The position numbers and the translations under genes are program-made. A DNA stretch of 64,000 nt from assembly GCA_028534125.1 (NCBI GenBank), contig CM052832.1:34224001-34288000 (forward strand). The letters are read 5' to 3'. A model generated the notes under the pieces. That model worked only from the letters and a program-made list of their open reading frames with translations, was not told the DNA's origin and did not search any database. The stretch's first letter is position 1. Each line of letters starts with the position of its first letter. This document shows positions 1 to 64,000 of this stretch, piece after piece. The stretch is from Lama glama (taxonomy: Eukaryota).

Positions 1-1760
1 TCTGTGTAACCCAGACCGCTGTCAACATGCAGGACGTTCCCATCAACCCCAAAAGTCCCATGATGCCTCTTCACCCCACCCCACATCCTCAGGGTCACTT
101 CTCGCTGTGGGACTGTCGTACGCTTTGGGTGAAGCCTTCTTGCTTTTAGCAAAATGCTTTTGGGTTCACGTTCACTGCTTTTGGCCATTGAATAGTCCAC
201 GGCGGGGGAGCCCTGCAGTCAGCGTGCCCATCCTCCAACAGATGGACACCGGCTGTTTCCCCTCTTGGCCATTGTAGACAGAGCCATTGTAAACACGCTT
301 TACAGATCTTTTGTAGAAATACTCTCTCATTTTTCTTGGGCGGATGCCTACCTGGAATGAATGAATCATAGGTAGATGTATGTTTAGTGTTTAAGAAACT
401 ACAAGATCTTTTCTCAAAGCAAGTATACCACTTTATACCTTCACTTCATTGCTTTAAATCCTCACCAGCGTTTAGCATTGTCAGTCCTTCTTCATTTTGT
501 GCCTTTCGGTGGGTTCAAGGTGGTGTCTCAGGGTAGCTTCTCTTTGCAGCTCCCTGACAACTGGGACGCTGAACGTTTCCCACTTGTATCCCTTCTTGTC
601 TGAAGTGCTGAAATCTCTACCTTGCTTTTCTTTCCTTTTTTTTTTTATTGAGTTTTAGGAGTTCTTTATATAACTGGAATGTGTGTTTTGCAACGTTTCT
701 CCCAGTCTGTGTCTTGTCTAATCATTTTCTTAACGGTATCTTTTCATGACCAGTGGTTTAAAATTTTGATAAAGTCAATCATTTTTAGTTTTTGGTTATT
801 GTTTTCCATATCTTCTCTGAAAAACCTTTGCTTATTCAAAGTCACAAAGATATCCCTATGTTCTCCTTTAAAAGCTTCAGGTTTTAGCTTTTATACTTTA
901 GTTAATGAGCCATCTCAAGTTAATTTTTGTACGTGGGGTAAAGTAAGGTGAGAGGGGAGGTGCCAACACCACACTCTCCCGGTGAACGTAGCTTCACGAT
1001 ATGCCTTGGAGTCAGACGGTATAAACCTGCAGCCGTGCTCTTTGCCAGGATTGCCTTGCTTCCTCCAGGTCTTTGGGATTTCTATAGAGATTTTAGAATC
1101 ACCATGTTAATGTCTATGAAAAAACCCTGCATTGACTCTGTAGCTGAATTTGGGCAGAACTGGCTTCTTAAAAGCATGGCGTTTCTCAGTCCATGAACAT
1201 GGTATGCTTCTTCCTCTATTTAGGTTTTCTTGAATTTTTTTTCTCAGTAATATTTTTATAGTTTTCTTTTGTTAAATTTGCTCCTAAGTATTACATGTCT
1301 TTAGTGCTATGACATTAAAAAATTTTTTCCCAATTGTTTGTGCTAATATTAAAAATATCATTGACTTTTGCATATTAATCTTGTATCCTGAGAACTTGTA
1401 AGTTTTAGTGGTTATTTTATATATTTTATAGGATTTTCTAAAATTATCATGTCATCTACAGAGAGACAGTTTTACGTATTCTTTTCTGGTCTTTATGTCT
1501 CTTTTCTCACCTTATTGCAATGATTAGGATTTCCAGTACAATTTTGAATAAAATGGTGAGGGCACCTGTGTCTTATTCTCCATCCTGGGGGGAAAGCAAA
1601 ACACTCACTCTTCCCCTTTAGGTTTTGCTTATAAATTCCTTTATCAGCCTGAGGATGTCCCTTCTGTACCCAGACAACTAAGAGGTTTTTTTTAAAATCA
1701 TTAATGGGTGTTACATTTTGGCAAATGCTTTTTGTGCATATATTTCAGTGACCACATACT
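1..1760 (-). mobile_element. Ancient LINE-1 (L1M-type) 3' UTR/ORF2 fragment, antisense
   Basis: T-rich tract with antisense L1 3'-end hallmarks, e.g. cagatggacaccggctgtttcc, ggtagatgtatgtttagtgtttaagaaactac, catgaacatggtatgcttctt, ttgtatcctgagaacttg. No intact ORF. Confidence 0.85.
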
Positions 1761-3084
1761 TTCAGTGGTTTTAGTTTTAGTTTGTCTGAACTTCTGGCCT
1801 TTGAAGATTCAAATCTGAATTGAAAAAAAGACTGAGATTTCAGGAAATTTCTAGGTATTTGAGTCTGAATTAAATAGGAGTAGACTGCAGAGAGTTCTTC
1901 AAAGAGGAGTTATCTGGTACTTGGTTGAATTCATGGCGTTTGATCTGTTTGTCTTCAGTCTGAAGAGCAATGCCACCTATTTTCAGGCCCACTGTCTTTC
2001 TTCTCAAGGCCCCCGGGCGGCCGTCCTAGTCTTTGAATGGCATTATGAGGAAGATTTTCATTCTCTAATAAACCAAGGTCCAGAATAAAACATGCCAGAC
2101 TTGTCTGAAAACCATGTTAGTAACTCAAATTGCAGACCACCGCCCCCAAATTCAGTCAGCAGTGGTTGCTCTACACGTCTGGTTTCTGCCTACTTCTTCT
2201 TTGCTCACCTCTGCAATATCAGTTAATAGTATTACTATTAGTATCTACAGCATTTTATTTCATGACAGCATTGCTGTTACTGGATTTTATAGCCTGGACC
2301 AGAAACAAAGTTTTATTTCATGACTTATTTTATGTAAGTAAGCAAGTCAGTTTGTTGATCAAGGGTGTTTCATCTCGTGATGACGGCAGAGCATTTGGGG
2401 ATTAACCACATGATGGGTGTAGAATTTAATGGCTGTGACAGATCTGAGGCATAATCTTTTCCATCTTTATGAATATATTTATATACTGTGTTTTACGTAA
2501 CTGCTGAGTAGTTAATATCTCTGGATTCTTAAAAAGCCTCCCATGTATTTCAAAGCATAAGAATTCATATATGCATACATTGTTCCTTCATTTTGGTTCT
2601 TTGATTTATTTTCGATAATAACCCACACTATAAATGCTTCAGGAGAATCTCTCTGACCAGCAGACAACGTACCAAGGGCCCACAGACCTCACTCTGCATA
2701 GCCACAGGTCAAAGCGTTTGGAATCCTTTCATTCTGTTGGAGGCTCTGACGAGGGCTTTTCTGTTTAGTAGGGGAATCTTTAGTTTCCTTTTGTCTTTCC
2801 CTGAAAAGACATGGCACCAAGAGGGTCTGTCTCCTTTCTTTAACTGGGAGAACACTCTTTGGTGTGGGATGAAGTCTGGCGTCGGATGAGCCTCTTGGGC
2901 GCCAGGACTGAAGCGTCTTGGCTGAAGGACTGCAGGGCACCAGGATGGGATGGCCTCTCTGTGTGGACAGCCTGAGGTCAGGGCTCTGGAATGCAGTACA
3001 GGGACCAGGCCGAAACCCTGTGGCAAGGACGTCGGCGATGTGTATGTGCACGTGCGTGTGTGACTGTCCGTGTTATTAGGTAAC

Positions 3085-3400
3085 CTGTTGGTTACTTACT
3101 GCTGAGTAAACAAATCACCCCAAACGTAGGAACTGGAGGTAACTTACTGCATCTCAGTGTCTGTGGGCTGGGAGTCCAGGGGTGCTCAGCCAGCGCTTCT
3201 AGCTCAGGTCTGTCATCACCCTGCCCTGGAGGCACCCGAGGGCTCAGCTGCGGGGGTGTCCTCTTCACGTGGCCGTGAGTGGACGTCTGTGCTCGGGCCT
3301 GCAGGCTGGGGTCGCAGTTCTTTGCCCTGAGGACGTCTCCAGAGGCGCCCGGGTATCTCCTGGATGGCAGCTGCTTCCCCCAGAGCCGGCGACTGAAGAC
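3085..3400 (-). mobile_element. MaLR LTR fragment (MLT1F/G-like)
   Basis: gttacttactgctgagtaaacaaatcaccccaaac...tctcagtgtctgtgggctgggagtccagg...gctcaggtc resembles the reverse-complemented MLT1 LTR end. Confidence 0.6.
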
Positions 3401-6400
3401 AGAGCGGACACTGAGTGTGGACCGCCCCTGCCGTGCGGGGCCGCCCTGGCGGCTCCAGCGCAGGGGGTTCCTGCTGGAGGACCGGGCGCGCTAGTCATCT
3501 TACCTAACACACAGGTGTTCCTCTGCCTCACTAGCTTTAAATAGCAGTTTCCTCCGCAGCCGCACAGCCGGCTGTAGTAAAGTTACCGTATCACAACTGG
3601 ATAATTACAGGTAGAATAATAACGGCTTATTATTTTTTGGAAAAATAAATCTCCTGTGTGACTCCTCGCTCTGAGGAGATAAACAGTTACGGATTACAGA
3701 CACAACCGTCCGACGGGTCCTCGAAGCGCCTGTGGGCAGGACCCGGCAGCCATTGTTGCTGGTCTCATTTAAACAGCAAGAAAAGCTGAAAGAGGAGCCG
3801 GTCGCCTGAATTTCCTGTCCGCGGGAGGGAGGAGACACGCACACCCCGTGTCGCTGGAGGCGGGCCCGTCACAACAGCAGGGCCAGGAGGACGCCCACTT
3901 GCCAGGTGAGCAGGTTGAGGCTCAGTGCCGTGCCCCAGGGCCATGGAGTTTGGAGGTCACGAGCAGGGCGGAGGCTCGCCTCAGGACGTCAGGCTCCAGA
4001 GCCCACCTCCTTCCCGGCACCACGGCTCCCCCAGCAGAGCCCTGGCCTGTCCTCCCGCAGCGGGGAGGGAGCGAGGCTCCATCTGTGGGGTCCGATGGTG
4101 GGTCTTCATGGTGTGATGCGGTCATGCGTTGGAAACGTGGATCAGAACTTCACGTCAGCTGTGGAATGGAAGTCCCGAGGCAACCAGGGTCCTCCTCCCC
4201 ACCAGACCCCCGTCATCTGGGGCCCCCACGCTCATACCTGGACTTGCTGGACCTTGGGGACTTGTGTAAGAAGAGGCGCGAAAGCCCAGAACTGGGGAGC
4301 AGGGGATGCTGGTGCCTCTCGTTCGACACACGCCCTAGGGTCTTCGGGACCCCCGTCCGTCCCTGACTCCCCTTAGCCCCACCTCCAGAGTGCCCGGGGC
4401 TGAAAGGACACACAACCCCAACAGGTGTGAGCCAGGGAGTGGAGGACCTTCATACCGTAGGTCCCAGACACATGCCGGGCTGAGCGCCAGGGACGTCGGG
4501 ACCCCCCGCTGCTGCAGGGTTGTGCCGTTAGAGGAGCCGTAGCTTTGTGGACGTTACTGACGTCACGAGGGGTGGTGAGGGGGTCGCTACCGCGATTAGG
4601 CTTCTCCTCTTGCATAATTCCTGATGGACTTTCCATAGTATTTATACCTTTTAAATGTGCCCTGATTTCCAGTTCATCACATACACAGTCATCTCCAAAA
4701 CGGTCCTGGTGGGGATGAGAGAGAAGGGAGAGGAGGTCGCTGGGAGGTGCTGGAACAATGCGGTCGTGCTGAGCTGACACTCCCTCTGTTTTTAGAGTCT
4801 GATCAGGAAAGCATGTTAGCAGGACAACAGAAGATGGAGCAAGCAAGAACGAGGCTCAGGATTGAAATAAAATAAAACTTAGATTGAGCGCAACACGCGC
4901 AGCCGCACCTAGTGGCTATCGTGCTGAGGATAGCCAAGCACAGGGACTGGCCCTGACGGGCGCACTGTACGGAGTGGAGGTGGTGGTCCTTCCCCCCAGT
5001 GCCCATGTCAGCAGCAGACAGAGCAGCTGGCCCCTGCAGCCTCCAGGCCCCCGACCGACACCGGCCCCCTTCCACCCTGTGCGGAGATGCTACTCCCCCC
5101 CCCCCCCGGCTTCTGTGCTGTCCTGCGCTCCCCCCGGCTCCCAGCTTCTCAAGCTCGTTGGACCTGCACAGCCTCCCTCTGGCCGAGGACCGTGGATGAC
5201 CAGAGCTGGCAGCACTGGCAAGAAGAGGGGAGAGGAGGGGGCACTTGGGGAGGGGGCACGGATGGGCCTGAGTGGCTGCGTCTGCTCCCACGCAGTGCAG
5301 GAGGGAGACGCGGAGCTGTGTGTGCTCAGGGGAAGGTGGGGGCACCCAGGGAAGGTCTGTTGGCACCTGTGGGAGGGGGCATGATGCCCTCTGGTGAGTT
5401 TCCAGGAACGGGGGGCATGAGCCCACCCTCCCGCCCCCACTCCCTCCGCCCTCTAGGTCAGAAACCCCATCTCTAGGCGGGCAGATGGGCCGCGTTCTCC
5501 TCCCGGGACTGCGTCCTGCTGGGACGTGTAGGGTGGTGTGGCTAGATGGACGCAAAGTTCATCCCTCAGCCGAGGTCACCCTGGAGAAGCAGTCCTGGGG
5601 CCGCTCTCCAAGGCTCCGTCCACTCCCTCCAGTCAGAGTTCTCAGCTGCAACAGAAGCCAACTTGGATAATTTTGGAAGAATAGGAATGTATTAAATATA
5701 AAGTGTGCCAGACTCTCTGGGAGGCCTGGACGGCCGGTCCCGGAGGTTGCAGCGCCGGGAAGCCCCTGCTGCATGTCACAGCCTGGGGGCAGAGTCCTGT
5801 GACTGCAGCCTGGTGCCTGCGGTGCTGACGTCACCGAGGCCGCCTCATAGGGGACACTAGATGCCACCTGTGCTGATCGGGGTGGCTCCTGCCTGTGCGT
5901 CAGCTGCAAGGGAGGTGGGGAGGCGACGGTCCGCTTCCACAGCGGGGACAGCCTTGTCCTCCCGTCACAGCCTTCGTGGCATCCCTCAACTGAGAAACTA
6001 AGCGAAGGTGGTGGCGGTGTAGCAAGAACGCCAAGTGCCCGCTCCCGCTCTGCCTCAAGTCCCCCCTTTCCTGCGTCCACTCGCCGGGGAGAGCATCGCT
6101 CCCGCAGCCTCGAGCCACCCTTCCCATTATCTTCACTCAAAATGAGCGAGTCCGCAGTCACTGTCAGATCGGACGGGGTTTGGAGGGGACGCAACTGTTG
6201 GTGGAAAGAACCAAAAAAAGAGAAATGGGGGGTGGGGTCCAAAGAAAATCCCGCCAGGCTCTACTGGCGTTGACTCATCTGTCTGTCTTGTGTGAAAGAC
6301 GCGTGGACTTTCGCTCTGTACTTACTCGCTCTGGGGCGAGAGCCGCCTCACTGACTATGGTAACCACGTGGCTGCTCTAGGGTGTGCCTGTCCCCGTGCG

Positions 6401-6974
6401 CAGCCCCGGGAGGGTCTTTGGAAAGTGCCTGAGTGATTCCTGCGTTTGCTCACCCCTTCCCTGAAGCCTTCCTGGATTTCTCCAAGCCCAGGGCCTCCTC
6501 TGGCCTTCGCTGTGTCGCAGTCAGCAGACCTCACTGCTTTCCAGTTATTCCCCCGTGGGTGCCTTGTTCCTTTCTCTGCAACAGCAGCAGCAGCGCTGCA
6601 CAGAGCAAGGAGGCCCCGGGCCCAGCGGGGCAGAAAGGGGGCTGTCTGGCCTCAGGTAGGCCTTCAGCAAAGACTTCGTGGAGGAGCAAATAGTTTCGGG
6701 GCAAAGAGAAGTCAGTTAGGCTGAGAGTCAGTCTCTCTGATCTTTGCTAACGGCCACCCTGCCCTCAAGAGAAAGGGCTTGGCTCCACGCACGCAGAGCC
6801 CGGGAGAGATTCCTGCCTCGATGCTCACTTCAAATGCGGGGGCTCTTTGAAAGCAAATATGTTTGTTTTGTATGTGTGTCCAGGACAGCATTTTAAAACA
6901 ATCGTCTATGAAACCTGCGGCAACTTCAGCCTCAGGACATCGTCGAGCCAAAGAGCTTCGTGAGGCTTTGGGAA

Positions 6975-7070
6975 GGATTAGCCGTGCATGTGAGTGGGGC
7001 CGGGCCCTGTGATTACTCCCGAAACCGTTCCTCGGTGGGTAATTAGGGGATTAGCCGTCCAATTTGAGCC
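6975..7070. promoter_or_regulatory. Candidate homeodomain (OTX/CRX/PITX-type) enhancer
   Basis: The 11-mer ggattagccgt occurs twice (6975, 7048), with TAATTA at 7040 between them. Confidence 0.35.
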
Positions 7071-7991
7071 AGTGTTCGGGCCTTTTACACACTGCACTGC
7101 ACTTACAGGCCTGGGAGTAGATCCATCTGTCCTCACATAACAGTCATCCTTAAAAGAGTCACTCAGCTAAGAGATTTACCACCAATAATTAGACTGAAAG
7201 CACCGCCGCTCAGACGAACAGCAGCAAAACGTAACGATCTTGCTGTCTGCAACATCACAGAGAATTTCAGCCCTTCTCAGAATTTCACAACCGTCCGTCA
7301 TTAGTCCCGCGCGGACCAGAGCTGCAGATCAAAGGCCTCGCGGACACAGACGGGTTTTATACACAGTCCGGGTCGTTCTTATGTAAGAAAATGGTGTGAC
7401 TAAGGGTTAATTGCAGAACTGCAAGGAGCAGCACCGTGAGCGAGACGGAGCCAGTGGGTGCCGAAGCGATGCTCTCGCAAGAACGAGCCTCCTGCTTCCT
7501 CGCGCGTGAGTCACGCACGTCAGGGCGACAGCTCTTTGCATCTGACTTGCCGTCGAGGTGCCGGGGTGGAGCTCGGCATTCGCTGCTTCCTTCACATGCA
7601 ACATTCACTCTGGAAATTGTGACACTCTTTACAATGACAAAAAAATGGAAAAACCCACTTTACTGATGCCACACCTCTGCGTGTACAGCCATCTTTTCCA
7701 GGTGAAGGGGCCGGGCTCCTGCGGGCCGCCCAGGCCTTCGAGAGCCTCTCTTGGGCTCTCTGGCCGTCTCTCGCACGGGCTCCACGTGTCTGCAGTCTCC
7801 TGCCTCCTGGCTGCGCCCACGGTTTCCCGCCTGGACTGCACGTCCCACCCGGTCTCACCTGTCCGCTGCTTGCCTGCTTTCTTTGCAAGGCCCCGTCTGG
7901 CACTGCCCCCTGGAGTTCCCTCCTGGGCAGAGGGGCTGAGACGTCCTTCAGTGCATCCCCCTCGTTTGCATAGACCTCTACCCCTAAGCTT

Positions 7992-8021
7992 TTATTACTA
8001 TTATTATTATTATTATTATAT
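7992..8021. repeat. (TAT)n microsatellite
   Basis: ttattactattattattattattattata; source of the poly-Tyr and poly-Asn runs in the ORF track. Confidence 0.95.
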
Positions 8022-8039
8022 TGGCAAACATTTGCCTGT

Positions 8040-8270
8040 GTCCTCAATCGCTGGGGGTGGGTTTGGGTGGGAGGTGGGGGATGTGGTGATTTTGTTCTCC
8101 AGAAGCATTTGGCTCTGTCTGGAGACGTTCTTGGTTGTCACAGCCTGGGGGTGGGGGCTACAGCACCAGAGGGTGGAGGTCAGAGACGCTGCAAAGCATC
8201 TTCCAGCACAGGCAGCCCCGCGACAAAGGGCTGTCTGCGCAGAGGCCGGCGGAGCCGAGGTTGAGAGGCC
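8040..8270 (+). mobile_element. MER20 (hAT-Charlie non-autonomous DNA transposon)
   Basis: catttggctctgtctggagacgttcttggttgtcacagcctgggg...gagacgctgcaaagcatc...gccgaggttgaga follows the MER20 consensus in order. Confidence 0.85.
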
Positions 8271-8913
8271 TGGTCCGCACGCGGGCCTCTCCTGCAGACT
8301 GAGCTCCTGGTCAGCACGGCCTGCTGGTCGGGAGTCCCTCAGATCTTTTTAGATGAATGAATGTCTTCCATGAATTTTGTCTCTTGTCCCAAGTCCGCGG
8401 CCAGAGCTGAATTCACCGCAGGTGCCAGCAAACACGGCCGAGGAGTTGTGTAAGCGGAGAGGTGCGTGGAGAGGCGCCCTCACTCTTGTCTGGTGACAGA
8501 CGCCCCCAGGGAACCCCTCGCCGTCCCTGGTCTCCGGCCGGGGGTCCTGCCGGCTCGGCCAGCTTCCTTCAGGGCAGCCCCAGCTTCAGGTGAAAAGGTA
8601 CCTTTTTCGTCCAGAGGTATTTTGCCCAGAAAACAGCTTCTCCCCCAGCCTCGCGGCTGCCCCGGGGCAGGAAATAGAAGAGTACACCGGGCTGCCGGGC
8701 AAAGAGAACCCGCCGAGCCCCACCCCTCCCCGACCCCGGCCGGCCGCCGCAGGGAATGGAGTGTTTGGAGAAGCCGCGCTCTGGGCTCATCTGGAAAGTA
8801 TGCGTCTTGAACGGAGATGAGGCCAAGGCTCCTGCCGGTGCCCACGGCTGTTGCCTGGAGGGCTTGGCCCCCCTTGAGGAAGTGGGGAGACTTGCGGCTG
8901 GAAATGTTCAGAA

Positions 8914-8930
8914 ACCCACCAGGTGGCTGG
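8914..8930 (+). promoter_or_regulatory. Candidate CTCF site
   Basis: ccaccaggtggctg is one mismatch from the CCASYAGRKGGCRS core. Confidence 0.35.
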
Positions 8931-10104
8931 AGGGTAGGGGCCAGGGCCAGCTCCGAGGCTGGGGTCTTCTCAGAGGGCTTCGGGCAGATTCCCCACCCAC
9001 GCGCCTCTCTGAAAAGCAGGTCATTAGCTGCGTCTCACAGCCGCTCCGTGGAAGAGTGGTTCCGAGGGCCGCCCACCCGACCAGCAGCTGAAGGCGCGAG
9101 GCGGGAAGGGGTGCGTTTGCTGAGCATCTAAGCTGCTAACGGCAGACTTTGCGGAGGCTGAGCTCGGCATCCGAAGTGTGATCACAAATGAAATGGGGTC
9201 GGGGGCGGGGAGGACTCCCCGGGGAGAAGCACAGAGGCCTGGCTTCTCCCTAAATGCGGGTCAGCCCCTCGAGTCCCTGACTCCAACAAAGCCCTCGGGA
9301 AACCTGCCCTGCGCGGCGCTGGGAGTGCTGCCCCCCGAAGATCCCGGCCGGGGCCCCGGTGTGAGGAGAGGAGGCCGCCTGCCCAGAGCCCGTCGGTGCT
9401 TGCCCTCGGCCACCCGCGCTTCGCAGGGAGCCTGTTTGTTCCAGATGTGGCCGTCAGTCTCCTCAGGGAGGTGGTGTTGATGTCTGCATGTGGCTTCTCG
9501 CTGGACACAGAAGCCAGGGTGGCAATTGCACGGGTACTTGGGGACCGGCGAGTCTTGGGGGAGCGAGTCGCCGGCAGCCGGAGGGTCGGCTGCACAAGCC
9601 CGGTGCTGTGGGGGCCCTCGGCCGCCTGTGCCCAGACATGGTCCGCCTGCTCCGCTCACCGTCACTGCCGCGTGTGGCCACGAGGCTCGCCGCTCCACGC
9701 AGACTCTGCCCGTAACCTGGGGGCCCCCGTTCCTCCTGGGAACGCCCGGGCAGGCTTTCCTGTGACCTGTACGGAGCTAGGTATTCATTTCTGTGGCTGT
9801 TTTGCATCCGGGGAGCCTTAGCTGTAAGTTCTGAATATGCTCTTGAGGCACACACTCAACTAACCATCTCTCCCCCTGTGTTTGGGGCCGGGGAGAATGT
9901 GGGACGAATTGTGGTTTCTCTAGGCTGTTTCTGGAGCAGGGCTGACACTGGCCCCCAGGGCGACGTGGTGTCTGTTCTCGGAGGAAGCTAATTCCTCCCG
10001 GGGGTGTGTTTTCTCTCTCCCGTGGCTCACTTAGGGACTTAATAGGGCAGAGAGGAGTGGCCCCAGGGTTGTGGGGGGCGGGTCAGAGGCTCCCCGCGGG
10101 AGTG

Positions 10105-10168
10105 CCTGTGCCCCCAGCAGGCGTCTGGCAACATCTGGAGACATTCTGGGCTGTCACAATCGGGGGCA
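10105..10168 (+). mobile_element. MER20 5' fragment
   Basis: gcccccagcaggcgtctggcaacatctggagacattctgggctgtcacaatcggggg. Confidence 0.6.
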
Positions 10169-10844
10169 CACGTGTGGCCCAGACCCTCGCTGGCTCAGAC
10201 CTGCCTGACTCTGACCTTCTGAGGTCTAATGCGGCCCTGGGCAGTGTTTGCGTGGGGGTTACGTGCCAGGAAGGACTTCACCAAGAAAACGGTCAGTGAA
10301 AACAGATCACAAGTGGCCTTTTCAAGCTACTTACAAGGATGGCTGTTCGAGAGACTTGAGAATAACGTTTCACACTGGAGCCCAGGGAGCCGAGGCCTGC
10401 CGGGGTTGTGGGGGTCCCGGGGAGACGGTTCCGGGGCCACGTGGACTCTGGGTGGTCAGCGTGTCCTGGGAAGTGCTGCGGCGTGCCGAGCGCTTGCCGT
10501 CTGACTGTGGGGACCCTGCCCGGTTTCCCTCGGACCTGGGGTGGGTGCTGCTCTGGGAGTGACTGTCAGCTTCACAGTAGTTTATGAAGTGGTCACAACT
10601 CTTCCCTGTTCAACAAAACTCCTTCACCGCGGAAACCATTAACGGAGCACGAGAGAACTGGCCTGCTTCAAGCTAATGCATTTTCCTGGGCATCGGAAGC
10701 AGCATCCGTGCCAAGCGAGTTATTACCCAACACGTCTCCCCTCCACCGCCCTTTCTTGGTCCCTCCTCACCTGTGTCCGGGGCTGCAAGGCCACTGACCA
10801 GGGGAGTCAGACTGAAAAGACTTTTCTCTTCTCTGCATTCATAG

Positions 10845-10862
10845 ATGTCAGAACTCTAGCAG
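10845..10862 (+). CDS. Candidate 18-nt microexon of unassigned + strand gene
   Basis: cttttctcttctctgcattcatag|ATGTCAGAACTCTAGCAG|gttaga: strong pyrimidine tract and GT donor. Confidence 0.3.
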
Positions 10863-12531
10863 GTTAGATCCAGCGTGATTGGCATATTACGCAGGCTTTC
10901 TTTTCTTTCTTCTTTGAGAACCATTTTCTGCACGACAGGCTCTTGTCAAACCCCAGCATTGGCTGATCACCGAACAGAAGCCGGTCTTCGGGCAATCGCC
11001 GGCCGGCACCATAGCAAGTTGTTTTATGGTTTTTCCAAAGCATTAAGGCAACGTGAACATAGTGGAGAAAGCCATTAATCCTTCCATTACTTGGTTTTAG
11101 GAAGAGGAGGGTCATTCTCGATGCTGGAAGTCACTGCCATTTGAGAGTCAAGCCCCAAGGAGGAGGGACTTGGGCGAAAGGAAGTGAGAAGCCTGGTTTG
11201 GGGGGCTCATGCGATGGTGATGTCTTGGATGCAGCGGCAGCCGGAGGTCTGCTGCTCCAGTCAGGTTGTTGGTGACAGAGTCTCGGCCCCTGCTTGTTGG
11301 AGCACCTGCTCGGTGACACCTGGAAAAGCAGCGGCCTGAGAGGGAGGGGGAGGCAGAGTGACGGCGCCCCGTCTGCCTCGAATCTTCCCTGGGGTCCCCC
11401 GAGCTGCCTGGTACGAGGCACAGTTTGGACACAAGTGGCACTGAGAAGTGTCCTGCTGAGGCTCTGCTGACCCCCACGGCCGGACTCCTCCTTAAAGTCC
11501 TGTGTGGTCATCCTCGTGCTCGGAATTCCAATCACGTGGAGCCCCCGTCCCGGGTCCCACCAGCCCGGGCCCCCAGGCCGCTGGGAGCCCGGGCTCTTCG
11601 CCTCCGCTGGTGGGGGCTGGCAGGGCAGGCAAGCTGACTCTCGCTCCCGTGAGCTCCCACCAGAAATCAAGAGCTTTGAAAATTATCAGTGTTTTTCCCA
11701 AACCCAAGGTTTATGATGATTGTTGTTGCTATTCTTACTTATTTTTTGCTATTAACAAAATCTACGCTGACCACAGGGGTCGCTCTCAGGAAAGGAAATA
11801 AAATTCTGTTGAAGGTAAAATAAGCGAGATTCTGGTCCAGGCCTTTCTACGATCGGAGGTGAAGGCACGTCCAGGCAGCTTGCTTCGCGGACGTGGGCCT
11901 CGGCTTGCCGACCGTGTACACGTTGCTGGAGGAGCGCTGGGTGGATGGTCCCTGAGTCTCCTGCTCGCACGCTGGTCCTGATTCTGCACGTGCTCTTCAG
12001 CGGAGGCTGCGCCCGCGAGTCTCGGTGCTCTTTATTTGTGCCGCGGGTGCTCACGTTTGGTCATGAGCTACACCATGAAATTTAGGACAGGCTGTGTCTT
12101 TGTAAAGAAAACACATTTAACGTTAGAACCTTTTGGAACAAGGTGGGTTTAAAAAGATGGCTGTATAAAGTTTTATTTCAAGTAGAACAAATTTAGGTGA
12201 TGATTACCCTTGACCCAGATTTCTGGGTTTTGCTAAGAATGTGGAACACACTTTTGCAGTTACGGGGTTGGATCTGAGTTTCCTGACTCCGTAGCAAGCT
12301 TCACAGAGGACGTTCGTGTAACTGGATCCGGGGCCGAGCCAAAGCAGCAAGCAAGCCGTTCTCTTCACCAGTCGTCATTGCTCCTCCAAGTTGCCTCTCG
12401 TTTCTTTTATACGGCTCATCAGCCGCTGGAACCACTTCAGGGCAGTGTTGCCGTTCCTCCCTTGGCACTGAAGCAGACTTACCGAGCTAATCCGTTACCC
12501 CTGCTTTTGAAATACAAGCACTGATTGGCAG

Positions 12532-12551
12532 GTTTATGCCAAACATCTTGC
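12532..12551 (+). CDS. Candidate small exon (alternative acceptor would start it at 12519)
   Basis: ggcag|GTTTATGCCAAACATCTTGC|gtgagt. The donor is consensus; the acceptor is ambiguous. Confidence 0.3.
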
Positions 12552-12843
12552 GTGAGTTTCTCCTGGAAGCTGTGGAGTCTAACCTGAAAAGGGAGGAGGA
12601 GGATCTCCTAGCGATGCAAGCGTATCGCGGCCCGAGGCTGCGCTTGGAGCCGCCGCCCGGTTACCGTGCGGTGCGTTTCTGTACTTGGACATCGACCCCA
12701 AAGATTCTGGTGTCTCAGGCTGACCGGGAAGCGCGCGGCCTTTCTCGGCCCCTGATGTAGACTGACGCGTAAAGGAAGCTTCTCCCGTTCCCCTCACTCG
12801 TCAAATGGCTCTGCTCTTTCTTTTCCTTCCCCTCCTCGGACAG

Positions 12844-12892
12844 GAGCGGTCGACCCAGTGGAGATCACTTCCCCCCACTTTTAAGGACTTGG
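12844..12892 (+). CDS. Candidate 49-nt exon (ERSTQWRSLPPTFKDL in one frame)
   Basis: ctgctctttcttttccttcccctcctcggacag|...GGACTTGG|gtaaag: very strong acceptor and a good donor. Confidence 0.4.
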
Positions 12893-12959
12893 GTAAAGAG
12901 CTCTCAGTCTAAAGAAGAACGTGTTTGCTCGGCCCGGTCCTGCCCGGGGGTCCTCCAGC

Positions 12960-13600
12960 CCGACCTCCCCCCACTGCTTCTTCTCAAACAGCCGGTCTCC
13001 CTCGAGCGCCTCCATGAGAAGCTGGTCTGTTCCCTCCTCACCCGCCTCTCTCGCGCTTCTGACGCCCGCCGGGCACTATCCGGCCTTCCCTCTGCCTTCT
13101 CTTGGTCTCCGCGGAGCGTTCAGTGCTGACAGCCACGCGCTGCCCTTTAAACCTCCTCCTCCCGGGACCTCTGCTCCGTCCAAGCTCGGTCCTCTGTCTC
13201 CTCGCCGACTCCTTTTCTCTCGGTCCTCCCCGGGGCCCCCCTGCGGCCCGGGCTCCGCCAGTGCAACCGCGCTCCGGTCCCCAGCAAACGTCTTGGTCTC
13301 ACGCCCCCAGCTGTCGCCCCGAAGCTGGGACGCTCGTCCCGAGGTCTGCTCTGCCTCCAGCCTCCTGTCGTTGGCTATTCCCCGAGGGTCTTTGCTTGGA
13401 TGCGTCGCAGGCGTCTCAAGCTCAACACGTCCAAAGTCACAGTGACGCGGCTGGTTCCCTTTCTCAGCAGCTTTGTTTCCACGAAGGGCGTCATCACCCA
13501 CCTGACAGCTTCAGGGTCTCGGGATGATCTTCTGTGCTTTCTCTCCCGTCTCCTCTCACGTGGCTGTGTGGAGGTGGTGACAGGTGCTTGCTGTTTCTGT
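12960..13600 (+). mobile_element. LINE-2 fragment
   Basis: C/T-rich tract containing the L2 motif gtctcaagctcaacacgtccaaagtc. Confidence 0.6.
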
Positions 13601-13739
13601 TTCCACGTCACTCCTCAGGGTTAGTGGTGGCACCGGTGGCACCGCTCCCCACTGAGAGAGACGCTGGATTTGAACGATTCGACCAGCAGCCCCGGGACGA
13701 GACCATACAGCGACTAACTGGATGGGTCTGAGTCAGCCT

Positions 13740-13947
13740 TGTGTGTGTGTGTGTGTCTGTGTGTATGTGATGTATGTGTGCTGTGTGTGTGATATGTGTG
13801 TGGTGTGTGTGTGGTGTGTGTATATGTGTGTGTGTTGTGTGTGCGTGATATGTATGTGCTGTGTGTGTGTATGTGTGTGAGGTCTGTGTGTAGTGTGTGT
13901 GTATGTGTGTGTCTGTGCGTGATGTGTGCGTGATGTGTGCTTGTGTA
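13740..13947. repeat. Degenerate (TG)n microsatellite, about 200 bp
   Basis: Directly visible; produces the His/Thr ORFs on the - strand. Confidence 0.95.
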
Positions 13948-14039
13948 CATTCTTAACCCCTCTTCTTTTCACCCCTTTTTTCTTGTTTGCTCAAAGACCT
14001 TCCCGTGCTCCACGTCACTCGCATTGTCCTGCAATTTGC

Positions 14040-16050
14040 TGTGAATTCTCACCAATTATCTTTTGCACGTGGACCCCCCCACTCAGTGTTAGTCTCACGT
14101 GTGGTGTGAGGCAGAGTCCCTCTCAATTTCTTTCCCTCCAGATGGTTTGCCATGTGGCCAACCTCATTTATTTAATAAACCCACCTCCACCCACCAAAAT
14201 GAAATACCAACCATGTTATTTATTTCATCCTCACAGAAATGCAGATCTGTTTCCAGAATCCTGTTTTGTCTCATTAGCCTGCTTGCCTGTCTTTATGCCA
14301 ACGCAGTCTCATTCTGTTGGCCTGACAGTGACTTACTGGGTCTCAATAGCTGGCGAGGCCGTTCCCCGCCCCACCGCAGCCCCGCATGTGCTTGGAACTT
14401 TCTCTTTGCTACCTTTGGTCGTCGATTTTTCCTTATGAAACTTAAGATAACTTAATTCAACCCACATTCCTCCCAAATCCAGTAAGATGAAAATTGCAGT
14501 TTTATGTTATATATTAATTTTGGGTGATTGACCATTTATCATATTGAATCTTTCATTCAAGAACATGACAGATCTTCCCCTTTGTTCAGAGCTTGTTTTA
14601 CGTCCTTTGATAAGACGTCATGGTTTTCTTCACATGATGTAAACGATGTTTCTTACGGGATGGTTTCCTGTTTTATAGACATTGCTATCATGAATTAAAC
14701 ATTTCCCCAATATGCATTTTTAGTGATTTAATATCACTATAGAAAAACAGTTATGGATTTTTGTGTGTTTATCTTGTATGTGGGTAGATACCGTATAAAT
14801 CCATTGATGAATTCTAATTTTTTTTCCTGAGGTGTCTTGAATGTCATACGTATAGAACCACATTGCCAGCAGGGAAAGAAACTCTGCCCTCACACTCCCC
14901 ATTTTCATACCGACTGTTTTCTTTCCTCATCGTATTCGCCAATTCACCACCTCTCTGAGTAGCACCTGCAGGAGCGGCCATCCCTGTGTCTTCCAGATTT
15001 TAGTGCAGAAACACCGATTCTTCGTGTACAACGAGGCCCGTCGCATTCAGTCATCTGTGACACAGGGCATGTGCAATTTCTGTCCCCGTTTATTGGTGGG
15101 ACGGCCACTGACTTATTACCAAAGGCTTCTCGGTGCGTTTGTGTGACTCCCCTTGTGGGTGGAGGGAGCTGTCTGGCTGTGCTTCCAAACAGTTATGCAC
15201 ACTCACTCTCGGGTTAAACCTGATTTGATCATATTCTTTCTTTTGAGACACTCTGGATTTCATTCGGAACTTAAAATTTTTAAATTCATAAATGATATCT
15301 GTCTATGGGATTTGGGGGGTTCTGTGCTAATTTTGTCAAATTTTGTTATTAAAGATGTGCTAGCTTTAGAGACTGAATTAGGGAAATCTCCACCTTTTCG
15401 TATGCCATAGGCTAGTATGTTACAACACTCAGATTCACTTTAAAGGAATGTCAGGCAGGACGCGGCCCAGCTGTCCCGGGGGTCGATGGCAGGTCTTTAA
15501 TCACTCGTCCAGCCTCTCCCATAGCACGTGCGCGGCTTCCCTTCTCCTTGGGGAAGTTTTGGCTTTTCTGTATTTGTTAGAAAAATCAGTCATCCTTCTA
15601 GGCTTGAACCTCTCTGCCCCAGAGCTACATGCTGCACACTTACTGCTCCTACAACCCCTTCTTGTCTGCATTTTTCTCTTCCCCAATTTATATTTACTTT
15701 TCAACTTTTCTTTCTCTTTATCAGGCCCACGAAGGGGTGATCTATTTTAATGGTCTTTCCAAATAATCAGCTTTAGGATTTACTTCTCTTTTCTACTATT
15801 TTTTCTTATTTTTTTTTAATTTCGGCTTATTTTTTATTGATTCATCCTGCTTTGTTTTAGACTGTCCCCCGATGGAGCAGGTACTGCCGCCGTCACTGCG
15901 TGCTTGGCTCTGACGTTTCCTGTGACTGCCTTCTACACAGAGTTAATTTAAAATTTCGCATTCGGTTCTGTGACGTGGATTACTTAGTTTCTGAGAAAGC
16001 CATTGTCACTGTATTTTTCTAATTTTGTTGGATTATAATCAGAATATCCT
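14040..16050 (-). mobile_element. Ancient L1M(E)-type ORF2 fragments, antisense
   Basis: gtggtgtgaggcagagtcc, atattgaatctttcattcaagaacatg, gtgtgtttatcttgtatg, ctctggatttcattcgg. T-rich and interrupted. Confidence 0.75.
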
Positions 16051-17599
16051 AACTTACTTTTTTCTGTTAGACCTAATTCTGAAAGGAGTGTATTGACAAA
16101 TTTAGTTGTAATTGTTTTTGGCTGAATACACGTTTGTGGCTTTTATATATTTTGAATTTGCTTAATGATCTAAAGAAACCTTTAAATTACACCTTTTTAA
16201 AATTAACGCTGTGACTCTGCCTTTGCTGGTGTCTGTCCACGGCGGCACACTCTGCTCGTGTGTCCGCCCACATTTAAAGGCCAGCCTTGTACACAGACAG
16301 CAGCAGTTTCACAGACAGAGCTCACCACGAGCCCTCCCCAGAGCGAGGAGGAGGATGAACGAGAAGAACACGGATCAGTCACTGACGCTAAAGGGTGTGG
16401 TGCTTGGCGCGCGAGGCCCGGCAGGCGGACGATGAGCAGGACCCTCCGTGTGCTCGGCCGCCAGCCCCACTCACTCACTCGTCTGGTTCTCCTCTCTTTG
16501 GACGAAGCCTCTGTTCTCCCACAAAAACATGTATTAATTCCAAATATATGTACACACACAAGTAAAATAAAAGCAGGATAAATCCTTCACGCTGACAGTC
16601 TCTGTAAAGAACGCCATTGATAAGACAAGCTCCAGGTAGGTTCTAGCTCTGGGTTTGCAGTTTCGGGTCTGGTTGGGCCAGACTGAACACCTCTGAGGAG
16701 CTCTGGTAAGCGTCTAAGCCCCAGCCGGGGGGCAGCGGGGGGCCACCGACCAGCTCCAATGGGTCTTCTGCCGATTTCTGGGATGTGGACGCTGCTGGAC
16801 TTGGGGCTGCTGGGGTGCTGGCCTGGCTGTGGGTCGGCGATGCTCCGCTGCCTCTGCGGGTTCAGTGTTTCTTCCCCAGGCTGCGTTTCGGGAAGAACCC
16901 AGACCCCTGTCTACACTGCAGCCGACCTCACCGGGCGGTGGGCACTGCCGTGTGTGGGTGTGAAAATAGCCCCAGCTACTCGACGGACCAGCTCCTCAGA
17001 CACATTCCTGTGGTTTACTGGATGTTTTTAGTAATTTAGTCACAACTTTAAGTGTCTAATTACAGGATTTCGTTTTTATTTTTGAAAGCAATGTAGTCTT
17101 GACGCAGGCGGGCTCTCGGTGCACACCCTGCCTTATTAACTGTCTCCTCCTGGCAGACCCAGTGCAGGGTCGCCCCCGTGTCTGGACCCCTCGCAGCGCT
17201 GGGTTTTAGCGCTGAGGGCTCGGTCAAGGGGAGTTAAACTCCCCTCCTCGTCTCGCGTGGCTCCTCTGAAGTGGCGAAGCAAGCGTCCTAAGGGCGTCGG
17301 CTGGGTGTGGTCAGTCAGGACCAGGGACCTGTGCTTTCTGGATCCATCTGCTTCTCCCAGCTCTGGCCAGCTGTTAGTAGGAGTCCATTTACACAGCTGC
17401 AGGGCCGGTTGGGCTGTTGTTCCCTCCTGGGAAAAGCTACCATCACCCAGTAGGAGCGTTCGCTTTAAATGTCTTTCTGTGAAGTCCGGCTCACATTGTG
17501 AGGAAAGCAGGATTTGCGTGCGATCACTCTAAGAGTAAAGTGATGAATGTCTGTCAGGTGCCCCCTGCGTGGGACTGCGCCCACCAGGCCGTCCGCACC

Positions 17600-17720
17600 A
17601 AACCCTCCCGACCGCCTTCGTTCCCGTGTCAGCGGACGAGGGCTGAGGTCACTGACGTGGCTCGCCCGGGTCGGTCTCGTGCGGCCAGCAGGTGGCAGGG
17701 CCCGAGTCTGACCCCTCCTT
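17600..17720. mobile_element. MIR remnant
   Basis: gcggacgagggctgaggtc...gccagcaggtggcagggcccgagtctgaccc resembles the MIR core. Confidence 0.5.
17682..17700 (+). promoter_or_regulatory. Candidate CTCF site within MIR remnant
   Basis: ggccagcaggtggcag is a full match to the CCASYAGRKGGCRS core. Confidence 0.45.
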
Positions 17721-18182
17721 GCCCGGGGCCGCTACCCCAGGGCCACGTCAAGCAGGGTCCTGGGAACTCACCGGCCGGACTGGAGCTCCAGTGACGCTGG
17801 GTTAGGACACGGAGGTTTCAAGGTGCCGGTGTGCCCCGGGAGCTCTCATTCAAAGCACTTAGGGCTGGCGTTCCCACCGTCTCCCCGAGGGAGGGAGGCT
17901 GCCCCTCACTCTGATGCCGTGGCAGCCTCCTGTGTCCCGGCCTCCACACTCCGCCTGGAGTCACTGCGTCGGGTCTCCTCCTACAGGGCACGGATGCGCC
18001 AGCTCCCGGACTTTCAGATAAAGGCCAAGCCCCGGGGTGCGTGGTCCAGCAAGCCCACCCACAGACACTCCTCCGGAACCTGACCTCTTCCTTGGATTCA
18101 GCCTCCACCGGAGGCGCAGGTCACAAAGCGTTCTCGTCTTAGCGTCACCACTGCTGTGTATTCGCGTAGCATTCTTGTTTAG

Positions 18183-18213
18183 AGGAGCTGGTCCAGGAGT
18201 CACATTTATGGAA
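18183..18213 (+). CDS. Candidate 31-nt exon
   Basis: cattcttgtttag|AGGAGCTGGTCCAGGAGTCACATTTATGGAA|gtgagg. Confidence 0.3.
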
Positions 18214-20189
18214 GTGAGGCTTGGAGAGCGTGTGTTCAGATGGCACCGGGTGGGAAGCGGCGGGTCAGAACTCGCCTGGCAGACTGTGGCGGGAGCGTCT
18301 GGTGTAGACGGGCCTCCGCCTCATGCAACTGGGCGAGGGTTTCGCGCGCCCGGCCCAGGCCCACGCGTGCGCGGGGGCTTGTGGGGTGGATGCGAGAGCA
18401 CGGCCCTGCCCCAGGCCGGTCACCGTCCTGGTGAGGGGATTTAGCAAAATTCAAGAGGGCCGCAAACACCTGACCCTGGGAAGGCGGTCGAGGGTGCCGC
18501 CAAGCATCGGGTGAGCAGGGAGGCCCGAGCCTGGGTGAGCGTGGCCGGTAACGACTTGCCCGGGAGGAGCGGGGATGGAAGGCTGGGGGCTGCGGAGACG
18601 CAGAGCAGCCTTACAGCTCGACGTGTAAGCGGCGAGTGAGCCGGCGACTAAGGGCGACCTCGGGAGACACACCCCGAATGAGCGGGGGCCTCTCGGAGCG
18701 CAAAGCGGGTGAGGTCAGAGAGCCCACGTGGAGGCTGAAGGGCTTCGAAGCGCAGAGCACGGGCCTCGGCAGGTGGCTACATGGAGTGTTAGTGTCATTA
18801 TAAAGAACGGAGCACTTTCTCCTGCACATGTGACAATTTTTTCCTCTATTCCTAAAAATCATATTGGGGGAACATCTCTTTTGCCAAAGTCCATAGTTCA
18901 GGTTCTGCCCCCAGCCCAGGTGGGCGGGAATGGCCCACGGCTGTGCGGTTTCGTAAGGGACCCAGGATGCGGGTGAGGAGGGGGGTCTGCCCGACCTGCG
19001 GGAGCAGGTCCCTCAGGTCAGGGTCTGGGCAGGGTTCCTCTCGAGCCAGGAAATGACTCCAGGGAGGAACGTGGCTGGGAGACGCAGGAGAGCCTTCCAG
19101 CCGGTCCCTAGAGGGCAGAGGCCGTGCCCCGCCCGGCAGAGAGCAGCGGGGACCGGGCTCCCCTCTCCTCGGTGCTGGCCGTGACCCTCGGTGTTCCCGC
19201 AGCTCCCTCTGGCCGAGCAGAGGCCGTCAAAGAGCAAAGATGGGAGGAGAGAGGCCGGGCCGGGACCCTCTGTGGGCGGCACCGGGGAGGGGGGAGCAGG
19301 GTTGCCAGTTGCTGCCGTGACTGCAGCCCTGTCCGTCACACAAGCTAACCGTCGAAATACACTCACAGGGCGATGCTCTGGAGGCATGTTGGTGCAGCGG
19401 GAATACACTTGCACCGCCACCGACCACGCAAAAATCAGAATGATTTCCCTGTTGGAAGCCGACCCTGAGGCCCCTCTGGCCTGCGTAGCCAGAGACTCAG
19501 TCTGCTCGGCGCCGGGGCCCCAGCTGCCCCGTGCGGTCAGGACTCGCGGTGCCCGCTGCGCTGCTCACCGTGGTTGGGAGGCCGGCCTGCAGTGCACACT
19601 ACGTGTGTCTGCGCTGTCGTCCGCAGGCCGCTGATTCTGATGCTTTCTGCCAAGTTTGTGCCCAGGGTCTGGGCCGGGAGCCCCATGCCCAGGGCACAGC
19701 TCCCTGGGTGACTGGTTGCCGTGCCCCCATGAGGGGCTTCCCCCAACGGGCTCTGCGGGGCTTCACCATGTCCTCACCCCTAAGAGGCCCCAGCCCCCGT
19801 CCTCTCCCCAGATGGGTCACCTCCCCGGCCACAGGCCCCTCTGCTCTTCCTTTTGGGGTGCAGGGGGTGGGGGGCTTCATCCTCCTCCCGGGTGTCTCTC
19901 TGTCTGAGGGTAGGTCCAGGTAGGTCCAGTGGGTCCCCGGCCACCGTCGGGGACTGCAGCCCCTCCTCTGCCCTCCAGATGGGAAACACGATGGAGCCTT
20001 AAAAGAGGCCGGGCCCAGTCCCGGAGCTACCCCACCCTGAGCGCACCCCGCGGACCGGGGTCCTGCTGTCGGGGGACTGCGCTGTACGCTTTCCCTGCCC
20101 TTCCGACCCTCGGGGGTGCGAAGCGCAGGGGGCGGCAGGCTGCCAGCGGGATGCTCGCTGGTTGAAGTTGGCTGAGTCGCCTCTGCTCA

Positions 20190-20270
20190 GTTAATTGCCC
20201 TAATTGCTGCTTCACTGCACGGCTGTTTACTTGCTGCCTGATGCTGTTTGTGTCTCGCGTTGTTTACCTG
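20190..20270. promoter_or_regulatory. Candidate forkhead/homeodomain enhancer
   Basis: TAATTG twice (20192, 20201), TGTTTAC twice (20224, 20261) and TGTTTG (20245) within 80 bp. Confidence 0.4.
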
Positions 20271-20439
20271 GCGCTCCCGGGGAGCGCGTGGTCGGCCCGT
20301 CGCCAGCTCTGAGGATGCACAGAGAAGCGTGAGCGTCCTCACCATACAGGTGCGGCAAGTCTTGGAGACGCACAGAGGTGCCCTAGGAATCTTACTACCT
20401 CTAGAAACAGCTGCCATCTCTCGATGAACCGTGAGCTGA

Positions 20440-20600
20440 GAACTTACACGGAGCCTCATTATGTCTTCCCAGCAACTCAGTGAGATAGAAACGATTATCA
20501 GGGTTTTGGAGACGAGGAAACGATGAAACAGAGAGACCAAGGCCACAGAACGAGGAGGTGGCAGTCGTGGTGTGCGGACCTGGGTACCTGGGCCGGAGAC
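20440..20600. mobile_element. MIR remnant
   Basis: cccagcaactcagtgagatag...ttttggagacgaggaaac...ccaaggccacag. Confidence 0.55.
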
Positions 20601-21869
20601 ATCCTGTTACCTTAGTCACTATGGCCGTTAAGGAGCCAGCTTCTGGTTTTGGATTCTAAACGCACGAGGCAGGAGGCGGGACAGGACACAGTCCCTGTCC
20701 CTGCCTGCCCTGAGTGCTGCCCACATGCTTGCTGATGGCGTCCCCATTAGAAAGCCTTCTTTTTCAAAGACCGTATTATGGGCACATTTTGCTCTTCATT
20801 TCTTTTTCTCCTATTGTGCTTTTTCCCTCAAATTTTTATTGCGTTAAAACACTAACGCAAGTAACGTAAAGAAAATGGTTACAGTTGGGCAGAACCGCCA
20901 AGGCGAACTAACTCGTTCAGCCTGCTCGTTTTCAACAAGGCCGCTGTTGCAGTGAACGTTCAGGGTTGCCCGGGGCTGACCACACCTGCACACGTGGCCT
21001 GCAGCTGTGGCCCCGCTACTGCGTTTCCACTCAGCTGACTCCGGGCCCAGGGAAAACGGATCTGAAGGGAGGTGCGTTTGGCCTGATTAGAGGGTCAGGC
21101 GGTCCGGGTGTGGCCAGACAGGGCTGCCTGGGGCAGAGTGCAAGGGGTTGGCGCAAAAATGGGGACAGAACCATCCGATGGTATCCCGGGGGACGTTCGC
21201 TCCCTTCCTCTCCTGCGGAGCCTTCTTGCACTCTCCTTATTTCATGGCTTTGCACACCATCTCTCTGTCGCCCAGGCTGGTTGCCAAGTTGTTTGCCTAA
21301 TCGACGTCCCTCATCAGACCATCTCTTCTTTGTTCCACCTTTCCCCCTTTTCCCAAACTATTCTCCAGACTGTCAGAGTCAGCGTTCTAGAATACAAACT
21401 CGCTCGTCACTCCTTGCTCAGGATTTCTCAGACTCCAAAGGTCTCCTAGGTGAAATCTCAACTCCTTGTCACAGCACCGGAGGTTCTCTGTGACCGGGCG
21501 GCCGCCACCTGGCCCACATTCTCTTATTTCGCTCCCGACATCCTGTGCTCTGACCGTGTCCGGCTACTGGCAGACCCCCCAGTGCTCATTCTCTTTAGTG
21601 CCTCGTTCGCTTTCCGGATGTTCTTCTCTCTAACTAGATTCCCTCCCCCATTTATTATCCCAGCTACTTGCATCTGTTGTTTCATATTTCAAGGACAATC
21701 AACCCTTCCTCTTGCAGCAAGTCTTTCTTCTCGATTACCCACTTCAAAAGGGTGGAAAAGGCTACCCTCCCCGTCTTGGTCTCATCTTGCTCTGCGCATC
21801 TTCATCCATCACGTCGCGGTTACCACCTCCACCATCATCGCCGTGCTCGCCACTGAGCGGTGACTCTCC

Positions 21870-22030
21870 TGTCACTGATTCACCAAATATTTGTTAAGTA
21901 CCTACTATGTGTTAAAGCTGTCCTTGGTGCTGAGAAAACCTAATGTGGCCCTGCCCTGCTAGAGTCTAGGGCACGAGACAGACAAATCTCAAACCAACCA
22001 ACAACTGTAACGTTACAAAGTAAAATGTGT
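21870..22030 (-). mobile_element. LINE-2 3' end
   Basis: attcaccaaatatttgttaagtacctactatgtg...gtgctgaga...gccctgccct...tctag is the classic reverse-complemented L2 tail. Confidence 0.75.
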
Positions 22031-22559
22031 GACATGAAACAAAAGAACCGGGAACGAGAGCGAGAACGCAAGGACGAGGACGGCTGCCAGGACCACGGGC
22101 TCCAAGTCCAGAGCTCTTTGCATGCACCTCTGCTTCCCAGAACGGGGGCGGGGAGGCGGGCGAGGGCCAGCAGGACTGTGCTGGTCGGGCAGTAACTGAT
22201 TCGGGAGGAGACTCTTGAGAGAGGCTCTCACACCAGACTGGGTGGAAACAGGACGCTGCAGTGAGCGATTGGCTGGCCTTCTTGATCTCCAATTTGCAAT
22301 GAGAAGATGAGCTTGGGTCTGAGATGAGGCTGAGCACCACCTCAAGGGCTCTTAAAGCAACATTTGCTGCATTTTTTTCTAACAAGGAAAAGCTGTGCAC
22401 AGAAATAAAGAGGAAATGCCAGAGAACAGAGAAAGGCACAAAGATAATACAAAAAAATATCAAAATCACTAGCATTTCTGCCGCCCAGATCTAGACAGTG
22501 CGTTTCTGTTTCAGATACATACATGAACACGTGTGTATGTCTGCTTATTCAGAAAGGTC

Positions 22560-23850
22560 TGTCGATAAATTTTAAAATACATGAATTTAAGAAGTTGAAA
22601 TAACATACAGAACAGAGTGGTAACTTGCTTTTTTTGGTTGAACAAGTAATTGTGGACATTTTCTCAGGCCCCTAAATGCTCCTCTGCAGTGTGCTTTTCA
22701 GGGGCTGCACAGAACTCTGCTGCACGTTGGGAAAGTGCGTCCTTTGCAGGATCTTCAGCTGCTTCTGACGTTTGCTATCGTGCTTAATAATCTCAGGATA
22801 CTTTTTTCTTTTGCACGAATCTGATTGTTTCCTTACATAAAATTCTAGAAGTAGAGTCAGTAAGTATGTCATTCATCATGAAGTAAATGCCGTTTTCTGC
22901 CATTTTGATATGTTTTGACAAATTGCCATATAGGAAGTTTACACCAGTTGGCACGTCCACCCGCAGGTGTGAGAATTCTCTGCACACCGCCCCCCCCCCC
23001 CCGCTGTGTTCTCAGACGCCCTGCTGTCCCGTCTGCTTCGACACTCTCCGCGCCCTATTTGTGTTCTTCTGGTTTGAATTGCCTTTCCAAGTCTTGCTCA
23101 TAACTCTGTTGAGGTCTTTCATAATAAAATGTCTTCTTTGTGAATGTAAATATTTAATATTATTTAATAAACAGTTTAATCCTAGTGGTAATAATGACAG
23201 TAAACACGTAGGCGCTAATGCTGTTTTATCTCCTTTAACCCTCACCTCCTGCGAGATACAAGCAATTATTATCTCCATTAAAATAATACAAGTTTATGAG
23301 GGGTAAATGAGGCACCCACGCTCACAGTCGGTAACACGGTGTGACTTACCAAGAGCTTCGTTCAGAATTTTAGCCCCTTGCCTGTCTTACCGTTTTAAGC
23401 TCTCGCCTTCTGGTTTATTGTTCATCTTTTAATCGAACGAATGCTCTTTCTATGGAGAGAATTTCAAATTTTTATGTAGTTCTAAATGTTGGTGTTTCAT
23501 TTGTTTCATTTTCTTCTGCACATATGCTTCGGAACACTGTCCCTACGAGGGCTCAGATGAGAAGTGAGCTTTATTGCCTTCTAGTTTTATCCCTGGTAAT
23601 TTTCTGTGTGTGATTCTGCAGTCCATTTGAAATTTATTTGGGTGTGTGATGTGAATTAGAAGTAAGATTCTTTATCAAATAATCCGTTTTCCCTTCTGAT
23701 TTTAAACGCAGCTTTTATCAAACGTGATGCCGTCGCACATACGCGTCTACATAAACCTCCACATCTGTGTCTGAGTCCGGGCTCGTCCTTGGCCCTGCTC
23801 CGTCGATCCGCCGTTGATTCTTGCTCCCAAATCACTCTTTACATCTGTGT
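22560..23850 (-). mobile_element. L1ME-type 3' fragment, antisense, interrupted by a MIR (about 23190-23340)
   Basis: tgtttccttacataaaattctagaagtag, gacaaattgcc...gtttacacca, aaatttttatgtagttctaaatg. MIR motif ttaaccctcac...attatctccatt. Confidence 0.7.
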
Positions 23851-24361
23851 CGGCGTCTGACGACGCGAGCTCTCTCTTTCTTCTTTGGCCCACGCGTCCT
23901 GGCTCTTCTCCTGGGTGCCATTCATCACGGCTCATTCTGCGTGGGCCCCGTGGCTCTGCCTGGCCCTGGTGTAATTTCTTACCCACCTACAAGCTGCCTG
24001 GCGTTTGGTTGGCCAGGCAGAGCCCTGTAGGGTGTCTTTGAGAACTGTCGTGGGACTTCCCGTCCCTGAAGGTAGAGCTGAGGAACCACCGGGAAGATCT
24101 GGCCTGACCCCTCTGTGCGCCTGGTGCCCGGCCCCTCTGGGCGGTGGTCAGCACGACTGGGGCTCCACGGACGCCCGCAGTGGATGGACACTGTGTCCTG
24201 TGTCCTGTGTCCTTGGCTGCTGCTCTGAGCCCTCAGACTGAGCCTCTTCACCAGGAATGGTTCTGGTTAATCCAACGGAGGGTTCACCTAGACAAGCATT
24301 TGACAGAAGAGGTGCCACGGGTGGTGTCCAGGTGAACTCAGAGACCCCCAGGTGCCAGGAG

Positions 24362-24445
24362 CATCAGTAAATTAGAGCTGAAAGGACCTTGGGGGTAATC
24401 TAGTCCCACCCCGGCATTTTATAGACGAGGAAAGTGAGGCCTCCC
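24362..24445. mobile_element. MIR3-like fragment
   Basis: ttagagctgaaaggaccttggggg...tctagtcc...cattttatagacgaggaaagtgaggc. Confidence 0.7.
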
Positions 24446-25550
24446 CCAGACAGCCCCCTCTGGACAGCCCCCCGGCGGGCCCAGCACGGGGCCCAGGGGC
24501 CTGGCTTCCCATCCGGCGTCCGCTCCTCGGGACTGGCTGCCTTCCTGACCAGGGGTTGTCATTCTCAGTGGCGAAGTTTAAACACCTCCCATCAGCATGT
24601 GGAAAAGCTTTCTCCCAGGACCCCTCAGGGGTGTCCCTCCGCTCAGTACACACTTGCATCTTATCTTGACAGAATCTGGGCCAGAAGGGACCCCTCCTCC
24701 CTGGACCTGGACAAAAGCCACGTGTGCTGAGGGCTTGTGACGTTGCCACGCGGCCCCTGAGGAGAGGGCCGGCAGCCCAAGGCGGGCAGGGCTGCTCCGA
24801 GCTCCTCGGCACCCCTGAGAGCCTTGGCTGGTCCCCCAGAGGGCCGGCTGCTCCTTCAGTCCGCCTGCAGTTTCTCCTGAAGGCCGAGGGTGGGAGGGAC
24901 CCACTCACCTCTCCAGTGGGAGACGGCAGTGAGGAAGTAAAATTTGGGAAGGGACGCGGCACAACTGATTTTCCACCATGAGTTTTCTGAGCATCTCCAC
25001 GGGCCAGACCCTGTTCCCGGCGCCGGGCAGCTACGCTAGAAGAAGAGAAAGAGCCCTCCTGGGGCGTGAACGCTGTGAGAGGAACTGGGCAGCAAACGAC
25101 ACGGGGATTAAATGAGCACGCTTTCTAGTCCCTTAGGGGGTGATCAGGGCTGTGGAGACGGGGGTAGTGGGGGAACAGCTGACATTCGAGCCGGGACTGG
25201 AGGTGAGGGGCGGGCCCTGTGCGCGTGCCGGCTGGGGCTGGGGCGCACCAGGCGGGGGGAGCTGTGACCTTTGAAAGTGTGCGCACGCCCACCACCCGCC
25301 CTGCGCACACCTCACACCAGGGAGGCCTGCTGCAGAGGGCCGAGCACGCAAACCCACAACCCTTCTCCAAAGAAAGAAACGAAGAGGAATGACACACGGA
25401 GGGGGACAGTCATTTCACACGCAAACACACACACAGCAGGGGAATTACAGGCACCCAGATCTTTGTGCTCGTGACAACGCGAGAGGTGCCCACGGCCCTC
25501 CGGTCCCCTCTCGCAGCCACGTGGAGGATTTGCATGCTGGCTTCTCGTAG

Positions 25551-25636
25551 TTACATGGTACCATCTGTGCTTTCTGGATTTATACCCAAAGGAACAAATT
25601 TTGGAAAGAAACCAAGAAAGGCAGCAACAGGGAGAG
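25551..25636 (+). CDS. Candidate 86-nt exon (open in all three frames)
   Basis: gcttctcgtag|TTACATGG...GGGAGAG|gtggat. AT-rich island in GC-rich flanks; weak donor followed by G-runs. Confidence 0.3.
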
Positions 25637-25689
25637 GTGGATAGGAGGGGAAAGGAGGCAGAAGCAAGAGTGGCCCTTCCTCCTGCCCA

Positions 25690-25912
25690 GCTGGGCCGGG
25701 GCTGGGCCGGGTGGACAGGGCTGAGCCAGGGCCAGGGCCTGGGTGGATAAAGCCGGGCCAGGGATGGGGCCTGGGTGGACAGGGCCAGGGCCGGGTAGAC
25801 AGGGCTGGGCCGGGTGGACAGGGCCGGGCCAGGGAAGGGGCCTGGGTGGACAACGCCAGGGCCGGGTAGACAGGGCTGGGCCGGGGATGGGCTGGGTGGA
25901 CAGGGCCAGGCT
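25690..25912 (+). repeat. G-rich minisatellite (units like gggccgggtggacagggct), G-quadruplex potential
   Basis: Imperfect tandem units with more than 20 GGG tracts. Confidence 0.9.
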
Positions 25913-28900
25913 AGAGAGCAGGCTGAGTGGGGGCAGACCTGGGTCCCGCGTGGCTGGTGGCTGGAGGTTGTCTCATTGGCAAGGTTCTAGGGAGGAGCCC
26001 CAGGCGGCAGCTGCCCGCAGGCCCCTGGGAACCCCGACGAAGGGTCCTCCACCTGCAGTCTTCCGCGCCGTCCGCACTACACCCTGTCAGTGACCACGCA
26101 GGGCAACCTGTGGGCGTGCAGAGTCTGACTGTCTGGTCTTTAGCTGAATGTGCCTCTGAGACGTCTCCATCCCACAGCGGGAGGCCCTGTGTTAGGGCCT
26201 GTCACACCCATGCTGGTGGGCAGCCTCAGCCCTCCACGTCCACAGCTTTTTCCAGGATGTACGAACCAGGAGCTGGAGCGAGACACGTGACCTCTCGGGC
26301 TGCGCCTTCGTCCAGAACCACCTGCTCAGACTCTAGACTGGGCTGGAAGGAGGGCGAAGACGGGGCTGGGGAAGAGGCCCCTGAGGTCTCACGTGTGTCT
26401 GAACCTTTGAAAAGACCTAATTCTGGGCACCCAAGTGCGGGGGGCCTGGATGAGGGTCGTGCCTGTATGTCACCCCGGTTCTGCTCAGGTCTGTCCAAGT
26501 CCCAGGATGTGGTCACTCTAGGGGCGAAGGGAGGGGGCATAGAAATGGAAGATACTGAACATAAACCAAGTCCAGCCCTTGTCCTTTCAGTGTTCCAGCG
26601 TCACTGACAACCTTCAGCTGTTAATTAGTCGTTTCACAAAAGTCTGTTCATCTGAACGCCCAGACGCCAGGCCGCTGTCCCTGTAAGCCCGCGGAGGAAG
26701 GTTTTCTCTTGGCTTCAAGGTGGGCGTGGGTCAACTCTGTCATCTCAAGGGGACGCCTGACACTAACAAACCTGGCCTCCCCGCATCTCGTCCCAGCCCT
26801 GAACGCTGCCACGTGCACGCAGGTGCTCCTGGCGTTAAGTTTTCTCCCGGGAGCCCAGGCCGGGTCCCGGCGCCCACCTACCTGCAGGGAATGGGAGGGT
26901 CGAAAGCAGTGTCGGTGGCCGACGAGACGCCACTTCTTGGCTGGTTTCCATCGCACTCGGGTTTCCAGCTGAGCCGAACGTGCTGTGTGCCTCCCCACAG
27001 GCTGCGACAGGCCCACTCCAAGAGACCAGCTTTGGGGTGGGCGGGGCGCGCTTGTTTCCACATGTGGCCACCGGCTGCGCAGTCTCCCCTGAGGGCAGCC
27101 CCTCGGGAGGACGGGCTGCACCCCGGCTGGTCGTCCAGGGCCCGGGAGCCTCCTGGGGGCTTCTGCCCCACCCGCAGCCCTGACACTGCCCTTTAACTGG
27201 AATAAGGACCCCCCCCGCCCCCACTTCTGATGTTTTATCTGAACCCCTGGCAGAAGCCTAGCTTGTAATTTTTTAATTAAGACGCCGGCGCTTGGAGAGG
27301 TGGTGACAGCGGGGCTCCGGGCTCGTCTGGCCCGTCACAGGCTCCAGGACAGGGCTGGGGCCGGGTTTCAATCAGGTTGCAGCATGAAGTTAGGATCTGT
27401 GATAATCTAATTACTCACGGGAACAGAGGCTCATTGAAATGGGAGGCACTCTTGTTGCCCACACGCCTGTGCCTTTCCGTGCTCTGCCCTTGGACTGAAG
27501 TTTCTCACCAGCAGATTGAAAGTTGGACGTGTCACGAGACTGGTTTCTCCCCTTCCAGAGATTACCTTCCTCCTGGGCTCTCTTGGGCAAATAATTCGGA
27601 GTGCTGGTGGATTCCACCTGGCGGGGGGGTTGCCACCCCCTGGTCAGAATGGAGCTTGCAAAGCGGTGTCCCTTCAGGGCTGTCCTGTGAGGCCACTTTA
27701 CCTGCCTCAGAGGGCCCCTGGCGTCCTTGCTCCCGGAGTCCCTGGTCTAGGCTCTACCTCCCAAGGGTGACGCATGACACACCTGTCTTTCCAAGGAGCT
27801 CCTTCACTCCATCACGACCCTCATCTCAGCCCCTTGAGCAGCGGGCAGTGGGGTCCTGTGGGGCAGAGACGCGGCAGCTGAGTTAGATGGAGGACCCGAG
27901 AGCCTGAGCCTGCGCCTCCAGTGGAAGAGTCGGACACAACACAGCGACAAGAGGTCCAGGCGGCCCCGGAGCGGAGCGAGAGGGCTGCCAAAGGCGGGCT
28001 GGTCTCAGACGGGCTTGTGGCGTTGGCGATCGGTGTCGGGGCTGAGGTTCCCAGGAAGCGGCTCATCCCTGAAGCACAGGAGCTTCGACGTTCGTGAACC
28101 AGAGTTCCTCGGCCTGAGCTCGGCCTTGCTGGGCTCTGGGAGGGGACGCTTCCTCCCCTTACGTCACGTGCCCCCGGTCGTCTCAGTTTCTGCCTGTGCT
28201 CCCAAGGTCATGGCCAGCAGCGCCCTTCCGCTCTCGAAAGCGCCCGAGTTTGGACAGCAAGGTGTGCGGCCGTTCCCGGTGATGCAGGTCGGTCGCTGCC
28301 TCCCTCCCGCGCATCTCGGGGACACCCCGGGCGCAGAGGCCTTCTTCTCCCACGTGCGTATCCTCCGAGCCGCTCTTCAGTCTCCTCCTCTGTGGGGCCG
28401 TCCTTACGACGGTCTCGGTGTCTTGGTCTGTGACTCCTCTGGTCTGCGTGGTCTCTGGGTCTGTCTGCTTTGATGACGCCCCCACCGTGGACTGCGTTTG
28501 CCTGCTCCTTGTGTGTCTGCTGATTTCCGAGTGGGTGGCAGGACTGCCGTTTTTGTCTCGTTGGGTGTCCGGTGTTCTCGTGTTCTTTCAGGTTCTCTCG
28601 GGCTCTGTCCTGGGACACCGCGAGCCACCTGAAAACAGCCCGTCCTCCTGGAGCTCGCTTTCGAGCTTGGTTGCATGGCACCAGAGCAACCTCCCTTTAG
28701 GGGTATTTCTTCCCTTCTCAGTACGCCTTTTCACATCCGCGTTCTGGTCAGACGCCGCTGGAGAGAAGGGGGGACCCTCGGCACACCCCTGCAGCGCCGC
28801 CCCTGGCAGGGCTCTCTTTCCCACGAAGCTCCCTTCTCCCCATTACTCTGCTTGGCAAGCTCAGCCGCGCCCGCTCGGCTTAGGGAGGCCGCCAGGCGTT

Positions 28901-29467
28901 GCTCGGTGCCTCCTTCCTGCACTGTTGCTTCACGGAGCACCCTCTCCAGGCAGCAGCGGTGCCATCCCAGGGCTGACCTCGTCTGTTCTCTTCTCTCAGG
29001 AGTCACTCTCCTGTGCTGCCTGTTGCCCGATGTCTGAAATTCCAATTTCCTTTTTATTGTTGTCAGTAAAGGCAGGAGGGTGAATCGGATCCCTGTCACT
29101 CTGTCCCAAACAGAAGTCCACACCCTGAATTGAGGGCCATTCCCACCGCCGTGTCCTCCTTCCCGACGGGCTCTCCTCCCGTGTCAGCCTGACCGCGTCC
29201 GTCCCCGCTGCTCGGTGTCTGCTTGTTTCCGCGGTCTGTTCTCCTCGTTGCTCGTTTAGTTCTTGTCTGTCCTTCCTTTCACTCTTCCCAGCTTCTGCAC
29301 CAGGAGGCTGGTCTTCCACAGGCCTCACCATCTGTGGGGTCAGACCATAACTTCCATTTCAAAGATGGGCTGACTTCTCTGGCCGTCCGCTGGCGTCCAC
29401 CCTGCTCCCGCTCTCCTGCTCCTTCTGTCTATGTGTTTATGCACTTGTCTGCTTGTCAGCACCTCTT

Positions 29468-29540
29468 TATCATCTATCCATTATCTGTCTATCTGTCTAT
29501 CAATTATCTATCTGTCTTCCTATCTATCATTTCCTCTATT
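29468..29540. repeat. Degenerate (TCTA/TCTG)n microsatellite
   Basis: tatcatctatccattatctgtctatctgtctatcaattatctatctgtc. Confidence 0.85.
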
Positions 29541-29579
29541 ATAGAAACTTTGAAATAAAATGTCTGTCTGGTTTGATGA

Positions 29580-30110
29580 GATTATAGAAGAAAGAGGTAA
29601 GGATGTCAAGAGTCGAAGTCAGAGAAATAAGATGACAGATCACGGGGGATCTTGCCCAGACTTCTGGACCCGGCACAGTAGTGTCTGGAGAAAAAGTGAA
29701 GGCTTTTTGCCATTGAAGGGTTAGGACCAGATCAAACTTCATGAAGACCACTCTAGATGCCGTGTGGAGAGTGGATATTGTGGGAACAAGGCTACAGGGA
29801 GAGTGAGTGGGGACTTGGTTTATTTCAGCTGAGAAATAATGACGTGCTAAGAGGCGGTTCTGGAAGCGGAGAGTGGGACTGGATCAGGGATACACAGAGG
29901 CGGACCTGGCAGAGGCTGGTGCTGACTGGACGTGGAGGGAGACAGACGGGGCGTCAAAGCTCTAGCGGCTGTCCCTGTGGGGCGTGGGGCACCAAAGAGA
30001 GACTGCATTTGGGCTGCACCATGCTGAGCTCAATTTTGGGTGTACTGAAGTCGGACTGTTTGTGACGCACGACTGGGGTTGCTGGGAAGATCATTAGTAT
30101 GTGGCGTGGC
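29580..30110 (-). mobile_element. LINE-2 fragment, antisense
   Basis: G/A-rich; gaccactctagatgccgtgtggaga and gagctcaattttgggtgtactgaagt match antisense L2 motifs. Confidence 0.6.
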
Positions 30111-30587
30111 GGCGCGGCAGAGCGAGCTGGGAGTGACGCAGGCGTCTTCAGTTTACAGATGACGGGTCCAGGTGCCCCGGGACGCGGAGGCGGCCGCTCA
30201 GACGGCACAGAACCGCGCCGCAGCCCCCACCTAAGTGCCTTCGCTCCCACACTGCAGTGTTTTCTGTCTCTAAAGCGTTATGGAAGCAAGACCTGTGTCC
30301 GCGTCTCTCTTTGGCCTCACACCTGACATCCAGAAGAAAATTCAACAGGGGCAAACGGTTTTCACATTTACACTCGCAGCCTGCACACCCTCATTTTCCT
30401 GCCGGCTCAGGAGCGAGCAGGGCGGACAAACTGCAGCCCCTACGAGGCTGCGGGACTTTACGACCGCGCGTCTGTGAGCTCTGCTCCTCCGGCGAAAGCA
30501 GGGGGCTGAGGCGACCCCCTGGCCCTCGGTGACTCTGGGGATGGTTTTACCTTTAGCCTCATGACCCTGAACTTCTTTGTTACACAG

Positions 30588-30615
30588 AATGTGCTGTGAT
30601 TTCCCAGCACAGCAG
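30588..30615 (+). CDS. Candidate 28-nt exon
   Basis: ccctgaacttctttgttacacag|AATGTGCTGTGATTTCCCAGCACAGCAG|gtatct. Confidence 0.3.
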
Positions 30616-31309
30616 GTATCTTTGTGTGTTTCTTGACCTATATTCTCTTACGGGCCAGTCTTCCCCTATTGGCGAAGCTTAATCTTGCACATTGATTTTT
30701 TTAGTTACCTATTTATGTGAAGGCGGACTTTTCAGAACTTCGCCCAGCTTCTCAGGGCCGTGGCAGGAGGCGACCTTTGAACTCAGACAGGCCTTGGCTG
30801 GAGTGCAGCTCTGTTGTTGGCGAGCCCGTGGCAACAGGCAAACTAACTTCTCTGGGCCTGGGTCCTGCACCTGAGCACTGCGGCCGAGATGTGCTTGTCC
30901 CGGGCTTTGCGAGGACGCAGGGAGCGGCGCGCGCGAGGAGCCAGCTGGCGGGGCCAGGACGGGCGTCTTTCATGGCTCGGGCCCCCGTGTTCTCCTGCCC
31001 CCGAGGGCTCTTTCTGAGAACCTGTGCTGTGCGGGCCCCACGGGGAGGGGCACGGTCAGCGACGAAAGAACACCGGCTCACGTCCGCCAAGTGTAGCCCC
31101 ACTGGTCCCCGTTTCACACTTGCTGCGATTCCCGCCCCCTTCCTCCAGCCAGGGGAAGTATGTTTAAAGGTTTCCCATCTTCCCGGGGCTCCGGGAGGCC
31201 TCTGGTCTGAGGGGATGGACTTCCTCCCTCCCCGCTGCCATCTGGAACTCTTTGTTCAGGCCTCGGTCAGAAAAAACCAACACCCGAACTTAGGAAAATA
31301 ACATTTGGC

Positions 31310-31445
31310 AGGAACTTGGCAACAATAGCCCCCTTGTTGCCAGAACCCTCCTTTGCAGTGTGGGTGGCTCAAATGGCGCTTAATTAAATGCATTTTCCTG
31401 TAAATTCTCAGCGCTGTGCTTATTTTTGCTGGTGGCTAATCACCG
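31310..31445. promoter_or_regulatory. Candidate enhancer with palindromic SOX-dimer/RFX-like site and homeobox motifs
   Basis: tggcaacaa-N8-ttgttgcca perfect inverted repeat (31317-31342), cttaattaaat and gctaatc. Confidence 0.4.
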
Positions 31446-31734
31446 TGCTGTCTCGAAGACGACTCGGCTTCACAGCTTGCAGAGGGGAGCCCGCGCGCAC
31501 GACTCCACGCACGCGGCTAGGTCAGTCCCCTGCCCGCTGCCCCCACCTCTCGGGTGACAAGGGACGCATCCGCCTTCCCTGCTCGTTGCTCTGTCGTGCA
31601 GCACCTCCCTCCCGCCCGGTGCCCCGACAGACCTGCAGATAGAAGCAGTCCCCGCTGGGTCGGGGCCGGTCACGACCGGGGCACGCACTGTCCTCGGGGC
31701 CCCGTATCTGCGACCTAGTTCAAGGCGCACGGCT

Positions 31735-31890
31735 CTTTGAGGTGAGTGTTAGTACTCCCATTTAGAAGGTGGAGAAAACCAGGCTCAGAGAGAGTAAGGG
31801 CTTTGGTCACTCAGCTGGGAAGTGGTGAGGCTGAAGAGTCGTCGAGAGATCTGTCTGCTGCCAAGGCCCGCGACCTTCCCCTCACACCCC
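31735..31890. mobile_element. MIR
   Basis: ctcccatttagaaggtggagaaaaccaggctcagagagagtaaggg...ggtcactcagctgggaagtggtgaggctg...tctgtctgctgccaaggccc. Confidence 0.85.
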
Positions 31891-32384
31891 ACGGGCTTTC
31901 CTGGGAGAAGGTGCGATTGCGTTTCCAGATGCCTCGTGAAGCTCCCCTCAGAGGATGGTGTCTGCCTGTGTTCGGCTCCACCCTCGGCCCCAGGCGTCCT
32001 GTGTCCAGCGCGGACACATTAGGAGGTGACGCAGAAGGAGGGGGCCCGGCACTCCCCGCCCTCCTCAGCCCCGGGCGGTGCCCGGCGAGACACAGTCACT
32101 GCCTCCGGTTTTGAGTTACCAGTTTGCTTATATACGCACAGTTGTGTAGGCCCAGTGTTTTTTGTGTTTGAAGACAAAGGAGGAGGTTGGCGGAAAGTTG
32201 TGAACGGGGCCGGGGGGGCACAGGAGATACGTTCGTCTGACGCTCGTAACCCCCGGTTTCCTCTCGTCGGTCCTTCGCAGGTCTGAGCCTCGCGGGAGGA
32301 GCGTGCGTGTTGGCAGCACGTGCTGCACAGAGTCTTTGGGACACACGCTGACAGCTCTGTCCGCTGTGCTACGTGTCAACAGAG

Positions 32385-33910
32385 TTAACGAAATGCCTTC
32401 CTTGGCCTTCGTTTAAAAGATATTTTTCTGTGCCTGGAATTTGCCAACTACTTTCTTGCAGCGTTTTAAAGATGTTACCCATCGTCGTCTGGGCTCCACT
32501 GTTTTCTTTTGTCTTTGTTTTTGATTTTTTCGTTTTGAAAATTCAGCTGTGAGTATGACCCTTTCTCCCCTGAATGGGATGGAGCCTCCTTGCTGCCGTC
32601 AGGTCTCACCCTGGCTACTTGGAAGGTTCCCTGTGCTTTTGGTTTTCAGCATGTTGACCAGTGACGTTTTCAGTGCAATGTGACTCTGATGTTTCTAGAT
32701 GTGTTTTCCCACCTTTGTATTCATCCTGCTTCAGTTCTGTAGAGCTTCTTAAATCTGCGTCTGTACCGTTTTGGGAAACTTCTTGGCCAATCCCTCTTCA
32801 AACACTGCCTCTGTTCCTCTACGTCTCTGTCTTCCCCGGAGCTCCGACCGCACGTGTGCCACACCTGTTGACTGTGTGGGAAGTTCCTTATCTTCTTGTG
32901 CGCATTTCCCATCATTGTTCTCTTTGCCCAGCCCTCCTTCAGGCCGTTTCCCCTCCTCTGTCCACTGCTCTGCTGAGCTCACTGTTGACAGCCTGTCTGC
33001 CCTCTTTATTCTGATGAGTCTATGTTTTACTTCCAGAATTTTTACTTTTTACAGATCTTTAAAAACATCAGTGCCACATCTTTGTCCTCTATTCTTTCAA
33101 CTACATTGATCCTAGTTACTTTAAAATTCCGCCTGATAACAGTGACACCTCGGTCACCTGGGGCTGTTTCTACCGTCTGTTTTCTCCTGGTTTTCGCCCT
33201 TCGGGTCCTACTTGTTAGCATGCCTGGTAGTTTATGATTGGATGCTGGGTACTGTGTACAGAACTGTAGGCTCTCTGCATGATGTTATCTTGCATCTTTT
33301 GTAGGAGTTTCTTTCCTTCTAGCAGACAGTTAGAGGGGAGCAGGTTACCTTGGTCCCTTCAGGGACTGAGCCAGCCCAAGTCTCTGTGGGCGGGACTAGC
33401 CCCACGTCCCCTGACCACCAGGGCCTGGCCCTCGGGGGTCTGTCTTCTCTCTCCGGTACCACGAGGCTCGTGGACATTCTGCTCAGGTCTGTGGCCTCCG
33501 AGCTGGCGCTCGCCTCCCGGCTTCCTGTCTCTCGTTGCACACGGGCTGGGGACTGGCCGGGCCCCGAGCTGAAGGGCGCTGCAGGGCGCCACGCTCCCTT
33601 CTCTGGGATTCTGTTTCTCCGCACCCTTGGCTTCTCCGGCACTGCTGCCCTGGGGGCCCTGGGCTCCACCCTGGCGCCTGTGAACACGCCACGTCTCTGC
33701 CTTCTGCGTGAGCCGGAGCATCGCCCAGGACGTGGCAGATGTTTTGCGGGAAAAGCAGGCGAGAATATTGGGGTCACTTGAGTTTCTTTCCTCTGAGATC
33801 CTGGCCCCTCAAGTCCCGGCTGACGCAGGTGCCGTTCATGGTCTTTCAACAACTCCTTTAGTATTTTGTCCAGATTTTACCCTTGTTCTCAGGGGGATGG
33901 CTGGATTGAC
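32385..33910 (-). mobile_element. Ancient L1M ORF1/5' region, antisense
   Basis: ttaaagatgttacccatcgtcgtctgg, tttgtattcatcctgctt...gagcttcttaaatctg, ttttgggaaacttcttggcc. Confidence 0.75.
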
Positions 33911-34134
33911 ACAGGCTGCTCCGCTAGAGCAGGAGCGAAAGTGCTGTGTCGACGGCTCTGACCTGGAAGCCCCCTTCCTCTTCCGTGGTCTCACTCAGCC
34001 CACTCAGATGGTGAAATGCACATAGCCTGGGTCCCGGCACTGAAGTGAAATGAGAAACACCGAGGTTTGTCCCAGGATTGGCAGGAACTTGTTCTGCAGT
34101 GATGGGTCTCCTGGGCCCAATGCTCTGCCTGTAG

Positions 34135-34239
34135 CGTGGGCACACCATCCTCTCATCTGATTGTGGGAGCGACTGAAGTTGCTGAAATGAGTAGAAGTTT
34201 CTTTGAGAAAAAGAGATTTTCTCACCACTCCTCCTCATT
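34135..34239 (+). CDS. Candidate 105-nt exon (VGTPSSHLIVGATEVAEMSRSFFEKKRFSHHSSS)
   Basis: tgctctgcctgtag|...CTCATT|gtaagt. Symmetric length; only one frame (phase 2) is open. Confidence 0.35.
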
Positions 34240-37200
34240 GTAAGTTAGTTCCTGGGGCAGAGGTGACCAGTGACCTCTCTCCAGTGGGATCTCGCTCTGA
34301 CGAGGAGCACCAGCCCCTCCTGCACTGGGTCAGGCCTGCGCTGACCGCCTGCCCCCATCACAGGCACCTGGAGGGGGCGTGAGCAGGTGCTAATTCAGGG
34401 TGTGGCTGGCATCCACGCAGCGTGCGTGCCGTCCTGCGGTGTCCTCAGAGCCGGGGCCCGGCTGAGCACACACACAGGTGTGCCGTCAGTGGATATGGTC
34501 CGAGGCACCTGAGTAAACCCAACTGAGTCACCGTTTTCCCAGGTTAACCTAAACTAAAAATAACACTTTTGTCTCTTATTAATAAGCTGGTTATTATCTA
34601 CTGTTTTTCTGTGGGTTCAGGGCTGGAGGAGGAATCATGCTGTGATTACAGGCGGGTGGAGCAGTGCTGACTCCGGTGGGGTGGGGCCGCACACAGGCCT
34701 GTGGTCTGTCCCAGGGCTCAGCTGAGACGGCTCGTCGCTCCTCAGTCCTGACCGTCACGCAGGAGGAGCCACAGAAAGCCCTGTATTTGGTCCGGCGAGG
34801 GGTGCCGTGTGGGGGAGTGGGGGCACAATGACCCAGCAGCAGTGGCTCCTTCCTCCTTCTAGTCCCACGAGGGGTCCAGTCTTAATCTAAGTCACGAACC
34901 GGAAGGAAAGCTACGGTGTCCTGGAGGTCAACCCAGGGCAGGCGTGTACCGCGGGCCTCCTCTTGTTTTGAAATCCCTGCAGGTCTGTGTCTGTCTCTCC
35001 TTGACAAGATCTGGTGGATCTGGGGTTACTTTTTTCTTTGCATTTCAAGAGACCCTCAGGGCACCCAAGTTACTGCATAGGTGAGGGAGAGAGAGCAGGA
35101 GGCAGCCTCTGCAGAGGCCCCGCTCAGCCTCGGGGAGCAGGGCTGTTGGGGCGGACGTGAGGCCTCTAGGAGCCCGGGCCCCATTGGCTGATGGGCGGCG
35201 GGGGCCCACAGACCCTGCGCCAGGACGTGCTTGCCATTGGGCTGCCCCACGGCACCTGCTGTCCTGACACACACGCCCTCTTCCTGCCTCAGTCTTTAAA
35301 CAGCTGCCCACGAGCTGGTCGTGCCCATCCAGCCCGGGAGTCACCAGGGTCCTCCACAGGAGTGGGGGAGGGAGCCTGGAGCAGAGGTTCCCATGACCAA
35401 GCTCCCCTGTGGGGAGACCAGGCCACTGCCCTGAATCCGCCCAGCAAGGCCCCGCGGGATCGCACAAGCTGACAGCAGGGGTGTGCGCACCCACCCCTCA
35501 TCCTCGGCACCTCGTGGGGCACCTGGCACCACGCAGTGTGTGGTGGACGCCGCGCTGGACCTGGAGGCCTGGAACGGGCCCCAGCAGGAGCCCTCCTCCC
35601 CAGGACAAAGCCTTCCCTTTGCACCGCCCTGCCGTCCAGGTGGGGCAGCAACACGGCCGACCGCCTTTCTCATTAGACGTGATTTATTGACGTCGCACAG
35701 CCTTTGATCTCGCTGAGACACAGAGCAGAGACGTGATGGCTGTATAGAGGCCGAGTGTGGGGGTGGGGGAATGCCAGGAACAGGCAGGGAGGGGCCGGCC
35801 CCAAGGAGCCTGGAGCCGAAGATGCGGCCAGACTCAGTCCAGCTCAACCCGCAGCTGCCATCCACACGTGTGCCCGGAGGAGACCCTGGAGAGCTGGCCT
35901 CGCCACCACAGCTGCTGTTCATTCTCTGTGCTCTCTGCCCGGGCAGCGGGGCCTGCCGTGGGCTCGTTGGAAAGTGGCTCTGGGCCTCTGTGTTGCCAGC
36001 ACTAGGGGGCATCTCGCAGGCTCCAGGCTGGGACAGCCTCCCCGGTCCCAGGGAGCTGGGTGAGGCCCGTCCCAGGGGGTCCTCTTTCTTGGCCAGAGCT
36101 CCAGGTTTGCCTGTTGTGGGCGGCGTCTGTTTTGTTTGATGAACGAGGACTTGGCCCTGCTCTTCTTCACCGCGGCGGCTTCGGAGGCTTTAATCAGAGG
36201 CCATTTGGAAATACCGCCGGCTAATTAGCTGTTGATGATGCAACGAGGGTGACTGTCTCTCGGTGCCTTAAACCTTCCCCTGCGACGCAGACGTGCCACA
36301 CTCGGGCTTGACCTGCCAGGGAGACAGCTCGCCTGCTGGGCAAGGCTCCGTCGACACGAGCAGGGAGCCGCGGGCCCGTGCAAGCGGCGGCACGTCGGTG
36401 CCCCCGAGCGGGACGGGGGGCGCACCTGGAGGCGGGCACGGCACCCTGGTGCCACTGCCGGTCCCTCCGCTGTGTTTGTGGAAAGAACGTCAGGCAGCAT
36501 GGAGCTCCTTCCCTAAATGAGAACTTCCAGGAGAAAGAGGAAGCGGGATTCAAGTGCATGTCTGTTTCCCTGCATTCTTATGCTGGTTTCCGGCTTATAA
36601 AGGGTCTCGCCTTTCATTCGGCCCCTGCTTAGCACCAAACATGCGCTGCATCCCGTAGACACAGGCTCGAACCCGGCCGGGGAGGCGCTCGTAGGCAGAA
36701 TTAGAAACAAACAGGAGACAATTACAGAAGAGCATTAAAGGGGCAGGTGCTGCCTGGGCCCTGCCCTGGCACCTGGCGGAGCGGGCGGGGCACGGCCGGC
36801 AGCCCCCCGAGGCCCGGGAAGGAGGGCGGCCAGTCCCTCAGGTCCACAGACGTCGCTGCCCTCGGCTGTGAGACCGTCCGAGCCGATGTTAACTAGTTCA
36901 CCAGGGGCCGTCACCTGACGTGGGGCCTGGCGTCTGGCTCACCGTCTGTATTTGTGCAACAAACTGACTGGAGCTCCTCCCGTTGGTGCGTGTGGGAATT
37001 TAGACAGAAGTTGAACCAATTCACCTTGAACTACCAGCAAAAGAAAGGGTTTGACAAGTAAATTGACAATTAAGAAAAGTTACACGGACCTGCTTAAACT
37101 TCCAAGGAGAACCATTGTTTCAAGGCCCTTTTAAGTATCAGTTTCCTTTCAAAAGAATAAAACTGTTATTTCACACAGTTTCCTGAAAAGCTAGACCTAA

Positions 37201-37789
37201 GTATAAAGTCTAGTTCTGTCATTTGAATTTCTTGAATATGCTCAAGCTAAACTTATTTTTGAAAGTCTGTAAGTAAGTTTTTACCAAATCATATCACACG
37301 GTGTGAGTTAGGGTCCTTTTAACCTTTTTGAATTATTAATATCCGCAAACTGCCTCAGGTAAAGGTCTCGAGCTGGTTGCCGTAAGAGAACTATTCTTGG
37401 CCTGCTGAGGATGTGAGCCCCTGCGAGAACCGGACCAAGGAGACGGGCCTCTCGGGAAAGCGCAAAGGCGCGGACAGCGCGGCAGACTGTGTCAAAGGAC
37501 TCGGACCCGCGGGCCGTCTGACTGCAGGTGCTCTGCCTTTCCAGCCTGGGCTGGACGCCTGGGCGGGCGCTCCTGGCCCAATGTGAGAGCGTCCTCGGGT
37601 CCGGTGGCTTCTCAGCCCACGAAATCAGGAGGAGGAGCCGGTCGTGGGAAACACAGCAAACAGAGTAGTTTTGTAAACTCAGAAAAGAAAAGAGAACACA
37701 AGAGAGGCTGTGACGTACCAGCTGTCTTGTCGTGTTTGTGTAACAGTGTCTTTCAGCCTCCGGGCCCGGCTCGGGTGAGCAGGGGGCCA

Positions 37790-38432
37790 GGCTGTCCCCC
37801 CCAGACGCCACGCAATCGAGCCCAGCTCTGACCCCGTCGTCCCCCCAGCGACTGCACAGGTCAAGGCTCAGCCCCACCCCGGATGCCAGTCACAAGTCCA
37901 GACCATCCCCTGTGCTTCTGACCAGCTGGCTGTGGTCTGCAGGTCCCCATGGCCTCTTCCTCTGGTTGGACGAACTTGCTAGAGCAGCTCCCAGAGCTCA
38001 GAGAAACACTCTGCCAGCTAGGTCGCCCAGCGCGCACATGGGGCTGTGACGCGGGAGGACGAGAGCGGCAGGTACGGGGACGGGGCACATTTCCCGCCCT
38101 CGCCAGGCGCCTTGCTCCCCAGCCCGAAAGCTCTGCAAAACTGTCCTTCTGCAGTCATTACGGAGGCACGATTGACTGGATCACTGGTCAGTGGTGACCG
38201 ACTCAACCGCAGCCCCCGCCCTCGCCGGGGGTCAGGAGGTGGGGCTGAAAGTTCCGACCCGCGGACCCTGGTGCATCCCCCGGCAACCCACCTGTCCTCG
38301 GGTGTCCCCAGACACCACCTCGTTAACAAGACGAAAAGCACCTCCACCGCCTCAACACTCAGGGAGTCCCACGGTTTTAGGAGCTCTGCGCCAGAATCTG
38401 AACAAAAAGCGAACACGGGTTTCTTGTTATAA
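37790..38432. mobile_element. MER21-like ERV LTR
   Basis: acaggtcaaggctcagccc, aacttgctagagcagctcccagagctcagagaaacact, ggtggggctgaaagttccgaccc and ggttttaggagctctgcgccagaa in MER21 order. Confidence 0.8.
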
Positions 38433-39794
38433 ACCCCAGCAGCACACGTGACGAGACGCACGTGGAGCACGTGGGGGGGCATGTACATGCGGGTCTCCCC
38501 TGTGCTCTCCCCACCCACGGGGCTTAAAAGCTACGTCTTTGTGGACCGCACAGGGGCCATGTCTGTGGTCCACACTGCTGTCACTCGGTCACGGCGTCTT
38601 TGTTCCGTCCACCCCTGCGTCTGTCTTACCCCGCCGTTCGCCTCCTTCCTCGTCGGTGCAGACGGATGATCTGTAGTGAGATTTCCACTGTGTTCCCCTG
38701 TTCCTCACCCCCCCCACCCGCCGCAGGAACCAGTCCCCGAGGATGAGGAGCGAAACTCTGAGCCTCTTCCCTGGATCCCGAGGTGACACCCACGCCTGTA
38801 GCCCGTTCACCCTGATTCTCTCTGAACACGTGGCTCTGCAGCCTTCACTTTGGAAAATCACCTTGGCTTCTACTAGATACTAAGGGTGCACAGGAACCTG
38901 TCTGCGTGTAACCCCCAGTGCGGCCCCCGAGAGACTGGGGCAGGGCCGGGGGCGTCTCCCTGTTTGCTCCGGCCCTGCTGAAACACAGGTGCTGGGGGAC
39001 CCTCTCAAATGTGGTAATTTCTGCACCTGTTTCACAAAGAGTTTAACCTGTCCCAGTTTTGGTCCTAAACACAGAGACCTTAAAAGAGGAGTGGCCCAGC
39101 AAAGCAAACAGCGTCACCGCCCAGGTTGGACTTGGGGACAGACCCGCCACCTCTGAGGGCGTCCCCGAGACTCCCTTTCCTTCAAGCTGTTCTTTTCAGC
39201 CACACGGGAAGTCGGCGCAGTGGAATGCCCGCACCTGTCCTGGTTTCAACCTCTTATTTCAGCTTCTTCACCCGCGGCTCAGCACGTCTGGCGCGCAGAC
39301 CGCGTGGCTGTGGCTGAGGCCGGTTCACTTTTCCTCTAGCGTGTCCATTCTGGGCCAATATTCCAGGGCCTCTGGCGACAGGAGAACTCACAAGGAGGGA
39401 GGGATCGTCCCGGTGTCCACAGAATCTCAAGGACTGCCCACAGCCGGGCTGGGAAGTCCAGCAGCCCCACCGCTGTCCCTGTCCAAGCCGGCTTCTCCGT
39501 CAGTGCTGGTGGCTGAGCGTAGTGACAGCAAGTGGGTCAGTGGCGACCAGGACACAAGTTTGCCTGGAACCTGTCGCCTGCACTGCCCTCCTTCCCCGCT
39601 CCCTGCGGGTGGAACCACACAGGTTGAAGGCGAGGGATAACCCAGAGGATCTCCCAGCCTCCCTGGTACCCGGGGTGACGCGTCTGTCACAGCGACAGGT
39701 GAGCCCGCGTCAAGCCGGCTGGACGCAAGCCCAGGTCTGCTGTGGGCCTCTGAGGTGCGTCGTCTTTCCTGATAAAAGGAAACAGATCTGGCTG

Positions 39795-39975
39795 GTGTGG
39801 CCTTCAGTCTCCTTCCTGCCTTGCATGTGAGTGTGATGGTTGGAGCTGCAGCAGCTGTCTTGCAACCATGCGGGGAAGGGTAGAAGAGGTGCAGAGACGT
39901 GAGCCTGGCATCACTGATCAGCTGCATATGCTGCTTACGCTGAAACGCGCCATTATGTTAGACCTGAGCCCTTCT
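39795..39975 (+). mobile_element. MaLR LTR fragment (MLT1J/K-like)
   Basis: cttcctgccttgcatgtgagtgtgatggttggagctgcagcagctgtcttgcaaccatg. Confidence 0.7.
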
Positions 39976-40045
39976 AACGCCGTCGTAGTCCAGTCTTCTG
40001 CCACTTGCCGCTCAGTGCGTCCCTAACCGATTGGTGACCTCTCAG

Positions 40046-40059
40046 GCGTTTCTTTACAA
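40046..40059 (+). CDS. Candidate 14-nt microexon
   Basis: Branch-point consensus ccctaac (40021), then gacctctcag|GCGTTTCTTTACAA|gtgagt. Confidence 0.3.
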
Positions 40060-43000
40060 GTGAGTAGGTATCCACTCTGCCCTTCCTCCTGCTGCAGACA
40101 CGAACACATGCTTCTGTCCGTTTGTTGTAAACGCCATTCTGGAAATCTGCGTGTCTGCCCAAAGCCTACACGAGCACACGTGTGTGAGAACACACTTGGC
40201 TGGAGGGTCGGGGTCACTGGTCACCGGCTCGGCTGCTGCAGGGGAGCGGGGCTGCAGGGGGGGCCTGTGTGTGGGGAGGTCTCCGCCAGGCCGTCCTGCA
40301 CTCGCCTGAGGAAGCTTCCCTGCCCAGCCGCCGCACCCTCCCTCCCCCACCCCACCCGCTCCCCTGGGGATTAGCGTGAGGTCTGCCCATTTAACCGTCA
40401 GCGTTTGACATGGTCAGACTTGAAAATCATGACTTTTTCCTTGTCCCAGACATGAACAAATCAACCTTGATCCTCTACCTGCCACTCCCTCGCTAATAAA
40501 TTAGCAGAGTTTACATAACCTGCAGCCGGGCAGTTTGCTGGGCGCCGTTCAGCGCCGTCATCAGCTCACGTCTCTCGGGTGGAATTTTCCTCCTGTGTTG
40601 GTGCAAAGGCAGAAAAGTCTGAACACCTCTTGTAGGTGATGTTTTAAACAGCGAGCGGGTGGTGACCCTCGCTTTAAAAGTAGCCAACAGCGTCGCCCCC
40701 CCGCCCCGAGTGCTGGCGAGGTGCCGGCACCCTCCCTGCCCTGGCCCCGGGGTTGTCGTGGGATTCCCGGGGGTGGGAGCTTACCTTCCCACCGACGGGA
40801 GGAGCGCCGGGTGGGTCCAAGACGGTCGGAGCTCGGGGTCTGTGTCCTCAGCAGCACCCGTGTTGCCAAGTCTGCGGAGGGAGGTGTCCCCGGTCCCGAC
40901 CCCCTCCCCAGGCTCTCGGAGGCCCCAGGCATCTGGCGTGAGGGCCCGGGGCAGGAGCGCGTGGCTGCTGATGGAGCCACTCGCCTCAGGATGCTGGAGC
41001 TCTGCCTCTGCAGCGTGGGGCCTGGGAGGCAGAGTCACGACCTGCAGGGCTAATGTGTCTCCGTTTTCCCCACGTGAGAGAGAAGAGAGAGCCCTAAGCA
41101 CGTGGCGGGCTGTCCAACACGAGCGCCTCCGTGGCCCAGCCTGAGTCCAGGCCGCGCAGGGCACCAGGCCGGGGTTTTGCTCCAGGGTCTGTTTCCCACC
41201 AAACCCGCTCCCGGTTCCGGCACAGAGGTGCCCGGGCGCTGGCCCCTTTCACTGCCCCTGATGGAGCCAAAGTGGCAGCGGGCAAGATGCTGGCTTCTGG
41301 CCATGTTTGTCCACATCCCCCGTGAAAGCACGTGGGCAGACAGACGTCCTCGAGGGCAGCGAGTGTGATGGGGTCCGGTCTTGGCCCCGGGCAGGTCCTG
41401 GTCACGTCTGGAGCGGGAGGACGTCCCCACAGGCCCTCCCACGTGCAGCATCATCCACAGAAGAGGACACGGGGGCTGTGGTGCCTGCTGGACAGGCGCT
41501 TTCCTGGGACAGCACTGCCACGTGCAAGGACCACGGGCGGGAAAAATCACGGTTATCCAGACACAGCCAGGGGGCAGATAGTTTCTCAAAGATGCAGGCG
41601 AGTCTGTTCCTTTAGGGGAGAGAACCAACTGCACGTACTTGCCAACGATAAACTGAGTTTTGAAGTGATGACTAGAATTTTGGAAAACTTCTATCCACAC
41701 TGTAAGCTTACAGCTTCCCGATCCTTAAATATTTTTCTAATAGGACCAGAGGTAATCTTAACAGAGGTGACTTTTAATGTTGCACAGTGAAAGTTTCAAC
41801 CCTGGGAGACCCAGCTGCAGAGCTCAGTGGGTGTTTCAGCATCGAGCAAGAGGCCCGCGGGTCTCGGGGAGACACGGCCTGAGAGGCTCCTCGAAACGGC
41901 TCAGATTCCACACTGCGGCTCGGCTCTGAGGGGCGACTGCTTCCCCAGGACCGACGAGGCGTCAGAGAGGAGCTCCCACAGTGACCTGGGCGCCGCCGCA
42001 GCCCCTCCCCTTCCCCAGCCGCGCGTCTGGGTCTGTGTGGGGCTGGATTTTGTTCACGTGCTTGAACCAAAACAACACGCTTTTGCAAAAGATTGAATCC
42101 AAAGCTGATACGAGTCCAACCACCTCACATGAAGCTGGGCGTGAGAGAGATTTGCGACAGCACAAAACAACGCCCCTTTCCTTGCTTTTTGAGAAAATTT
42201 GTTAAAATTGTTTTTAAGTTAATTTTTTTGTTGTTTTGGAGAACACAGGTTTTCCTGATAAGGATATGTGCATTAACGTGTAATAAACCTGCTATTCCAT
42301 TTTAAATGAATGATTTAATGCTTTAAAACCTTATCCATGTATGTCTACATATGTGTCTGTAAACGCTCCTCTGGGGCCCTTAGTAACTTGCAAGTGTGCG
42401 CAGAGTCCTGAGTCCCGGGGAACTGGCCAAGGACTCTTGGGCTCCTCGTTCTGTTTCTGCCTCTGCCTGGAGGGGACGATTTTCAGGACATCATCCGGGG
42501 GGAGTCTGATGTTCCTTTGGGCTCTGGTGTTACAGCTTCACTTCCCCGTGGGGTCCAAATTCTCTCCAGGACGTTTGGCTGAAACTGGCTCCGCCGAGCA
42601 CACGAGCACACGAGCGCACCCCCGTGCCCTGGTTCCCTCTGTCCCGGCTGACGCGGTGGCCACACAGCAGCACAGCCCTCGGCAGAGTTACTTCTCTTGG
42701 GGACGTCACACCGTCAGCGGAGCTGGTGGCATCAACATATCCACGCTCGGGTTTCACTAGCAGAGAGTCCCGGTTTGGAAACCAGGGGACTTCTTCGGCG
42801 CCTCTGTGTCTCTGTTGGTAAAACGGGGAAGTCAGTTGCCCACCCTGCTTTGGCGATGTCACGTTGGTGGCTTGCCGTCCGCTGTAGCAGGAGAGTTCTC
42901 ACCAGAGAGAGTGGCAAACGTTGAGAGACGGGGCTTTTGTGTTTTCTCAGAACCGGTGATTAAACGTGTAGCGGGACATCTCTGCTTCATCCTGATTACC

Positions 43001-43415
43001 TCGTAGAGAAATTAAAATAAAGCAAGTCAAATCGTGCCTGGCAGGGAGCGCCTGGCGACAGCCGGTGGCTGGCACTGCTGTGACCACGTTTCAGAGGAAG
43101 AGGTGATTCTGACACACACCGAAGTGTGGGAACCGCCGTTATGGCGGAAAAGGACCCTGGTCTGTGTACCCAGCACGATTCCTCCAGACGCGAACGTCGC
43201 GGTGGAGGGAGGTCCTCATCACCCCCTTCAGGGTCTGGACCCCTGGGGTGGGGGGGTCCCGTGAAGGCAGGACAGCGCATCTAGACCCGCCTCGCTTTTC
43301 CGATGGGAGGGGTCAGCAGCCCCGCAGGCAGAGGCTCACAGCCGGGGGTGCCGGCGCAGCCTGCCGCTCCCGCCGCCTGCAGCGAGGCCCTGGCCCCTCT
43401 CCTCACTTCTTTCTA

Positions 43416-44019
43416 TCAGCCACGCAGTACGTTTGGCTGAACCGGGGCTTCTTTGTCTGAGGGGGAGCCATCGGGGGGGCAGGGCTCTGCAGAGGGAGGG
43501 CAGAACTTCAGCGGGACGCGCGTCACAGATGCCCCTGTGAACCAGCTTGCTTCCCCTAGGGCGACGCCTCCGGGGGATGTCTCAGCAAGTCCGTCTCCGC
43601 CGGAGGACACGCAGCCTCCCCCCAGGGTCTGGTCCAGTTTCAGCAGGAATGTCTCGAGCAATGTTCCCACGGCCTCTTCCGGAGGCAGCAGCCGAGTCTT
43701 CAGAACAGATCGACCCAGGTACTCTCTCCCCCTTTCACTTCTTGAGCCGGAGAACGGGTCCTTTGAGAAGCGTCTCCGTCCCTGGCCTCTGTGTACACGA
43801 GGTGCGAAGTGAGTGTTTTGTGGGTCCACACGCCAACGTAGTCGCTCAGAGGCCGGAGGACATCCTCCTCGGCTGACGGAGTTCAAGACCACGCGCCCCG
43901 CACGCTCTTGGGCTTTACCCAGGTCCGAGCCCTGAGTCCGAGCGCCCCAGCTTCTCTCCCCTCCGTCAGCTTCCCTCGGAGCCAGTGTGTGAATTCCTCT
44001 GAGTGGGTTCTTGCCAAGG
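43416..44019 (-). CDS. Candidate antisense exon with a 200-codon open frame, product unassigned
   Basis: The frame is open from tttctaag| (44020) to TGA at 43416, in phase with candidate exon 44573-44601. The acceptor is weak. Confidence 0.2.
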
Positions 44020-44572
44020 CTTAGAAACTAGTTTAAGTTTTTCTCATGAATGATCTCAGGCAGATTTGATTTAAAGCCTTCAGTTAAATCAGTTTTCATT
44101 CAGGAAGAAGGAGGGGGAATCGGAAGAGGAGGGGGCCTGGGGGAGGGGAGGAACGGGAGGACGAGGGACGCGGTCCACTTTAAGCACTGCTCCTTTAATG
44201 ACGTCTCTCAGATTGCTTCTGCCACTACACGAGGAAGCACGCTATTAATGCGGTTTGTGTGTGTTCGGTTCTTAATTGAGGTGTCTGTAATCGAACATCG
44301 CACTCGTGGACGCAGGGAGGACACTCACCCCGGTTGGGAGGGGGACGGCCACCGCCACGGATAAACCCCGCGCGTTTAAGTGCTCGCTGCACCGCAGACA
44401 GCAGGCTTGCATGCTCTGTCTGTTTCCCCATGTTTATTTTTGTAAAAACAGCATATGGATTTTTAATCGGCTTCATTTTTCTAAATCCTACATACGCTCC
44501 TTTAAAGTGAAACTCAAGTGGGCTTCCTTCCCAGTCGACGTGGAAACAGATGGTGATGAGCGGTGCACTTAC

Positions 44573-44601
44573 TTTCTCTTCCCCGTCCACGACTTTCTGA
44601 T
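44573..44601 (-). CDS. Candidate antisense 29-nt exon (IRKSWTGKR or DQKVVDGEEK)
   Basis: Minus strand: gtctctcttttctggttcaaag|ATCAGAAAGTCGTGGACGGGGAAGAGAAA|gtaagt. Confidence 0.3.
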
Positions 44602-47119
44602 CTTTGAACCAGAAAAGAGAGACGTGCACCATTCTTCAAAGCATTAGACGACTTTCTTCGATTTTAACTGAGTTAATCCAAGAGAAGAGAACATTGTTTC
44701 CACGCTGTCGACGTTTCCGGTGTTAAAATCGGCCCTGTGGCCACGCCTGCTGTGACCACGGGAGCTTAAATGGCTGCCAGGCCTCCACCGGGGGCTCGTG
44801 GACGAGCCGGGCGCCCTGCCGTGCTCCGCCCCTGGGGCCGGCCCTCGAGGTCACCTTCCCAGGGTCACCGCTTGTCCTTTGCAGCAGTTAGGGACACTGA
44901 CACTGGACTGAACCTTGGGAAGAAGCTCAAGGAAAGATCTGGAAGGGGACACACAGGCTGACGCCATCGTGAACCGGCCTGATGTCTGCGTGGCCCGGTC
45001 CTGCCCTGTTGAAACAAGACGGCCGGTCTCGGCTCTGACGTGGCCCCTCAAAGCCGGTGCCTGACATGCCCTCCGGTATTTGATCCAACGGAGGGTCAGT
45101 GTTTGTACGAAAGATCAGTCGCTCTGTGCCCTGGACGCCCCGGGGACTCAGCCCTCCTTTCTGGCTTTGGCTCTGTGGCCTGAGGACGGCCAGGCCTCCG
45201 GATGCTCCCTCCAGCCCCTCTTCCCGCCTCCCGAGCCCCTGACTCGCTCCTCCAGAGCTTCTTTGTGCTCTTACAGCCGAGCGCCCCTCGGGGCTGTCCG
45301 GCCACCTACACGGTCCTCGTCTTCCTCCTCCGCTGCCGGAGCCGCCCGACACCGCGGCCGGGTCTCGGGTCGTTCCTCCTCTTCGGGGACCACGTCCGGC
45401 CCTCGGTCCCCTGACCGCCCTCGTCTGACTTGCTCCAGCCTCCAGGCAGACCCTCGGCTTGTGCGGGTCTGCAGGGCTGCACGGGGCACTTGGGGGCCGT
45501 GGATGGAAGTGTGGGCTCTCCTCTGAGGTCCCTGCTCCTGCGTGGGCATGGGGGTGTCCAGGGGGCTCGGGCTGGCACTGAGTGTCCCGGGCTCCGGGTC
45601 AGCAGCCCAGGGACAGTTCTGATGGGGGGAAGGCTCGCGCTCAGCGGGCAGCGGGATGCCGACATGCCGTCCGTGTCACCACTGTGCACTGTGCCTTTGA
45701 GACACTCGCTGTCTTCCGCAGTGTTTGCCTGGTTTTGTCTCTCGGCTGGACTGAAAGCTCCTTGGAGGAGAGGACAGGACTGAGATGACAATGTGAACGA
45801 CTGATTAGACGAGACCCAGCAGCTGTCCTCGAACGCGCGTCAGCCCGTCAGCATTAAAAGGCAGAGCAGGACGCGTTTTGTTGCCTGAAGGGACGCACTT
45901 AGGTTCCAGACACCTCCGATCCGGGAGGAAGCTGCACGAACCTGGGGGCCTCTCACTCTGCGATTTCAGTGGGGAAAGAGCTGGGACCCCGGCCCCCAGC
46001 CCCACCCATGGCTGGGGGAGCGACTCCCTGCTCTACCAAGACGAGGGGCCCAGGGGCAAGCCAGAGAGAAGACAGAGACGAAAAAGGAAAAGGGGAGGGG
46101 GCGGGGCAGGGGCAGGGCAGGTGTGGGGAGGGACCCAGCCAAAGGGCCTCCGGGGTGTGGTCCCCAAATTCACCATCCTTAAAGTCTCTGGACAATTACC
46201 ATCCCCCTGTTTGAGCATTTGCCCCCTTTCACTTCTGCAAGGGACGGCCGTGGGGCATCCCGGACCAGGCTGCATGGCGGCGGCTGTGTGTCCAGGAGGC
46301 TCGCTGCGAAGCCCCGGCTCGGAGCCGCCGGGCTCCAGCCCTCCCCACGCTTTGGATCGCACCCGCCCGGCACCGTGGAACCCTGCCCTGCGTTTGCTCT
46401 CGCGGTGCAGCGGCGCTTCCCTGGGACGCCTGGGCCAGCTTGGTTCACGTCACCGCCCTCTGGTCACTGTCTCTCTGGGGCGCGAGGGGGTCACCATTAC
46501 CCGGCTGTTGCCCCTTTTTCCGAAGGGCCAGCCCTCGCGAAAGCTTGGCCACGTTTTCGAAGGTCGGAGGATGGAAACTTCTGTGGCGTCTGTTGAGTAT
46601 TTGCACCTGCATTTAATTTACTGGAGGCAGATGAAGAGCAGCCGTTACCCAAGCAGATGTAATAGTCGCCCCAGTTAGTGAGGAAGCTGGAAGTGGCATT
46701 TGAGGGAAGCCGGAGTCAGCAGTCGTCGGGGAGTAGCGGTCGACGCTCCTGCCTGAGCCACCCTCGCTGGCTTCACTTCAGTTACCAGGCCGTGTTTGTT
46801 CCCTTCCGGGACTTCACGTGCAGGCGCTGCCGACAGTGGCCCGTCATTAGATGAGCTGAGGGAGAGCCACGCCCCACAGCCCTGGGCCAGGTCGGGATCC
46901 CCAGGCTGGTCCTGGAGGGCTGAGCCGCGCAGGGCTTGGCAGACCTTCTGTCTAACTGGGTCCCAGTCCTGCCTCCGCGGCCACAGGGGACGGTGGTCCC
47001 AGCGGACGCCTGACAGGGGCTCAGCTGTGCACCTGCACAGGCTCACAAAAATCAGCCGACCATCCTGAGATCATAGGAAATGGCACTAAGTCGGCGGGGA
47101 CCGCGGGTGGGCAGCCCTG

Positions 47120-47190
47120 ACGTACAGGGTGTGGGGGTCGTACAGGGTGGGGGGTCGTACGGGGTGGGGGTCGTACGGGGTGGGGGGTCG
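47120..47190 (+). repeat. Short G-rich tandem repeat (about 4 x tcgtac[a/g]gggtggggg)
   Basis: Directly visible 16-18 nt units. Confidence 0.9.
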
Positions 47191-50100
47191 CTGATGTCTC
47201 GGATGCGCAGAGGCTTTGTCTCCTCTTATTTCTAGACTCTTAGTTCGGGAGCCAAGGTGGCTGAAGACGGGGGTCGGGAAACCACACACCTGCGGCCCCT
47301 GGGGCCGTTTCACGGCCACCTGTGGTGACAAAGGCAGGCTCGGTCGTCCCTAGTGACCTCACAGCCCACGAATCCTGAACGTCACTGCCTGGCCCGTCGC
47401 AGACAACGTCCGTGGGGCCCAGCTGAGCGCAGCCAGCGGCAGTCGTGACCTGAACGGAAGGCACAAGGCGGGCATTTGTGCGTCACACACACTCAGGAAA
47501 CACTTTGTCCTGAATCGGCTGTTCACAGATAAACCTGACAAACGGGTGAACAGAAGTTTCTGACTATTCTGCCACCAGAAGCAGCCCTCATTATGTCCCC
47601 TGAGTAACTCGAGGCCGCCTCCCCGGGCCTCCTGAGCACCTGCAGCCAGCGCTGCTCTGCGTGAGCCCATCTGGTCATCAGAACCAGGGGCACCCGGAGG
47701 AAGGGATGGGGGTCAGTGGGGGGCTGGCCCGCCCCCGGCAGCTTGGGCGCAGCCTCGGCCTCCGTCTGCAGCGATTTGCCGATGTTTCTTCTCAGGAGAC
47801 TCCGTGCTCGGTCTCGCTGGCCGACGTGAAGCCCCCGCCCAGCTACTCATCTGCAGGAAAGTGCGGGTGATGGGAGGGCGGCGCGGGTGCTTGGTGCCTG
47901 TCCTGCAGAGGCCGTGCTGGGGGAGGCGGGAACCCGGAGCAGGGCTGGTCAGCTCCAGGTGAGGGCGATGGGTGACCTGACCGTCTATGACCATGTGCCC
48001 CCTGGGCGCCCAGGACCGTGACCCCAGGAGGGAGAGAGACCATATACAGGGCTGCTGAGCCTGGAGAGCAGGAGTCCCGCCCCTGGGACTGCAGGGCGCG
48101 CCTTCTCAGGGTAGGTCACAGCCCTGCCAGGCCTGAGCTCGGGGCCACCTGGGCAGTGGGGGCCCTGCCAGGTCAGATGACGGCGTCCCCTGGGGCCCCC
48201 GCTCTGCCTCCCGCTCCGGGGCACCGCGTCACCACCAGCCAACCACCACCTCCTGTGCAAGGAGAAGGGGGTGTTTCGTAGGGAAGAGGCTTTTGACTGG
48301 CTTGTGGGGCTCGGGGGAGGAGGATCACTTTGGAGAGGAAGAGGGCTGGGGATCTGTGCGCTCTGCCCGTCTCTAAGCCTGTGTGTGCTCGTGTGTGTGC
48401 GCGTGCCCTCCGGTGCCCAGGGCAACACGCCAGGTGGCCCGGCTTGGGGTCGGTCCCCCCACCGCTTGCCGACAGCGGAGGACACTTGTGCCATCACATC
48501 GGCACACTATTTCCTTCTTTCAGAGAAAGCCAGCTCCTCTCAGAGTCTATGGATCCTGCTCTGTGTGGCCGCTGCCCCTCCCCAGCAGGTGTGCGGTAGG
48601 GTCACTGCTGGGCCTGGCTAGCTGAGGAGGCCGTCCGCACACGTCTGGGGGGACTCGAGGCTGCTCTGACCGGAGACGGGCTCTGTCTTCTGCAGCCCTC
48701 GACGCTGGTCTGCGACCTGCTCTGTGAAGTCTGGGGTCTGCTGGTTCAGAGAGCCGCAGGCGGTGGCCCAGTTCCAGCGCCGGGCAGGGCCTGGGTCTGC
48801 GCGGGGCCACGTCTAGGATGTGCTGTGCGTGCTCGCGGTTGTGGGGGCAGGGCCGGCGCAGCACAGAGCCTGCATCATCCTCATGGCGCTTGGGCGACGG
48901 GAAGGCGCTGGGGCTGCAGCCCAGTGTGTGAGGATAATGTCCCTGGAATTCACGCCAACGGCCCGCGCCACCGCTCGGTCCGCCCTCCCAGCGCTCGGGC
49001 GGCCCAGGGGCAGAGCGCTCAGCCCCCCCGCTGAGGGCGGGGGTGGGGGCGGGGGCGGTGGGGTCCCGGGGAGCACTTTGAGTGGCCTGGAGGCTACTGG
49101 CTGCACCTCAAGGGCCAGCGACCCGGTTTTGGGAGGAAAGCCCTCCTGTTCTTCCCAGGTCGCGCTCGGGGGAAGCTACCTCAGAGAAAGCTCACTTCAA
49201 GGGCGAAGCTGCAGTCGCAGGAAACAGGAGTTTTGTTCTGGTGCCTCTTGAACTTCCTCTGGGAACGTGGAACAAAAGCCCCCCAAGCTCGTCGGTGCCG
49301 CTGCCCCCTGGGGGCCCGGCCAGAACCGCGGGGGGTGGGGGCGCCGCCCTGCCCTGAAGCAGGGGACACACTGCGCTTCCTTCCTCTGCACGTGGGCAGG
49401 CTGACAGGGGCGTCGCGGGGTGGAGGCCCTCTGCTAGGTGGCCCGGCCGCGGCCCCTTGCCCGAGCGCGGTGCCACCTAGTCCCAGCTGACCGCCCCTTC
49501 CGGGCTTTCCTTCGGGCGATTGGGATGGGGATGGCGGTTTACGCAGGGGCCTCGCTTCCTTGGCTGTATTTAGCTGCTAAAACGTGCTCGTGACCTCGTT
49601 CATGGGAGCCTTCATGTGCCCCGGCTTCTCCGCTACGCACGGTGTGGGGAGTGACAGCCGCACAGGTCACGTGGGAAACAAAACAAACAGAAGCCGAAGA
49701 GGCAGCGGACGTGCTAGGCGGGGGGAGCGCCTCATGGTGTACATGGCGGGACGCTAAGGAGGAATTAGGTTCTTCAACAAAAGGAACCTTAGAGAACGTC
49801 TCGTTTAATGGTTTTCAAACTTCACGCCGCCCGTGGACCTCTGATACGGGGAGAGAAGGGGTGGCGCTCGTGGGGGCCGGCGTGGCCTCAGGGCCTGTGG
49901 TCCCGTGGTCCCTCCATCCCCCACCCCCGCAGTGACGACGGAAGGTGGGGCTCCGCCTTCAGCCTGTTCCAAAGTGAGCACATCTGTTTGTTTTCATCTC
50001 ATTTTTGAAGAAGCCATTTCTGCAACTTTTTTCCAGTTTATATGATAATTTGATGTGGTCGGACAGACACATACATGTAATTTACAAATAGGTAAATGTA

Positions 50101-50482
50101 CTTCTTGGGCGTAGATATTCGAGGGGTTTCCTGGAGGGGGCGTGTACAATTCAAAGAGTTTGGAAGCCGCCAAACGGGACCCCAAATGGGAGGCCTGGTC
50201 TGCTTTTGCCTGAGGAGGTGGGAGGTGACAGGCTTCGCCCACACGTGGATGGACCGCTGCTGTTTGGACGGGTGGGCGGCCAGGCTCCTGCCCTCCCGCC
50301 GGGGCCCTGCGCATCGCAGCGGGCTGCCTTCCAGGCCCCAAGCTCTGTGCAGGCGTTGGCTGCAATGTCAGGGCCTCCAGGAGACCTGGAATAACCCTCA
50401 CAGGCTGGCCTCGCCTGCCTGGCTGGTCTCAATAATCATCTTCCTGTGACAAACATATTTTTTCTTTTCTCCCTACAAATAG

Positions 50483-50500
50483 ATCCATCAAAATCAAAAT
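50483..50500 (+). CDS. Candidate 18-nt microexon (xPSKSK in phase 1)
   Basis: tattttttcttttctccctacaaatag|ATCCATCAAAATCAAAAT|gtaaga: strong signals on both sides and open in all frames. Confidence 0.45.
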
Positions 50501-50925
50501 GTAAGAAAAAGAGAACAAACTGGCGACGTATGGAGGAGACAGAGCGACAAAAGTCAGGGCGTGGTGTGTCCCGCGGCCACGACAAGGCTTCCTTGCCTTG
50601 GGGTCTGAGTTTTGTCTTGGACACTGGCAGACGCGGGATGGAGCTGATGTGAGCAGAGGGTCCCCAGGGGGCCGTAGACGGCCCCTGGGGTGCCAGCCGG
50701 GACTGCCCCAGGTCTGTGGGTCAGTTGAGGGGAGCTGACCTCTTGTCTAGGCTGACTCTGCACTTGCGCAAGGCGTGTCTCTCCCCTCCTGTGGGCCTTT
50801 AACTTTCTCACACTGGTGTGTGGGTCTCACACGCCTTGGGTTCGATTGAGTCATGAGGTTGAGGTCATTGCAAATGGGGCTGTGCTTTTAGTTAAAATCC
50901 CCAAGAGCCCCTCAGTCATCGCTGG

Positions 50926-51232
50926 TGCAGCCATCGGCCTGCGGTGCGGGGACGGGCTCCGGGGCCCCAGACGCAAGGACGCCCCCTTCCTCTGTGAAAC
51001 GTTGCAGTTTTGTGTGCCACCTCCACTCGTCTGCTCTAGGTTACGCACAGTGCCGGGGACAGCGCGACTGTTACGTAAATACTTGTAAGTGCAATGCGAC
51101 GTAAACAGTTCCTGGCACGTGGCAAATTCACGTGTTGCCTTTTGGGACTTTATGGAATTTTTTAAAAATATTTTTGCTCTGTGGTTGTTTGACTCTGAGG
51201 ATACAGGACACGTGGACACGAGGGCTGACTGT
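50926..51232 (+). mobile_element. MER2/MER2B (TcMar-Tigger non-autonomous DNA transposon)
   Basis: ggcacgtggcaaattcacgtgttgccttttgggactttatggaatttttt...aatattttt...ggacacgagggctgactgta, i.e. a terminal repeat followed by TA. Confidence 0.75.
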
Positions 51233-52924
51233 ACACAGAGGTGCACTTGACTTTCATTGTCAGGCTTGTCCCCAGCACCCCGATACGCATGTTAACTCCT
51301 GCATCACTTTATTTAGAGCCCATTAGCCCTTCTGCGTGGGTGTTATGTTGTCTGTAAATCAGACAGGCTTAGTTCTTCCTTTGCCATCTGGATGCATTTG
51401 AGTTCGTTTCCTCGCCCGAAAGGCCTGCCCGGGCCCTTCAGTGCAGCCGTGAAGAGAAGAGCTGGAAGCCACGGTCCTCGTCTCGGTCTCAGGAATAACC
51501 CACCAGTGCTTCAGAGTGAAGAAGCTCCTCTCCTGTTTCTAGTTTACTGTAAGCTGGATTTTGTAAAATACTCTGTGTCCTTGAGATCATTAAATGTTTC
51601 TTCTTTTTTAGTTTATTAATATGGTAAAATATATTGATGATATTTGAATGCTAAACCAACATTGCAATCCTGGGTTGAGCCTCACTTAGTCATGACGAAT
51701 GTATGTGTATATATATGCGCATAGGTCCAAATATTCTAAAGAAAATGCCAGCAAATCAAATCCAGTAGACACAGAACACTGGATAATGTGTGTTATGATG
51801 TGATAAACTCAAATGTTTGAGGCCCATTTTGCGGTCAGACTGTAGACAGGAGTTAAAAGACGTAGGTCTCTTTCCTACAAGGTTACAGTCCAAGTGTGAA
51901 AAAAGCCACAAAAAAGCAACAGAAGTCGCAGAGTCACTCTGGTGTGGGGTAGACTTTAACGGCAGCGGGAATCTGGACAAAGCAAAGAGCGACAGAGCAG
52001 GGCAGCTGCAGGCGGAGGACTGCCCAGAGGAGGCGATCCCACGGACTGGTCACAACACCTAGACGTGACCGTCCCCTGCGGCTCCCCCAGGTGCGGCCTG
52101 AGCAGGTGAGCGGAGGGAGGATGGCTGAGTGAGTGGAGAGGTCGGCCCAGGAAAGACTGCAGATTTTATCCGCAGTGCGTCTGCAAGCCACGGGTGGGCT
52201 TCAGTAGCAGGGAAACTCGGTCCTGTCGACACGTGAGGTCACTTTGCTGAGGAACGGACGGGGGCAGGAAGAACGGGAGGGTGGTGAGCCCTCCTGAGAC
52301 ACGGAGCAGGACGGCTGTGGTCAGGCCACGCATCCAGAGTGGACCCAGGCAGCCCCGTTGGGACGGGCCTTGGGCGCGCCCGGCTGTGGGGTATCCGCTG
52401 GAGGTCCAGCCCGGGCTCCATGCAGGGGCGGGTTTCCAAGAGCCGGACAGAGGCCGGTTCAGCACCGCGTTTGCAGGAGGAGGGTTATAGTGATGGTCCC
52501 ACCTGGTCAGACCAGGTCGGGAGACAGGCTGGGAGGGCTCCTGGGCGGGAAGACGGGTCGCACCGTTAGACTGCAGTGTGGATTCCAGCAAAGGCCTGAG
52601 GCCGAGGGCAAACCTGAGCAAGTGAGTTTAAAAGGAGGGGGTGGTGGGCAGAGTGTGAGATGTCTGAAGCTTCAGAAGTGGGAGCTAACTTTCAATGAAC
52701 GTGGTAAAAGCTTAGCATTTTTTCATTACGATTTTCAGGACACCACATTTCCCTCCAGCTAGGACCTTGAATTCCTTCCTTTTCCTGTCGGGCTTAAAAC
52801 TGCTTCTCCTAATGGTGTCAGAGACCTACCTAGAGACTTAAAAGTGCAGAGCTCATCATTCCACACCATCAAAGGGTATGGACGTCTGGGAATTCCTTTC
52901 CAGCCCTTATGGGAGGTCGACACA

Positions 52925-53590
52925 CTTTCTAGTTTCCCTTTAGATTCTTCTTTGAGCCAAATGTTACTCAGAAGTGTGTTATTTGGTTTCTAAACACTGG
53001 GGGGGTCTTCCAGATCTCTTTCTGTTACTGATTTCCAGTTGAACTCCATTGGGATCAGAGAACATAATCTGCACAACCCGAATGATTTTACGTTTGCTAA
53101 GATGTGCTTTGTGGCCCAGGATACGGCCTGTCTTGGTAGCTGCCCCGAGAAGGGCGCGTTCTGCTGTCGCGGGAATGCCCTGTGGACGGCAGTTAGGCCA
53201 GGCTGCTTGACGTTTGGCTCAGGTCTGCTACGTTTTTGCTGATCCCCTGTCTCTTTGTTTTACCAGCGTCAGAGAAGAGGTTTCTGGAATCTCCAGCTGT
53301 AATTGTGTCCTTATCTGTTCTTCATCACAGTTCTCTCTTTATTTGCTCCGTGTATTTGAAACCCTGTCATTAAAGAAATATACCTTTAGGATCACTGCGT
53401 CCTCCCGAGTAGCGAACCCCTTTTGTCGCTGGAAAATGATCCAATTGTCCTGGGAAATTGCTTTGAAATCTACTCTCGTCTGGCGTTAGTCACCGAAGCT
53501 TCCTTTGACTGGTGTTAGCACATCTGTTTCCAGCCTTTTGCTTCTAACCAACTGTCAGGTGATGCTTTGTGGGGGTGCAAAGCAGACAGA
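52925..53590 (-). mobile_element. L1M ORF2 5' fragment, antisense
   Basis: gattcttctttgagcc...agaagtgtgttattt, ttctgttactgatttccagtt...tcagagaacata, tacctttaggatc. Confidence 0.75.
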
Positions 53591-56500
53591 CTCTGATGGC
53601 CAGAAATCTGCTTGTTTGGGCTATTTTTCAAAATAATTGGGTGTGTACAAATTTGAGTTTGGTTCCAGCAGACTTTGGAGCTGATAGGTCCCACTGTGCA
53701 GTGAAAACATAATGGGACCATCTTTGGCTCGTTTATATAACACCCCAGCAGTAAGATAGTTAGGCAACCTTGTCAGGGAGGAGAAGTAATTCATGTAAAG
53801 TCATCAGAAACTCTAAGGCTGGCACAGTTCATATTCGTAAGTCACACGGTTGGTTTTATTTTCAAATTTTAGTACCTAGGTTGACTATGTTATACATCAG
53901 AGATCAACTTTCTGCTTCTCAGTCCTGCGAAGATTTTGTCCCTGGTGCAAACTGTGTCATTTAGCGTGGGCTGGGGTTGGGGTGGGAAGCTCAGGAAATC
54001 AGGGAAAGAAATAAGGCCCCTCACAGCCCTCGGGATTCAGCCCCAAACTGAAGTGTCTCCTAAAAATGCTCGTTGGTATGCGTGAAGCTGATGGAAGCAA
54101 CTGGGTTAAGGCAGGGAAAACCCCCGCTGGCCTCCCCTCCTGGGGACATGCTGTTTGCTCTTTCCACAGGTGAGTGTGGCTCCAGGTGGAAGAGGTGGGT
54201 GGATCAGACTCGCATCCAGCACCGTGACGGGGGGGCTTTGTGTGCAGCTGGTTAGCTCGGGGCTTGGGGAGACGCCGGCAGGGGAGGAGCCCAGGCTGGC
54301 GACGAGGCCAGTGTGTGTGCCGGCAGTGGAAACCTCCTGGGCAGATCTCGGTTTTCAGGCCGTCACTCTGTCTGTGGGGCAACGAGGTGGGCCTTGCAGT
54401 GCATTGGGTTTTATGGGAAACAGAAGTGCAAAGGCCACTTAGCCGTTCGGAGCTTTGTGAAACAGCTCTCCTGACTCCAATTAGCCCTTCTGTCACTCGG
54501 GCCGTTTCCGACTCCTCCGGGTAACGGAATAGCCTTGCGAGCCTGGGGGTGCACCGCGTCCACGGTCAGAGAACGAGGAACGTCACTTTCCGCTTCTCCC
54601 GACACTCCCTCCTCGCCTGGGTGCTTCCAGCGTCAGGCGGGGTGGGCTGAAATGCACACGTGACTAACGAGCATTACCTGCAGTTTACACATAACCCTGC
54701 TGTGAAGCTTACTCAGTTTCCAGCTTGGGATGATGTGCGACGAATTGCTCTCCTGTGTTACGGATTCTGTGACCTCAGATCCCCATGGCAACCACGGGGG
54801 AGTGACCCCATGTCATTGGAATTCTTCATGCTGCAAGTCAGGACCGTCTCTCGGAGGGACCTTTGCAATTCGCTTGATCTTACAAAGCAGCAGGCTGTTT
54901 TTAGAAATTCCATGCACTGTGTGTGGGGCAAGTCCTATCATCTGAGATAATCACAGAATGCCGCAGTGCGTCACGGGGCTCACGCCTAGCTCGGCCAGGT
55001 TCGAGCTGCTTCGTGTTTACCTGGCAGGCGATCTTCGCAGCCTCCGCTCAGACACCGGCGGTAAACGGCGGGACGGACCAGCTCACGCCTGTCTCGAGGT
55101 GCACGGGGGCCTGTCAAAGTGGCAGACGTCACCTTTCTTGAAGTGTACGCGTGTGAATTGAGATGCATTGATCACTTTTCAAACTTCTTCAAGTATTTGT
55201 GTGGTAATTTCAATAAACTAGATTTCAAAGCGAGCGGGCACGCGGCCAACGGGCAGACCGCCCAGGGGTGGGATTCTGGTCTTACTGAAGGCTACGTGCT
55301 GCTCAGGGAAAGTGTGTAAACAGGGAGGGAGGGGCCAGCTCTGCTGTGGAGAGGTGTTTTTATTTTAATGTCCTGTTTTTGCAGCAATTTAAGGTTTTGT
55401 GCCAAGCCGTCCATGTTTCTAATTTTAGCTCCGATCCCTACTCCCGACCACAGTGTGCGTCTTATCTGTCTGATCCCCGAGCTGCAGTCTGTGGGAGCCC
55501 GGGGAGACGCGGCCGTCCCACTGCCACCTGACCAGTCACCGCCAGGACCGCGTTCACTCGCAGTTGGTGTTGGAACCAGCGCCTGCCAGCACTAATGGAG
55601 TCATCACTATTAATAGGCTAGGAGCCCAGCTTACCATGAGCTGGCACTAGCCGTGGCGCTGGGGAAGGTCACATGTCTCAGCTGCTGGGCTGGCTCTTCC
55701 CTGCAGAAAGGGGCCGTCTGCCAGAGTCGGGAGGGAGCCCCGGGGCCCTGACTCACCCCGGCCGCGGCACAGGCTCCGGCAGCGGGGGCCTTTCTGCAAC
55801 ACACAGCAGGTTTTCCACATTCCTCTGCATAATGACGCTAGTAAGAAAGAGCCGCTCAGCGAGAGAGGGAGGCCGCGTCCAGTCTGCACGGAGCCTGTGC
55901 TGCGGGGTCGGGGCTGGCGGCCAGGACGCCGGTGACACGGTTCCCAGGGCCCGGGCCCCACGTGCTGCCTGTGCTGTTGGTCTAAGTCCAAAGGCAGGTT
56001 TCTGGGCCCATTGGGAGTGGAGCCTCTGCTCTGGAGAAAGGTCTGGGGAGCCACCGCTGGTCCTGTTTGCTTGGCAGTTGGGCAGGCCTCTTCCTAGTTC
56101 TCCTGTCCAAAGTGCTCAGGTGGTTGCACAACTGACAACCTCCGGGTGACCTGGGTGCGCCCTGGGCATCGAAGGCTGATTCAGAGGACACACGCTCCCA
56201 GCCCAGCGAGGAGGGTAACGCCGCGACCATAGGATGACTCCTTCCTGTTATGTCAGGGGGTGGAGAAATCGGGGCCAGAATCCAACAATCTGGCTCCAGC
56301 TGTTGCAAAATTAAGCTCTCCCTTTGGAAGGAAGAAGCCGCAGTTCCAGCGCTCATGCTGTCACCTCGTGAGGTGAATTGGAAGCCAAGAAAGCAAAAGA
56401 CAGGAGGCTCTCTTCAATGCCATCTGAAATTTCGTGCTTCCCTTGAAACCCACACCGTCTTTTTAGGTTCAACAGTACTGCGAATTCAAATGTTTGTTTT

Positions 56501-56744
56501 AGAGTTTAAAACATTCTCATCTGTTAAATTAATTTAGGAACAGCTAACCCACCAGAGGAAGACGTGTTCTGATCATGCTCTGTGAGAGCAAGGACAAGGA
56601 TGTAAGCGAAGGCTGGTTTCCACGGTAACCACAAGGTGCTCAGAAGCAAGACACGGCTCAACTGTCGTGGAATCGTCGGTTCTAACGGCACACAAAGCAA
56701 GAGCGCGTATTGATGAGGACTTGAGTAGGGATGCTGCACACGTT

Positions 56745-57480
56745 GTCACTCTCAAGTCTTCGGGCTCTTTTCAGCTTCTCCAATATGTAAAATTTTGTCT
56801 TCCACCAAATTTTGAACATTGATTTTTCAAACGTGCTGTGCCATCCCCCTCCCTCTCGTTCTAACCACACGAATTGTGTGCGTTTCAGGTCGTCTCATTC
56901 TGTCACCGAGACGCGCTCATTTTTCTTCTGTCTTTTTGCTCTTTCTTCTTCAGGTTGGTTGATTTCCACAGATCGGTGTTCAGGTTCTCTGGGGCTTCCT
57001 TTTGACGTCTCCGCTCTCCCGTTAAGCTCATCTGCTACGTTTTCTTTGTAGATGCTCCATCTTTTAGGTCTAGAATTTCAATCTGGTTCTTAAAGGAAGT
57101 CCGTTCCTCTCATGAGCTTTCCTAGTTGCTCGTTAATTGCAAGCGTGATTTCCTTTATGTCCTGAAGCAGAACTTAATTAGCAGATGTTGCTAATTGCAT
57201 CTGGGTCACCTTGGGTCAGTTCCCATCAAAACTTACAACATTCTTCAAGTGTCTGGTTTTGAATCCTATTCTGGAAAAAGTGACTGATTCGTTGCAGGGA
57301 CTCTGAATTACGGTATGTTCCTCTTCAGAGTATTGGATTTCATTTCAGCACATGATCAACGCGACTGAACTGAAACTCCAAACGCTGTCTCTCCAGACTG
57401 GGCCGCTTCTCCCAAGTGTGGACTCCCTCCCACTTCTGCCTCCTTTAGGTTTCTCTCCAGTGCCTTCAGGTAGTTGCTGT
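56745..57480 (-). mobile_element. L1M ORF1-region fragment, antisense
   Basis: tcaggttggttgatttcc...tcaggttctctg, ggtctagaatttcaatctggttctt, catctgggtcacctt. Confidence 0.6.
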
Positions 57481-60451
57481 TATATTTTGACAAGCGTTTT
57501 TCCTACACAAGGGGCTGCTCTGTGAGCAGTCCCAGGTTTACAGGGTGCTGCGCCCTGCCTGTCGGGGCCAGGGATGATGCTGTCTGTGGTACCCCCCCAC
57601 CGGGGCATTCCTGGTGCCCCGGGACAATCCACAGGAGCTGTCACCTGAGCCAGGAAAAGGTTGTTGTAACGTGTCAGTCCAATACCAGCAGGCCGGCTGA
57701 CCAGGAGGAAGAAGATGGGGCTGGGCCCTGGACACAGAGGAAGGAGCCCAGAGGCAGATGGTGGGTGGGTCCAGGAGGCCCCAAGAGATGGCCCAGGAAG
57801 GGTCCCCAGAGCTTCATCCTCCTTCCAGGAAACTGTCCTGCCCGAAGCTCCTATGTGTCCCCAAATATCCACATCCAAGTCCCCTTTGGAGTCTACTCTG
57901 TTGTTCCAGGGACAGCAGCCCACTGCTTCTGGAAGCGGCAGAGTCCCTCGGCTGTGGAGCGGTGGTCCCTCCTCTGGCCCCTGGTGAGCCCACCTCAAGG
58001 GGCTTCTTAGGCGCTTGGCGGTGCAGGGACCAGCTCCCTGGGGTGGAGGCTGATTGCCTTAATTCTGTGCTTCGGTACCTGCAACAGTGATACACGCTCA
58101 AGAGCCTTTTTGTCCCCAGTTCCTGCAGAATTGCCCTGCGACTTGCTATTTAGCCATGAACCACCAGCTTTTCTTTATCCAAGTGGCTAAACGGGGACCC
58201 CTGGCCTGTTGGGGTCACCCCTGCTCACGGGGCTGCTGCCAGGAGCTTGGGGTCCCTGGGTCGGCAGGGTCTTCCTTGTCTGCTGGGACCCTCCAGTCCA
58301 TTGCTGGGAGGCAAAGTTTCCAGTACAACCTCTGTCAGCAAGAGGTCCTTCCAGAAACGATGTGCCTTCGGCTGTGATTAAACCATTAGGTGAATCAGAT
58401 GCTGGCGGAGCCAGGGTGAGCCTGTTTTATGACCTTGAGAACCTGAGAACCTCAGAGAAAGGTTTCAACGTGAGTCTGAAGAAAAACATTGAATTTAGTC
58501 ACAGAAGCCTGAGTGGGAGGCCCACCCCCATCCTGGCTGTGGATTCTGAGTGGACACCCCTCGTCCGCCCACCACCCTGACTGGACACTGGACAAGCCGG
58601 GCCAGCAGCCTCTGCAGGGCTCCCTGTGGAGCCAGCCCAGCGGGCAGTGAACTCAACCCCCATCTCTCCCTCTGGGGCGAGAACGTGGCCATGGAGCAAA
58701 CAGGAGGGGACCCTCCCAAACTCAGGCTCCACCCAGACCCACGGAGCTGATCTTCATGCTTCTGGCAAGCACAGGTCTGGAGAGACTGCGGCCATCAGTG
58801 CCCTGCGGCCCGGTCCCCCAGCGAATCCCTGACCCCGAAGGCCCCTGGCTGGCATCGTCCGGCAGCTGCAAGGAGCCAGTGAAGTGAAGGCCTTGCTGAA
58901 GTTCCCCTGGGGGAGTGGAGGGGGTGGTCACGGTGTCTGGCTGCTTGGAGTTACGCTTTGGAATTGGAAAAACGAGGGAGCCAGCAAAGGGCGCCTAGGC
59001 ACCTGGGCCTCCCCGGGGCTGGTGCAGGGTCTGGAGGGCCCGCGGGGGCTGCTGGGGCCGAGCCTGGGGCGGGGGTCTGGTGGCAGGGTGGACACTGTAT
59101 CTTCCAAGGTCGGGGTGGCCCTTTGTGGGACTGAGTGTCTCACGACGTCCCCTCCCCCGCGGTCTGACCGTGGAGCTCCACTCCCAGATGTGACGACGCT
59201 GTGCGTGTCCCTGTCCATCTGTCTCTCCGCAGCTAGTGTTCAGCAACCCACCCTCGTGTGTGAGTGGAACGTCAGGATTCCTGAACCAGGCCCGTTCACT
59301 TGGGAAAGCACGCTTTCCAGACGTGCTGAGGAGTGGAAGGAGGTCAGGTCGTGTGTGCTCAGGGTCCAGGTGGGAGTGCTGGGACCTCCGGGCCATGCAG
59401 AGGGGCTCAGGGCTTCTCCTTTGAATTTGGGTCGCCCTCTCCCCAGATCGCTGCATTTGGAAGGCTGTGGAGGAAGGTCTATAAAAGTACATTTATTTCT
59501 TACGAGAGGGACGCAGCAGTGTGGGTGGTGATGACCATGGCCACCCCGAGGGTGACCTCAGGGCCGTAGACCGTGGCTTCTGGCGCATCTTGCCTCCAGC
59601 ATGTGGTGCTGCCCGAGCCCGGGGCTTCTCCGGTGACAGCTGTGGTGATCAGCAACCATGGTACTTAGTGGCTGTCTTACATATTTGGAGGAGAATTTGT
59701 GATTTATTATGTATTTTCATTGTTGTTCAACTTCTACTTGATACAAGTTGGGACAAATTGTTTCCTAAATGGGTTCTTGCTGAATAACTTTTAAAAATAT
59801 GCACATATTACGAAGGGATGTATGTAAACTAGGATAAAACAGCTCAGAACTCAGAATGAATGAATACGGTTGCTCAGTCCTCGTTTCATGTTGGTCCTAC
59901 CAGAGATGCCCCACCACAATCATCTTCAAAAACAGAAAAGATTTGATGATTGTGAAGTGGTTTCCAGAAGGGGATAAGAATTAGGGCTTTAATTTGGGGG
60001 GAGGTGTGTCTGGCGTGGCTTTGGTTCCATTTCCAGCGAAGTCCTGAGACCAGGGTGTTGCATCAAAGCTGTGGTCACTCCGCCCTTTGAAGGCTCGTCC
60101 TCGACAAGGTGTGACTTTAGCAACGAGAGTAAGACCTTTGCCCTCCTCACACCCAGCTGTTGGTATGTTCATAGTTTTGAGGACGTTCATTGGAAGTTCT
60201 CGACTCCTTGATGTGAGAAGAGGTCACACGTGGCCATGGACGCCGCGTGGCGATGCCAGCGTTCGGTCTTTCACAGCCTTGGTCTCTAGCCTTCTTTTCC
60301 TACCTCCTTTTTTCCTGTCTCTCTTCTCCCTGCAGACACCCACGCCCATCTCACCATCCCCGCTCGCCGCCCCTCAGCCGCACACGTGTGCACGTGACCG
60401 ACTCTCCCCGCGCTGAGCAGACATGGCCGCTGGTGCTGCTGCCTTGCTGGC

Positions 60452-60951
60452 NNNNNNNNNNNNNNNNNNNNNNNNNNNNNNNNNNNNNNNNNNNNNNNNN
60501 NNNNNNNNNNNNNNNNNNNNNNNNNNNNNNNNNNNNNNNNNNNNNNNNNNNNNNNNNNNNNNNNNNNNNNNNNNNNNNNNNNNNNNNNNNNNNNNNNNNN
60601 NNNNNNNNNNNNNNNNNNNNNNNNNNNNNNNNNNNNNNNNNNNNNNNNNNNNNNNNNNNNNNNNNNNNNNNNNNNNNNNNNNNNNNNNNNNNNNNNNNNN
60701 NNNNNNNNNNNNNNNNNNNNNNNNNNNNNNNNNNNNNNNNNNNNNNNNNNNNNNNNNNNNNNNNNNNNNNNNNNNNNNNNNNNNNNNNNNNNNNNNNNNN
60801 NNNNNNNNNNNNNNNNNNNNNNNNNNNNNNNNNNNNNNNNNNNNNNNNNNNNNNNNNNNNNNNNNNNNNNNNNNNNNNNNNNNNNNNNNNNNNNNNNNNN
60901 NNNNNNNNNNNNNNNNNNNNNNNNNNNNNNNNNNNNNNNNNNNNNNNNNNN
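60452..60951. other. Assembly gap (500 N, fixed-size scaffolding join)
   Basis: Exactly 500 Ns. Confidence 0.99.
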
Positions 60952-61489
60952 TCGGTGGCCGCAACGTGAAGTCCTACTGGAGACCGGAAACCCTCAGGAC
61001 CGTGTCTGAGCATAAATACACTCGCTCATTATGACTGGCAGAGGGCACGACCAACTCAGGAGCAGATGTTTCAAGAAAGAAAAGGGGACAAGCATTTTCA
61101 GACTAGTAAGCATTTACTGATGGAGTGAATTTGCGTCTGGGTTTCTTTGTCTCTGCCTGGATCCCCGTGCCTTACGCAACGGAGAGCCTTTAGTCAGAAA
61201 CACTAGCTACCCGCACAGCAGATCTGGTGGAAATGGTCAGAATGGGGCAAAGTCCCCTAACACGATTGCTGTCGTTTTGAATCTGAGCTGGATGGAGACC
61301 CCTGGACGTTACACATCAGCACAGACCATTGGGGTGAAACTGGTTATGGGCAGAACAACTCGAAAACAAGCACCTTTCCCCCAGAATAGCCGACAAGGAG
61401 CCGTGCGTCATCTTGAGTTGCTGCCAAGTTAGTTAAAAACAAACCTAAGGTCTTTTTTAAAAGCAAGTAGCAAAGAAACACGCTTTACA

Positions 61490-62060
61490 TTTGGTGCAGT
61501 TTGGAAAACAGTTTGGCTGCTTCTTACAATGTTAAAGGCAGAGTCACCACATGGCCCAGAAATCCCTGAAGCGTCCGCCCAGGATAAACGAGAACAGCCC
61601 GGGTGCACGTCCACGGAGACTCGTGCGCACATGCTCACAGCAGCCTTACGCAGAGTGGCCAGAGAAGTGGGGATGATGCAGACGTCCATCAGCTGGTGGA
61701 GTACAGACACACGGCCTTACCCACTCGGTGGAGCATGACTCAGCCATAAGAAGGAGCAGTTCGGACACATGCCTCAACCTGGACGAGCCGCTAACGTGTA
61801 CGCTGAAAGAAGCCCGTCACTGAGGACCACGTAGCACGCGGTCCATCGTATGAGAGCTCCAGGGAAGGCAAGCCTGCACACAGACAGTGGGTTGGTGCTT
61901 CGGGGGCCCAGGGTGGGGATGGGGGTGCATGCAGTCGGGGGCAAGCCTTTGCCAGGGAAGGAGATGTTCTGAAGTTAGACCAGAGTGATGCCGCACTTCC
62001 GTGAATTGGCTGAAAACCATCCAGTTGTGTGTTCAGGAGCGTGAATGCCGTGTGCTGGTG
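61490..62060 (+). mobile_element. L1MB/MC-type 3' end, sense, strongly GC-shifted
   Basis: ttggaaaacagtttggctgcttcttacaatgttaaaggcagagtcaccacatggccca...gtccatcagctggtgga...ctcagccataagaagga...gatgttctgaagttaga. Confidence 0.85.
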
Positions 62061-62388
62061 CACACACGGGGCCACACAGAGCTGCGCGCTCGCTCTGCCC
62101 CCGGCCGTGCCCCCACGCTGGCTCTGGCTTCTTACAGCCTGACTAGGCAGGGGCGCCCCAGGCTACGTTTCTGCAGACGCAGTCAGACACTTCTGACTGG
62201 AGGAATCCTCTCGAGTCAGATTTGCCCAGACAGTATCTCAGCTGTCACCTGACCGGCTGGGGTTATTTTAACAGGCATTCCAGAAGCATTGAAACCAAAA
62301 AATGCTCTGTGGAAGGACCTCTGGCAGCAAGTCCCTCCCCGTCAGCCTGTAGGAATTTGGCTTTGGTGAAGTTCCCTCTTGTCTGCAG

Positions 62389-62406
62389 GTGTGGTCACCT
62401 CGCGGG
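62389..62406 (+). CDS. Candidate 18-nt microexon beyond the gap
   Basis: ttccctcttgtctgcag|GTGTGGTCACCTCGCGGG|gtgagg. Confidence 0.25.
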
Positions 62407-64000
62407 GTGAGGACGTTACCCCAGCAAGCCGCTGACCTTGGCGGACCGTGCGCCGGGGCTCCTGGGCGGAGAGCTGGGCGTTGCCCAAGGTGAGAACCTC
62501 GTGCCCACCTGCCGGCAGGTGAGGAAGGTGCGCCCTGCAGACAGATGACGCGCGGTGCCCCCGCACACAGTGACGTGGCCGGGGACCTTGTGGGCATCAA
62601 AAACGGCCCAGACCCATGGTGATGTAAGTACACGGGTTTCCACGACATAGGACGCCCCACACTGCTGGCGTGGTTTTTTTTTGGCGGGGGAGGGGGCGGC
62701 TGGCCTTCTGTTCACTTAGCTCGGATGCTACTGGATTTGTTTGTAAAAGTCGGCATGTGCTAGTTTTGTAAATAAAGGAGCAAAGATGCAGAAAGGGGAG
62801 GCGTGGCTGAGGCGCTCCATGTGGTGAGGAGTACAGGTGCGTCTGTGAGGGGGCGGGGAGCCCCAGGGGAGGCCGTGGACTTGCCTGAGGCTTAGCACCG
62901 CCGGGGCCCTGACCCGCCAGCGGCGTCTGGCCGGAGCCCCTGCCCTTGGCCCCGAGCGCGGGTCAGAATGACCTGGCTAGCGGCCCCTCCATCCGCTCGC
63001 TGCCCTTTGGGCCCTGTGCGCCTTCTGCGTGGTGAAGCTGGATTAACACACCGTGAAACAGGTGACCGTTTATCCGGGGACGCTGGCCATGGAAAAGCCA
63101 CGTGTCAGGCTGAGCATGGTTGTTTCAGAAGGTGGGTTTATTCCCCGTATCCTGAGAGGAGTTGTGCCCACAGCACTGGTGGGCGGACACCCTGCCAGCC
63201 GTCCATAAACTCTCCTCCTCTCTGAAAAGCCGCAGTCGCTCGCAGGCTCCTTGCCCCACGGCCACCTTCTGTAAACGACGCTTCATCCTCGCCCCGGCAC
63301 CGTGCTGGGTGCGGACATCAGGAGAAAACTGCCCGGCGCCTGTGGTCCAGGGTCTGCAGCTCCTGGGGGAGACAAAAACTTTCCATCCTCAGAGGCTGGA
63401 ACAGAGTCAGGAGACCACGGTCCCGGAGACAGATCAGCTCCCAGCCTGTTCTGTACACCCCACGAGCTAAGGATGGTTTCCACAATTTCAAATGTCGAAG
63501 AAAAGTCAAAAACAGGTTTCACGGCAGGAAAATGGTACAGAATTCAAAGCTTGGCATCCATAAACTACACTCTTCCTTACGTGTTTGGGGCACTGGAGCA
63601 GAAATTGGTCGCTGCGAGGGAGACGTGCCACCTTCAAGGCCTAAGCCCTTGCTCTCCAGCCTCCCAGGATGCTGCGGCCCGGCTTCGTGGGTGACCCTGG
63701 CATCAGGTCTTCGGTGGTAACAGCTTGAGGGCTTCTGGGTTGAAGCTCTCCTTTCAGTCCAGTGAGTGGGCCGCTCGGGCTGGGAGTCCCTGCAGCCACT
63801 GGGGACGCGCAAGGAGCTGCTCCTCCCGCGGGGCGTCTGCAGGCCGCGCGCTCTGGCAGCAGCGTCGTGGCCGACTCGTCCCCTCACACGGCACCGTGGG
63901 CGTCCCCTCCTCTCTGAGAGGCCAGTCGCCGTGGCACGTGCCACCGTCTAGTAACAGCTTCTCTAGGAAGAGAGGAGCGGCAGTTGCGTAACATGTGCCG

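Follow-up and report, generated by a model that had tools for sequence, protein, structure and literature searches.

A spliced plus-strand RNA, probably long and non-coding, in the FOXQ1-EXOC2 interval of Lama glama

The interval between FOXQ1 and EXOC2 in Lama glama probably gives rise to a spliced RNA on the plus strand, which is best read as a long non-coding RNA. Its observed parts are the synteny of the region, two splice junctions and a base skew. A preliminary description of this DNA had drawn a hidden plus-strand gene as a chain of small coding exons, with a spliced non-coding RNA as its fallback. The fallback is now the best reading of the locus, and the chain is likely to consist largely of pseudo-exons, chosen to keep a frame open.

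Locus and gene neighbourhood

The window, that is, the whole stretch of 64,000 nucleotides analysed, sits by synteny inside the FOXQ1-EXOC2 gap on CM052832.1, and the exons seen in RNA lie about 70 kb past FOXQ1, towards EXOC2. The gene order of the region has been described, in two papers, with no coding gene at this place (PMC1634998, PMC8060495). Mouse enhancers have been mapped to the interval; they activate FOXF2 and can be redirected to FOXQ1 and EXOC2 (PMC8060495). No publication about a protein-coding gene in the interval came up in literature searches, although supplements could still list such RNAs, and an exact look-up of FOXQ1 in the search collection gave no entry.

RNA-linked exons

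The RNA contigs come from four of the 21 listed runs (X1, X2, X5 and X6) and were placed on positions 34001-53000; their source is a relative about 94-96% alike, depth is low, tissue labels are vague, and transcript strand was deduced from the GT-AG ends. Two plus-strand GT-AG junctions were found, 50648>51040 (51041 as contig joint) and 51084>51423, each in both X1 and X2, from studies P1 and P2, which makes two of the five joints listed. The introns measure 391 nt (GTGAGC..CTCTAG) and 338 nt (GTAAGT..CGAAAG), and all four splice sites are intact in the Lama glama genome. Unspliced contigs span both introns in X1, X2 and X5, so the introns are not deletions in the relative. The other joints, 37926>46103, 45857>46239 and 47857>48008, have no GT-AG ends and are taken to be indels or matches to repeats. 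The features of this part of the window, together with the skew domain around it, are as follows.

10001..60000, plus strand: portion of a T>A skew domain inside the window; the domain begins about 20 kb before it and runs to about 60 kb
49040..49750, plus strand: candidate internal promoter (CpG o/e of 0.75-0.78, near the 90th percentile for the gap)
49646..50648, plus strand: exon with RNA-shown donor GTGAGC at 50649 (X1 contig 49927-50648)
51040..51084, plus strand: internal exon of 45 nt, from RNA contigs; 6 nt shorter, in frame, in the relative
51423..51770, plus strand: likely last exon, with RNA-shown start and a putative end between ATTAAA at 51589 and about 51770
51517..51696, no strand assigned: old interspersed repeat in the last exon, carrying ATTAAA at 51589 as candidate poly(A) signal
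50485..51498, plus strand: 94-codon open frame that spans the three RNA-linked exons and shares the phase of the proposed chain; first ATG at 50530, giving 79 aa

The 5' end of the first exon lies at about 49650 if it is indeed a first exon, and at 50483 if it is entered from upstream; the X2 contig that starts at 49646 does so with an adaptor-like loose end beside a G run, which could be strand invasion, and contigs as such do not define transcript ends. The candidate promoter presumably includes a GC box (49046), a CCAAT box (49518), an E-box (49665) and a YY1-like motif (49742). The linked exons alone exceed 280 nt, above the 200-nt minimum for a long non-coding RNA, and the contigs stretch the first of them to about 49650; in this short form, 11 ATGs precede 50530. 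Depth in X2 reaches 343 at 51550. The repeat in the last exon, which we take to resemble L1, is present elsewhere in 39 of the 40 scored matches, at 70-81% identity (query 118-297).

Strand skew

Measured on GC-rich tiles only, (T-A)/(T+A) is 0.083 +/- 0.016 at 10-52 kb, compared with 0.002, -0.027 and -0.016 across the remaining gap; the corresponding values in genes are 0.132 for EXOC2 (plus strand) and -0.075 and -0.088 for IRF4 and DUSP22 (minus strand). The excess over a linear trend amounts to 0.085 +/- 0.014, the largest block outside reaching 0.009 (108 overlapping blocks), and the skew falls off steeply at about 60 kb, a short way past the last exon seen in RNA. An excess of T and G on the non-template strand is a known footprint of transcription, as stated in PMC2927911. 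The skew is also mildly positive (0.03-0.05) over 175 kb upstream, and replication may therefore account for some of it. An excess of A/G over T/C among the substitutions that separate the relative from Lama glama was not steady across the runs (189 vs 190 in X1, 161 vs 128 in X2, 58 vs 50 in X5 and 79 vs 109 in X6), these counts being unpolarised and uninformative. Of 693 substitution rows, the 40 listed include none in the proposed segments.

The proposed chain of small exons

The chain comprises the following segments, all on the plus strand.

2643..2707, plus strand: optional first segment, weak sites (2.9, 3.9)
10845..10862, plus strand: 18 nt, best scored of the chain, rank 6 of 121
12532..12551, plus strand: 20 nt, very weak sites (1.2, 3.5)
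12844..12892, plus strand: 49 nt, AG/GT borders
18183..18213, plus strand: 31 nt, AG/GT borders
25551..25636, plus strand: 86 nt, sharp AT-rich island carrying the first Met of the chain; single copy
30588..30615, plus strand: 28 nt, AG/GT borders
34135..34239, plus strand: 105 nt, the longest of the chain; single copy, without a protein homolog in the searches
40046..40059, plus strand: candidate segment of 14 nt, AG/GT borders
50483..50500, plus strand: 18 nt; its acceptor outscores all others in the 530 nt that precede donor 50648, and both ends are crossed by unspliced contigs
51882..51952, plus strand: candidate last segment with TAG, beyond the RNA-shown last exon

The description of the borders was exact: AG precedes all 11 segments and GT follows the 10 internal ones, the joined segments give the peptide that had been reported, with TAG at 51950-51952, and between 12844 and 34239 a single frame is open while both others meet stops. 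From 10845 on, four of the ten segments are of microexon size (27 nt or less), two of them of 18 nt, and seven are not multiples of three. No Met occurs before residue 41 of the chain (25555), nor in 2643-2707.

How far such a chain is explained by chance was examined with splice scores from a simple weight matrix, not from MaxEntScan or SpliceAI, and with candidate-exon thresholds set at the weaker sites of the chain itself. At these thresholds the plus strand holds 121 candidate AT-rich short exons, from which 1.97e9 of 5.21e11 eight-exon chains are open. The comparison with control strands went against the chain: all 11 of them also give 2.6e6 to 8.4e8 open chains, and their best mean scores are 15.4-17.3, compared with 12.9 for the chain's eight better exons. 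By splice score, the 40 best plus-strand exon candidates include only one of the 10 internal segments, and the sites are weaker than those of EXOC2, both as acceptors (5.5 vs 8.0, p 0.009) and as donors (6.4 vs 7.8, p 0.03). Candidate-exon clusters number 67 on the plus and 43 on the minus strand of the window, and 68 and 44 in EXOC2; this plus-strand surplus thus equals that of EXOC2, follows from the T skew and is no separate evidence. AG/GT segments picked by hand with an open frame are, alone, no evidence; the open frame is notable only if the segments were picked blind to frame.

As regards base composition, several of the segments had been described as AT-rich islands, as would be expected from selection against GC drift. 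The islands themselves are real, GC being below the flanks by 0.04 to 0.36 in all ten segments from 10845, but they do not serve as a sign of selection on a protein: the coding exons of EXOC2 are not AT-rich, and fourfold-site GC is 0.76 there, compared with 0.38 (26/68) in the chain and 0.57 in its flanks (p 0.002). EXOC2 exons below 90 nt have a fourfold GC of 0.60. Moreover, GC at the three codon positions is 0.43/0.50/0.42 in the chain and 0.59/0.41/0.75 in EXOC2, a codon-position signal unlike that of the neighbour.

Homology searches

Peptide searches, which had been put forward as a check, were carried out with the two longest coding pieces and found no homolog, where one EXOC2 exon, as positive control, finds 989 matches; the queries were of 22-55 aa, so the search is weak for fast-evolving proteins. 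The ESM Atlas gave a best value of 0.83, under its threshold. Four queries against the llama's own genome, for retrocopies or paralogs, matched only themselves, and Rfam (4227 families) gave 0 matches at the gathering score. One protein search covered proteins of at least 78 aa, so that a 77-aa form in the relative would be missed. Two kinds of match were discarded. P0001 (E 8.5e-5), the sole match among 1.84 billion proteins, is a bacterial-type repeat protein of 1488 aa in which seven repeats add up, and three metagenome loci share only a word of eight residues, with no DNA likeness.

Alternative explanations

A lineage-restricted coding gene of small exons is a tentative and rather unlikely alternative. 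Most of the segments at 10845-40059 would be real and would enter an exon at 50483, the 3' end being formed by 50483-50648, 51040-51084 and 51423 to a stop at 51498; the product, likely of germ-cell type, would be basic, rich in Ser, Lys and Arg, and no shorter than 211 aa (171 aa when counted from the first Met), and X1 and X2 would then show a short isoform driven by the internal promoter. In its favour, the frame that the chain carries to 50483 is the only one of the three that is open over the RNA-linked exons, which were unknown when the chain was proposed. This match is post hoc, about 1 in 17, as GC-matched random joins give such an open frame in 5.8% of cases for a given frame and in 16% for any frame. 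Likewise, the acceptor at 50483 is the strongest one ahead of the RNA-shown donor, the whole chain is inside the skew domain, and size-matched random chains of nine exons, picked blind to frame, are open in just 129 of 20000 cases. The chain's eight better exons are A-richer than the other exons of the pool (skew -0.078 vs +0.074, p 0.049) and resemble in this the exons of EXOC2 (-0.09), and of the five recorded RNA runs that contain some of the stretch, four carry the label reproductive system. Seven of the 12 listed indels between the relative and Lama glama (59 further rows exist) fall in 50290-51550: the single one inside the 94-codon frame is of 6 nt and keeps the frame, and the six others (1, 1, 2, 2, 11 and 3 nt, or a 1-nt insertion after the stop), frameshifting ones included, are outside it.

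Against coding were counted the low fourfold GC, in a region that has drifted to high GC, the weak splice sites, the lack of a homolog and the late first Met. Furthermore, 50483 is crossed unspliced by contigs of X1 and X2, and no start exon stands out among 10 upstream candidates with an ATG and a donor. A coding gene of about a dozen small exons and more than 200 residues, with no known relative and extending over the initial 70 kb of the FOXQ1-EXOC2 desert, is doubtful.

A further reading, improbable and a little more so than the coding one, is that there is no functional gene: transcription would be pervasive and low-level, or derived from enhancers, splicing would be cryptic, all proposed segments would be pseudo-exons, and the skew would come from replication or read-through. 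Unspliced contigs do fill all 30 bins in X1 and exceed spliced ones in X2 (56 vs 23), an adaptor-like end at 42547 points to minus-strand RNA too, chance chains are abundant, and the enhancers mapped in the mouse lie in the interval. This is opposed by the same two junctions in two studies, with four splice sites intact despite a divergence of about 5%, and by the sharp drop of the skew near 60 kb.

Finally, that the chain exactly as drawn (50483-50500 followed by 51882-51952) is a spliced coding mRNA is very improbable, in spite of canonical sites throughout, an open frame and a donor at 50500 that outscores the used donor 50648 (7.7 vs 5.9), since the junctions seen use donor 50648 and the exons 51040-51084 and 51423 onward, 50500 is read through without splicing in contigs of X1 and X2, a putative poly(A) signal precedes 51882, the sites at 12532-12551 and 2643-2707 are near background, and equal chains exist by the billions. 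The joints 34239>40046, 40059>50483 and 50500>51882 are not among the five listed (34001-53000, four of 21 runs, 24 of 58 loose ends), nor is a joint 34239>51882 with letters between, and the bins with 34135 and 51882 have no cover in X2 and X5; contigs show presence and not absence and depth is low, so the missing chain junctions are weak evidence. What stands of the hidden plus-strand gene is a spliced plus-strand unit, with its two GT-AG junctions and T>A skew, and not the exon set as drawn; as had been said of the chain, no ORF track shows it.

Proposed mechanism and known systems

For the preferred reading, a non-coding spliced RNA, RNA polymerase II would have been long active on the plus strand along some 80 kb leading away from the FOXQ1 CpG island, starting either from a divergent promoter at that island or as read-through from the FOXF2-divergent unit. 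This would have taken place in cells that include the germ line and have left the T>A excess behind, and T-richness would in turn create more acceptor-like sites on the plus strand and a larger pool of pseudo-exons. The shorter three-exon form likely begins near 49650 and likely ends at the ATTAAA supplied by the repeat. If the RNA acts, it would probably do so in cis, by transcription through an enhancer-rich interval that serves FOXF2, FOXQ1 and EXOC2.

A non-coding RNA would be an ordinary finding, adding one to the spliced RNAs of developmental gene deserts and marking transcription through the interval of the FOXF2 enhancers. Were the coding alternative true, annotation pipelines and ORF tracks would have overlooked a hidden gene of small exons within a conserved cluster that has been studied well; as the gene orders described for human and mouse do not contain it, gene birth or loss inside a conserved developmental enhancer domain would be implied.

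TSBP1/C6orf10 is a testis-type gene of many small exons. It shares with the coding alternative the short exons of mixed phase, a basic low-complexity product and fast evolution; it differs in being annotated across mammals, whereas the proposed segments matched nothing in the searches. The neural microexons under SRRM4 control are cassettes that preserve the frame, are deeply conserved and belong to known genes; in the chain, only two of the four segments of 27 nt or less (of ten) are multiples of three, and there is no known host gene.

The human LINC01622 is a spliced long non-coding RNA at 6p25.3, between EXOC2 and FOXQ1. It occupies the same interval and the matching strand, the likeness being one of position; by rough scaling it is nearer to EXOC2 than the window is. 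Mouse 1700018A04Rik corresponds to human FOXF2-DT (LINC01394). This RNA belongs to the same gene cluster and runs in the same direction, from a FOX promoter towards EXOC2, but it is the long non-coding RNA divergent from FOXF2 and initiates beyond FOXQ1, at the FOXF2 promoter, some 70 kb upstream of the window. A cis action on Foxq1 has been proposed for it in PMC8060495.

Genomic setting

The scaffold that carries the window (G000:C17:34224001-34288000) measures 34.8 Mb, in a mammalian genome of 2.35 Gb, and ends about 550 kb from it. The neighbourhood was examined as well, over 200 kb on the upstream side and 547 kb on the downstream side. Upstream, the minus strand carries three forkhead genes, some 200, 71 and 22 kb before the window, the Forkhead domain being confirmed in the nearest of them; from their sequence we take them to be FOXC1, FOXF2 and FOXQ1, an assignment that fits the published order. 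EXOC2 occupies 287-378 kb on the + strand, with IRF4 and DUSP22 beyond. In human, EXOC2 harbours the retrogene HUS1B in the region of its first intron; the corresponding region here (G000:C17:34479001-34514000) is without any ATG-initiated ORF of at least 200 aa, and HUS1B may be absent or broken in this genome. The gene order around the window is that of human chromosome 6, given in PMC1634998 as DUSP22, IRF4, EXOC2, FOXQ1, FOXF2, FOXC1, with an EXOC2-FOXQ1 gap that may exceed 500 kb. The mouse gap is termed intergenic, with enhancers of Foxf2 inside it, in PMC8060495.

Transcription and splicing

RNA contigs of a relative carry two splice junctions that show a spliced RNA on the + strand, and the base composition reveals a domain of strand skew. 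Among 21 runs listed, nine that are RNA or guessed to be RNA hold a small share, four of these being labelled reproductive system. Contigs of four runs, one per study, from a relative about 94-96% alike were aligned to 34001-53000; such contigs inform on presence, not on absence, ends or levels. Five joints were found in this range, two of which resolve to GT-AG introns on the + strand, both junctions occurring in runs X1 and X2:

50649-51039, + strand, intron (joint 50648>51041, one letter between)
51040-51084, + strand, internal exon of 45 nt in RNA contigs, 6 nt of it missing in the relative
51085-51422, + strand, intron (joint 51068>51423, ten letters between)

Since unspliced contigs from X1, X2 and X5 span the two introns, the junctions are splices and not deletions. 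The last exon extends into an old repeat, which holds an ATTAAA at 51589, upstream of the last segment of the proposed exon chain. X1 and X2 contigs run unbroken over that chain's acceptor 50483 and donor 50500. One X2 contig begins at 49646 with an adaptor-like end, near candidate GC-box, CCAAT, E-box and YY1-like motifs; because a G run lies at this position, strand invasion, a named artefact, explains the contig start equally well.

Other X2 contigs lie at 41714-42547 (depth 30), whose adaptor-like end at 42547 is oriented like a minus strand RNA start and may be an artefact, sitting at a C run, and at 39472-39791, of depth 100, without joint and far above its neighbours. At 45858-46238 the relative's contig omits 381 nt; the ends are not GT-AG and share four letters. 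Either this genome gained the stretch or, just as well, the relative lost it, is the likely cause.

Strand skew

T exceeds A on the + strand over a domain that opens about 20 or 30 kb before the window and closes near 60 kb, where the skew falls to zero. With GC-rich tiles only, it amounts to 0.083 +/- 0.016 at 10-52 kb; the other parts of the gap range from 0.002 to -0.027, EXOC2 has 0.132, and the two minus strand genes IRF4 and DUSP22 lie at about -0.08. The excess over a linear trend is 0.085 +/- 0.014. A second + strand block of T>A skew, with a sum of about 0.15, adjoins the FOXC1 island upstream of the window (L003-L005, G000:C17:34034001-34064000), where the divergent lncRNA FOXCUT would presumably sit. 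Transcription in mammals is known to leave the non-template strand enriched in T and G (PMC2927911). As the 175 kb upstream are mildly positive as well, part of the skew may come from replication, and a 500-N assembly gap (60453-60952) near the end of the domain makes its 3' limit uncertain.

The proposed exon chain

The preliminary description had joined short + strand segments, from 10845 or optionally 2643 to 51952, into one open frame. On the sequence, AG/GT ends were present at all 11 segments, the joined frame read as described to the TAG at 51950-51952, the two other frames were closed by stops from 12844 through 34239, and GC was below that of the flanks in 10/10 segments from 10845 on. 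The first 40 residues of the chain include no Met; the earliest one, residue 41, belongs to the segment 25551-25636, and the optional segment 2643-2707 supplies none. Splice sites were scored with a simple weight matrix and compared with EXOC2 junctions placed by protein alignment, independently of the score, one GC donor being excluded. Mean acceptor scores were 5.5 for the chain vs 8.0 for EXOC2 (26 sites, p 0.009), mean donor scores 6.4 vs 7.8 (25 GT sites, p 0.03), and one of the ten internal segments was among the top 40 + strand exon candidates by splice score.

A pseudo-exon pool defined by the chain's own weaker sites, a length of 14-105 nt and GC under the flanks holds 121 + strand candidates, the eight better segments ranking 6 to 116. 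Open eight-exon chains number 1.97e9 of 5.21e11 on the + strand and 2.6e6 to 8.4e8 on each of 11 control strands, where the best scores are better; an open chain by itself does not exceed chance. A frame-blind random pick is open in 129 of 20000 cases, so that the chain counts only if chosen regardless of frame, and the near-background sites of 12532 and 2643 suggest that it was not.

The AT-rich islands had been described as what selection resisting GC drift would produce. If that selection acted on a protein, third positions would be expected to have drifted, as they have in EXOC2. Fourfold GC in the chain is 0.38 (26/68), compared with 0.57 in the flanks (p 0.002) and, in EXOC2, 0.76 overall, 0.68 near junctions and 0.60 in exons <90 nt, and there is no codon-position pattern in the chain. 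The AT-richness of the segments does not point to coding, and the argument fails.

Non-coding and coding readings

The RNA is probably a spliced non-coding one, the chain being mostly spurious. Transcription of long standing, the germ line included, would lead away from the FOXQ1 CpG island; a short three-exon form may start at an internal promoter near 49650, with a poly(A) site that the repeat would supply. Any function would probably be exerted in cis, on the enhancer domain of FOXF2, FOXQ1 and EXOC2, in the way PMC8060495 proposes for the lncRNA that is transcribed divergently from Foxf2 in mouse.

A lineage-restricted coding gene of small exons, with a corrected 3' end and at least 211 aa, is unlikely, but several points favour it. 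When the RNA-linked exons (that ending at 50648, 51040-51084, and 51423 onward) are entered at 50483, the chain's phase reads through 94 codons before it meets a stop at 51498, and both alternative frames are closed; GC-matched random joins are equally open in 5.8% for a given frame. 50483 is also the best acceptor within 530 nt upstream of the donor 50648. The frame is left intact by the indels near these exons in the 12 of 71 rows listed: one of 6 nt falls within it, and those that would shift it lie outside. The eight better segments are also richer in A than the remaining exons of the pool (p 0.049). Each of these points is, however, modest and was found after the fact.

Homology searches returned no match for the 105-nt segment (34135-34239) among proteins of 82-2000 aa or for the piece 50518-50649 among those of 78-2000 aa, no Pfam family for five pieces, no Rfam family for the window and no second copy in the genome itself; a control query, a 48-aa EXOC2 exon, matched 989 proteins, many of them mammalian. 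The only match of the 105-nt segment among 1.84 billion representatives was a chance one to a repeat protein. A fast-evolving ortholog could have been missed because the queries were short. Noise, with no functional gene, is somewhat less likely still than a coding gene, and the chain exactly as drawn is highly improbable.

Other features of the window

By splice score, the top three exon candidates in the window (24909-25035, 12483-12583 and 1511-1584, scores 21.6-22.5) are all on the minus strand, 12483-12583 overlapping the weakest segment of the chain (12532). The segment at 12844 is surrounded by CpG-island-like sequence (12601-13701, o/e up to 0.89), which could be another promoter or enhancer. 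Repeats include a TG microsatellite (13740-13939) and G-rich minisatellites at 47121-47190 and 25693-25885, the latter beginning 57 nt past the segment 25551-25636.
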